Shown here: piece by piece, positions 1 through 64,000 of the stretch | Layout of the letters: each line of letters begins with the position of its first letter | Position numbering within the stretch: position 1 is the first letter of the stretch | From: Callorhinchus milii | Lineage: Eukaryota | NCBI RefSeq assembly: GCF_018977255.1 | Contig: NW_024704742.1 | Location: 4,342,001 to 4,406,000 of the forward strand | Length of the DNA stretch: 64,000 nucleotides | Reading direction: 5' to 3' | Translations under genes and position numbers: made by a program | The notes under the pieces: generated by a model | The model's database searches: none | Seen by the model: only the letters and a program-made list of their open reading frames with translations | Told to the model about the DNA's origin: nothing

Positions 1-1909
1 TCTTTTACGTTCGATAATAATAGGGAACTGTCATTAAAATCTAGCACCAAATTCTAAAATAAGGAACCTAATTTCTATGTGAACAGTAATTGTAAGTACT
101 TTATTTTTGATGGATTGATGAATGCCCGATTGAAAAAAAAGAACCGAAACATATTTTTTTAATCCGATCAGATTGTAGCCAGTCGTGCTGCTCAGGAATA
201 TGCTCAGACACACATTTTGAGAATTATAGCCTCCATTTCCCAAAGAAATAATTTCTACAAGAGCGACTCCTATTACTGCGAGAGGAACACAGACATTGCG
301 ATTTATTATTATTTATGGTCTCTCGTCTTGTTTATGTGCACCAGGTTTGGTGTATGGGATGGAAATGTCATTATGCAAATGACATTGAATGTCCTTACAG
401 AGGCTAAATAATTTTTGTGTTGCACGATTAAACCTCATCTGTTATTGGTATGGGGCTGCAGTGGGCTATTAAAGAGTCCCAGCAGTATTTATTCCCAGTA
501 ATGGGAAAATGGAAAAGGAAAAAAAGCAAAACAATTGCTGCAACTAAACTGTGATTGTCCTGAGGAAATTTAACTTACAAAGAGGTCTGGATAGTCATCT
601 TGTTCAGCAGTGAGAGATAAATAAGAAAAGAAAAGACATTCTGTTGCACAGTCCTATTTGAACCAGTTTGCTTAAAATTAGCTCAATTTTATAAGAAATA
701 AATTGGCATGATCCTGACTCTATCAGAGGGGATTGGAAACCAATCGACTCTGGGATGTGCGGTTCAATGCCATTCTTTACCCAGCTGTGGACTCACATTT
801 GTATCAGTGTTGATAGCTTATGAATTCCAAAATTGACAGAATTTACAGAAAAATGAGGATAATCCATCTTCCTTAGTGGCCTGTCAAAACCTGGCCATAC
901 TTCATAATCTTCAATTACCGCTGCTATTTTCAGACATTTACATGTCGGCATTAGAGAGAAATGAAAATGAGAAAAGAAAGGGAGGGAACCGAAAATGCAG
1001 CTGTTTATGTGCAGAGAATAACAGGTGAAATAAAGAGAAAGGAACACATCCGCCCTTAAGCCTTCAGAGGGAAAACAAAAGACTTCTTTCTGCATCGTTA
1101 CCTCTCCACCCTGCAATATATTTGTGCATTCTTTTTATTTTAAACCAGTTACTTTCTTGATGACCCTGGCAATGCAGAAATAAATATCCCAGATTATTAC
1201 CCTGAGATCCTGACATAGGGATTATATAGACATTCAGAGAGTGGGCAGTGTGGTGTAAGGGTGCAGCAGTAAATCACTCGTCTCACACACATCAAGAAAC
1301 AAAGATTGGTATAAATTGCAAAGGCCAGGGTCAGACTGCAGTCACCTGTGTGATGAGTGGGTTGGTTCTAAACTGGCTGCTGTGGGTTAGGGGGGGACTG
1401 GTGACGGGTGGGGGGGGGGAAGACAGGCCATGCTTTGGGACGAACATTCACTGACAATTGAGCGTCAATCTGATATCTGTGCTAATCAGGGAATGGAAAC
1501 CTCTGGTGAACTGAGAGCCCCAGCAAAAGCTGGTGTTTCTATCTGGAGGAGAGCAATGAGTCTTTATTTTCCTTTCTGCGGCTCTTCTCATAGACATACG
1601 CACAGAACAGGGTAATTACTTCCACCCCTTTCCGGATTAAATCAAAAATATTTAATCCCGAAAGGTATAGGATTTAGCTCTCAGCCTGGCTCAGCTCGCG
1701 TCTCAGTCAGAAAGTTCTGAGCCCCAAATTAATAGCTGCTACCGACCTCCCAGATGGCTCCCTGCTGGACTCACAGCCTAGGATGACACTCCAGTGTAGT
1801 GCTGGGGATGCACTGCAATGTTTGAGGTGCTGCCATTTGAAGAAGACATTAAACTTGTGTTAAAGAACGGGGATTACATTGCTCTGCTCGGAACACCATT
1901 CCAAGAACA

Positions 1910-2900
1910 ACAAGAACAACAACTCACATTTATATAGCACTCGCTTCACACAGGTAGGGTCTTGGAGCACTTAACAGCCAGACGCTGAGCCAGAAAGGAA
2001 GGGGAGGTGACCAAAGGCACAGCCGAAGAGGAAAGTCTTCAAGTGTGATTTGAAGAATGGTAAAGAGGGGTCAAGACGGAGTAATTGAGGCAGGGAGTTC
2101 CACAGATTTGGGGTACAGTGGCTGAAAGTATGGCCTCCAACGGTGGGCGGAGGGGATGGCGGGTAGTGGAGTGGAAGGTGAACAGATTGGAGAAGTAGGG
2201 GGGGCCAGGTTGTGAAGCGATTTCAAAGGGTGAGTGAGGATCTTGAAATTGATCCATTCTGCAACAGGGCGCCAGTTGAGCCTGGCAAGGACTGGTGTGA
2301 TGGGGGTGCAGTGCAGAGCCTGGTATGGGTGAGGAGGCAGGCAGCAGAGTTTTGAAACATTTAAACCTTGTTTATACTGGAACTGGGGAAACCGGGGAGG
2401 ATTTCATTGGAAAAATCAAGGTGGGAGGTGACAAAAGCATCAATGAGGGTTTCAGTAGCGTTTGAAGTAAGACAGGGTGCAGGAAGGCAATTGGCGGAGG
2501 TGGAGGAAGGCAGTCCTAACTAAGATCTGGATGAGGGCTAGGCAGGATAACTGGGGATCGATCCTAAGCCAATGTTGCATACAGGTTCAGTGAATCTGAG
2601 AGATAGGCAGGGAAGATTAAGGAATTCAGAACCAAAGGTGAGAAGATATTGACAGGAGCCAAGGAGGATGGTTTCAGTCTTGTCCATGTTCAGCTGCAGA
2701 AGGTTGCCGTTCATCCAGGCTTTGATGTCAAACAAGCAGGCAGTCAGAACATCGATAGGACTGGGATCGCGACTTGAGAAGGAAAAGTAGACTTCAGTAA
2801 CATCTGCATACACGTGGAAGTGTGCAGATGATATCACCAAGAGAGTACACCACAGGTGACTGTGTGGGGGCGGGAGGAGAAATGATCCTCTCCTCAATAT
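1910..2900 (-). mobile_element. Degenerate L2 3' fragment
   Basis: ORF 2538-2897 contains HVYADVTEVYFS...LTACLFDIKAWMNGNLLQLNMDKTE, similar to the 49 kb L2; (AAC)n tail near 1910. Confidence 0.85.
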
Positions 2901-3004
2901 TCCCCAAATGCCAATTTATTGCCAAAAACAAAGATTGAATGATCCAGAGAAATGAACATGTGGCATTACAAAATAAAATCATTTGGGCCAAGATCCAATC
3001 TCCA

Positions 3005-3395
3005 TGAATCATAATAATAATAATGCTTACATTTGGAATAATGCATTTTGCATTAGGAGGACATCCCAAAGTGCTTCACAGTATATGTATTATTAAATGT
3101 AGTGACTGTGTTTTGTGGACAAAAGTAGCAGCAAATTTGCAGACAGCAGAACCCCATAATCAGGTATGAAACAAATCAGTTTTATTTAGGGGAATGCTGG
3201 CCAGAATATGGGGAGAAATTCCTTTCTCTGAACAAACAGCCATGGATTAATGTCTCATCTCCAACAACGGGGCAGACCCACAGCACTGCATTGGAGTGTC
3301 GGCCTGGACTTTATGAGTTCAAAATTCTGACATGGGATGTGAACCCATAACTTTCTGACTCCGAAGCGAGAGTGCTACCAACTGCACCAGCCTGA
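3005..3395 (-). mobile_element. Deu-domain-type SINE, degenerate
   Basis: gaacccataactttctgactccgaagcgagagtgctacc head, central domain and tail. Confidence 0.65.
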
Positions 3396-4574
3396 CACAT
3401 CAAAGAGACGGTGCAACCATTGAACTGTATGGTAAAGATTGTCAACACAATTGTCTAAGAGTTCCTATGTTATGACTGTAATGGGAAATACCATTTGTAA
3501 AAAAAAATTAAGTTCTGATGGGAATGAGTCATTCAGTAAGGAATGTGGGAATTACAACAACAACAACTTGCATTTATATAGCGCCCTTCACGTGGGGTAG
3601 ACTCCCAGAGAGCTTCACAGTGGTGGAGTCTGACAGTCTGAATTACTGCTCCAGCGAGGAATACGGGAATTACTGTTCGAGTAAGGAATTTGGGGGAGCT
3701 AAATCTGCCAAGGGATCAAGCATGTGGTGAAGTCGATCAAGGGTGCTTTAAGCTTGCAGGAACCACTTTGATGAGTTTCAAAGTGAAGCTAATGATGCAG
3801 GAGGATGATTAGAGATGCTATTCAGCATGATTGGAATCTGACATTTCCTTAAAAAGGTTCCTGGAATTTGGAAATGTTTGACACAGAGCTCATCATAGCT
3901 CCCCCAGGGCCCTTCACTGTGAGCTACCGGCAGGAATTGGTAGCGGGGAAAGTGGTAGAAATGCTTGCAGGGAGTAAATATATAATAGTATATTTTTTGA
4001 TGTACGATTTGCGCTAAGTTTCGCCTGAGGTGCGGGGAGGAAGTGAATGGGGGAGGGTTGCAGCAGCTATTGCTCCTGTACACAGATCTCAGCTTCTCTT
4101 AATCTTGAGCCCTGCCTTATAGTGTCTGTCAGCGTTGAGAGGGATCCCTGAAGAGCAGAAATCAAATATCTGGCCCAAATTAACTGGGCAACACAGGGAG
4201 GGGGAAGGGGTCCTTTAAATAGCCTGCCGTAGACTGCGGTATTGTTAACTTTGTTTACTAATTGCCACTATTCGGCAAAAAATATATAAATATAATAATT
4301 TGGTCCCTCAAGCCATGACTGTTTGTGGGACACTGCTGTGTGCAATTGGCTGCCCCATTAAGTCGGGGCAAAATATGCAGTCGATTCATTTTATAATATA
4401 TTCCGTGAAGCACTTTGTGGCATCTCGAAGACGTACTAAGGCGCTATAAGAAATGCAAAGATTATTATATGATTGTTATTTTATAAGTGAGCAGTTTTCA
4501 GTGCTCAGTCTGTTTCATGAAACGTTGGACTTTGACATAAGGCGGGAGGGGTGGTGGGGGGAGGGGGTTCTGCC

Positions 4575-4980
4575 CAGGGCATAGATGCGGTGCAGAGGTA
4601 ATGTAATGAGGATGATCCCCAGTGTTCGAGGAACGAGCTAACAGAAATGACTGGATAAGTTAGAGCTCTTCAGTTTTGAAAAGAGATGGCTCAGAGGGGA
4701 TTTTTCAGAAGTATATAAGAATCAAAATGGGATTGGGAAGTAAATCCAGAAAAATACTTTCAGATGCGCCAAAATATCAGGGTAAGAGCACAGAGGTTTA
4801 GGGTTGTAATTGGCAATATTAGGACAAACATTTATTTGCCAGAGGGTAACTAATAGGTGGAAGAGTGGCTGAGGCCAGGACTCTGGACACACTTAAGAAA
4901 TAGCTTGTAATGGAGCTTGTAATGATGTAATGGGAGTGTGGGGGTGGAAGGATGAGATGAGAAGGATTTTTCATCTGAAC
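4575..4980 (+). mobile_element. Degenerate CR1 3' fragment
   Basis: gtgcagagg...aggatgat...ttcagttttgaaaagagatggctcagagggga (QRR..RM / FSLEKRRLRG-like). Confidence 0.65.
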
Positions 4981-5169
4981 ATCCCTCAAATGTGAATATT
5001 ATGAACTACATTGGAGTTTCCCCAGACAAACTCCAGGGAGCCACCTCAGGGCAATGTTATACAAAGGAGTGCGTTGTGAAGCAATGATCTACTCTAGCGT
5101 ATAATATTTTTCTGTCCATTCCCTCACTGGAGCTGCCTACTGCGATCAGATTAGCCCATTTCTTTCTTT

Positions 5170-5610
5170 TCCCCCAATACTATTTGATGAGGTCTAATTT
5201 ATGGTGTTTTATAAAAAGATTCCTTAATAAGGAATCGAGTAGAGTAAACTGGGATTTCTTCACTGTGTGTGACAATGTGTCAGGCCGATTGTCAGGAACT
5301 CCGCTCCGATTTGATGTAGGTCTGGAATTCTTTATTAAGGAGTTAATTCTATTAACAAATATCGCAAACTAGATGCATTGACGAAGCCTAAATAGCCTCT
5401 TGTGATGACATGTTCTGCATCTGATAAACCTATATGTTGCGCGCTTGAGGTCAATACTGAACCTTTGCCATATTTGGCATCCCAGAGGAAAAACCGTGGG
5501 CCTGGATAGCTCAAGCAGGGAAAGGGTTGTAAGGTGGGCATTGTTATACCTCTGATTCGTCTTGTGTTCAAGTCGGTGTAGATCAGGTATGATACATAGC
5601 AAAATCTTTT
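5170..5610 (-). mobile_element. Possible degenerate Penelope-like ORF N-terminal fragment
   Basis: Frameshifted DLHRLEHK-RIRY-NAHLTTLS-CL...FPLGCQI...FIKHHKLDL resembles the recalled Penelope N-terminus (K.TRY.SH..FL..CL....P.G). Recall only. Confidence 0.35.
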
Positions 5611-5780
5611 ATCCTCCATGTGCTGGGTTATTTTCCATCGTGCAATATCTCAAAGCTTTAGCACTTTAACCCAACACTTGTCAATGGAGTGCTATTTGTA
5701 AGAGGAAAGCCAATTTCTAGAGCAAAGCAGATGTATGCCTTTGGATAGAAGTTATTAACAAGAATGTGTTGTGTTTGCAG

Positions 5781-5907
5781 TCCACAGATTATTCCGCCAT
5801 GGGACCACTGACGGGTGGACTGGAAGATATGAAGTCAAACTTAAATCCTGCAGCGGTTGATATAGGGACCAGCGTCTCAGTTCCTCATTCTTATCCCATT
5901 GTAACAG
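5781..5907 (+). CDS. PAX5: Pax5 coding exon (equivalent to human exon 7), 127 nt, phase 0 to phase 1
   Basis: Acceptor gtgtttgcag|TCC and donor ACAG|gtaagg. Translates [43 protein letters not shown], matching recalled human PAX5 [44 protein letters not shown]. Confidence 0.95.
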
Positions 5908-6793
5908 GTAAGGGGGTATAGCCATTGGTATTATGTGTGTGTGTATTGTCGTTGCCATTCTGCCATGCTAATGGACTTGTGAAATACTGACGAGTATTAC
6001 AACAGACCAAAGCTAATGTTGAAGAAAGATATTCAAGAACTGGCCAGAGTGCAATAGCAATAGTGTGAAATGCAGTCATTGCACCTTGTCTCCAGTGTGC
6101 AGTCGCTTTCACCACGAAAACCATTTAGAGGCTGGTGTTGTGAAGGGTTGGCAGGTTTTTCGTTCGTTCTCCCTAGCTTTGGTGGGGGAGCAACAGTTCC
6201 TTGGATTTATTTAAACAGAATTCATTGCCTAAAACTTCGGCTTTCTCGCAGAAAAAAAGCTGCTCAAAGAAGGAGGAATGAGTAGAGAGAGTTAAGCAAA
6301 GGATGTATAATGAGCTACTCTGTCATTCCTGCACCCACGCCCATGCTACTATTTAACCATGCTGGTGGGAGGGACAGAGCAACAACAGAGACTAAGCAGG
6401 TACTGGATGTATGCTACATGTGAGAGATCCTTTAAAACCAAACGCGCAGCCCCAGGTGGAGGAGCAAGCAAAGATGAAAAGAGAAGAGAAGATGGGAAAC
6501 ATCAAGGAGTAGTGACCCAAAAACTTGGGTTTGGAGTAGATTGTCACAGGAAGGCTGAGGGAGGTAAGTAGTCTAACAGTCATGACATTAGCAAATCTAC
6601 ATTCAGTATTGCTGTAGCTTAAATACCTGTACTAGAAAAACGAGCGCACGGGCATTGCACAGAGGAAATGTAAAAGAGTGTGGATGTACTAATATCTTTA
6701 AGGTGAAAAGTGGCAGACAAAGGTCTGAAAAGATTTACAAAATGTGCCTGGGAGATAAAACCTTGACTCAGTATAAACAATACTGGACGGTTC

Positions 6794-6870
6794 TGTATTT
6801 TGAATCAATGTATTTTTAAAATGGTTGAGTATATAAACTAGATTTTAAAAATACATTGATTCGAAATACA
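6794..6870. repeat. 77-bp near-perfect palindrome (29-bp arms), MITE-like
   Basis: TGTATTTTGAATCAATGTATTTTTAAAAT (6794-6822) versus ATTTTAAAAATACATTGATTCGAAATACA (6842-6870), one mismatch. Confidence 0.9.
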
Positions 6871-7344
6871 TGATGTGCAAAGTGCACTGGGCAACACATG
6901 GTTGACAATCCCTTGGATTGGGTTTCCGTATAGAATTGATGACCTGATAATCTGTCTTCAATGCCTCAAAGATTTTTCACGCGTTCTTTACAACGCCTGT
7001 GTGTAGAGGGATGCTGCTGCTAATTTAAATGACTCAGTGTAGAAGTGAATTCATTTGGGATTGCGGTCAGGCTGGGCATTGGAGTCTAAGGAGTGGCTGG
7101 CTTGGAATAATAATAATAATCCTTGCATTTGGTATCGCGTCTTTCATATCAGGAGGGCGTCCCAAAATGCTTCACAGGATTTACCGTGAACAACTACAAC
7201 AAAATTACATTTGTAAAGCGCCTTTCACGGCGGGAGGATGTCCCAAGGCGCTGAATAGTCAGGGATCAGGACCCGAGCGTGGGGGTGGGGTGGGGACAGG
7301 GTTGGGATGAGGGAGGGCAGAGTGATACGAGGGCGGCTGACCAA

Positions 7345-7585
7345 TTTTATTTGGGGTCTTGTTGGGTAGAAGACTGGGAGCACCTCCCTTCTCTTTTCAA
7401 CTAATGCAATGGGATATTTAACGCCCACCTGAATAGACATACGAGACCTCGGTTTAGTATCTCATCCGAAGGCACCCCTGACAATGCAACCCCCACCCCA
7501 CCGCGCCCCTCCCAGCACTGACTATTTGAGTTCAAGCCTCGACATGGGGCTTGAACCCGTATCCTTCTGACTCAGAGGCGAGAAT
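7345..7585 (-). mobile_element. Deu-domain-type SINE
   Basis: Reverse complement of the head (cttgaacccgtatccttctgactcagaggcgaga) and central domain. Confidence 0.7.
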
Positions 7586-9804
7586 AGCTGGTCTGTCAAG
7601 ATGCACTGACATATTTTCCACTGACTGCCAAAATAACAATGGCTATAGTTTTTTAATTGGGGAATCCCGTAGAATAACCCCGCAATGTTTAAGTTTCACT
7701 GTGACTGAAGGGGAATAAACATGAAAAAATTATGATTATTAGCACGCGAGATAATGATTTACGACATTTGTTATGAAGTTGCAAAATGCTGCATAGTCAT
7801 AGTTGTAAAATGCTGTATGTTCGTCAGCCATAATTACTACAGCTATGACCTATAACAGCTGTCCTGTGATTTTTGGCGCGGAAATCCCAAGCAGTTAATT
7901 ATAAACATGCCAATGACATAGATACATGTAAAATAGCATGGTTTGGGTCATATGCAGGGGATTGAGTATATTATTCTTTCTTACAAGCGCTCCGGGACTC
8001 TACCCCGTGTGAGGGACGCTATATAAATATAGCAATTTGTTGTTGTTATAGTTTTCGCATGGTAAGATTCTTTTATTGGGCGACCCTGTTGTTAAACATT
8101 GCGTTCTAACAGTGCCTCAGAACAAAATGGCTGCTGGTTCTGCATCCAGTTGTCAGGTCACCGCTGACATCGCTTCTCGTGCATTACGAGAGGCGTGCAG
8201 GACATTACACCCGTGACTTCCTGTGGAAAACATGTATGGGAAGCGGCGGTTGCAATCATCTGATGACCCGAAAAGTAACCATCTTCTGTGTCGGAAGCCA
8301 TGTATCCTGCGCAAAGGTATAGAATGGTTTCAGAGGAGTGGTGGCCAACCCATGGCCCATGGGGGTGGGGTTGTGCGTGAGTCTGTCAAGAAGTGACCCA
8401 CCGCAAATTCACACTAGTCTACGCAAATCTGTGTTAAATCAATATTTTGGCTCCAGTAGCTGCTGAGTGACAATATTAATGGCGTTGCCATCAGTCAAGA
8501 ATTATTCAATCAAACAGGATCGTCTATATATCATCTCTTTTTGTAAATAAAAGTGCAAAAAATGTGTGAGGTTATCACATATCAAACGATATTAGCTGAA
8601 TAATTCATTTGTGTTACCACATTCCAACAATTTTAGAAGATTTATTTTTTTCCCCTCACATCTTGTCGAGGTTGATTTCCTAATCTCCCTTTGTGGGGTA
8701 TGTTCAGCATGTTACAATCTCTTCTTGGCCTCATCACAACATACATCCCTCTTCCTCAGTCAAGTAATGTTGTGCATATACGTGTTGCTTGGCTATTAGT
8801 ACGTTGATAATAATAATCCTTGCATTTGATATAGCGCCTTATCATGTCTTCAAGATGTCTCAAAGCGCTTCACAGATATTTTGATAGACTCAAATATTGC
8901 TTTGTACATGGTTAAATGGTTAATCTTGGAAATGAGTCTCTCTCTCCAACCTGGCTGCTGTTTTCACTTTACATCTGAAAAAGAAGGCTCGTTCCAGCTC
9001 GAGTGAAATGAGAGAAACAGGAACAATTGAATTTCAACAACTTGTAGGTCGTGCTGCAGTTCATAAGCTTTGCTTCCATTTGCAAGCCAATGACATAGCC
9101 ATGCTGTGTAAGTGCTGCAGTCAGCAGTCTCAAAGGCTCTTGATTGTTACTAATTACCAGCAGATACAGTTCCCTGGCTCGGCTTGCTGACTTCAGCTAA
9201 GTCCCATCAGTTTGAAAGGACAAAGTGACAATGAAATTGACACTTCAGCAGTGTTCTCCAATATAGCGCAAGGGAGATTGACAAACCCGCAGCCAGCTTC
9301 CAGTTTAACTGGCCCATGAGTCAGTTTGCATTAAGAACTTAGGAGCGAACAGATCAAACTGTCGACTCGCCGCTCAGGAGCGTATAGGAGAACGTTCTGA
9401 GCCTAGTGAAATCTGACATAAGACTTCTGTGGCTTTGGGGGGAAAAAAAACGGTATTCTATACCTAGATGTTCTTTAACGTTGGGAATGCTGGAATGGTT
9501 TATCAATCTATTACTTTGATAGGTTGTATGCAGGAGCTGACTGCAGTCCTGCACAACTGAGTTACTATAATAATATAATAATATAATAATAATCCTTGCA
9601 TTTGATATAGCGCCTTATCGTGTAATCGAGAAATCTCAAAAAACTTCGCAGAATATACTGTAAAGCGGAGTGACTGTGGGCGAAACTACAACGTGAAGTC
9701 ATTGAATATGAATGCTGTGCTTATCTGCATTAGTGCGCCAAGTACAATATGGTGTAAAGAATGCAATGCTTCATAACAGATTTGAGGATTGTGTGACAGT
9801 CTGG

Positions 9805-10210
9805 CTGCATTGGTACCACAGTCACTTCTGAGCCAGAAGGTTGTGTGGGTTCTAGCCCCACATCGGGACTTATAGCTCACGTAACCTGGCTGACACCCCA
9901 AAAATACATTGCTGGGTGTGAGCTGCATTGTTGGAGGTACCGTCCTTCAGATAAGACATTAACTGAGGTCGCAATCTGCCGCCTGAGCTTAAAAGATCCC
10001 ATGCACTCACTCTTCAGAAAGATGAGGGAGCTTCTCCTGGTGTCCTGCCCAAATAAAAATTGGTCACTCATTGTGTGTGGGACACTGACCCCCTGCATCA
10101 CCAATAGAATATGCAGTCACTACACTTTACAATGAATCCTGTGAAGTGCTTTGAGATGTTTTCCCGAAATGAAAGATGGTATATCAAGTGTAAGGATTAT
10201 CATTATTATT
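9805..10210 (+). mobile_element. Deu-domain-type SINE (SacSINE1/AmnSINE-like)
   Basis: tRNA-like head, then ggaggt.ccgtccttcagataagacattaa.ctgaggtc...aaagatcccatg..cac...ctcctggtgtcctg, recalled as the DeuSINE central domain. Confidence 0.7.
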
Positions 10211-11649
10211 TAAATGTCATCAAATCTGTTGCTGATCAAATCTGTTATTCATATTGGTGGATTTATTTTCCAGGGTGTAATAATCCCTTCCAAAATAATA
10301 ATAATAATAACAATAATAATTTAGTCACTCAATCCATAACTGTTTGTAGGACACTGCTGTACATAATTGGCTGCCGTTGTTTTGTCCAAAAAATATACAG
10401 TCAATTCACTTTATAGTATATTCTGAGAAGCGCTTTGAGACGTCTCGAAGATGTTCGAAGGGAAAGAGTTCACACTAAGAAATTAATGGCAAAATGCAAT
10501 GCTTCTTATCAAATTAATAACATATTTAATAATTATTAAATCTCATGACACAATGCATTTTTTTTTAACTCTTGTGTCGTTTTCTGCTCAGTTTACTGTT
10601 CATAGACATTGTTGATACTTTACTAGAAATGTACATTTTGTAGTTAGCCTGTTAGGGAATATTTCATTTCCTGAGTCATTTACTGATTCCTGGGACCATA
10701 CAGTTTTGTTAGCTGTGCATGCAGCGACTTAAAAGAAAATTTAATCATAAGTAATAAACAAAATGACTAAAATTCTACGTATTGTGATACGGTGTAATGT
10801 GTTAATCACTAAATAGCTGAATAGCATAGACCAGAAAGGCCCCAGGCTTTATTCCCTTGCATCTGTATTATACAATAGAATTTACATTTATAGAGTGCCA
10901 TACATGTTGGGGGATATTGCAGAGTGTATCACACAGCTGACTGGGCACCTAATCGGGGGTTGGGGAGCTGAGGAGGGTGGGGTGACATTTGCACTTGCCC
11001 AGGTTTATTTAAACCAACTTCAGTTCTCTAAGCTTACATCAGTTAAGTTTTTCTGATAGCATTTCTGCCCCAATCCCTGTGAGTGGCAGGCAACTCTCAA
11101 ATCTCCTGATAAAGTCAATGGCATGGTTCAGAATTCCCAAGCCAGACTCCTCCGGAATGAAAAGTTGCTGCAACATCTCAATCAAAGCAACTTGCTGAGG
11201 TTTCCAAGTGATCAGATAACTTGTGAGGCTCTGAATTTCGTAGATCAGAAATGAAGTGATTTTGTTCTCTTTGCTTATGAGGCATCACTTTGTGACAGCT
11301 TGGCTCACTTTACAGCATTCCTGATTTGTGGCTCACAAGATTGTGGGATCAAACCCACAATGGGACTTAAGTTTACACTCTAGATTGAGATTTTATTGGC
11401 TGGTTGGAGGTACTGTATTTCTGTATGAAATGTTAATTCCTAACTGTCTGTTCAGGTGGACGTTAAAAATCCCATTGCAGTATTTGAAAGCTCAGTTTTC
11501 CCCCCCACCTCTGTAACATTAATAATCCTTGTATTTTTGCATTTGATGTAGCACCTTATCACGTCATTGAGACGTCTCAAAGCGCTTCACAGAACATACT
11601 GTGAAGTGATGCATTTTGTGGGCGAAAATACACAATGAAAATGCACATT

Positions 11650-11955
11650 GCCTCTCTCCGCTCTGCATTCTGAGACTCTACTTCCCTTGACAGGCCTCAG
11701 ACTAACCAGAATTCTGCAGCTCATGTCCTTTCCCGCACTAGACTCCGTGAGTCCATCACCTCCATTCTCACTCGGCTCCACTGGCTCCTCAGTCCCCAGC
11801 TCTCAAGATCAAAATTCTCACCCTAACGTTTAAATCCCTTTACGGTCTTGCACCATCCTACCTCTGTGACCTCCTCAAAACCTACAGGCCTGGTTGCTCC
11901 CTCCACTTAGCGGACTGCTGCACATCCTCTGCTCCACCCGCTCTACCATCAGGGT
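11650..11955 (+). mobile_element. L2 3' fragment
   Basis: ccagaattctgcagctc...ctccactggctc...tttaaatccct motif (QNSAA / LHWL region). Confidence 0.75.
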
Positions 11956-12789
11956 TAGGCTGACATGATAAGGCATTGCGAAAATGGAATTTCTGTCTTT
12001 CACTTGATGCAGAACGGTTAACTCCTCACTTGCTGTGGGTTATTGACTGCAGGCGAGCATAGACAGACTTGAATTCTGGTGGATAGAAGGCAGATTATCC
12101 TAAATCTGAGAAGCACAAGTTAAGAACTATGCTGAGATAGGTGAAACATTTTGTAACCCACTGACCTCTGTTCTATAAACTGTTCTAGAATGGTAAACAC
12201 TCAGTTACAATTTTTCCGCTTACCAGTTTGATGGGCACAACAAAACTATACTGGGAAAAAACGCGATTACAAGTGTTTGTAAAAGACTGTTAGAAGAGTA
12301 GCATCCCCAAGAAAGCTCAGCCTTATTTGTCTTTGACAGCAATGATAATTATTGTGTACTAAGGCGTATGCCTATCAGTCAGTGAAACAATATTGTGGCT
12401 ATTTGGAGCAGTCTTCAGACAAAACTTGTCTTGTTTACATGCTCAGTGCAGGCCATGCAGAACGGTGGACGTGACGAGGGTGACCTCAGACAGGCTAGAG
12501 TCCATCTCCTTGCGACCATGGAGTAGATCTGGGCTGTGGATGTGCGGATTGGCAGTATAAGAGTTATTAAGATGTAAACATTATGCTTACATCAGGAACA
12601 CAGAAACTGCTGAAGTTTAGCACTCAGTCTATAAACAGCTGAATGACCTTGTCCTATTCCATGCTTTCTTATGTTCCTAGAAACCCAATGTTATATGTGA
12701 GTCTTGTGCAACATAAATGAGCTGTAGCAAACAGTCTGTTGGTTACTTATTTAAAACAGTAAATGATCAAGAAGGTGATGATGCAGTTA

Positions 12790-13185
12790 AACATAGAATT
12801 ACATAGACTGAATAGCACTGAAACAGGCCATTTGTTTCCAATTATCTGTGCTGATAATTTTACTTGCACACATTCCAAATCCCTCTCCCTATTCACCTTA
12901 ACCATCTATTCTGTCTCCCTCATGAATACATTGGGTGTCTCCAATGATCCATTGATGTTTTCTGCTTCAACCACAGTTTCCGACAGTGAATTCCACATTC
13001 TCAGCACTCTCTGGGCAAAGCACCTCCTCCTTGAACTGTGTGTAAGATTTGTCAGTGGCATATCTTATATTTATGGCCACTTGTTACGGACCCACCAATA
13101 AGTGGAAACGGTCTATTTATGTCAACTCTTATCAAACCCTTTCATAATTTTTATACATCTCTATCAGATTCCTTCTCAAACTTGA
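12790..13185 (-). mobile_element. CR1 3' end fragment
   Basis: catagaat...cagcactgaaacaggccat terminal motif, and ttccacattctcagcactctctggg. Confidence 0.65.
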
Positions 13186-13844
13186 ACAGTTTAAATGTAT
13201 ATCCTGCAAAATCTACCTAAACCAAACACAAGATTGGCAACTTCAAAGTGCTATTGGTGATGAATGCCATTCACATTTTGTTTAACAATAATAATAACCC
13301 TTGTATTTGATATGGCGTCTTATCATGTCCTCGAGACGTTTCAAAGTGCTTGTGGATGATAGGATAGGTGTCTGAACAGTTTATCTTCATGGATTGGAGC
13401 TCTTTGATGTGTTGTGGAAAAGTTTCCTGCAGCCCATGTGTGAGGTGCAGGCCCAAGTTGTGAGATGGGTTTGTGGTGAAAGGGAAACAGTCTGTAAAGA
13501 GTGTTCCAGACAATACCCATTTATTACTCTGGAGTCAGAATTGACTTCACTCATCTTTTTGCTAAAGTGATTCACATGAGGTCCTGCATTGAGTTTAACT
13601 GGTGTTGAGCAGGCCTGATGCCCAACACTGATCCTCTGGGACCGCCGGGTGGCTAGCACGTTGTAAGCTGCCTTGCCGAGGTCGCTCCATCACAGTGAAG
13701 CTGAATAGCATCAAAACACAGATCAGAAGACTGAAGATGTTGTGGACTGTGAGTTTGTGAGTATTGATTCTTTACCTGGGAGTGTCAGAGAGTGGGTGGG
13801 GTGGGGTGGAGGGGTGCAGGCGGAATGACTGGAATGAGGCTATG

Positions 13845-14030
13845 AATGCTCAGGCAGTTGAGTGGTAGGAGTTCGCAGAGGTAGGCAGCATCTGAAAGTG
13901 AGGACAAAGCATGAATTCAAGCCACAAGGGGATGGAGAGCCAGTTGAGCTGAGTGAAGACGGAGGTGATAGGCTCATGGAACCGGTGCAGGAGAGGACAC
14001 GAGCTGCAGAGATCTGGATGGAACAGGAGA
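13845..14030 (-). mobile_element. L2 fragment
   Basis: Encodes HEPITSVFTQLNWLSIPLWLEF, the L2 LHWLP region. Confidence 0.7.
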
Positions 14031-14689
14031 TTTTTTTCTGCGGATGCCAAAATCCTGGTTGATATTATAAAATAATCAGTCTCACATTTCCGTGAACCAC
14101 TCTGTGATTGTAAGCCTCCTGTAGTCGAACGGTAGGTACATTGTTTTAAAATTAAAACAAAATCCCATTGCTAACCTTCGAAAAGTTAAAACCAGATAAC
14201 AATGTAATTATTCTGCAAAGGTTCCCACAATTAGAACTGGTTTTCATCTGGGATTCATGCCAGAAGGGTTGTGAGGAGACCATTTATCTCTAAGTAATAA
14301 CTCCTCCTGTGACCTACCTTTTGACCCAGTTCTCCTTTGATGTGCTTCATCCACAAATGCAGTCTGATATTCCCACTGGAGATCTGTTCCGTTCCATAGA
14401 TGCCCTTTTACACCATTATAAAGTCTTCATTTTCATTCATATTTGCTGTGTTTATGGTTAATGAAATCAGTGTTTTGTTTGCCCCAAACCGCACAGTTAA
14501 ACAGAGACCATTGTAAATAAAAAGAATTGAAACAACACAACAAGAAATATTCTCAGTGGAAAGGACAATCTCATTGCTTTGATGGTAATGTTCGAAAAGA
14601 AACCTCAAAATGGCCATTAACATTTTTGTTATTGTTTTGTGATTGTTTTTAATGACCTTCTCAAAAGGTTCCATGCTAATCATCTTTGG

Positions 14690-15305
14690 TACCTTGGGCA
14701 ATCTTGTTGCTCATTTGCAACATCCACCCTCATCCTCGCTTTCATTGCATCCCGACTTGACTTTGCTAACTCCCTGCTCGCTGGACTTCCCAACTCTTCC
14801 CTCCCCATGTTGCAGATTATTCTGAACTCTGCAGCTTGTGTCCTCTCCCGCACTAAGATTTGTGAGCCCATCACCCCCATTCTTGCCGGGCCCCACTGGC
14901 TCCCCATCCCCCAGAGGATCGAGTTCAACATCCTTGTCCTCATCTTTAAAGCCCTCTACGTTCTTGCTCCTCCTTACCTCTGCAACTAGTAAAACTTCAC
15001 CAATCTGCTCTATGTCCCCCGCCCTACCTGCTCTGCTTTCGGAAGTTCAGCCTTGCTGCCCCCATCCTCTGGAACTCCATCCCAGAACCTGTTTCTGCCC
15101 ACTGATTTGCCTCCTTCAAGGCCCATCTCAAGACCTTCCTTTTCGACCATACCTTTGGTCATCATCCTTTCTCCTCTCCCTTGTTCTCTCCACCCCTCTC
15201 TGATCCCAACCCGAGGCTCGGGTGCAAAACCCTCATTGTCCAGCGTTATAAGACATCCTCCTGATGTGAAAGGCGCTATATCAATGCAATTTGTTGTTGT
15301 TGTTT
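14690..15305 (+). mobile_element. L2 3' fragment with tail
   Basis: [18 protein letters not shown]...LNSAACVL...[11 protein letters not shown], followed by the L2 stem-loop and (TTG)n. Confidence 0.9.
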
Positions 15306-15455
15306 TATTGCTATTCACTATCAGTGATTGAACAAAGTAAATAACAGAGGGCAATAACTAACTGTGTGGATAATAGCATAGTAAGGTCGATATTGAGTGG
15401 GAAACTGCAAATAAGCTAATTTGTGTAATTCCTGTAGTTTAGTGGTTAGAGCACG

Positions 15456-15786
15456 AATAATAATAATAATATAATAATAATCCTTGCATTTGATATAGCG
15501 CTTTTCACGTCAGGAGGACGTCCCAAAGCGCTTCACAGAACACACTGTAAAGTGAATTGACTGTATATTTGTGGGCGAACGCGGCAGCCAATTGCGCACA
15601 GCAATGTCCCACAAACAGTCGTAGATTGAAAATGACCAATTTAATTATTGTTTTTGGTTTTTTGGAGGGATTATTATTAGGCGTGTGGAGTAAGGAAACT
15701 TGCCCAAGGTTTCGCCCTGCCTGGAATTGAACTCAGGTCTCTCACTTGCAAAGCGAGTGCTCTACCCACTGAGCTACAGGACTCCA
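15456..15786 (-). mobile_element. tRNA(Ala)-derived SINE, young subfamily, full length
   Basis: Head GGAGTCCTGTAGCTCAGTGG (A box), CTCGC-TTTGCAA-GTGAG anticodon arm, GTTCAATTCC (B box), L2-like stem-loop and (TTA)n tail. Confidence 0.92.
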
Positions 15787-16214
15787 CAGATGTAGTTGTA
15801 TGGCTATTAGTGCACTATTGCTATAGAGTGGGAGAGAAAACAGAGGTCTGTCCTGTGCATGTGCCCTGAGCTCCTTGTATAAAGTACTGATTACTGGCTT
15901 CCGAACAAGATCGGCAGCTCTTTTTAGTTGCCATAAATTGGTGGTACAGCAGAAAGCTTGATTTTCTTTGTCTCTCAGCAAGTAAAATAGAGTAGGATGA
16001 ATGTTTCCGCTGTCACTGGAGTGCGGTGGTGAAACTGCCTAAAACCAAACAATCAGCTTCCGTACCTCTGACTGCGACAAGTTTTCTGTTGGAAATGACG
16101 GAGACCCTAATTTTGGTTTGCGGTGGGCTGAAGAGCTGAATTGGTTTGCTCTCACTGATGTCCTACGCTCCAACCACAGGGAAGGTAGTGGGCCCCAGCA
16201 ACAAATCCCAAGCT

Positions 16215-16690
16215 TGCTTCTCGCAAGCGAGAAGACATGGGTTCAAAACGTTAGTCAAGTTTCCTTACTCCTCACGCCTCTGTTTACCTAGCACTAAGTA
16301 GGAACCTGGTTGTTAGTCGATTGGCAAATCGCTTTTCCGGTGGTAATAATCCCCCAAAAAATAAATATAGAAAAAATAATAATAATTTGGTCATTTAATC
16401 CACAACTGTTTGTGGGAGACTACTCTGTGCAATTGGTTACCGCATTTCGCCCACAAAACATGCAATCAATTCACTTTACAGTATATTCTGACATCTAGAA
16501 AATGTGATAAGGAGCTGTATCAAATGCAAGGATTATTATTAATATTTACAGCAGAAATGGTACAGAGAAAAGATGATATGATAATTATCCTTGCATTTGA
16601 TATAGCGCCTTATCACGTCTTTGAAACGTCTCAACTCGCTTCACAGGATACACTGTAAAGTGAATTGACTATGTATTCTGTGGGCGAAAT
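16215..16690. mobile_element. SINE (+, ~16215-16542) followed tail-to-tail by a SINE 3' fragment (-, ~16581-16690)
   Basis: Shared body gtttacctagca..aagtaggaacc..gttagtcgattggc, and aatgcaaggattatt tails on both strands. Confidence 0.85.
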
Positions 16691-17539
16691 GATGGGGTCA
16701 AATTAGGTTTCCATTCGGATTTAGTGCCCTCTCCCCGTCCAATGCTAATTTCAATAGTACCAATCTGCAAAGACACTGGATTTCTGGCTCGTTGCTCATA
16801 GCGTTCCACTGCTGGTCAGTGGGAGATCGACTTTTTGTGACAATCTCAAACCTGAACTTCCATTCTACATTGTTTCATTCTGGTCATTAGAACCAGAGCT
16901 TAGTATTGTGTGTAACCTTGGAATGATTTTTTTTTATGCACATGAAAGCAATCAGACAGCTCAGCGCACAGCAGAGATCACATCTGGGACCTTCGCTGTC
17001 TTTGTGGCTCAGGTCTGAGCAGGGTCTTTTTATCAAACCGAGCTTTATTTTTTTTCCTCTTTTAGTAAATTTGTTGGGAATTATAGAAGTCAACCATCAG
17101 TACATTTACTGACAAGCAGAAAACCACTGTTGCAAACTGACGTTTGTGGAATTGAGCTTAATTCATCCTTTATTTTATTTTACAGATGATCCCTAAGGGG
17201 TTACTTTCATAAAGAGGTTATTTGAGCTTGACTGTGACAAAGGTAGATTAACACACAGTTAATGGCTAAGTCATTCCCAAGTTTATGACCTTTTTTGTGT
17301 GATATTTTATTGAATTTTGTTGCAAACCTCTTGATTTTGATTGGCTATACATGTAAATCAAATGCAAGGATTATTATTAGTAGTAGTAGTCAGAAATGGG
17401 AAGAGGGCTATGACAAAACACATTTTATCAGCGGGGGTAAAATTGTGTTCTTTTAATTCATTCTTTCTGGGGGATATGAGAAAACTCAAGTATTCTAATT
17501 GGGGAAATCTGGTGAAAACTGAGCCAAGAAGAAAGTAAG

Positions 17540-18490
17540 GTTTCCTTACTCCACACGCCTCTGTTTACCCAGCAATAAATAGTAACCCGGTTGTTAGTCG
17601 ATTGGCGGATTGCTTTTCCGGGGGTAATAATTCCTTCATATAAATAATAATAATTTGGTCACTCATTCCACGACTGTCTGTGGGACACTGCTGTACACAA
17701 TTGGCTGCCGTGTTTCGCCCACAAAATATACAATCAATTCACTTTACAGCATATTCGGTGAAGCGCTTTGAGACGTCTCGAAAACCCGATAAGGCGATGT
17801 ATCAAATGCAAGGATTATTATTGTGATTATACAGGGGAACCTCATTATAAAGCTCTTTGATAGAGGGCTGCCTTGTAGACAGTACATCTGATATCACTTC
17901 CATCGCAAAGTGATGCCAATGGTGCTTCCTGTGTGTAGTAAGCAGGAAGTAACATTAGATGGTGACCTAATGACTACTTTCTCACTCTTTGTTTTAGAGT
18001 GGGAAGTTGGCTCGTCAACACCAGAAGCCAAATTTACCAGTTAGTGCAGATCCACGATAGACAAAACAGCACTATCAAAGGGCATTATAATGGGGTTCCC
18101 CTTCATAATAATAATGCTTGCATTTGATATGGCGCCTTATCAAGTCTTTGAGATGTCTCAAAGTGCTTCACAGGATATCATGTAAAGTGAATTGACTGCA
18201 TGTTTTGTGAGCGAAACCTCACCTAGCAATTAAGTAGGAACCCAGTTGTTTACTCGATTGGCGGATCGCTTTTCTGGGGGTAAGAATTCCTTCAAAAGAA
18301 ATAAAAATAATTTGGACACTCAATCCACGACTGTTTGTGGGGACGCTGCTGTGCACAATTGGCTGCCGCGTTTCGCCCACAAAGCGGACAGACAATCCAC
18401 TTTACGGTATATTCTGTGAATCGTTTTGATATGTCTCAACGACGTGATAAGGCGCCTATATCAAATGCAAAAATTCTTCTTCTTATTATA
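17540..18490. mobile_element. Cluster of three SINE copies (+ 17540-17825, - 18106-18215, + 18218-18490)
   Basis: Repeated ctgtttgtggga..ctgctgtg..caattggctgccg..tttcgcccacaaa core and tails. Confidence 0.85.
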
Positions 18491-20369
18491 ACAACCAGTT
18501 TTGTTGTCTGAGGCTTCCACCGACTGGCTTCCCACTGGCACCAGTTCCAATTATACTCCCTTTGACTTCTCTACCGTGGATCTTCTCTTTGGCTTCTCTT
18601 AGCCCAGTCTACTCCTCAGCAGGGATTCCTGGGCTTGCTCGTTAACAGAGTGATGTTCCTCCAGACCTCTCGTTGGTCCTGTGTTCAGAGGTCACCATTG
18701 ACTTGTGACAGCCAAGAGATCCTTCCTCAGCCTTGATACATTCACACCACAAAACTATCACTGCATTAAACGCATGAGTTCAAAGGGACTGGGATGGTCT
18801 GAATAGATGATAGTGGTCCTGTGGTTGAATGCAGTTTAATAATACTTATAAGCTTTTCACGTCAGGACGTCTTGAAGAGCTTCACAGGATATACAGGTTT
18901 TACTGTAAGATGTGGTCATATATTGGGATAAAGTTGGTGACATTTCATACTGCATTTTGTGTGATAAGTAACTTAAGGAATACATCAAGAAATTCTGTAA
19001 TCACCATCCCCGAGTCTCTCCTGGTGTCCTGGCTAACAATTCTTGTTAGATAAAATTGGTCATCCACTTCATGGGTGTTTGTGGGATACTGCTCTGTGCC
19101 AATTGGCTGCTGAGTTCAGCTAACCCACGTGTAGGGCGCTATATCAATGCAAGTTGTTGTTGTTGTTGAGTTCGACCATACAATACACAGTCACTGCAAT
19201 TTACGGTATATCTTAGGACATTCTTTGACATGTCACCGAATGCGAAAGGTGCTACATTAAACACAAAGTATTATTGTTATCTGTTATTTTACGCCGGTGA
19301 TAACTGATCTATTAATCAGCCTCAGCCCAGCGATCTTCAATGTTTGTTTCAGTGTCACACATCCAGAAACCAAATCAAAAATATTTGGTTTCCTGCGGTT
19401 TTTTTTCCAATCCGTATTTCAGAACGTCGGGAGTGGGAGCCAGTGGCAGTCAAGGTACACATACTGTGGAGTTCCCAGAAGTTGGAACCAGTTGGATTAA
19501 TGCCACAGATAGTGTTGGTCTGAAGAGGTTCTTATTCTCCCTGTTAGCCTCTTGATATTCCCTCTCTGTGTGATTTCCTGGATGTTGTAAAGACACTATC
19601 TTGGCTTTATTGCCTCTGCTGATGGAATCTTTGATGTTTTATTGTCGACATCAGCAAAAGTGTGACTGAGGTTCAGTAAATCTGAACGTGAGGGTCGAAT
19701 GCTTGTCATAGAATTCCTTAAAAACCCTGAAATGTGGTGTCATTATTAATAACTGGTGGAGAGGCAGAAAAATAAAACCATGGTCTCCCTGAAAAGATCT
19801 ATGTGATCCAGTCAGTGTTGTATGTTCCTTCAATATGTTATCATTCTAACACGTAGAGCAGCTAAAGGTCAGACATATAACTCCTTGAGTACCGATGTTC
19901 CCTGACAAGCTACAAGTGTTTTTTTTTAGTGCCTCACATCTGGAATGAGGTAACAGTTTGAGATTGGTAGTTTTTGGTTTGATCTGATCCCAGTTAACCC
20001 ATCAGGCCTTGGTCAGACAGGAAAACTGCTGCTTCCTGGCTTACTTAGCTACAGCATGAACATGGCTTTATTCCTAATTTTACATTGTCATTGGGGATAA
20101 TATAAAAACCCTTTCGAGTGTGCACACAGATACAGAGAGAGACATATATTTATACAGTATATATATTTAGACACTCGTACATGTACAGCTGCAAATATAC
20201 ATAGAGCGCATACAAATCCATGCAAATATAGGCAAATGCAAATCGAAGGATGTATATAAAGACAAGTGCGCACACATACAAATGTAAAAGCGAACAGACA
20301 AGCACAGATGTAGGTGTCTACAGGTTATGACACGGATCATAAAGGTTTTTTTTCACAATTAGATAGAAG

Positions 20370-20850
20370 TGCCCTGTAGAATGTTAGTTCATCTCCATCT
20401 GTACCCATCCCTACATCGTTACTATACATGCTCTCAAGCAGGAACTAATCCACTTATTTTTTGAAGCGGATAAACAACACAGCATCAGCTATTTTGTCAG
20501 GTGCCTGTTCCACATATTCACTACCTGTATGTAAAAAAAAAACCTTTCTAATCACTAGTTCTCCTTGAGGTGTTATAATTTGAAACCTATGTCCTCTTGT
20601 AGTCCTATGCTCTCATGGTCCAAGTGAAATAATTGATTTACAACTGAATCAATTAAGCATTATAGCATTTTAAAAGATGTAAATCATGTTGCCCCCTATC
20701 AGTCTTCTTTGCTCCAATGAAAACATGTTCAGCTGTGTGAGCATCCTCCGCATGGTTTAAAGCTCTGAATCCTTGAATCATTATTATTGTTCTACTCTGG
20801 ACCTTTTGCAAAGCTTCAATGTCTTTTTGAAGGTAGGGTGCTCAAACTGC
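20370..20850 (-). mobile_element. Degenerate CR1 3' fragment
   Basis: ttccacatattcactacc...cttctttgctccaatgaaaac...ctctggacc...gtagggtgctcaaactgc pattern. Confidence 0.6.
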
Positions 20851-22029
20851 GCGCACCCGGCTCTAAAACACAGTCTTACCTGGATGTAAATGTACTACCT
20901 GAGTTTGTAAATATTGAATCCTACCGGTAACCAGATGTGCTCTCTGACAATCAATCCACTTCTCCTTGTGTTGTGTCCGGGATGTCCTCCCGACGTGAAA
21001 GGCGCAATACAAATATCATTTTGTTGTTGTTGATGTTGTTGTCTGAGCGGAGTTCCTGTGAATCGGGGTGACCCACATCCGTTTACTGTCAGAATTTAGG
21101 ATTTGCCAATTTTCTGTGAATCCAAGTTGCAGTTCCAGTTTAGATCCCACTCCTCCAATAGATCCCATTCCACCTTACAACTGACCAGTAAAAGGTTATA
21201 ATAACCTCTTTCAACATACAGTCAGAAGCTCGTGAAATCAACCCAGCATTTAATTAGCTGTGTTAACAGTAGTTTTGCAATGATTGGAAACCTCCAGTGC
21301 AATGATCAATATCCAGAGCCAAGTTATTTTCCTTCTCCACCTCTTCTAATGGACGCTCCTTCAGTACCTATACAGGTGCATACTGTGTGCTCTTCCAATA
21401 TGGGTCAGAATGTGTTTGTCTACATACAAATCCATTTGCCACCTCTTGGCCCATACCCTTAATTGGTCCAGATGTTCTTCAATCCTATGCATTCTTACGT
21501 TCCTCCTCTGCCTTCACACAATAGTTTAGTGTCATTAGCACGTTTATAATGTGAAAATAATTGCTGTCCTCCAGCTCATTTTATGAACAACGTGAGCTGA
21601 AGGGAACCCAGGTCACTACCTTAGATTGAGCTTTTCCCATTATTTATTATTTTCAGTTTCCCAAATGCTGAACCCTATTTATCATCTAACCGGCTATTCT
21701 TTCATTAATTCCATGAGCTGTGACTCTGTCTAAAAGTCTTTCTTGTGGAGACTAATGTGATGAGACTGGTGATTATCTCCATTGCATAATTCCCCACCCA
21801 CGGGTTTGGTTAAATAATAAATAATAATCAATACGCTCGATAATAGCATTTTACACGTGGGGAGGATGCTTCACAGCATATGCGACACCAACAACTTGCA
21901 TTTATATAGTGCCCCTCATGTAGGGTAGTGTCCCAGAGCGCTCGTGGAAATTAACCCCATGATATCATGTATGCTTTTGTATTACCTACATTACAACTGT
22001 AAGCAACCTTCAACATTTAAAATATTAAT

Positions 22030-22222
22030 TAAAATAATAATAACAATTTGGTCACTCAATCCACGACTGTTTGTGGAGACGCTGCTGTGCGAAATTGGCT
22101 GCTGCGTTTCGCCCACAAAATAAATATGCAGTCAATTCACTTTACAGTATATTCTGTGAAGCGCTTTGAGACGTCTCAAAGACGTGATAAGGCGCTATAT
22201 CAAATGCAAGGATCATTATTAC
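22030..22222 (+). mobile_element. SINE 3' half
   Basis: Core plus agcgctttgagacgtctcaaagacgtgataaggcgct tail. Confidence 0.88.
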
Positions 22223-22227
22223 TGATA

Positions 22228-22440
22228 AAAAGGAGAGGGCTGAGGATAGAGCCTTGGGGTACACCACAGGCGACTGTGTGGGGACGAGAGGAGAAACCAT
22301 TAGAGGAGATGAAATAGTGGCGGTGGGTCAGGTAGAACTCGAACCAGGAAAGTGCTGTCCCACTAAGGTGGATGAGGGAGGAGAAGCAGACTAGGAGGAC
22401 GGCATACATAGTCCACTGTGTCAAAAGCAGCGGAGACACA
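22228..22440 (-). mobile_element. L2 RT fragment
   Basis: LSGTALSWF...[15 protein letters not shown]. Confidence 0.85.
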
Positions 22441-22877
22441 GCCTAAGCCAAGGGGCTCTGCCCGGCTGATATTTTGTGCATCTTGAACTTAAAATATAAA
22501 CGTTGTTGTTTAATCTGTGCTAAATATCTCTCCTTCCTCTTGTCCTTATTGAGCATGTGCGGGAGGTCACCCAGAAGCGATCAACCAGTTGGTCTAAAGA
22601 TTCTGCTTAATCCTGAGCTCCAAAACTGGTCCATTTCTAAGACTGCATTCTTCCTCCTCCGATACATTGCCTATTTACTCTCTTGCCTCACCTGCGTTGT
22701 TGTCAAAATCTTTATTACCTTGAGGATTTTTTTTTCCTCAAAGGCCTCTCAGCTCCACCGTGTAAAAGTTTTAGCTCATCTGCAGTTCTGCGGTCCAAAT
22801 TCTCCAGCTTGTACTGTCTGCTCATCTGACTCTCCTCTGTTTCTGCTCTACTGATATTAACTTGTTTTGGGTTTACA

Positions 22878-23230
22878 ACACAATACAAAATGACATTTGT
22901 AAAGCGCCTTTCATGTTGGGAGGACGTCCCAAGGTGCTGGACTGCCAGGGATTTGAACCCGAGCGGGCGGTGTTGGGAACAGGGAGGGTGGAGGGCAGGG
23001 AGGGTTAGGAGTGGGGTGGCCGAAGGCGCAGTCGAAGAGGAGGGTCTTGAGACGTGCCTTGAAGGAGGCAAGCGAGGGAGCGAGGAGAAGGGAGTGTGGG
23101 ATGGAGTTCCAAAGGGTGGGGTCAGAGAGCCTGAAGGTCCGACCTCTGATGGTAGAGCCGGGCGGGGGATGTGGAGAGGGCTGGAGCCTGCTGAGTGGAT
23201 GGAGCGGACAGGTTGATATGGGGTTAGCAG
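22878..23230 (-). mobile_element. L2 3' end
   Basis: DLLTPYQPVRSIHSA similarity to the L2 C-terminus, plus the stem-loop tail at ~22900-22940. Confidence 0.85.
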
Positions 23231-25413
23231 GTCACAGCGGTCGGAAGGATTTGTTCCATTGGATGTTGAAAGAGCAAAATAATTGGCCACTGTTTTAAAA
23301 TGATAGAGCAATGCTATTAAGAACTCAACGGTATAATTCTGACCACACACCTAACTGCAGGGCAAACAGGGAGCACTTGATTTTATGGAAGAGGGGGAGA
23401 AGTTTGTGATATGAAATTCCTATACTTTCCCCCCCCACCCCCCCGCATCACTCCTGTCACAAACAGGACACGTGAACAACTGTTGATAGACAGCCAGTGC
23501 CGGCAATGTCTGATCACCAGCAGCTCTTTCTCTTTTCTCTCTCTGACTTTTCTGCTGTGCCCCACTTATAATCCAATGCACTCTTGTTATTTGGGTATAA
23601 CATGGCCTGTTATATCCATAGGAATGGATTTTATGTGTTTTGTTCTCTTAAATGGATTTAGCGAGCCGACTGTTATGCAGGCAACTGTAAAGTAATTAGG
23701 TTATTTATCATGAGAGTGCTTTTACTGTTCATTTAGTAATGCTGTACTTTAGACGAGATGTATATATGGATAGATGCTGACCATTGGAAACTAGCTTTCA
23801 GGACATTGAACTCTGCTGAGAATCTGTGTTCAGTACTTATGCTCCCGAAATGTAATTTTGCCTAACAAGTAGGGAGACTTGTGATATGCATTTAATTGGA
23901 GTTTTGAGTGGAATTAATGACCGTGGCTGCCTGTGTGTGTGTGTGTCCCTGTATGACTGATGTCTTTTGTAAATAAGGTCATTTATCACACAAAGGCAGA
24001 AATAGTATTTTTTTTGTCCCCATAAGATGAAAACAGTTCAGCAGTTTTAAAAACGTGAGATTTTTTTCCGCCAAACGAACAAGGCTCACAGTTTCTGAAC
24101 TGACAAGCTAGAATTTGTTGTGAATGACGTGAAGTGAGTGTTTATTGCCTCCCGAGGAAGCAAATCACCAAAAATAGCAATGAAATAAACAGGTAGGAGA
24201 AAGAAGAAAAGCACTACAAAGAGAGATAGACGTGGCCTTTCTTATTCTACTGAGCAGCACAAAACAAACCTTTTTTGTGGAGTTTGCTACAGTTTCATAG
24301 CATTAATACATTTCTTTAAATTGTTCTTTCATTCAGAAGGATCTGATTGCACTCCTTGTCTTTTAGATCTGTTCTGTGCAGGGTTCTGTAAATTACCAGC
24401 TTGTTCACTTCCATAAAATAATAACTTTTGAACAAAGGAATGTCTGAATTAAACTCAAGAGCTAAGGACCTTGCTTTAGATTAGATGGTAAGTCAACAGC
24501 CACAGTGCCTGCCCCAGTGGACAATAAAGATCTTCTTGTAGATGGCAGGAGATAGTTTGTGTTTCTGGGCCAATGTTAAATTCAAGAAAACCCTTGCAGT
24601 GCACTACTTCTCTTTCAGTGAATTGCAGTATAAAAACATTCAGTCTTAAGGGGTTGGCTTGCTTAAATACCTAAAGTTGTAGATTGGTTCAGCAGAAGTC
24701 AGTTTAAGCCAGTTGCTCTGCTGAACTAGGTTGAATTGTAGTTTGGAAAGAGATGCAATGAACATTCAAAGCTCTGGGTTACAATAGGATTTTTTGGGTC
24801 AGCTGGAGGTCTGCTGACCCATGTGGAAACTTATTACCGTGCTTAAGAGTATTCAAATCAAATTACTCATGGTTCCTCATGTGCATCCCACCTACATGTG
24901 GAAATGTCTCTGCGTTTGGAGTGGAATGCTATCTCCCCGGAGGGACGCACCTTGCTTACTAAATTCGGAGAGGAATAGGCACACGTTGGCGAGAGCCAAG
25001 ACTCAGCGATCCAGGACAATGATTTTGGGGTTCAGCTGGAGTTTAAACAGCTAAAACCACAATTGGCAATACTCCACCCATTTGGGCTTTTGCTCGCAGG
25101 GTTAACAGGAGCTGAGTGGGAAGAATCCCTGCCTTCCAGTGACTGGTCTGACTCTTAAAGTTGTGCTGAAGAGCCAGGCTGGGCTGTACTGTCATCAGCA
25201 GCGCTCTAGAAAACCCTGGACCCGCCTGGCTCAGGAACCAGACTACCAAGACCGCCCCCGAGGGTAGAAAGGAATGACGTAATGCAATACGCTTCTCTTG
25301 GAAATCTTGACAATAGGACAATCTGTGTCATTATTGTATTATCCTAGTTGAATCTCTTTCTCCAAATCTGGGTAATCATTGAATACAACCCAGACTTGTC
25401 ACTTAAATCAGAC

Positions 25414-25415
<2 letters not shown>

Positions 25416-25485
<70 letters not shown>
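25416..25485. repeat. (ATT)n microsatellite, ~23 units
   Basis: Pure triplet run. Confidence 0.97.
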
Positions 25486-25486
<1 letters not shown>

Positions 25487-25526
25487 GTTAGAATGTGAGG
25501 TACCCACTCATACCACTGTTAGTATC

Positions 25527-25860
25527 AACCTGTCCGCTCCCTCTGCTCAGCAGGCTCCTGCCTGCTCCACGTCCCGCTCTCGCCCCGCCCTACCATCGTC
25601 GGTCGGGCCTTCAGCCTCTCTGCTTCCACCTTTTGGAACTCCATCCCACATTTCCTTCGCCTCGCTCCCTTCCTTGCCTTCTTCAAGGCACGTCTCAAGG
25701 CCCTCCTCTTCGACCGCGCCATTGGCCACACTCCTACCCTCTCTTTTCCCGCCACCCTCCCTGATCCCAAACCCGCCTGCTCGGGCCCAAATTCTTGACC
25801 GTCCAACGCCTTAGGACATCCACCTGATGTGAAAGGCGCTTTAGAAATGTAGTTTTGTAT
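25527..25860 (+). mobile_element. L2 3' end
   Basis: cctaccatcgtcggtcgggccttcagc...ttcaaggcacgtctcaag, followed by the L2 tail stem-loop. Confidence 0.85.
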
Positions 25861-26192
25861 TTAATTTCATACATTATCACCGTTTTTAAAATGTGAAATT
25901 ATCAGGCGTTTCTGATGGAAATGGATCTGGTTGAGAGACCTGAAAATGAGCCGAGTCCTGACCAAATCGAGATAAACTGGGGATAGGAGAGTTAGAGTCT
26001 GCAGGAAATCCTAGTCTGAGAATCGTGGAGACTTGAATTTCCCAGAAGTAAGGTGGTCAGAGCAGAAATAGCAAGAGGGGAGGGTGAACATACAACAATT
26101 CACGTAGGGGTTATCAGTGACTTGACACAAGTAGAGTGCAGAACAGATGCTGTATTAGTTAGATGTAGTGCTTCACTAACACTAGAACTGAT

Positions 26193-26195
<3 letters not shown>

Positions 26196-26223
<28 letters not shown>

Positions 26224-26417
26224 CCTTGCATTTGATATAGCGCTTTTCACGTCAGGAGGACGTCCCAAAGCGCTTCACAGAACACACTGTAAAGTGAATT
26301 GACTGTATATTTGTGGGCGAACGCGGCAGCCAATTGCGCACAGCAATGTCCCACAAACAGTCATGGGTTGAAAATGACCAATTTATTATTGTTTTTTTGG
26401 TTTTGGAGGGATTATTA
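26196..26417 (-). mobile_element. Same SINE, 5'-truncated
   Basis: Near-identical to the 3' half of the 15456 copy. Confidence 0.9.
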
Positions 26418-27519
26418 ACTGGGAAATAAGTGAACCCTTGGGCCCCAGTGATTATTGGATGGTTAGATTTGATTTGGGGCTCAATTTATTGTTCTACCGT
26501 TTAAAACCAGAATGGACCCAGATATGTATGTTGCAGAGTTCTCCCCCATCCTGTTTTCCATGGTGAATTCCGTCAAGGTAGGCTTCTTTCATTCCACTTT
26601 TTCTTCTTTCGGTCAGCGTTTATTTTGAGTTGTTTATTTATTACGAAGTTGGTGTTGTGCTAATTTTGCAAATCGCAGACTGACCATTGAGAACGCCATT
26701 ATTGGGGGCGGGGGAGATGTGTGTGACATGCAGTTTTGGGTCATTCAATGTCCTAAAGATGGAATAAGCAATTAAATTATAATAACAACAACAACTAGAT
26801 TACATGTGTATAGCGTCCCAAGTAATAGTAATCCTTGCATTTGATACAGCACCTTATCACGTCTTCGAGACGACTCAAAGCGCTTCACAGAATATATTGT
26901 AATGTGAATTGACTGTATTTTGTGGGTCAAAAGGTTGTAGGTTTAAACCCCACACCAGCTCATGGTCTAGGCTGACTGAAATATTACGCAAAGGTCCCAT
27001 TTGCCTGGTCAGGTAGATTTTAAAAGCCCCATTGCACAATTTGAAAAAAGAAGGGAGTTTCTTCCAGCCAACAGTCCTCCACATATATTGTTCATTCACT
27101 TATTGTCTGTTTGTGGGAGTTTGCAATACCCAAATTGACTGCTGTGTTTACTTACAAATAGTAACCATAGCAGTCGCGTATCAAGTGCTTTGAGATGTTT
27201 CAATATTATAAATGCCTCATCAAATACAGCGAATAATATTATTATAATGTTCCACATGTGAGACTTATAAAGAAACTTAAAGATCAGTTTATTTTTCATA
27301 GGTTTTGGGATACTCAAAACTGTCTGAACAATAGAAAGACGAAAGTTGTGATAAATGGAAGAAGTGGGGAGAACAGTAACTAGTGATGATCCATTAAGAT
27401 CTGTCTTGGCTTCCTGCAGTTCACTTTATTAATTATAAATTAATTTATAAATGAGTTGGTGGTAAGTATTTACTGTTAAGTGTGATAACGAAACCGAGCT
27501 ACAACCATAATGACATGTC

Positions 27520-27860
27520 TGGTAGCTTAGTGGTGAGAGTACTGGGCAGGGCAAAACTTTAGGCAAGTTACCTAGCAGTAAGTCGGAACCCGGTTAGTCG
27601 ATTGGAGGATCGCTTTTCCGGGGGCAATAATCCCATCAAAATTTTAAAATAAATAAATAATAATGATAATTTGGTCGCTCAATCCATGACTGTTTGCGGG
27701 ATACCGCTGTGTGCAATTGGCTGCAGTGTTTGGCCCACAAAAATATACACTTTACAATATATTCTGTGAAGCGCTTTGAGACGTCTTGAAGACGTGGTAA
27801 GGCCGTACAGCAAATGCAAGGATTATTATATTATTATTATTATAATATATATATATATTA
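27520..27860 (+). mobile_element. SINE with internally deleted head
   Basis: gtagcttagtgg..., shared body and tail. Confidence 0.8.
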
Positions 27861-28009
27861 TGCCCATATTGAACTGTAGAAAGTTGGTGCTCATCCAGGA
27901 CCTTGATGTATACAAGTGTAATCTTTTGATGTTGTTGTTGATGTCAGTCAAGCAAGCAGTCAGAACATCTGTAGGACTGGGGTCGCGACTAGAGGAGGAA
28001 AAATAGACT

Positions 28010-28570
28010 TGAGTTGTGGCAGAGAATTCCATATGCACTCTGTGTAACAAAATGCTCTCCGACTCCCCGCTTTAATTTTTCTTGTGCATACCTTACATTT
28101 GTACCCTTTCATTTCTGAGTCGCTGACTTGCTGGAATAATCTCTTACTATTTACGGTATCATAACCATTCAGAATATTGATGACCTCCATCACTTCATCC
28201 CTTAACTGTCGTGAGACTTCTCAAGTATCTCTCTATAATTGAAACCCCTCATCCCTGGTAACATCCAGATGCAGCCCAGTACTTGATTTGACCTGTTGAC
28301 AAGTGGATTACAGTGATTGAATACTCGCGGCGGGATGGACAATGATCACACCCACATTCTTTTCTGTCTTTTCAATGGACACCCCTTCTTGGTACACACA
28401 TGGTCCATGTTTCCTGTTTGAATATGCATTATCCCACATTTATCCACATTAAAATCCATCTGCACTCCTTAATCCATCTGCTTAATTGATCTAAATTCAA
28501 CCGAACACTATCAATCTTCTTTCTACTCACCACCTGGCTACCTAACTTAGGTTAAGCAGCAGATTTCATA
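28010..28570 (-). mobile_element. Degenerate CR1 fragment
   Basis: MEVINILNGYDTVNSKRLFQ..DSEMKGYKCK...KAGSRRAFCYTECIWNSLP. Confidence 0.7.
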
Positions 28571-28794
28571 TTACAATGTCTGCTCCCAGTACGATAATCT
28601 CCTAATGTGATAGGAGATGTAAGGAAAGGGGAAATTTAATGTGAAAACTGGGGGACGGGAAAAGAGCTGGATACTGTTATTCGACTTTATTACACGACGC
28701 TCCTGAACCATGTGTGTCAGAACTGGAAAAATACCAGGTATAAGTGGGTGGACAGAAGACTGGATGGATATGCGGTATATTGGTCCCACAAATA

Positions 28795-29127
28795 TAGCAC
28801 TCGCCTCGCAAGTGAGAGGACCCTACTCTACACTGTCTCTGTTTACCTAGCAATAAGTAGGAACCATATTGTCAGTCGATTGGCAAATCGCATTTCCGGG
28901 GGTAATAATCCCTTCAAAATATATATTTGTATATTTTTTGAATAATAATAATTTGGTCACTCAATCTGTGATTGTTGCTGTGAGCAATTGGTTGCCGCGT
29001 TTCGCCCACAAAATATACAGTCAATTCACTTTATAGTATAGTCTGTGAAGCGCTTTGAAATGTCTCCAAGACCTGATAAGGCACTGTTTCAAATGCAATG
29101 ATTATTATGATTGTTATTATTATTATT
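28795..29127 (+). mobile_element. SINE copy
   Basis: agcactcgcctcgcaagtgagag head remnant, body and tail. Confidence 0.82.
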
Positions 29128-29774
29128 CCAGGTCCCAAGTCCCATGGTACTCGATACCACCAGAGCTGATAAGCTCCCACTGACTTGGATTCCCAGTCAG
29201 TTAGGTGAATCACTTTGAGATATCCTCTTGATGTGAAAGGCTATATAAATGTAATATAACTTATTGTTCTATAAGTTGTAGGAGAAAGGAGGACAGAGGA
29301 GGAATGGAATTCCATAGACTTGGGGAGAAAATAGAATAGATTCTAGATTTTAAGATGGGGAATCGAGAGAGTGCCCAGGAGGGTGAATTTAAAATATGGG
29401 AAATAGAAAGGAAAGTTAAGAGAGGAATGACCACAGTAGCCTTGACAAAATAAAGACAAGAAGGATGTTGGCAGAGAAAAAGCTAAGAAGCTGAAGGTGA
29501 GAGATAGTTTGCCCATTAGATGACAAGGTTTTTTTTTATATTGAGAAATAATGGTTTGTGAGATTTGCCAAAGGATTTAGAAATAGGTACGTGTGGATAC
29601 CTAACTGGCTGGTCCAGCAGGAGATCAGCATCAATCAGGGTGTGAGCAGAGTTCTGGAGGTCAGGCCCAATACTCCAGCCAACTCCACAACTCAGAAATT
29701 ATACTCCAGTAAAGTGAAAAAGAAGAAATTGTTGAGACCGGAGGAACTGGGAGAAAAGAAATTCATTGACCTGA

Positions 29775-30390
29775 TTCATGTTGGGATGTATCAAAAGATC
29801 CATAGCAAGCCAAAAGAGTGGGGTCATCCTGCCACTGTATCAATCATTGGTGAGACCGTACTTTGTACAGTTCTGGTCGGCCCAGTACAAAAAGGATATG
29901 GGAGAAAACGAGAGGATACTGAGGAAGGCAACCAAAATGATTGAGGGAATGGAGGGATAGAACTATGAAGAGCGACTGGGTAAATTGGGCATGTTTACAC
30001 TGAATAAGAAGATTGAGAGGCGATATGATTGCTGTCTTTAAGATTTTAAAGGGGCAAAGCAATACAGATCACGACAGGCTGTTTCAACTAGTCCATAACA
30101 GTGAAACCAGAGGACAAGGCCTGCGATTGAAGGGAAGTAAACTCAGAACGAATCTACGCAAACACTATTTCAGTGATCGGATGGTGAACCTGCGGAACAG
30201 GCTCACTAGGGAGGCGGTTGAAGTAGGAAAGTGTTGATTCTTTCAAACACAGATTAGATAGTTTTCTTGTAGGAAATAACATTGTGGGATATAGTACAGA
30301 GGGAGTTCGGGATATATGTGCATGCGACCGCCAGGAAGGTGGAAGGTGAATTGGATGGACCTTGGTCATTTTTTCGTTATAATATTTATT
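29775..30390 (+). mobile_element. CR1-clade LINE 3' fragment
   Basis: MLGCIKRSIAS...LPLYQSLVRP...VQFWS...RKATKMI...YEERL..LGMFTL.KKRLRGDMIAVFKILKG, the typical CR1 ORF2 C-terminus. Confidence 0.92.
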
Positions 30391-32219
30391 ACATGTACAG
30401 CCATAACCTGTTAAAGAGACCTAACCTCCACTCTCACTTGCTCTTCCTGGATCAGATTGATTAATGTTAACTGCTTTGTTTTCGTTTCTTGTAGCATTCC
30501 TCTGCAGTGACAGTAATCTGCAGAAATACTCGTTATTCCGTACCTCCTGTCTGGGTCATAACATCAGCACTGTAGTGTGCCTAGTTAATGCTAACTTCCC
30601 ATCTTCTGCAGGTAATTCCAAGCAACCAGTTACATGATAGATAATTGTGTCTTCCTTATCAACATTTAATGTAAGAGTTATTATCGTTGACCTCTCAGTC
30701 CTTAGGTCAACACCATTCTCACTGCTGATTTCATTCAGCACCTGTAGTGTCAGCCTGCACAGAAAAAGTGCAGACCTTTTGTCAGAAAGAATAATCTAGC
30801 CATCTGAAGCAGTCCACTGAAATGTATGTTAACGCTGTTTTATCCAGCACTAATGAGGTAATGTGTGGAGGCACTCAACATGAACACTGTGAGCAGAAAG
30901 CAGCGGTGGAATAGCTGAATGCCTCAGTTTCTGTAGCCTGATGGAGAGCGCTGTCGAAGGGCGAGGAGATAACTTATTGATGCAACATTCCACTGAGCCA
31001 AATTTTTCAGGGGTTTTAGATGGATGAAATAATAATGACACGTTGAAGGCCTACAATCAAACTTAGGCCACATGATAAAAATTCACTGTCTTTGTCCCTT
31101 TGTGATCTTATCATCGACGTCTCAAGCAGTTTCTCCACTTGCCTCAACTTTACACTTCAGGAGATATAAAAGCAGCTTCAGCCTATTAAAGCCAACTCCT
31201 TTGGATGATGTCTGAAGCTGCGACTTGTGTTCTGATTTCTTTTTACTGGTGAGTGAGGATAGGTGATGCTCACTCCCATTAACTGAATTAAACCGAAACG
31301 TGTTCCGCTTAGGCAACGAGGGTTGTCCCCCACAGACAAGCCCCAATCCCCACTCCCCAAACTCTTCTAGGCTCAAAACTGTCAAAGGACAATGCGGACC
31401 CGATACCTATCTTCACGACCACCTGAGCAGACTCCTCTCGGGCAGGACAAGCCTGGCCTGGGCCCTAGCGACCAGGTGCTCAAGTCAGCTCCGTATTCCA
31501 GTGTCTCCACTTACTCTGTGTGAGTGTATTTCACGAGCGAATCTCAACAGGAGAACTTTTCAAGCAAGGAAATGGCTGGCACTGACTAGCTCAGCATGAT
31601 GAGTGAGTGCTGCTGTCTGCAGTTCCCAGCACACTCGCGTTGCACACTGAGGGTGATATAAGACAATCTGTGGCCACCGTTAGAAATGGCTAAGTGTATT
31701 CCACTGGTCACTATTCAGTGCTCCTGGCTAGGATGTGATTGTGCATTGACATCAGGTAAGAGCAGACTAGGACTCAGCTATGAATCTCCCTGTCAACTCA
31801 GTGAACAAAGCTGCAAACAACACAACAACAAAATACACTTGTATCGCGCCCTTCACGTCACAAACACCCCGTGCTTAGACTCACGTGAACAATCCAAACT
31901 TGGACGAAGTACCAAAGGGATATTATCATCTGTAAATTCTTCTTCATCAATTGCCTACCAAATACAATCCATTCCACAGTAAATTCTGTGAAGCGCTTTT
32001 AGATGTTTTAATGATATGATCGAATGCAATGTCGAATGTACGTATTATTATTATTTTATCATTTTTAACCACTGAGTCAAGTCCTGGTATTTATGTTAAT
32101 AATAATATTAATAAAAATAATAATCCTTGCATTTGATATAGCACTTGATCCAGGCCTAAACTGAGTCTGACTGAGAAAGGGGCAGGTCATTGATTACTGT
32201 GACTGAGAAAGCGACAGGT

Positions 32220-32432
32220 TATAATAATAATAATAATAATAATAATAATCCTTGCATTTGTTATAGTGCCTTATCACACCTTTGAGACGTTTCAAAGCGC
32301 TTCACAGAATATATTGTAAAGTGAATTGACTGTATATTTTGTGGGTGAAACGCAGCAGTCAATTGCTCACAGCAGCAGCCCACTGGAAGTCATGGATTGA
32401 GTGACCACATTTCTTTTTGAAGGGATTATTAA
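32220..32432 (-). mobile_element. SINE 3' half
   Basis: Tail and core. Confidence 0.85.
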
Positions 32433-32620
32433 TTATTGGATCACAGCATTAGAATCTTTACACGTTCATGTAAAGACACGCGTACAGTGGGCGTTGTCAT
32501 TTTATAGACGTGGAGGTGCAGAATAAGACAGCTAGACGGGGAATATTTTCACATTCTCTATTTTTCTCACATCCCCACATTTCCTGTTAATGTCAACAGC
32601 AAAGCTATTTAACAGTAGAG

Positions 32621-32621
<1 letters not shown>

Positions 32622-32652
<31 letters not shown>
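32622..32652. repeat. (GT)n microsatellite
   Basis: Pure dinucleotide run. Confidence 0.95.
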
Positions 32653-32654
<2 letters not shown>

Positions 32655-34428
32655 AAAAAAAACCTTTTCAGCTTTTGACATTTTGGAGCTTTAGCTGCTG
32701 ATCTGAGTGAAAAGTTAGCAATGCGTTGAACAGTTAGAGGTGTTTCTTGAAATGAAGATGGAAACATCTGGTTTAATCTTTTTCTGTGTGGCTTAGATAC
32801 TAAACCACGCTCCCTCCTCAGTGGTAAGCAGCGTACACCTTGCTATAGATGCTCCTAAGGTATTGAATTCTTTTCTTCTTCTCAGATTGGAGTTAAATAG
32901 ACCCCATCAGTAAATGCTTCTGTACTTGAATTAGAGGTTGTAGGAAGATATTTCTGTGTGCGTAGTGACAGTATCTGTTCCAATTTGTCTGTGCCATTCC
33001 TAAACTGTCTCCTGTGAATATCTACTGTACTAAAACCCTCTGAGAATCCTCCATTAAGCTGCCAAAGAAGGCAAGATTGAATTCTAGTGTCAGGGAAAGA
33101 AGCACTTTAAGCTTCCTTCATAGAAAGAATAAGGTGACGCTTCGTATTTCATAGTTGGCCAAGTCAAATTAATGATAAAACTCAAAGTGATTCCAACTGG
33201 CTGGTTGAAATAAATCTGTTTAGTTCATACGGTCACATTTCAGGAGTTTTGTTCTGTTAAGCTGCGACTTGTTCAAGGTGAGCATTGTGACCTTGACACC
33301 CTCATTTCTGTTAAACAACAGGTTGCATGTTTTGATTGGAAACAATTTTTTTTTTAATTTGCCTCCGTCCGTTCATTTAGAAAAGTAAATTAAAATCATG
33401 CAAAGATTATTGAGAAATTGAAAGATTAGTTTTAATCGCAACCATCGCCACAGGTTAATTTACCAGTTGATAATAGGAAAGTGCTTTGTTTAAATAACAG
33501 TCTATGTGAACCGCGTGCGCTTTTGTAGTTTTATAGGTTAAATGAAAGGGAGCTGGGATCTGAGTAATGGCTTTAGAAAGGTCTAAGTGTGAATTTATAC
33601 CATTGACGTATTAACAATGCAGTCGTTATGCATATACTGTCTTAGCTAGCACCTCATCAATAATACCTTGGCAATGTTTCTAGCATCCCAGGCAATCATT
33701 ACTAGTCATCACATTAGTAATTGCTTCACTTGCCATCCTATTAACTTGGCAAGTGGATTGTGCATTGTACCGTGTCTTGCAGATACTGGTAATGTAGGGT
33801 GGTAACTGGTATTACAAGTCAATGCCAAACACAGCAGTATTTAAAACTCCAACACACCAGCCCTAAATATCAGGGGCTGATCAATGTTATACCCGCTAAT
33901 GCCATGAGTATGTTGCAGTGTCCTCAGCCCCCTTTCCCTTGCTCTTCTTTTTCAAGTGTTAGATAAGTGCGAGCTTCTTTACGCTTTCCAATAGATGGAA
34001 CTGTATGAATCAACAATAAGAATGAATGCCTTCAATTAAAAAAAAATCAGAGCTAATGCCCACCCAGCAAAGTTCTGGAGATAAACAGACATACGTACTG
34101 TGGTCTGAGTTTAGCGTTTGCCTTGTACACTGATTGCTCTCATCTTTGCGATGCGTTGAGCAAAGCCTGTCTTGAAGGATCACCTCTCTACAGTGACCGC
34201 TTGAGGTCAACAATGTTGATAAGTCAATGAATCACGCAGGAACTTGGTATTAGAAGACCCCCTGCTTGTAAAGGACCCCCACCTGAATTCGGTCCCAAAG
34301 GTGGTCACTACAGCCAGGTTTCTCAGTGCTGTGGGTACAAGGGCGATCTGTTCACAGCAGGAGAGAACCTCGTTCTGCAGGCCAGCTGACTGAAACCTTA
34401 CGCATTAAATGCCAGTTGCACATCCTAG

Positions 34429-34656
<228 letters not shown>

Positions 34657-37600
34657 TAATGCATCGTTGCTGCAATCACTGGCTCAAAGAGGCAGTGGAA
34701 GGAGAGCTAAAACACTGGTCTCATTAACCTATGTACGCTCAGCCACTTCTCCACAGGGATAAAACACTTAGACACATCTCCTAATATTTCTTCTTTCACT
34801 TAACTGTCAGGTTTACCAATCTCCAGGGATTTCCGTAACAGACTGGGACAGAAAAAGGGTTTGTTGTCCGAGAATAGTGATGTGGGTAAAAATCCAGTCA
34901 TTAATAGGACTCGGAAGCCCAGCTGTCCTTTAAGAAGACCGGTAATTTGTTTTTAATGAAAACATGCATTTTATTTTTAAATGACCCTTAACAAATTAGT
35001 TTGCAGGACTATTTATTAATGATCTGACTGAGCGCTACAAGAACAATACTAGGCCTGGCACTGCACTTTTTTTTTTTGCACGTGTTTCTGGGGGAGAACA
35101 AGCCCCGTTCATCAGTGCTGGCTTGACTTTGATTGCTGTTTTGACATTTGATAATACTGACAATAGATGCTTTAGATCTGGACTAAAAAAGGAAAGGCTC
35201 GCTCCCTGTGTTGTTCTGGATTAGGCCCCGCAATCCAAAACGTTACTTTTATCAAAAGCACAACAGTGATTTTGTTTTGTGCTTTTAAATCACTGACTGA
35301 CTAACTAGTCAAGCAATCTAACCCTGACTATCGGAGAGGAATAAAGAACTGTCAGGCAAACTTTATTACTGGAAGAACGGAACACTCGTAGCAGGGTAGG
35401 GGGTGAGAAAGCTCCTCAGTGAACTGGTTTCCTCTGTGTTTGCTGTCTCTAAAACACAATAAATCAGAGAAGAGCAGTGGAGTCACCAGAGCTGTTACTG
35501 CAGACTGCAAAATGAGGCTTTTGCTATTCATTTCCTTACCATTACTTTTCATTACAGTTGGAGTTTTTCAAGTGTAAACTAGAGAGCAGCTGTATAAGGA
35601 GATCCCACTGGAGAGAGAGGGAGACACACACGCACACAGACACCCACAAAACCATTCTGTTTGCAGCAAAGTACTCAGGGCAAATCTAGCAATGAATTGA
35701 AAAAGAATAGAAACCGCGTGAAAATTCATGCACAAGTCAAATCTCTACCGGATAACAAACTCGTCTCATTGCTTATTATCATTCACTCTTTCCCAATGAT
35801 CTGTCTTTGTGTGTGGGTGTATGTAATCAAGCGTGTGTGTGTGTGTATTTTTTTATATGGTGCTCACAACTGCGGTTCCTATTTTAATTATAGCTTTTTT
35901 GGGTGAAAAATTAATTTTAAACGAGGCCCTCACACCCCTCAGACATGGAGGAACAGTGGGAACTTAATGAAGTGGATTCCTTTTTTTTGTGTCACAGAAT
36001 TCACACACAGTTGTTCCTTGAGTAATGGCAAAACTCCTGTTACAATTGCTTACAAGTGGCCAGTTATTGTGAAGCAGTTCTAATTGTTCTAATGCAATCC
36101 AACACCTCGGATGATTTGCCTGAATTAATTACATTATACTGAATTGAAGTTTTCATTTTTCCTGTTAAGCATGAGATATTTTATCCGCCACAAGCAAAAA
36201 AAAAAAGGGATTTCTAGAAAAAAAAATCTGTCAAAAATCGGTGGATTATCTAAACATTGTTTAAAATAGGAATCAATTGTTTTAAACTGTTCCCTCGCGC
36301 CCCCCCCCCCCCCCCCCACCCCTTTCCTGTTTAGAAATCTCCTTGCATTTGTAATAACGGAATTACCATAATTTGCTCGTTAATGCAACTAGATCAGTCA
36401 AGCATTTTTGAAAACAAGCAGGAGCCGCTCACTGCTATAGGTCTGGTGGCAAGTTAAGGCAACGTGAAAATTAGCATGCAAATGGTCCTAATTCCACAGT
36501 CGAGCTGTCAGTTCTGCATTCAGCAGCCTGTTTCATTTGAAATCCCTGTCAGCGGTGGCTTATCCATTCCCACCCTCAAGTAGTTACAAGCACAAGAGGC
36601 ATCTTGGGGCACTTTGTGAATGACAGTTTGGCGAGTTTCAGTCAAACAAATCAGTCACGTCAACGTGGAACAGCATATAGCTCCTCAGAGGGTGGGCTCA
36701 TTTCCTCTGAGCCCCTCAACCAAACTTTCTCTACCCTATCAAAGGTTGAGGCCGATGGGAGAAGGTCTCCCATTGTTTGTCCGCAGCTGCAGGCCACTAG
36801 GGAATGTGAGGGGAAGAACTCTTTCTCGGCCTACAGTACACTGATTTTTCTTCCAACAAAAACACTTGCATTATCATTTTAAACTGTAAGCTGCCGTAAA
36901 CCGTGGAATTTATTTAATGTGTGTTCCGCCTGCAGTAAAGGAATGGGGGAGCCGAACAACGTTTAAATGGTTAAAGACAATGATCTTGTTTGCAGACCGA
37001 AATGTTTCCCCATGAAAAGGGGCACTTAATTCGAAGGAAGGGGAATGTGTTGTAGGTGATAATGAAACGTCAAAAGTATCAAAGCACTAACGTATCTATG
37101 ATTTTTTAAAAAAAGAGTTGAACGGAGGTATCTCGAGGCTATAAGCAGACTGACAGATCATCCTAACATTTGATGTAAGCAACTTTCATGTCGGGAGGAT
37201 GTCTCAAATCACGTCACAAATAAATAAATAAATAGTATATAGTCTGTATCACACACATAAAATAAGCATATATATCAGTAATATATATCTCACATAAATT
37301 TAAGACATATTCCTGAAATCTGTCTCAGAATAGCATTTGTTTCACATAATGGAGGTGTTTTTAGTAGAGAGACTTTTATTTATTTTCTTTGCTTCTTTCG
37401 ATTGTTTTTTGATGCCGGTAACACACAAAAAAACTCCCAACATTTTACACGTGAAACGACAACAAGGTTTCATCTTTTTCAGCCTCTTCTGAGGAGAAGA
37501 TGATCTTTTTGGTGCTAAATCACATCAAATTCCGCTTGTGATCCTCTTGACTGTTTCAGATTAATCATTTGTGAAATATTAAAATGTTACGTTTAAGCAA

Positions 37601-38072
37601 TCAAGTTGATCGAAAGACTTGTTTGGGAAGCTCCAGAAACCTAATTGTCTTGTGTGTATAAATCATGGAGTTAATTTCTGCTCAGATAAGGTGTCCTCTA
37701 CCTCACCTATTAACAAATATAGTTTAAAAGGAACTGAAGGGCTGAGCAGCTGTGTCTCTTTGACAGTAAAGGACGTTAAACTGCCCCCATCACATTGCTT
37801 TGGACGCATGAATGGAAAACACTTAGGCAAGAATGAGCTACAAGGCATTTATTATCGGGCTGGTGCTTGCCATGCTTTCTTCTGTCAGGCCTTGAAGTTC
37901 AAAATATACAGTCAGTTCACTTTAGAGTATATTCTGTGAAGCGCTTTCAGTCGCCTCACTGATGTGATAAGGCGCTATATCAAACACAAGGATTATTATT
38001 ACTATTAGCAACGGATCAGCCTCCGTGTCCAGGGCTCTCTGTGCCTGGGCCTCCCTGTGTCTAGGCTGCTGC

Positions 38073-38398
38073 GTATCTCACCTGCCTGTCCTCTCACTGT
38101 ATCTCACCTGCCTGTCCTCACTGTATCTCACCTGCCTGTCCTCACTGTATCTCACCTGCCTGTCCTCTCACTGTATCTCACCTGCCTGTCCTCACTGTAT
38201 CTCACCTGCCTGTCCTCACTGTATCTCACCTGCCTGTCCTCACTGTATCTCACCTGCCTGTCCTCTCACTGTATCTCACCTGCCTGTCCTCTCACTGTAT
38301 CTGCCTGTCCTCACTGTATCTCACCTGCCTGTCCTCACTGTATCTCACCTGCCTGTCCTCACTGTATCTCACCTGCCTGTCCTCACTGTATCTCACCT
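38073..38398. repeat. Minisatellite, 24/26-bp unit GTATCTCACCTGCCTGTCCT(CT)CACT, ~13.5 copies
   Basis: Direct tandem array; one 19-bp deleted unit. Confidence 0.97.
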
Positions 38399-39371
38399 TC
38401 CTAGTCTATGTGTTTCCATTTTAAGTGGCTGGGGTTATGAATGAACCTTGTAAATCTATTTATTTGACCCTTATTAAGAAGGCGAGATCATTATTAAATC
38501 TGAGGGAAAGACTGACTGTTTACACTTTTTACAGTGGAGCCTTCTCTTTAAGTGACATTCCTCCTGCTCTTTACATTCACGCACATTACTGATCCACGAT
38601 GATCATTAGAAATCATTGTAACTATTTGTGGATCTCCGCTTATGTAGGTCTATACGGTATTGTGGCTGTCTTTGCATGGGTGTATGTGTGTGTAGTGTTT
38701 GGGTATATGTTTATATATATATAAATTACTCATGTAAGATGTGTGTGTATGGTACTTGGATATTAATATGCGTTGTATATATTGTGTGGATTGTGTGCTT
38801 ATACACATAGTGTGTGTGTATATGTATATATCTATACTGTATATTGTTGTGTGTTTATAATACGTCACTGAGTTAAAAAAAACAGCTTTCCACAAGTAGA
38901 ATATCCAACTTATCAGTATAAATATCAGTAGAACTGACAAGGTTACAATATCCAGCTGTTTTGATTGATTTTCCTTGACTGCAAAAGCAATAGAAACAAT
39001 CATCATTTATAAATTGAATGCACGCTTTTGCATGTCAGTGACAGAATATGCCAGCAGCGAGACAGAGGTATCTCCTCTCGTCAGCCGACCGGTCACCTCT
39101 GCCTGTGGAGGGAGTCAGCGATGCCGGTGGCTACCACACAGGAAATGTTACTTCTGGTAAACGGAGTGGTGCAGGGGTTTGCAAACTGGCTGTTCCTGGG
39201 AGCTGTGTTTAAATCAAGCCCAGACTGATGGGATGAAAAAATGTGGTGCGTCTGTCAGGCGTGGATTTGCAGCAGAAACCTGTCCTTATGTCAAACCTAA
39301 ACTGAGTCTGACTGAGAAAGGGGCCGGTCATTGATTGTGTGACATATTGTGTGACTGAGCAAGCAGCAGGT

Positions 39372-39543
39372 TATAATAATAATAATCCTTGCATTTGATA
39401 TAGCAGCTTATCGCGTCTTTGAGACGTCTCAAAGCGCTTCACGGAGTATACTGTAAAGTGAATTGACTGCATATTTCGCAGGCGAAAGGCGGCAGCCAAT
39501 TGCGCACAGCGGCGTCCCACAGACAGTCGTGGATTGAGTGACA
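39372..39543 (-). mobile_element. SINE 3' half (GC-shifted copy)
   Basis: Tail and core. Confidence 0.85.
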
Positions 39544-40289
39544 GTTCATAAAAAAAATGTAAATGATGGTGTGACTGAGACAGTATAACTGAGGGTCTGA
39601 ACTGAGAAAGGGGCAGGTCACGGAGGGTGTGGGTGACGGACGTGTCACGCTGCTGTAGAGGACGTCTCTGTTGCGCCGCAGGTTCTGAGGCATGTTCCAG
39701 GCACAGTAAAGAGAGGTTTATCGGGCCATACCTAAGGAACGTTAGCACTGACAGTGCAGGCCTGCAATACGAGCGGCTTCCACTTCCAGGCACCTTACAG
39801 CAGCAAAACAATTCACAAAACTGTTCAAGAATAAGTTCAGTTAAAATATTTCCAACCCGATTTGAATGATCCGAGGCATCAGTTTCCTGTCGTCGGGGAT
39901 CCATTTGGCCTGAATTCCATCCCTTCGGTTAAGGTGATTCAAGAATTATTACACTTGAGCTCTTCGCAAGAATATGCGCTGTTAATGAACTGGGCTTTGT
40001 ATATCTGGGAAAAGACCGATCGAAAACCACCACCAAAAAAAAAACACCCCGATGACCAACGGCACTTTGTTTCTCAGTGACAGGTTGACATAAATCACAC
40101 ACATTCCCGCAGCGATGGACTCTGCTGCTACTTTCTCCGCTGCGTGAAGATATTTTATACTCAATGTTACTTTACATACCGGACGGAGCTGCTGAGATGT
40201 GTGTTTTGCAAATCAGATGCCCTGGAATAGTAAACCCACAGACTGGCTGCATTTTTCCCTGTTCGGATATTAAAAATAAAATTAAAAAA

Positions 40290-40470
40290 AAAAATTTGGT
40301 CACTTCGATCCACGACTGTTTGTGGGGACGCTGCCGTGCGCAATTGGCTGCCGCCTTTCGCCCGCAAAATACGCAGTCGATTCACTTTACAGTATGGTCC
40401 GTGAAGCGCTTTGAGACGTCGCGAAGACGTGACGAGGTGCCACATCAAACGCAAGGGTTACTGTTATGAT
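40290..40470 (+). mobile_element. SINE 3' half (strongly GC-shifted copy)
   Basis: Core and tail recognisable despite many substitutions. Confidence 0.85.
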
Positions 40471-40702
40471 TTACGGTAAATGTGAGTCGTCGCTGTTGCG
40501 AAAGAAACAAACAGCGACGTAAACGGGGAACAAGATAGAGACAGTCAGCTCGAGAATTCTCGCCTCGAGCGCGGACTCGCTCGAAGATAGGATCAGCTCA
40601 GGCCACACTGACAGAACGCATCGACTCAAACGTCAGTCACCACAGGCAAATTGAGAACGTGCTTTCTTCCCCACAACACAACTCTAAATCTGGCATTCAG
40701 TC

Positions 40703-41345
40703 TCAGTGAGTGTGTAACGGTCTGTGAGTGTGTGCAACACTCAGCGAGTGTGTGTAACTGTCTGTGAGTGTGTGTGACTCTCAGTGAGTGTGTGTAACTG
40801 TCTGTGAGTGCGTGTAACTGTCTGTGAGTGCGTGTAACTGTCTGTGAGTGTGTGTAACTGTCAGCGAGTGTGTGTAACTGTTTGTGAGTGTGTGTAACTG
40901 TTTGTACAACGTGTGTGTAGCTGTCAGCGAGTGTGTGTAACTGTCTGTGAGTGTGTGTAACTGTCTGTAAGTGTGTGTGACTATCTGTGAGCGTGTGTAA
41001 CTATCAGTGAGTGTGTTAACTGTTTGTGAGTGTGTATAACTGTCAGCGAGTGTGTGTAACTGTTTGTGAGTGTGTGTAACTGTCAGCGAGTGTGTGTAAC
41101 TGTCTGTGAATGTGTGTAACTGTCAGAGATGTGTGCGTAACTATCTGTGAGTGTGTGTAACTGTCAGAGAGTGTGTGTAACTGTCAGAGAGTGTGTGTGT
41201 GTACCTGTAGGAGACGTGTGTGTGCGTGTGCACCTGTAGGAGACGTGTGTGCGAGCGCGCCTGTAGGAGACATGTGTGTGTGTGTGTGTGTGCGCGTGCG
41301 TGTGTACCTGCAGGAGACGTGTGTGTGTGTGTGTGTACCTGTCAG
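40703..41345. repeat. Minisatellite, 20-bp unit GTGAGTGTGTGTAACTGTCT (~24 copies), grading into a (GT)n-CCTGTAGGAGAC array
   Basis: Direct tandem arrays. Confidence 0.95.
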
Positions 41346-41601
41346 TGTAACAGTCAGTCTCAGTCTTGAGAGGTGGAAGTGTCCTTGAAGCTGTTTGCAA
41401 TATTCCAGATGTGATCTATATAACATTAGAATAACCTCTTTCAACCCGGAGTCAACTTCTATTTTAAACCACTCTTCCCTTAGTTTTGTTGACAGCAGTT
41501 TGACATTGTCCGGAAACTTTCAGCGAATGACGGTAATCGCAGTCGGCTCCAGTTTCTGCTCCAGCCCTACTGCCGGCACATCTCTTTGTGCGTTCACATC
41601 T

Positions 41602-41934
41602 TAATAATAATAATAATAATAATAATCCTTGCATTTGATATAGCGCTTTTCACGTCGGGGAGGACGTCCCAAAGCGCTTCACAGAACACACTGTAAAGTG
41701 AATTGACTGTATATTTGTGGGCGAACGCGGCAGCCAATTGCGCACAGCAATGTCCCACAAACAGTCGTAGATTGAAAATGACCAATTTATTATTGTTTTT
41801 GGTTTTGGAGGGATTATTATTAGGCTCTGTGTGGAATAAGGAAACTTGCCCAAGGTTTCGCCCTCTGCCGGGAATTGAACTCAGGTCTCTCGCTTGCAAA
41901 GCGAGTGCACTAACCACTGAGCTACAGGACTCCA
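41602..41934 (-). mobile_element. Same SINE, full length, candidate ATCTT target duplication
   Basis: Near-identical to the 43819 and 51890 copies; ATCTT at 41598-41602 and 41935-41939. Confidence 0.92.
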
Positions 41935-43049
41935 ATCTTTACAACAACGACATTTATATCGCGCCCTTCACGCCTCATGGCGTCTCGGAGCGCTCTTACT
42001 GCTTTTTGATGCAACGTACTCTATGTTTATTGCCATTTTTGTCCACCTGCCAACGCTTGGCGCTTACGTTGAATCTCATGGCCACAATTTGAACGAAAGA
42101 TATGGGTCGCTTTCCAGATTTCACCCTGTAGTTGCTGAGATGGGAGCGTTGGAAACGCCGGGAGAATCCAGGAGCTTTCAGGCCAATTGCGCTGCATCTA
42201 GGTTCACCCCAGCTAACTTACCACGAACCAGATATTGACCCCAGGGTTTTGCACAGTTACATGCTGTAAGTTGTCCAATGGGGTATTTGAGGGGAGCTTC
42301 ATAATAACAGGAGACCTTTGGTTCCATGAGCTCGGAGGCTGCGCTAGAAATGACGCACACAAAAATGGCCAACATCCAGATCATCAGCTGACATCATTTC
42401 CTGTGCGCTGTGCTTCTTGCACATGTGTGTGGACCTTCCTTTTCGGCCACACCTTCGGTCACCTTCCCCCCCCCTCCCCCCAGCTTGGCCCTGGGATCCG
42501 TTACTGTGAAGCGCTCTGAGACACCGTCCGGCGTGGAGGGCGCTATATTAATCCAAGTTGTTGTGTTGTTGTTGTTGTTGTAGTAGTGAGTGGCCCAGTG
42601 ACCACAGTGGTGACCTGATCACCTGAAAGACAGCCTTTTTTTTTGGTGTGCAAAGCTGGCTGGTCACACTGGACGCTGGGGGTATCGAGCTTCCCATTCC
42701 CACAGTTCACAGTAGACGTGTGCTCTTCAGTGAAGCAACGCTATGATGTGGTAGTGGTGGGCGGTGAAAACTCTATCGCTGGCTTCTCCTGTACACAGTT
42801 GCGAACGTATTTGTTTGGCAAGTGTTTTGGAGTTGCTTTACATGGGTATGTGTATTCCAGGGGTAGTAATTTCTTCCAAAAAGTAAAAATAAATTGGTCA
42901 CTCGATCCACGACTGTTTGTGGGACGCTGCTGTGCGCAGTTGGCTGCCGGGCGGAGTGATGGTTTATCAGGAGTTTACTTTATCACATTATGATACATGA
43001 AGAACTCGTGTATATTATATTTGAATACATTATATAATAATTTTATTTT

Positions 43050-44640
43050 TAACCTGCCCACAGAGCTTGGGTACCGACACATTTTGTGATATGAATAGAG
43101 TGAGCAGGGCACACAGAGCAGACTCTAGTGAAACTCCACCAGCCACTACCTCCAGACAAAGCGATTCCATTTATCACTGCCGTCTGCTTTCTATTTCTGT
43201 TTGCAATCCAACCAACTAATCTTCCGTTAATTCCATGAGCCGTAATCTTCATTAAAACCTCACGTAGTGAAACTTTATTCAATTCCAGTTAAAAACCCAA
43301 GTGAATTATATTCTTTGGGCAGCTCTCATTTACCAGTTTAGTTACTTCCTCAAAGAATTCCCGTGGATTTATAAGGCATTATTGTTTTTAAACCCATAAT
43401 GACTATTCCTCTCAGCTCTTTCGATGAGCATTGATAATATCCCATAAGTAATTTTCTCAAGTATATTTCCCATTGCAGATATTAAACTAACTGGTCTGTA
43501 ATTTCTGGGCTCATGTCTCAATCCTTTATTGAATACAGGATAACATTTGCTCTATCCTCCAGTGTTTAGGCACAGTTCCAGTGTTTACAGAGCTCCGAAA
43601 ATATTAACCAGCGCCTGAGCTATTTATCTTGCATTTCCTTGAGGATCCTTGGGTACATTAATTTGATCCCAATTGTAGATATTTCAATTCTCAAATTCTT
43701 CAAAGCACATGTAGTACTGATACCTACTATTCTGATTCAAAACAACTGGTTCCAGACAGTCTTATTTTGTGAAAAATGTATTCAACAAATTTGCCATCTC
43801 CTTCCATAATCGCTTTCTAAAAAAAAAAAAATCCTTGCATTTGATATAGCGCTTTTCACGTCGGGAGGACGTCCCAAAGCGCTTCACAGGACACACTGTA
43901 AAGTGAATTGACTGTATATTTGTGGGCGAACGCGGCAGCCAATTGCGCACAGCAATGTCCCACAAACAGTCGTAGATTGAAAATGACCAATTTATTATTG
44001 CTTTTGGTTTTGGAGGGATTGTTATTAGGCTCTGTGTGGAGTAAGGAAACTTGCCCAAGGTTTCGCCCTCTGCCTGGAATTGAACCCGGGTCTCTCGCTT
44101 GCAAAGCGAGTGCTCTAACCACTGAGCTACAGGACTCCAAATCTAATTTATTACTTGAAGAATCTATCTGGTCATTAGCACTCTGCTTACTGCTAACACA
44201 ATTCAATAAACTCTTCCGATCCCACTTGCACAATGTGTTTCTTTGGCTTACTTACTTTCTCTAATATTCCCTTTGGTTAACTCAACTCATTTTGTATAGC
44301 TCGGTGCTCAATACTTTCTATTTGCTTGTATGTTTTAAGTACCTTTGCTTTTAGGTTACTTTTGAATTTCTTATTCAGCCACTTCGTCTTGGATTTGTGC
44401 TTCTCTTTTTCCTTTCCCACAAAATCCTTTACCGCTTCACTGAAATGGACTCAAAAGAAATTCTATTCGACTCTTTTGTTCCGTTCTGCTTCCTGTTTTG
44501 TTTCGTCAGCAGGTGTCACGCAGAAACACTTTATCTGACTTATGAGTATTCCAAAGCCGGATTTGAGTTCCACTTCTGCATGCACCTATGCATGGAAATT
44601 TCCGTTCTTCTGCAATGGAGTGGGCGCTCCTTCTCTGGAG
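43050..44640 (-). mobile_element. Degenerate CR1 internal fragment, interrupted by a SINE at 43819-44139
   Basis: LMKITAHGING.L.GWIAN..RKQ..VING and EMANLLNTFF motifs, with a YRPVSL-like aactaactggtctgtaatt. Confidence 0.75.
43819..44139 (-). mobile_element. Same SINE, full length, nested in CR1
   Basis: Near-identical body; homopolymer tail instead of (TTA)n. Confidence 0.92.
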
Positions 44641-45329
44641 GGACGATTAATTAATCCCTGAAAATATTAAGCGTAAGTTAGCACGAGCCAAGGCTTGGTA
44701 ACCCCCCGGTGTGTGATGGGATACTGCTGAAGTTTAACCAGATAGAATCATCTTGTCATTGAGAGCGCTGTCTTGCAACTTTTCTGCTGTTTGTCCGTCG
44801 AGGAACACCCTTACCCGTTTTGGGACGTCCCCAGTGCTTGAGACGTCCTCCCGACGTGAAAGGTGCTTTACAAATGTAACGTGTTGTTCTTGTTCTTGTT
44901 GTTGTACACGTTAGTCTAAGCACAAGACCGCAAGCGTACATTGGAGCTTTAATTCAGGATTTCACCTTTTTTAGCCTGTTGTACGTGTTTACACCAGTTA
45001 TTTTTCTCAGCACAGCAATGCTGGGAAAGTAAAATCTCGTTGTGTGCGTTCGTGAAGTTGTGTGCGTGGTTGGCTAACGATGTTATTTAATTGCTTCTCA
45101 TCACTGAGTTATAGGAGAGACCCGGACTCTGCCTCACTAGCCACAGGTTAGTCCTGGACCCTGCGTCACCACGCGTATAATAGATCCATGCATTTCCTCA
45201 ACTAGACATAGCAGACACCCACTACAAATGGTAGAGACTCGCGTCTGCCTCACAGGAGGTGACATTTTCTCCGGATTTCCTAGAATCACAAAACATCACA
45301 GAAAAATCTTATTGTTCCTTTCCTTTTTC

Positions 45330-45720
45330 TCTCCCCACGGGGGTCTTTACACTTTATTCAAACTGTCTGTAATTTAATTTGAATGGCTAAGAGCACAGTT
45401 CATTGAAAAATGGAAAGTGATAAATTCTAGGGAGTAATTATTTGGGTGTTTTGGCAATTACTATTTGAAATATTTCATAACGGTGTTGCGGGAAGCATTA
45501 AATTTTCATGGATGCTGCTGCAGGCCAAGAGTGGGACAATTACTTCACAGCAAGATATGCCCACCTGAATCTGCCGCTCATCACTCACTGATGGAATATT
45601 AATGCCATGTGACTGTTAATGACACACTGTGGCTGCAATGCTGATTTGGAGTTTGAGGAGATTCCTCCAGGGTTTTTTTTTTTCTGTGCTTATTAAACAC
45701 ATGTTCGTTCCGACGTTACA
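45330..45720. promoter_or_regulatory. Candidate conserved non-coding enhancer (intron 8)
   Basis: Repeat-free block dense in TAAT/TAATTA/TGACA motifs; conservation not tested. Confidence 0.4.
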
Positions 45721-46674
45721 TTCCACTTGTATCGGACGAGAACGGAAAGGGCACAGTTTATCCCCTTATGTTTATTTTAATGAATGACAAGCGCCCGTCC
45801 TCCACGGCGCTCTGACGTTCTGTCTCAAAACATTTGTCACAGGCATCGCGAGGCGAGGTAGGGCGAGGCTGGCAGATTCCAGTGGTATTTGTTGCATCTT
45901 AAACATACGATAAATCCCTGAAATGGTGTCCCAAATACAAGATCAAACAAGGCACAGCCCTGAAACAACTCTCTTTATCCCTTCTCCCGGCACATTGCCA
46001 GCTGATGCTGTGTATTGCAAGACTCTAGTTGTGCCACCAGGGGTTAGCTGGCAAGAAAATGCACATTTGAATTTCTTTTTTCTTCCTCCGACTAATTTAT
46101 TAAAAAAAAAGTATTAAAGATTTTATGGGCTTTGAGACGTCTAGAAGACGTGAAAAGCGCAATATCAAATGCAAGGATTATTATTTTTTTGCTACGTGTC
46201 CTGTATACACTACCATCACTTCTGTTTTGTCGTACACAGAAAACATAATTTTGTTTTATCTTAAAGTTTTTTAAAAAAAACCCTGCTGCGCAGCTAACCT
46301 CTCTGGTGGCATTTTATTCAGACGAGCCATAGATTCAATTTGGTGAAAAGATTTAGGGCCTCCTTAATGACCTTCGCAATATAATCAAGATCATGAAACC
46401 TCGGAAAGTACGTTGTTGTTTAATTAATATTGTTGTCTTGATTATTCTCCTTAAATTGTGTTCGTGAAATGTTCATTTTTTTAAATTTCCATCTATCTAA
46501 ACACATTGAATGAGAAATAATCATTACTTAAATTATTTTCCACTACTATGACTAAACATTCAGTATTTTTAACTGCGTAAAAAATACATAGAATTATTTG
46601 AAGGTGTCTATAGCTCAAGAATTGAACACGGCCCACAGCCCAAAGCAATCCTTAGTCAGACTTGTAGACTCACT

Positions 46675-47277
46675 GCGGGAGACAGTGAGGAACCTGGGTG
46701 TCTTGTTTGACACTGAACTGTCCTTTCTCCCCCACATCCGCGCCATGACCAGCACTGCCTGCCACCACCTCCGCAAAATTGCCAGACTCCGCCACTGCCT
46801 CACCCCTCAGGCTGCCCAAACCCTCACCCACACATTCATCACCTCAAGGCTCGATTACGGGAACTCCCTCCTCATCTGCCTTCTGAACGCTTCCCTTCAA
46901 AAGCTGCAGGTCATCCAAAACTCTGCAGCTCGTGTACTCTCACGCACCAGGCTCCGCGACCCCATCACTCCCACTCTCGCCCGACTCCACTGGCTCCCCA
47001 TCCCCCAGAGGATCGGGTTCAGTATCTTCGTCCTCACCTTTAAGGCCATCCACGGTCCCTTGGCCTCGCTTCCTCCCTCTCCTCCTTCAAGGCCGGTCTC
47101 AAGACCCTTCTCTTCGATCGTGCCTTTGGTCTCTCTCCCACCTCTCTGCCTTCCCTCACCCCTACACCACCCCTGCCCCATGCTCGGGTCCTGACCCCTG
47201 ACTGTCCAGCGCCTTGGGACGTCCTCCTGACGTGAAAGGCGCTCTATAAATGTAATTTTGTTGTTGTTGTTGTTGTA
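46675..47277 (+). mobile_element. L2 3' fragment with internal deletion and (TTG)n tail
   Basis: [18 protein letters not shown]...[11 protein letters not shown]...QNSAARVL...[10 protein letters not shown], very close to the 49 kb copy. Confidence 0.92.
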
Positions 47278-48439
47278 AAAGCGGGATCCCACTTTAAAAC
47301 TCTGTAATAATTTTACATCCTTAGAAATCCACAAAACCATCCTTGTCTCGCTACCCATATGCACAGATAAAAAACAAACAAAAAGGAGACGGGGAAAAGG
47401 CAAAAGGCTCTACACTCTAGCCTGACCTGATTTTATTCGCGGACTGTACTTTGTCTACACATACTCCAGTCTCCTTATAGCACCCGACAGCAGTTTAGAA
47501 TGTACTGCCTGAAGCTGACACATACAGTCTGCTGCAGTGAGTGCGATCAAGTGATATTTTTCCTGTAGCATAGCGTACTGTTAGAGATTCTGAGCAAGTT
47601 TAGAGACTGGGTGCGGTTACTGGGACACAGAGTCTCAAATAACTTTATTTGGATTGAATGGCTTCCATATGAAAAACTCCCAAACCGCTCTGAAGCATTT
47701 TAATCACTGTATTTAGCGGTCTAAGTTGTGATATTTCTGAAGAGATCTCTTAATAAGGAATGTGTAGTTGTGGAATTTATAAATCATTGATGGCGTTGGA
47801 GAATAAGCTTCACATCGGCTCGGTCATTGTTTTAGCAATGTGATAATTATATACAGGTATTTCTTATTCAGAAACCTGTTAAGAAATATCACACATTATA
47901 TCCCCTATATTTATATCTGTTAATGAGGTGGTTGTTACTGTAAGTTATTATAAAACAAATCAAAATGATTGTCAATGTTAGGTATTGGCTCTGTTAATGG
48001 CACTTTTGCCACATTTGGCTACAAAATACACAGTCACTGCACTTCACACTAAATCCTGTGAAGCGCTTGGCGGATGTCAGCCTGATGTGAAAGGCACTTC
48101 ATCAAACGGGAGGATTAATGGGATTATTTATCATAAAGTTACTGTCATGCAGTTTGGAATGATTGTGAACACTCTGCTGTTGCTGTGAAGGTTGGGGTAA
48201 ATGTCGAGGTATCTCTTTATCTTAATGCAGCCGATTGTGCCTGTAAAACTGACACTGTCTCTCAACGGTTCAGAATTTTAATTCAGTACTTCTATTTTTA
48301 ATTGTAATTTTAGCACAGAAGCCCAGTCCAACCATATGATCATTCATATGAAAAGCAGAAATCGAATACCAAGAACTGGTTCTAGAGCCCTTCCCAATGA
48401 CTGTGGTCTTCAGTCACTGCTGCTGGTCCTCTTCTGTCT

Positions 48440-48695
48440 TATAATAATAATAATCCTTGCATTTGAATTAGCGCCTTATCACATCTTCGAGACGTCTCAA
48501 AGCGCTTCACAGAATATACTGTAAAGTGAATTGACTGCATATTTTGTGGGTGAATCGCAGCAGCAGTGTCTCACAATCAGTCGTGGATTGAGTGACCAAA
48601 TTATTATTTTTTATTTACTTATTTTTGGAGGGAATATTACCCCCGAACAAGCGATCCGCCAATCGAATAACAACCGGGTTCCTACATATTGCTAG
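48440..48695 (-). mobile_element. SINE copy
   Basis: Tail, core and body. Confidence 0.85.
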
Positions 48696-48954
48696 GAGGG
48701 GAGGTGTATGAAGACGTAGAAATGGGGGAATGTTCTAAGGTTTTTGCTTTAGGAAATGCAGAGTATGTGATGGAGAATCACCCCCTGATGATAAACTTGG
48801 TGGGAAGGAGCCACCCAGAGTTGATTTTTACACCCTGGCTGTGGACAGAGCAGGTATATAGGCTGCAATTACCTTTCCCTCACTTCATCCTACCTTTCCT
48901 TCCAACGGCTGCACACCATCTTAAAAATTCCACCTAAGTGTGAAGATTACGGTG

Positions 48955-51299
48955 AACAACAACAACAACAACAAGATTCCATTTATAGAGCGCCTTTCAC
49001 GTCAGGAGGACGTCCCAAGGCGCTGCACAGTTGGGTCATGACCCGAGCAGGGGGGAAATGGTCAGGGTGAGGGGAGGGAAGGGAGGGAGAGAGGAGGGGG
49101 AAATGGTCAGGGTGAGGGGAGGGAAGGGAGGGAGCGAGGAGGAGGAAGAGAGTCGAGAGGGGAGCTGAAGGCACGGTCAAAGAGAAAGGTTTTGAGACCG
49201 GCCTTGAAGGAGGAAAGGGAGGAAGCAAGGCGAAGGCACTGGGGGATGGAGTTCCAGAGCCTCGGGGCTGAGAGGCTGAAGGCCCGACCACCGATAGTAG
49301 GGCGGTTGGGGCGGGGGACGTGGAGCAGACCGGAGCCAGAGGAACGGAGGGTACGGGCAGGTAGGTAGGGGGATAGTAGGTTGGAGAGGTAGGAGGGAGC
49401 AAGGCCGTGAATGGCCTTGTAGGTGAGGATGAGGATCTTGAAATCAATCCTCTGGGGGATGGGGAGCCAGTGGAGGCGAGCGAGGGTGGGAGTGATGTGG
49501 TCCCGAAGCCTGGTGCGGGACAGTACACGAGCTGCAGAGTTCTGAATGACCTGCAGCTTGTGGAGGGAGGTGGCGGGAAGGCCGGCGAGGAGAGAGTTCC
49601 CATAGTCCAGCCTTGAGGTGACAAAGGCGTGAACCAGGGTTTCAGCAGCGTGAGGGGTGAGGTAGTGCCGTAGTCTGGCGATGTTCCGGAGGTGATGGAA
49701 GGCGGTGCCAGTTGTGGTGCGGATGTGAGGGAGAAAGGACAGCTCAGGGTCGAACAAAACGCCGAGGTTCCTGACTGGCTTTGAGAGGTGGAGAGTGCAG
49801 CCTTGGATGCTGATGGTGTCAGCGCCTGAGGTGCGGAGGCGCTGACGTGAGCCAATCAGGAGGGCCTCGGTTTTTTGCACGTTGAGCTGAAGAAAGTTGT
49901 CTCTCGTCCAGGACTCGATGTCGGACAGGCAGGCTGTCAGGACATCGGTGGTCGTGGAGTTGAGAGTAGAGGAGGAAAGGTAGAGTTGGGTGTCATCCGC
50001 ATACATGTGGAAGTTAACCCCATGTTTGCGGATGATGTCACCAAGGGGGAGCATATAGAGGGTGAAGAGGAGGGGACCGAGGACAGAGCCCTGAGGGACA
50101 CCACATGAGACAGTACGGGGGGTGGAGGAGAAGCCATTCGTTGAGACGAAGTGAAGACGGTGAGAAAGGTACGACCTAAACCATTCAAGGACAGTGCCTT
50201 GAAAGTTGAGGTGGGAGGACAAGCGGTGGAGTAGGATAGTGTGGTCGACCGTATCGAATGCTGCCGATAGGTCGAGGAGGACGAGGAGACAGAGGGAGCC
50301 CTGGTCACAGATGGTCAGGATGTCATTGGTGACCTTGACCAGGGCAGTTTCTGTGCTATGAGCAGCACGGAAACCTGACTGAAGGGGTTCAAAAAGAGAA
50401 TGGGTGGAGAGGAAAGAGCGCAGTTGGGAGGCGACAACTCTTTCCAAGACTTTGGAGAGAAAGGGGAGGTTGGAGATGGGCCGGTAGCTTGATAGCTGCG
50501 ACGCATCAAGGGAGGGTTTTTTCAGGGTGGGCGTGATGATGGCAGTTTTTAATGGAATGGGGACAGAGCCAGAGGAGAGGGACAGGTTTATGATGTCAGT
50601 GATGTGTGGGACAAGAAAATGGAGCTGGGAGATAAGGAGTGGAGTGGGGATGGGGTCAAGGGAGCAGGTGGTTGGTTTTAGGGATAGGATGAGTTCAGTG
50701 ACAGAGGGTGGGGAAACGGGTACGAAGGTGTGTAGGGGAGGATGGGTAGGAGTCGGAGTGTGGGAGGGAAGGGGTGGGTGGTGGGTGGAAGTTGGAGGGG
50801 AAGTGACCGCGGAGCGGATTCCCTTGATCTTGGATTCAAGGAAATCCAGCATCTCCTCGCAGTGAAGGTTGGAGGAGATGACCTGCGCGGGGTGGCGGGG
50901 GGGACGGAGGAGTCGGGATGTGGTGGAAAACAGTAGCCTGGGGTTGTTCTTCGCCTCCAGGATTATCCTGGAGTAGAAGGACGACTTGGCCGAGGCTAGA
51001 GTGGAGCGGTAAATTTTGAGGAGGTCCAGCCAGATTTGTCGGTGGACCGTTAAGCCGGATTTGACAAAGGTGCGCTCAGCAGCCCGCACCTGGCATTTCA
51101 GTGAGCGGAGGTGGGTGGTGTACCAGGGGGAGGAGCGGGAGTAGGAGACAGTGCGGGAAGTGATGGGGGCAAGAGTATTGAGTGTGGAGGAGAGGATATT
51201 GTGGAGGAGGGAGAGAGGAGAAGAGGGGTCGGTGAGGGTTGAAGGCCAGAGGGAGAGGAGTTCAGAGGAGCCAGAGGGAGAGGAGTTCAGAGGAAGGGC
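48955..51299 (-). mobile_element. Young 5'-truncated L2-clade LINE with 3' stem-loop and (TTG)n tail
   Basis: Uninterrupted RT frame, 3' end AGCGCCTTGGGACGTCCTCCTGACGTGAAAGGCGCT followed by (TTG)n, and candidate AACAA target duplication (48955-48959 / 51300-51304). Confidence 0.95.
49107..51269 (-). CDS. L2 ORF2 fragment: reverse transcriptase domain plus C-terminus; endonuclease lost by truncation
   Basis: 660-aa ORF with [50 protein letters not shown] (49992-50003) and LHWLP. The frame stays open upstream of the listed GTG (..[34 protein letters not shown]..). No genuine start codon. Confidence 0.9.
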
Positions 51300-51388
51300 A
51301 ACAAACTGGAATTTGGCTTATTTCATTCTGCATTACAGTTGAACTATAATAATCATCCTGACATTTAATATACATTTGATACGTATCA

Positions 51389-51780
51389 GCCTTGCTCAGT
51401 GATAGCACTCTTGCCTCTGAGTCCCAGGTTGTGGATTCAAGCCTCATGTCAGGACTTGGAACTCACATAGCCTTGAGATGACACTGCAGTGCAGTACTGA
51501 GGTATTTTGCTGCATTGCCTGAGGTGCTGTCCTTTGGATGAGATGTGAAACTAAGGTCTCGTCTGCCTGTTCAGGTGGACGTCAAAGATTCCATGGCACT
51601 ACTCGAAAGGAGAAAGGAGTTTCTCCCAGTGTCCTGGCCAACAATCCCCCAAATAAAATTGGTCATTCCTTTCATGGCTGCTTGTGGAACACTGCTGTGT
51701 GCAATTAGGCTGTCGCCATCCTCCCAACGTGAAAGGCTCTATAACAAATGCAAATATTAACATTATCATTATTATTTTAT
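51389..51780 (+). mobile_element. Deu-domain-type SINE
   Basis: gctcagtgatagcactcttgcctctgagtc head; gatgagatgtgaaactaaggtc...caggtggacgtcaaagattccatggcact. Confidence 0.75.
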
Positions 51781-51889
51781 AGCACCTTTCATGTCGGAGG
51801 GACATCGCAAAGTACTTCACATGGTTTACCGTTAAGTGTAGTGATTGTGTCAAGTGCTCTGAGACGCTATCCACTGAAGGGCACCATAT

Positions 51890-52229
51890 AATAATAATAA
51901 CAATAATAATAATCCTTGCATTTGATATAGCGCTTTTCACGTCGGGAGGATGTCCCAAAGCGCTTCACAGAACACACTGTAAAGTGAATTGACTGTATAT
52001 TTGTGGGCGAACGCGGCAGCCAATTGCGCACAGCAATGTCCCACAAACAGTCGTAGATTGAAAATGACCAATTTAATTATTGTTTTTTTTTTTTTTGAGG
52101 GATTATTATTATTATTAGGCTCTGTGTGGAGTAAGGAAACTTGCCCAAGGTTTCGCCCTCTGCCTGGAATTGAACTCAGGTCTCTCACTTGCAAAGCGAG
52201 TGCTCTAACCACTGAGCTACAGGACTCCA
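51890..52229 (-). mobile_element. Same SINE, full length, nested in an older L2-type tail
   Basis: Near-identical body; flanks read gaagggcaccatata / tatataaatacaagttgttg. Confidence 0.92.
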
Positions 52230-52469
52230 CAGGACTTATATAAATACAAGTTGTTGCAGAGCAAGTCTTTTTTCCTATTTGGTTCAGCTTGTTAAGGGGT
52301 CCAAGAACCTCTGACTGAAGGGCGCTATACAAGTGTAATTTGTTGTTGTTGTTGATGCTGCCACAGAGTCCCTGAGGGGAGCAGTAGTGCTGGCAGACAT
52401 TGCTCCCAGTGCACTTTCATCACTCACTTGCCTGAGGTTCCACATGTACACTCTACAATTGATCCCATA

Positions 52470-54410
52470 GAGATAATCGAACCATGTGTGATTATCCTTG
52501 TGGGATTAATTGGCCTTCAAATTCCAATTTATTTGGCCGTACAAAGAGGGGGGGGTGGGGGGGTAATAATTCTGCTGTGCGTAAATGGATTGAGCCTGGC
52601 ATTGGGAGTTTATAACAGGCATTGTAACCATGCACCACCCAGAGGGTCTGTAAATTCACTGCCTGTCAGACTACAATGCTCCATGATGTCCACTATGCTG
52701 CTATCTGTACTGCACGCAACTTATCCAGGCCTTTGAGCTACTTAAAACCTCTTGCACTCGTTAGAACTCGATTCTTCAGTTTACCAATAATTGGGGTCTT
52801 TATTTCTTATTCGTCACTTTCATTAGCTGTAAACGTGTGCCAGCAATTTACAATGAGCCACGTAGACTATTAAATTACAAACTGCAGCACCTACTTGATA
52901 CTCCCTGGAAATGCGCTGGGAAATTTATTGCAAATGAAAAAACAAACGGTCCATTTGAGACTTAATTAATTGGTAATAATTAAACATTTTGTGCGATTCA
53001 GTGATAAGGGATATATACTTAATAGTCTATACATCCACACACAGTATAGATCCACTATATATTTTATATATATATACACAGCATAATCATATAGTAAATG
53101 AATTCATCTTAAAATTCATCCGTTTGATGTTTATTAAAGTGCTCTTCCTGGGACGTCTCATCTTAGTTGATGATTGAACAGTTCAGCTGTCAAGAATTAT
53201 CTTTGATGGACATTTCCATACAAGGCCCTTGCTGCTGTTTCCTCGTGCATTGATCTGGTTTAGTTTTTATTCGGCTCCTGCCTCTTTTCTATACAGCCTC
53301 GCTCTTTGCAAAGGCTGTTCGATATGCAGAATATTTCGGGGGAAGTGAGCAATTCTGTCACTGAGCTGATGGTGCTCAGTGACTCCTCGAGCTCTCCGCT
53401 GGTCTGTACTGCAGGAGCCTGACACCCTGACCACTGAGGCATAAAAAACACAGAATTGGAAGCCTGAGCCTGTCAGACTCCAGTGCATCCCCCGAGAGAC
53501 TGAGAGCAGGAGGGGAAGGAAGAAAATCACACAGCGAAATGTCGGCTTGCTTCAAATCATTTGAGCAGGCGTGCAGCTGATGACTTTAAATTTTCCGTTG
53601 TGTGCTGATTAATATGCACAGCCAGGAAATTTGCTATCACCCCCGTCTTCCCCCAACTAAATCAAAGCAAAAAAAAAAGCTGGGGATAGCAGTGGAGCAC
53701 TGCTGGATGAAGTTTGGCAAACATTGTGGAGGGAAAGGAGCTGGTCTGGCAAAATTCTGGAGGAAGCCACAAATATTTAATTAAGTCACTAAAGTGAATG
53801 CAAGTAATGGATTTTTAATGTTTCAGGGAGTAATCATGTTTACCTGGCTTATGCTAAAATGTTTATTCTAATTGGTTTATGGTACAAACAGTGTAAACCT
53901 CAGGAGTGAGCTATTTGCATCAGGTTAAAGCCCAGAATTCGTGAACTAAAATTGGTGATATTAATCCTCACGTGTGAATTTGAAAAGGCTTCTGGTGCTG
54001 CTGATGGGGGCAAAGAGCAGAGGGACGAAGGAGAAAGAGAATAGAAGAGGTGTGTGGAAGTCGGTGCAGAGAATATCTTGCCGACGCAGTGACTGGAATA
54101 TGGCACTAATTAGTGAGGCCAGTTGGGTGGATTGTTAATAAATCTCAAGTTATTTTTGCAGCATCTTTCTCACATCAACAAGTACCAGCTGTTCCGCCTG
54201 ATATAGTAAAATTAGTGACGTTTTGAGCTTTATGCAAAAATAAAACTGGTAATTGCAAACTAAGACGGGGTGCATATTGGTTATTAATGATGCTGCAGTA
54301 CATAATATCAAATTATTTCTCACCAGATGTGTTCCTATTGAGAGATCTCCTATTGTAGGACAACCAGTCACTAATTATCCTGAGTGTCTTTAATGTCTTG
54401 ATTAACGCCT
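52470..54410. promoter_or_regulatory. Candidate cluster of conserved non-coding enhancers upstream of exon 9
   Basis: ~2 kb without recognisable TEs; GGATTAATTG, TAATTAATT, CCTGTCAG (twice), and octamer ATTTGCAT at 53913-53920. Confidence 0.4.
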
Positions 54411-54419
54411 TCTGAATGT

Positions 54420-54819
<400 letters not shown>

Positions 54820-54929
54820 TAGCAATAGTGCAACCCGGGAATTGTTATCACCTTGTGAAGACGCTTATGATAATATTCTGCCGTTCCTGACAGTGCCTCT
54901 GTCATTGAGACTTTGCTGTGCGTTCTAAT

Positions 54930-55500
54930 AAGAGTGAGGTGATCTGATCATCTGATGGCCATTTGGATCATTGTGTCTGTGCTGTCAGTACCGATGTTTC
55001 TAAGCAGCCCTTACATTAATCCCACTTTCCAGCTTTTTCCCTCTATTCCTTAATATTATTCCTGCTCAGAATCGTATGCACTTCCCTTTTGAACAGTTCT
55101 ACCTCTCCAGTCACAATAGGCATTTGAAGCAATGAATTCTAAACCCGAATACCACTCAGTGGGAATGAAAAAATTCTTCTGACTTCTCCCCTATTTTTTC
55201 TGCTAACTATGGCCCCTTTGACTTTTGATTCCCCAAGTGAAGGAAATCCATAACCAGCCTGTTATGCCCCAACAGTACCTTGAATTTCTCTATCATATCA
55301 ATCTCCTGTGCTCCTGTGGAAAAAGGTCCAATTTAAGCAGCCTGTTTTTAAATGTAAATTGCCTCACACCTGGTATCAACCTAACCAATCTACCTTCTCT
55401 ATTTTCATTTCCTTCCGGTAACGAAAACTCTTGAACTGAACACAATACTCTCACTGTGGCCTCACCAATATCCTATACAATTCCAACATAACTTCCTAAC
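54930..55500 (-). mobile_element. Degenerate CR1 3' fragment
   Basis: ggccatttgg...ctcctgtggaaaaaggtccaattt...aactgaacacaatactc..tgtggcctcaccaat (LVRP.LEYCVQF read antisense). Confidence 0.7.
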
Positions 55501-55526
55501 TTCCACGCTCCGTATCCCAGGCTTTG

Positions 55527-55950
55527 GAGCCTGTCTCAGTGGTAGCACTCTCGCCTGTGAGTCAAAAGGTTGTGGGTTCAAACTACACATCCGGACACGA
55601 ACTCACAAAGTCGAAGGTGACGGTTTAGTGCAGTGCTGTGGGAGGTGCCATCCTTCAGATAAGATCTTAAACAAAGGTTCCATCTGCCTGTTCAGGTCAA
55701 TGTTAAAGATCCCATTACATGACTTGAAAAGTAAAGGGATTTTCTCCCAGTGTCCTGGCTAACAATCCTCAGAAACAATGAATTATTTGTGCCATGGTTG
55801 TTTGTGGGACATTCCTGAGTGCAATTGGGCTGCTACATTTGCCTATAAAAACACAATACGGCAAATACACTTTACAGTATTTCCTGTGAAGCATTTTGGG
55901 TTGTCCTCCTGACATGAAAGTCGCTTTAGCAAATGCAAGCATTAATATTT
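55527..55950 (+). mobile_element. Deu-domain-type SINE
   Basis: Same head and central domain as 51389. Confidence 0.75.
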
Positions 55951-56120
55951 TTATTTCCCATAACCTCATTTTCTTGCTTGATAGCCTTTTGTATCTGCCC
56001 TCCCATTTTTATATATTTGTGATTCACAGTGTGCTTATCAGGGTAAAAAAAATCACTTTTACCAACCAGTCCAGAGGCCACGAGCCTAGTCTGCTTGACT
56101 GATAGAAAGTAGTTTTGGGG

Positions 56121-56138
56121 GGCTCAGTAGAGGGCAGA
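56121..56138 (+). promoter_or_regulatory. Second CTCF-like motif
   Basis: GGCTCAGTAGAGGGCAGA; one mismatch to the core. Confidence 0.4.
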
Positions 56139-56282
56139 TTTCAACTCTTCTCTGCAGAAATATCATAACAAAATATAACAGAGTCCAAGGTAGGGCCTCA
56201 AATGACCAAATAATATTGCCTGCCTTAGATTAAAAAAAGGTGCTGAGTTGCGAAAAGAAATCAACCACTTACTTGGAGGGTG

Positions 56283-56300
56283 TGCTGCCACCTGCTGGTG
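56283..56300 (-). promoter_or_regulatory. CTCF-binding motif
   Basis: Minus strand CACCAGCAGGTGGCAGCA matches the core CCASYAGRKGGCRS exactly. Confidence 0.6.
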
Positions 56301-57181
56301 ATAATGTATGCCGATGTTAAATAAGGAACGCCGCAAATTGTAGTCTTAGTATAATATAATACACTAAAAAACCATGATCTAATACTTATATCATTTTACA
56401 GTATATTCTGTGAAGCGCTTTGAGACGTCTTAGAAGACGTGAAAAGCGCTATACCAAATGCAAGGATTATTATTATTATATATGGGATGGAATGGTGTAA
56501 GTGGTCACTGGTGCAACGTCACCAGGCTTGCCTGGATTCAATAAAAATCAGGAAACATCCAAACATTTTCATCAGTAAAAATGTAATTTTTAAAAAAAAA
56601 TTGCTGGAAGGTGAAGAATTCAGACAAAAATGAATCAAACCACCGCTGGAGCCTTAACAAAAGGGTCGAAGGTGAGGAAGAGGACTTTAAAAACGGCCAC
56701 TTATAGTGAGAATGACAGGTACTTTCAAAAAGGGGCAATGAATGGAGATAAATTATTATAATGGTTGATTTGTGGACTCCATATGTGAAAATTGTCGTGG
56801 AACAAAATTCAATAAAAAAATCAGCAAAAATTAAAAAAAGATAATCTTTGTATTTTGAATATAGCACCTCAACATGTTGATTAAAATGTCACAACGCGTT
56901 TCACAGGATTTACTGCATGGGTTTTCTATTTGTGGGCAAATTGTTTAATCTCTGCTGGTGCATGTTCAATCCTGATAATTACTTATCAACTTGTACAGTC
57001 AACTCAGTATGACTCCATGAACTAGCTGGAGCCCATTTGGACACAATTTGAGACCTTTTTTTTTTGTCAGCCGGGTGTCTGACACGCGCGGAAACCCATC
57101 ACCAATCTGAAGAGTATCGAAACCAAATTGAGAGCTCTACAGCCTACGTCTTACAGCCTACACGTGTAAATTCCCATATAT

Positions 57182-57514
57182 TGGAGTCCTGCAGCTCAGT
57201 GATTAGAGCGCTTGCCTCACAAGCTAGAGACCTGGGTTCGATTCCCGGCAGGGCGAAACGTTGGGCAAGTTTCCTTGCTCCACACGCCTCTGCTTATCTA
57301 GCAATAAGAAGGAACCCTCGATTGGCAGATCAATTTTCCAGCGGTAATAATTCTTTTTAAAAAAATTCATTCAATCCACGACTGTTTGTGGGACGTTGCT
57401 GTGCTCAATTGTCTGCTGTGTTTCGCCCTCAAAATATACAGCCAATTCACTTTACAGTATATTCTGTGAAGCGCTTTGAAACATCTCGTATCAAATGGAA
57501 GGATTATTATTATT
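57182..57514 (+). mobile_element. tRNA-headed SINE (older subfamily)
   Basis: TGGAGTCCTGCAGCTCAGTG...GGGTTCGATTCCC head, shared body and tail. Confidence 0.88.
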
Positions 57515-58252
57515 GGAATGGAATGCACACTCTATTCCAGTGGGATGCATCCTGTTTACCTAATTCAGGCAGGTGTATGTGTCCCTATTAAAATTAACGG
57601 TCCAATTGTGGATGATTTTAGGCTAAAATCTTGTGCCTGGTAATGTCAGAGTGGAACTATTCCTTCAAGCTGGGAAGTCTTTTGAAAATGATCATTTTCG
57701 CTAAAAATGTGCTTAAGGTCTGAAATGAGGTCTTGTGGGTGGTTCTAAATTGAAGCATTGCATCAACATTTTTTGTCACCTCAGTATGAGCATCCATTGT
57801 CATTACTGGATTACAAAAACATTCATGCATGCTCACATAATAGGATTCTCAGTTAAGCCATGCAAGTTTTTCATCCATGACTTGTCTATTGGGTAATTGA
57901 GAATGGTCAATACTGTCTCCATCAAGCACATTGGGCAAATAGCAAAAGAAGGACACTTGCCTGGATATCCTATTGTTCCCTGTCACATATTTTGGTTTCA
58001 AATTCATTTAAGGAACTAAATTAAAATATTCTATCATAACATCAATCATTTCCCATTTCTATTTTGAAGATGACAAAACCTTCCTACGCTTTGTGTGATA
58101 TCAGTTAGTCTCTTAACGTCACACATTTCTGTCCTTCCCATATGATGATTGATCAGTATGACTGGCCCTGCGTTATAGAACCTGCGTTAAATGCAATTTA
58201 GGCATTTGGCAATTGTGTCCTGTTTGTAATGAGAGGACAGTGCAAGCGTAGA

Positions 58253-58455
58253 TAATAATGGCAATCCTTGCATTTGATACAGAGCCTTATCACATCTTTG
58301 AGATGCCTCAAAGCGCTTCAGAGAATATACTGTAAAGTGAATTAACTATATTTTGTGGGCGAAACATGACGGCCAATTGGTCACAGCAGTGCCCCACAAA
58401 CCGTCGTGGATTGAGTGGCCACATTTTTTTAAAAGTGTTTATTACCCCCGGAAAA
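58253..58455 (-). mobile_element. SINE 3' half
   Basis: Tail and core. Confidence 0.82.
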
Positions 58456-58496
58456 GTAATTTTAGTGCAAAGTGAAAAGTACAGAGTATGGAGAAC

Positions 58497-59145
58497 TGGT
58501 AAAATTGCAATGTGAACTGAGTGTTTGAAATAACGCATAATGAATACAGTGCGAAAGTTCAAACTGATACTTTTAAAAGAACACTAAATGCAAGTAACAA
58601 AATCTAATGAAGAAAAATGATCCAATTTCATGCTCTTTGAATGTGATAACTCCTCTGCCATTTTAGCTCATTACTTTTAACTTGACATAGATCAAGATAA
58701 ATTTCTTTTGATGCATTGTTCCTGTTTCCTCACTGACACGATATGTGTATATTGAAGAATTTAACTCAAGATGACAGAATTCCCACTCTAATACACCTCA
58801 ACTATTTCAGCTTTCCTCATGTTTCACAAGAATATGAGGTTACTATGTACAAGCGAATGGTCTCGACTGCTAAACAATGAGGTCGTTCCTGTACAGAGGT
58901 CACGTCCTTTCGAGTCATCTCATTGTATGAAAGCGACTTCAGAGTTCTTGAGGTGGCGAAAGAGCGGCGAACGTGATTTATGTTCTGAATTATTCATTTC
59001 AGAGTAGGTGCTGCTGGACTAATTCAACAATTATAATGCCAGTGCTACCCACATCAGCATTTGAAAATAAATTATATGTTTGCCCTTTCACACTGTATTC
59101 ATTGTGCATTGTTTGAAACACTCGGTTCACGTTGCAATTTTACCA
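58497..59145. mobile_element. Non-autonomous DNA transposon relic with ~68-bp terminal inverted repeats
   Basis: 58497-58564 is the reverse complement of 59078-59145 with about 9 mismatches (TGGTAAAATTGCAA.GTGAAC.GAGTGTTT.AAA.AA.GCA.AATGAATACAGTG.GAAAG..CAAAC). Confidence 0.8.
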
Positions 59146-59184
59146 CAGGCTGCCATTCGATCTTCAGTTATGATCGTGTGTCAG

Positions 59185-59520
59185 CCTAGCACTGTCACCT
59201 CTGAGACGGAAGGTTTGTGGGTTCAAGCCCCACGTCAGGACTTGGAATCACATCGTCTAAGATGACACTCCAATGCAGTGCCGGGGGTGTACTGCATTTT
59301 CTGAGGTGTTGTCTTCGGCCGAGCCATTAAACTGAGGTCCCACCTGCCTGTTCATTCATTCAGGAGGATGTTAAAGATCCCATGGCACTATTCGAAAAGA
59401 GAAGGGAGTTTCTCCCGGTGTCCGGACCAACAATCCCCCAAATAATATTGGTCATTCCCTTCCTGGCTGTTTGTGGGACACTGCTCTGTGCAATTGGCTA
59501 TAGTGTTCACCCACAAAAAC
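59185..59520 (+). mobile_element. Deu-domain-type SINE
   Basis: Same head and central domain; truncated by the Penelope-like piece. Confidence 0.75.
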
Positions 59521-59525
59521 AGAGA

Positions 59526-59652
59526 GACGGAAGGTCATCGACCTGAAACATTACCGCACTTTCCTCTCTCCATAGATGCTGCCTGACCTGCTGAGTGTTC
59601 CCAGCGACTTCTGTTTTTATTTCAGATTTCCAGCGTTTGCAGTATTTTGCCT
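59526..59652 (+). mobile_element. Penelope-like terminal-repeat remnant
   Basis: aaggtcatcgacctgaaac...ctctctccatagatgctgcctgacctgctgagt..tccagc..ttctgtttttatttcagatttccagc, as recalled for chondrichthyan Penelope repeats. Confidence 0.7.
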
Positions 59653-59734
59653 CTTACTCAACGAAGTTGTCGAGTTATTATTATTATTATTATTATTTAT
59701 TATTATTATAACTGCACCTCTTGTTATCTTCCAG

Positions 59735-59811
59735 GTTCCCCATATTATTATAGTGCCGCAGCCCGGGGCACACAGCCAGCCACCCCTGCCACAGCCTATG
59801 ACCGTCACTAG
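59735..59811 (+). CDS. PAX5: Pax5 terminal coding exon (equivalent to human exon 10), to the TAG stop
   Basis: Acceptor ttgttatcttccag|GT. Translates (S)SPYYYSAAARGTQPATPATAYDRH*, the canonical Pax2/5 C-terminus. Confidence 0.97.
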
Positions 59812-62800
59812 CTGTGGCCCAGGCTCCAGGTACGAAGAATTTGTGCACTTACAACACATATCAATCAGGTCTGAGAGAACGGGAAATATGTGAAGCTCAG
59901 AAGATCCAATGTGAATTTCCGGCAGAGTTTCAGTGGAATGGCTACTGGGAATCCTTTGCTGTTTTTTTTACTGTAGAACAACAGAACCCGCTGACCTTTA
60001 ACCCACGTTCTTTAGCAACCCAGGCAACGTGTCCATATATTGGTAAAGAGAGACTGTTCAAAATTAAAAAAAAAAAATATTTTAAGAAAAGTATCATTTA
60101 CTATAGGTACAGTAGCTTTATTTTATACGGTTCTTTTTCTGGGAACGAATTTTAAAACGAAGAGTAGCACAACGCCGTCTATACTTAAAAACTGTGATCT
60201 TGATTGTTGAATCACTGCACTTAAAAGAGTATTTGGAGATCAGCGCCCACACAGCAGAGGGTAACTCTGCAGGACACATACACTGTAACCACACCTCCCA
60301 CCACGATAATAACCTTTCGAGCACCAGGGCAGCATTTTTATGAAGCAAAGCTTGCGGAGGGTGAGAAATTTCTCTTCCGAGTAAGTGCAGATGCTTTGAC
60401 GTTGTATGGTTCTGCTGTTCTAAGACCGTATCTATCGTTAAGAGTCTCCACTGAGTGACGAGAAGAATTTCACCCCTCCCCAGTTTCTTAAACAGTGGAC
60501 AAATCATGCCCGAATGTTGGAGTGTTCCTGGTTTCGATACGTTTCTAAAATTCCAAATCACTTGAGTATAACATTTGGACAAAACAAATCCTTGCCGTAT
60601 CAGGACTGTGTGGTAGACCAGTGTGGCTTGTACAATGGAAAGCAACGGTCAATTTATGGTCTGTCTCCCCTTCACCTGTAGCTCTCATCAGCCCTGCTCC
60701 ATACGGTTCTCAGCTTCCGTTCTTTGGCTTGCTAGGACGCAAGAGAGTAATAAGGAATGCTATAATGAGATAGGCTTATCCCAACATCCATAGGTCAAGT
60801 CAACATGCAGCATTGAAAGAAAGAGACGATTATTTACTGTTACCGACACGGACTGGTTGGCCCAAATGGCCTGTTTCCGTGCCGTATACCATTCTATGTA
60901 TCTAGCCTCTACTTGGCAACCTCCAACTGTGGACCGATCAACATCAGCAGCTCAGGGTGAGGGATTTGACCCACTCCCCATCACTCTATGGTGGTGTCAG
61001 AGCTTTCTGAGAGCGACTGTTGAGCAAGACGCTGCTTGGGATTGTAACCTTTGAGGAACAACATTGTAAGCTGTGTAACAGGTTTAGCGCTCAAACAGAT
61101 AGGAAACTGGATCACACCGGACTGTTGTTGATAGTCCTCTATACTGCTCATTAGTAATTAGAATCAAGGTACAGCCTTTGAAGAAAGTGACTAAGTAAGA
61201 GTAAGAGTGACCCGTTTTACATCATTAAACTGGTTAATTGAGGGACAATGTAGTTAACCACTGCTGTTACTTCATTAGCACCTGGCTGTATGGAGGAGGA
61301 AAGAGGGTAGGCGAAGATTATTCTGACTCTTTGACTATTGCAGGATCAATTATTCACTGAAATATACTTCACTTGTCAGGGATTTTAGTTATTCAAGGAT
61401 TCTCTGAATCAAACATTCTGCATTTCATTTACATGAATTTGGAGATTTCCAGCCTTAGACCCACAGGGAACATTTTTTGTCTGACCTGACTTTCAGACCA
61501 TGATTGGACTCAGATCTTCTGCATTTCTCTTGTCCCTTCCAATCCACCATTGGTGGCTGTCCTTTCAGCCACTATGCCCTGAGTTTCTGGAGCTCCCTGC
61601 CTAAATCCCTCCATTTTGCCCCCTCTTTGCCCATCTTGAAATCACACCTGGAGACATTCTTCTTCGATCGTGCCTTTGTTCGCCTTCCCTCTCTTTTCAG
61701 CTCAGCATCAAACCACACCGCTGTTAAGCACCCTGAGACACTCCACCCTTGAAGGGTGTGATACAAATGCAAGTTGTGGTTGAACTCGCCTCCTGTAAAA
61801 CTGCAGAGCACTTGTAGGGCAAAACAGCTCACCTGTAAGCCTCATTGATACTGCTTTAAACCTACCATAATTTTTAGCCTCAATCCTCTACCCGCCCCCC
61901 CTCCCCCAAAAATGTGCCTCAGACTCTCGCATCAGCCCTATTTTATACTGAGTTTTGTTTTGTAAGAAAGTTCTTCGTGAAGAAAACACACGTGTGACAG
62001 AATGGGGGGATATCGAAGGAACAAAAACTCTTAAAAAGGTTATCTCCTGTGTGTAATATATACGGCCCGGGGTAGGGGGAAGGGATGGAAGAGGGAGAAA
62101 GGGGAAGAGAATCTTAAACAAAAGGCCTAAGTGTACCAGAAAACATGCTGTTTTCACTAATTGTTACAAGAGGTCTGGATCTGGGCTGGAATAGCTTGGG
62201 CACAGGGTTGGAAGCTTTCACACTGACTGAGCAGAAGTGCTGTGGGTGGGCTATCTAACTTTGATGTTCCCTCCCTTCCAGATAATAAGCTGGAACAGCT
62301 TGCAATTGACGATTACAAAAACGAAAACATCAGCCATTTACAAATGACTCTAGCCCGTTTCCAGCCCAGACAAAGGCCTCACTCAATACCAGTTGGATTG
62401 AGGCAAACGAGTGATGCAGATATTTCCAGAAAACTCTTAAGTAGCAACTAAACAGTGACTGTACAATTATAATCTTGTCAATTGTGAGCAGCACATGGAA
62501 CCAATTATTTATTTGCTGAGACTGTACATACAGTGCCTCACTTCACCCATATGTTGTAATGCAAATAACAGTCTTGTAGTTTAAGCCTTGACACCTGCTC
62601 ATGTTCTGTAACCTCCACTTCTGTTAGCTGAGGATGTTGTTTGATTCTTACTAGTATTGTAGTGCCCTCACCACAGTTTTACCTGGCATGCCACAGCTGA
62701 TTGTACCACATTTCCATACTTTCTCTGAATAGAGCTTTATTCAGCTCTTGCATTGCTTGGATGCAAGAAGGAAAAAGCAGTCACAGCAGAATGTCACCAT

Positions 62801-64000
62801 TTGTCACCAATTCCTAGAACACATGAGATTTAACACTGCCGTGTTTTTCTGCTCTTTTGGAAAAAAAAATGAACCGCCTGTGTCCTTAAGCACTCTTGCT
62901 CCCAGCCAAGGAGACTCAGTGTGTTTTTTCCCCCATTGCCAAATGCTTAATATGGAAAGGTGCAGATTTTGATCATTTCTGTATGGTACAATGGAAGTTC
63001 ATGGACCCAGGGGCAGGCAGGAGAGGACCTATTGCTTTTTCTTTGCACAGATGGTAATCAACGACTGGAACAGATTACTGGGAAATGTGGTGGAAGCCAG
63101 GGTAGGACACTGGACTCAATTAAAAAGCAGCTTGATGCAGTGATGGGGGGGTGGGACTGGTGTTCTGGAGAGATGAGATTGGATGAGCTGAAGGGTTTTA
63201 TTCATCCAGACTACTCTTGTGATCTTGGAGAACAGTGGGCAACTTCAGATTATCCCACAGATACTAGATTGCATTATTCATGGGTGTTTAACAAGTGGGG
63301 GAGGGGGTAGAAGGTTCTGATATACAGGTGGTGCAAACCCACTGTTCCCCACGTTTATGCCACAGCTGACAAACTGCTGTATGACGTGTTAACATCTTGC
63401 TTCTGATTGCATTGAAGCATGTACACACCCAAATTGATGTCACAAAGAAAAGAAGCCATCACAACAGAAAACTATTGTGGCATAGTGGACCCCACTGATA
63501 CTATCCCATTATAGTGGAATAACAAATCATTTAACTCACGGGATCTGATAGGAGGCATTTGGTTTATAACCAAAAAAAAGGTCACATTTGATGAAATGTC
63601 AACCAGGTGAATGTTTCAATATTTCCTAAATGACGCACAGGTTTGATGAAACACCTGATAGAAACTGGAAAGTTTCCAGTGGCATCTGCAGCTGACCCCT
63701 CATTTGCTTCAGTACAGTACGTCCCTAAAAGATTTAAAGACTTTAGGAGAATTCAGCCTCACAATGCATGTGACTGACATGTACTGTAATCTTATGGTAT
63801 TAATGATAATTTCAAACAATGCTGTAACTTCAAAAATTGTTTATTACTGTCATTATTATCAAAGAGGAGAACATCGCCAACCTTGTTTCCACTCATATGG
63901 TGCTTAGCTGCAGTGTTCAGTTGTTTGAGTGAGCCTCAGTGGGTAGAATTGGTATGTCACATATTTTCCTCCCCCAGATATGAATCATCCCCTCCTGTCC
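59812..64000 (+). other. Putative Pax5 3' UTR and/or downstream flank (3' end not determinable)
   Basis: Follows the stop codon. I saw no clear AATAAA; ATTAAA occurs at ~60063, ~61223 and ~63119. Confidence 0.45.
61510..61782 (+). mobile_element. Old L2 3' end
   Basis: STIGGCPFSHYALSFWSSLPKSL...KSHLETFFFDRAF, followed by a tail. Confidence 0.8.

Follow-up and report, generated by a model that had tools for sequence, protein, structure and literature searches.

Pax5 is the master switch of antibody-making B cells and also has a role at the midbrain-hindbrain boundary. For the mouse protein, the exon numbering and the domains of the C-terminal tail are given in a published study (PMC10509461), in which CRD1 corresponds to exons 8-9 and CRD2 to exon 10; according to this study exons 8-10 encode a cofactor-recruiting domain needed for B-cell development, and the tail is described as disordered. 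Within the cartilaginous fishes, a report on nurse shark describes Pax5 expression in B-cell clusters and its loss in plasma cells (PMC10529500). According to a single-cell study, pax5 is B-cell-specific in two bony fishes and is not a B marker of the bamboo shark (PMC11372145). Among the literature on Callorhinchus milii and Pax5 no paper was, by title, devoted to C. milii Pax5, and nothing was found on skate Pax-5 or on Pax5/Pax2/Pax8 splicing in amphioxus.

Here we analyzed a stretch of 64,000 nt of elephant shark (C. milii) DNA, called the window in the following. Four exons within it are the tail of the ordinary C. milii Pax5 gene (probability about 98%).

Exon Structure of the Elephant Shark Pax5 Tail

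The four exons, for which the original prediction had given sizes of 127, 102, 87, and 77 nt, GT-AG borders and a common reading frame, were recovered on the plus strand and encode 130 residues. Exon 7 (5781..5907, 127 nt; entered in phase 0 and left in phase 1) encodes residues 261-302 of P0001, a protein of 390 aa which is named “Pax-5 isoform X2 [Callorhinchus milii]” in NCBI/UniRef/nr; it agrees with this protein at 100% identity and coverage, has the ends CAG/GTAAGG and represents the linker which follows the partial homeodomain. Exon 8 (34472..34573, 102 nt, phase 1-1) corresponds to P0001 303-337 at 100% in tblastn. Together with exon 9 (54701..54787, 87 nt, phase 1-1) it makes up the transactivation region (CRD1 of the mouse protein), exon 8 coding for its first and exon 9 for its second half. 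The coding part of exon 10 (59735..59811) comprises 77 nt including the stop codon TAG and corresponds to CRD2, the inhibitory domain in mouse. The exons are separated by the GT-AG introns 7 (5908..34471, 28,564 nt), 8 (34574..54700, 20,127 nt, with an antisense LINE fragment) and 9 (54788..59734, 4,947 nt), likewise read on the plus strand. CAG serves as acceptor of all four exons, the donors are GTAAGG, GTGAGT, and GTAAGT, and the phases run 0-1-1-1. Joined, the exons comprise 393 nt, of which frame 0 is the sole open frame (130 aa plus stop). Exons 8 and 9 are symmetric, so the frame is kept if either or both are skipped; in human PAX5 the delta-8 and delta-9 isoforms arise by such skipping.

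Exon sizes alone mean little, because the plus strand of the window contains 29 stop-free AG..GT stretches with a length of 127 nt, 49 with 102 nt, and 58 with 87 nt. The idea that the four exons are such chance stretches stitched together is nevertheless refuted, and its probability is practically nil: they carry colinear matches to the Pfam domain Pax2_C (PF12403), they match a named protein exactly, and a spliced contig exists. Strict filtering for the splice consensus leaves no stretches but the genuine exons 8 and 9, and exon 7 itself does not pass it. The Pax2_C matches span positions 28-59 (exon 8, E value 4e-17), 62-89 (exon 9, 2e-12), and 91-113 of 113 (exon 10, 4e-4, which taken alone falls under the curated cut-off); for exon 7 the Pfam profile search gave no Pax match. 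The case for the exons rests on homology, namely on the colinear Pax2_C matches and on the agreement of the joined peptide with the very end of a named protein.

The 70 ORFs of at least 100 aa in the window include no coding frame of these exons, as had been noticed beforehand; this is expected, because the exons are so short. The gene is not hidden, as had been supposed, since C. milii Pax-5 isoform X2 is already annotated at NCBI. Gene and protein are known, and the observation is real and ordinary.

Identity as Pax5

The joined peptide equals residues 261-390 of P0001 letter for letter in tblastn, without any difference over this range; P0001 perhaps derives from the window's own assembly, and the exact match is thus no independent proof of each base. 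The assignment to Pax5 of an early-diverging jawed vertebrate therefore held, the peptide being the C-terminal 130 aa of C. milii Pax-5 X2, and the motifs DLASTT, SAPTLTG, SGSPY, and WRFPNPGLL quoted in its favor were all located inside the four exons. Contrary to what would have spoken for another paralog, the best matches were to Pax5 and not to Pax2 or Pax8: with the C-terminal region as query, ranks 1-73 are all named Pax-5 or unnamed, and the first Pax2 protein, C. milii Pax-2a (P0074), follows at rank 74 with 68%.

Alternatively, the label Pax5 might be wrong and the exons might be those of Pax2, of Pax8, or of a fourth ohnolog of the Pax2/5/8 group. Pax-2a of C. milii and human PAX2d have the Pax2_C domain in common with the elephant shark Pax5. 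At the 19 sites diagnostic for Pax5 versus Pax2, the window peptide is Pax5-type at 13, where it differs from Pax2, Pax2-type at three including Ser366, and neither at three. Ser366 is, however, common to the elasmobranch Pax5 sequences. Identity to the window peptide amounts to 96-106 of 128-130 residues for Pax5, 83-92 of 129 for Pax2, and 52-63 of 119-126 for Pax8, which matches under half of the window residues, in a comparison set whose named Pax2 sequences are all chondrichthyan and whose named Pax8 sequences are all ray-finned, C. milii Pax8 being absent. Trees computed on the window columns and on the full protein both place the elephant shark sequence inside the Pax5 clade with support of 100/100. 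AU tests on the 130 window columns alone left a grouping with Pax2 (p 0.119) or Pax8 (p 0.10) unrejected, whereas on the full protein both were rejected (p 0.00047 and p 3e-6, respectively). Moreover, C. milii possesses a distinct Pax2: Pax-2a, identical to the window peptide at 92 of 129 residues, lies on a contig of 28.3 Mb and P0001 on one of 139.2 Mb. A mislabelled paralog is therefore largely refuted and scarcely credible.

Comparison with Pax5 of Other Vertebrates

Mouse and human PAX5 (BSAP) show the same partition into exons 7/8/9/10, with symmetric exons 8 and 9 and exon 10 as the terminal one. The Pax5 proteins of Mus caroli and Macaca are identical to that of the elephant shark at 104 of 130 residues. 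Relative to mouse and human, exon 7 of the elephant shark lacks one codon and shows the strongest divergence (27/42), and the residue at the exon 9/10 junction is Ser instead of Gly, as in sharks and in Pax2. In the mouse and macaque proteins 43 residues stand opposite the 42 of exon 7 and no gap occurs across exons 8-10, which fits the sizes of human exons 7-10, presumably 130/102/87/77 nt.

Elasmobranch Pax5 (Carcharodon, Chiloscyllium, Amblyraja, and Mobula) is identical at 96-102 of 128 residues and agrees with the elephant shark in the C-terminal end and in the Ser at the exon 9/10 junction. Elasmobranchs share changes of their own (V301I, G322A, and S327P), at which the elephant shark keeps the common residue; a chondrichthyan Pax5 clade was resolved neither by the tree on the window columns nor by that on the full protein.

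Five ray-finned Pax5 proteins (P0036, P0051, P0058, P0081, and P0091) contain a cassette of 29 aa between exons 9 and 10. Their flanking exons align to the elephant shark, and no counterpart of the cassette was found in its intron 9. Likewise, 22 distinct isoform inserts from Pax5 of other lineages were aligned to the matching introns, with antisense and reversed queries as controls and after removal of two pattern artefacts and of exact duplicates; none scored more than two points above the controls, intron 6 being covered by its last 5,780 nt only.

In contrast to mouse and human PAX5, the elephant shark carries four substitutions at near-invariant sites (G294V, Q296H, S325N, and P336H, at 60 such columns), while 83 of 120 sequences show no such change. 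Two of them, S325N and P336H, lie on exon 8 as read in the assembly. Residue 336 is His in one of the 120 proteins and Pro in 117, and His336 did not occur in a further 147 representatives, 50 of them with the motif. Together with an end branch of 0.16, the longest within Pax5 on the window columns, these changes might point to a real Pax5 that is decaying or relaxed in chimaeras, its C-terminal domain being subject to drift or disabled in part. This appears very improbable: the splice sites are canonical, neither a frameshift nor a stop interrupts the frame, a spliced contig exists, elasmobranch Pax5 sequences themselves have three to five near-invariant-site changes, and the branch on the full protein is just 0.07. 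Accelerated evolution was ruled out by relative-rate tests, since none of the 34 reached significance and the lowest p was 0.21. As part of an ordinary Pax5, the holocephalan sequence is a useful outgroup for recognizing which residues of the regulatory tail are dispensable.

A Possible Alternative Acceptor in Exon 10

Human PAX2d uses an acceptor 19 nt into the last exon (PMC2689858). At the same offset, exon 10 of the elephant shark contains an AG (59752-59753), from which a shifted frame of 46 aa could be read (59752..59893, plus strand). Chimaera Pax5 might still use this acceptor and form a second protein with the CRD2/inhibitory tail replaced by a Pro-rich tail of 46 residues; the switch would then be older than the split of Pax2 and Pax5 and would have lapsed in Pax5 of bony vertebrates. 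In favor of this, the shifted frame is open, and because exon 9 ends in A the junction would read Met-Pro, as it does in six Pax2-type tails. Against it, a conserved Ser codon creates the AG as a by-product, an open frame of that length has a chance probability of p 0.29, and past the main stop 0-1 of 17-20 residues match Pax2-type tails. The normal acceptor is used in the sole contig seen, and among 264 tails no Pax5-type protein uses the +19 acceptor. Its use is therefore doubtful, and the site looks unused.

Transcript Evidence and Probable 3' UTR

The proposed check by spliced reads yielded one of the three junctions, that of exons 9 and 10, in a single assembled contig. This evidence was taken from a table of contig pieces, in which introns up to 20 kb and hence intron 9 alone were covered, and came from one of four runs. 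Contig 1 of run X1 (1,347 nt) joins 54787 to 59735, exactly exon 9 to exon 10 with intron 9 spliced out; it shows no differences over 54700-54787 and then runs on into exon 10. X1 is RNA by guess only; none of the runs is recorded as RNA. Run X7 behaves as DNA, with contigs spanning exon-intron borders, and for X2 and X3 no junction was found among the pieces listed.

Apart from small gaps between them, five X1 contigs cover the range 59735-63579, and X1 depth is zero in eight intron bins. The sequence downstream of 59811 (59812..63579, plus strand) is thus probably the 3' UTR, with a length of at least about 3.8 kb. The last X1 contig ends at an A8 run, and no AATAAA was found. This contig (63105-63579) shows high depth, which we do not read as a transcript end because contigs cannot show ends.

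Proposed Function and Genomic Context

By orthology, Pax5 of C. milii may act in B cells as well as at the midbrain-hindbrain boundary. Judged from mouse, the paired domain would bind B-lineage genes, while the disordered tail rich in Pro, Ser, Thr, and Tyr (CRD1 on exons 8-9, CRD2 on exon 10) would recruit cofactors. Chromatin would be opened via recruited BAF, Set1A-COMPASS, and NSL and closed via recruited Sin3-HDAC/MiDAC, and the outcome would be the commitment of cells to the B lineage. P336H and S325N would be natural variants within CRD1, a region which is essential according to the work in mouse.

The identity as Pax5 frames the window, since positions 1-59734, the exons excepted, belong to introns of Pax5. 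In tblastn of 120 homologs against the window, the four exons were the sole hits besides low-complexity noise on the LINE, and no match to the paired domain, the octapeptide or the partial homeodomain was obtained within it; P0001, which includes the window peptide, carries PF00292. Exons 1-6 with these three elements presumably sit upstream of the window. No neighboring gene was seen within the 64 kb, and the Rfam matches in the window are five tRNA-like SINE heads only.

Identity of the Four Exons

The four plus-strand exons at 5781–5907, 34472–34573, 54701–54787 and 59735–59811 (127, 102, 87 and 77 nt) are real and represent exons 7 to 10 of a gene already known and annotated, built as is usual in its family. 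Each has a CAG acceptor; exons 7, 8 and 9 end at a GT donor and the coding part of exon 10 ends with TAG. As originally predicted, these short GT-AG exons join in frame: the 393 nt, joined by coordinates, hold a single open frame of 130 residues plus TAG with phases 0-1-1-1. A six-frame motif scan placed the quoted Pax5-type motifs on the plus strand near 34.5, 54.7 and 59.7 kb. Exon size and AG/GT ends by themselves are poor support for the exons, because the window contains 29–58 stop-free AG/GT stretches of each exon length. Homology argues strongly for them, with exons 8, 9 and 10 matching consecutive segments of the Pfam profile Pax2_C. Self-repeats, which make up 14,022 of the 64,000 bases, do not overlap any of the four exons.

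The joined peptide equals residues 261–390 of P0001 (paired box protein Pax-5 isoform X2 [Callorhinchus milii], 390 aa), and exon 7 as sole query retrieved one protein out of four candidates, again P0001 (identity 100%). Since the peptide is an exact suffix of this named protein, which public annotation already lists, the gene cannot be called hidden. The match also makes the window elephant shark DNA, or DNA that cannot be told apart from it by its protein. Pax5 is present in the current elephant shark annotation; a 2013 survey based on the 1.4x draft did not list it for this species (PMC3759438).

Distinction From Pax2 and Pax8

A homology search with residues 200–390 of P0001 found 1,618 proteins, and the comparisons here cover the 120 top-ranking ones. 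Among these, ranks 1–73 were all Pax-5 by name or unnamed and the first Pax2 was elephant shark's own Pax-2a (P0074, 68%), so that the best matches are Pax5 and not Pax2 or Pax8, as had been expected. When 78 named Pax5 were compared with 24 named Pax2 proteins, omitting 17 unnamed rows and P0001, 19 columns separated the groups, and the window was Pax5-type in 13, Pax2-type in three and neither in three; the Pax2 rows of this comparison were all chondrichthyan. Pax8 sequences were gathered by searching representatives and then using one of the resulting matches as query in a named search; the named Pax8 proteins are all ray-finned. A 33-row tree of the 130 window columns placed the window within Pax5 (support 100/100). 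On these columns AU tests rejected neither Pax2 (p 0.119) nor Pax8 (p 0.10); with full-length P0001 (31 rows, 374 columns) both Pax2 (p 0.00047) and Pax8 (p 3e-6) were rejected. The Pax5 reading of the four exons is correct; the branching relative to elasmobranchs inside Pax5 was not settled by the tree (support 81/46).

At 60 near-invariant columns the window differs in four (G294V, Q296H, S325N and P336H), and His336 is unique to the window protein among 120 proteins and absent from 147 further representatives. Because elasmobranch Pax5 rows likewise carry 3–5 changes at such sites and none of 34 relative-rate tests was significant, the four changes are ordinary lineage drift or a candidate assembly error.

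Exon 9-10 Junction and Probable 3' UTR

Ten of 12 sequencing runs, none recorded as RNA, contained part of the window, and contigs of four (X1, X2, X3 and X7) were compared with 54300–63900. Positions 1–331 of X1 contig 1 (1,347 nt) correspond to 59735–60065 and positions 332–419 to 54700–54787, so that in this run, not recorded as RNA, intron 9 is omitted exactly, as expected of a spliced exon 9-10 junction. The remaining 928 nt lie outside the compared region; by length they would be compatible with the 1,009 nt of coding sequence that should precede them. X7 contigs span exon-intron borders and are DNA-like, and the listed pieces of X2 and X3 in 54300–63900 show no splice junctions.

Four further X1 contigs extend downstream to 63579, and X1 depth is zero in nine of 30 bins (eight intronic, one at the far end), a pattern that speaks for a 3' UTR at least about 3.8 kb long. 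No AATAAA occurs downstream of the stop codon within the window. The last X1 contig (63105–63579) ends at an A8 run and has a depth of 371 versus 40–73 in the upstream UTR contigs; candidate causes are piled-up 3' ends, internal priming and a separate transcript. Between 59969 and 63552, in the putative UTR, X1 and the window differ at about 17 single-base positions and by two small indels, consistent with a different allele or individual; across the coding sequence of exons 9 and 10 there are no differences.

Possible Alternative Acceptor and Lineage-Specific Inserts

Pax splice events mostly alter C-terminal domains (PMC4488758). Exon 10 has an AG at its nucleotide 19 that is a candidate second acceptor and would give access to an open, shifted 46-codon frame (59752–59893, plus strand) whose predicted 46-residue tail starts with Met-Pro. 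The offset is that of human PAX2d, a splice form in which the first 19 bp of the last exon are lost (PMC2689858). Among 264 tails examined, six have the shifted-frame form; each of these is unnamed and stands in a Pax2-type context, and no Pax5-type tail has it. The elephant shark tail resembles these six at 10–13 of 20 positions within the overlap of the frames, a likeness accounted for by the shared DNA, and at 0–1 of 17–20 positions past the stop. Use of the +19 acceptor in elephant shark Pax5 is possible and unsupported.

None of 22 lineage-specific Pax5 inserts has a counterpart in the window, including a 29-aa cassette between exons 9 and 10 of ray-finned fish (P0036, P0051, P0058, P0081, P0091). 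Among the homologs compared, inserts before exon 7 measure 19 aa in amniotes (P0035, P0038, P0065) and 36 aa in amphibians (P0060, P0061).

Proposed Function of the C-Terminus

Pax5 has a role at the midbrain-hindbrain boundary, on which a literature search found nothing for sharks. Directly established for this gene are structure, orthology and one junction. In mouse Pax5, CRD1 derives from exons 8-9 and CRD2 from exon 10; B-cell development is impaired without CRD1 and arrests at the uncommitted pro-B stage without both, and CRD1 partners are BAF, Set1A-COMPASS and NSL in activation and Sin3-HDAC and MiDAC in repression (PMC10509461). By analogy, elephant shark exons 8-9 would encode CRD1 and exon 10 CRD2, with cofactor roles as in mouse. 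Exons 8 and 9 are frame-neutral, so that the frame survives skipping, a likeness to the human delta-8 and delta-9 isoforms (PMC9456430). In nurse shark, Pax5 is expressed in B-cell clusters and lost in plasma cells (PMC10529500), and Pax5 sites are predicted in a dogfish promoter, that of CD79a (PMC4034164). The marker list in PMC11372145, which restricts pax5 as B marker to the bony fishes, argues against a simple picture.

Repeats in the Introns

Antisense in intron 8 lies a 5'-truncated L2/CR1-type LINE (48960–51317, minus strand) with an open 736-codon frame that matches RVT_1 (E 3e-37) and no endonuclease family. About 20 older LINE fragments (65–89% identity) occur elsewhere in the window. 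A young SINE with a tRNA head, about 330 nt long, is found at 15450–15789, 41600–41936, 43800–44140 and 51890–52232 on the minus strand and at 57178–57520 on the plus strand; four copies are 93–96% alike and one is older, besides about 40 partial copies. Its final ~55 nt match the LINE 3' tail at 87%. Five "tRNA genes" reported by ARAGORN and Rfam were rejected as heads of the SINE copies. An elephant shark tRNA SINE/CR1 pair is tabulated in PMC3747384, of which the window SINE is a candidate member. Intron 8 also holds minisatellites at 38073–38402 (24-nt unit, 13.6 copies) and 40710–41332 (20-nt unit, 24.3 copies, plus GT-rich variants), which give rise to several spurious long ORFs.
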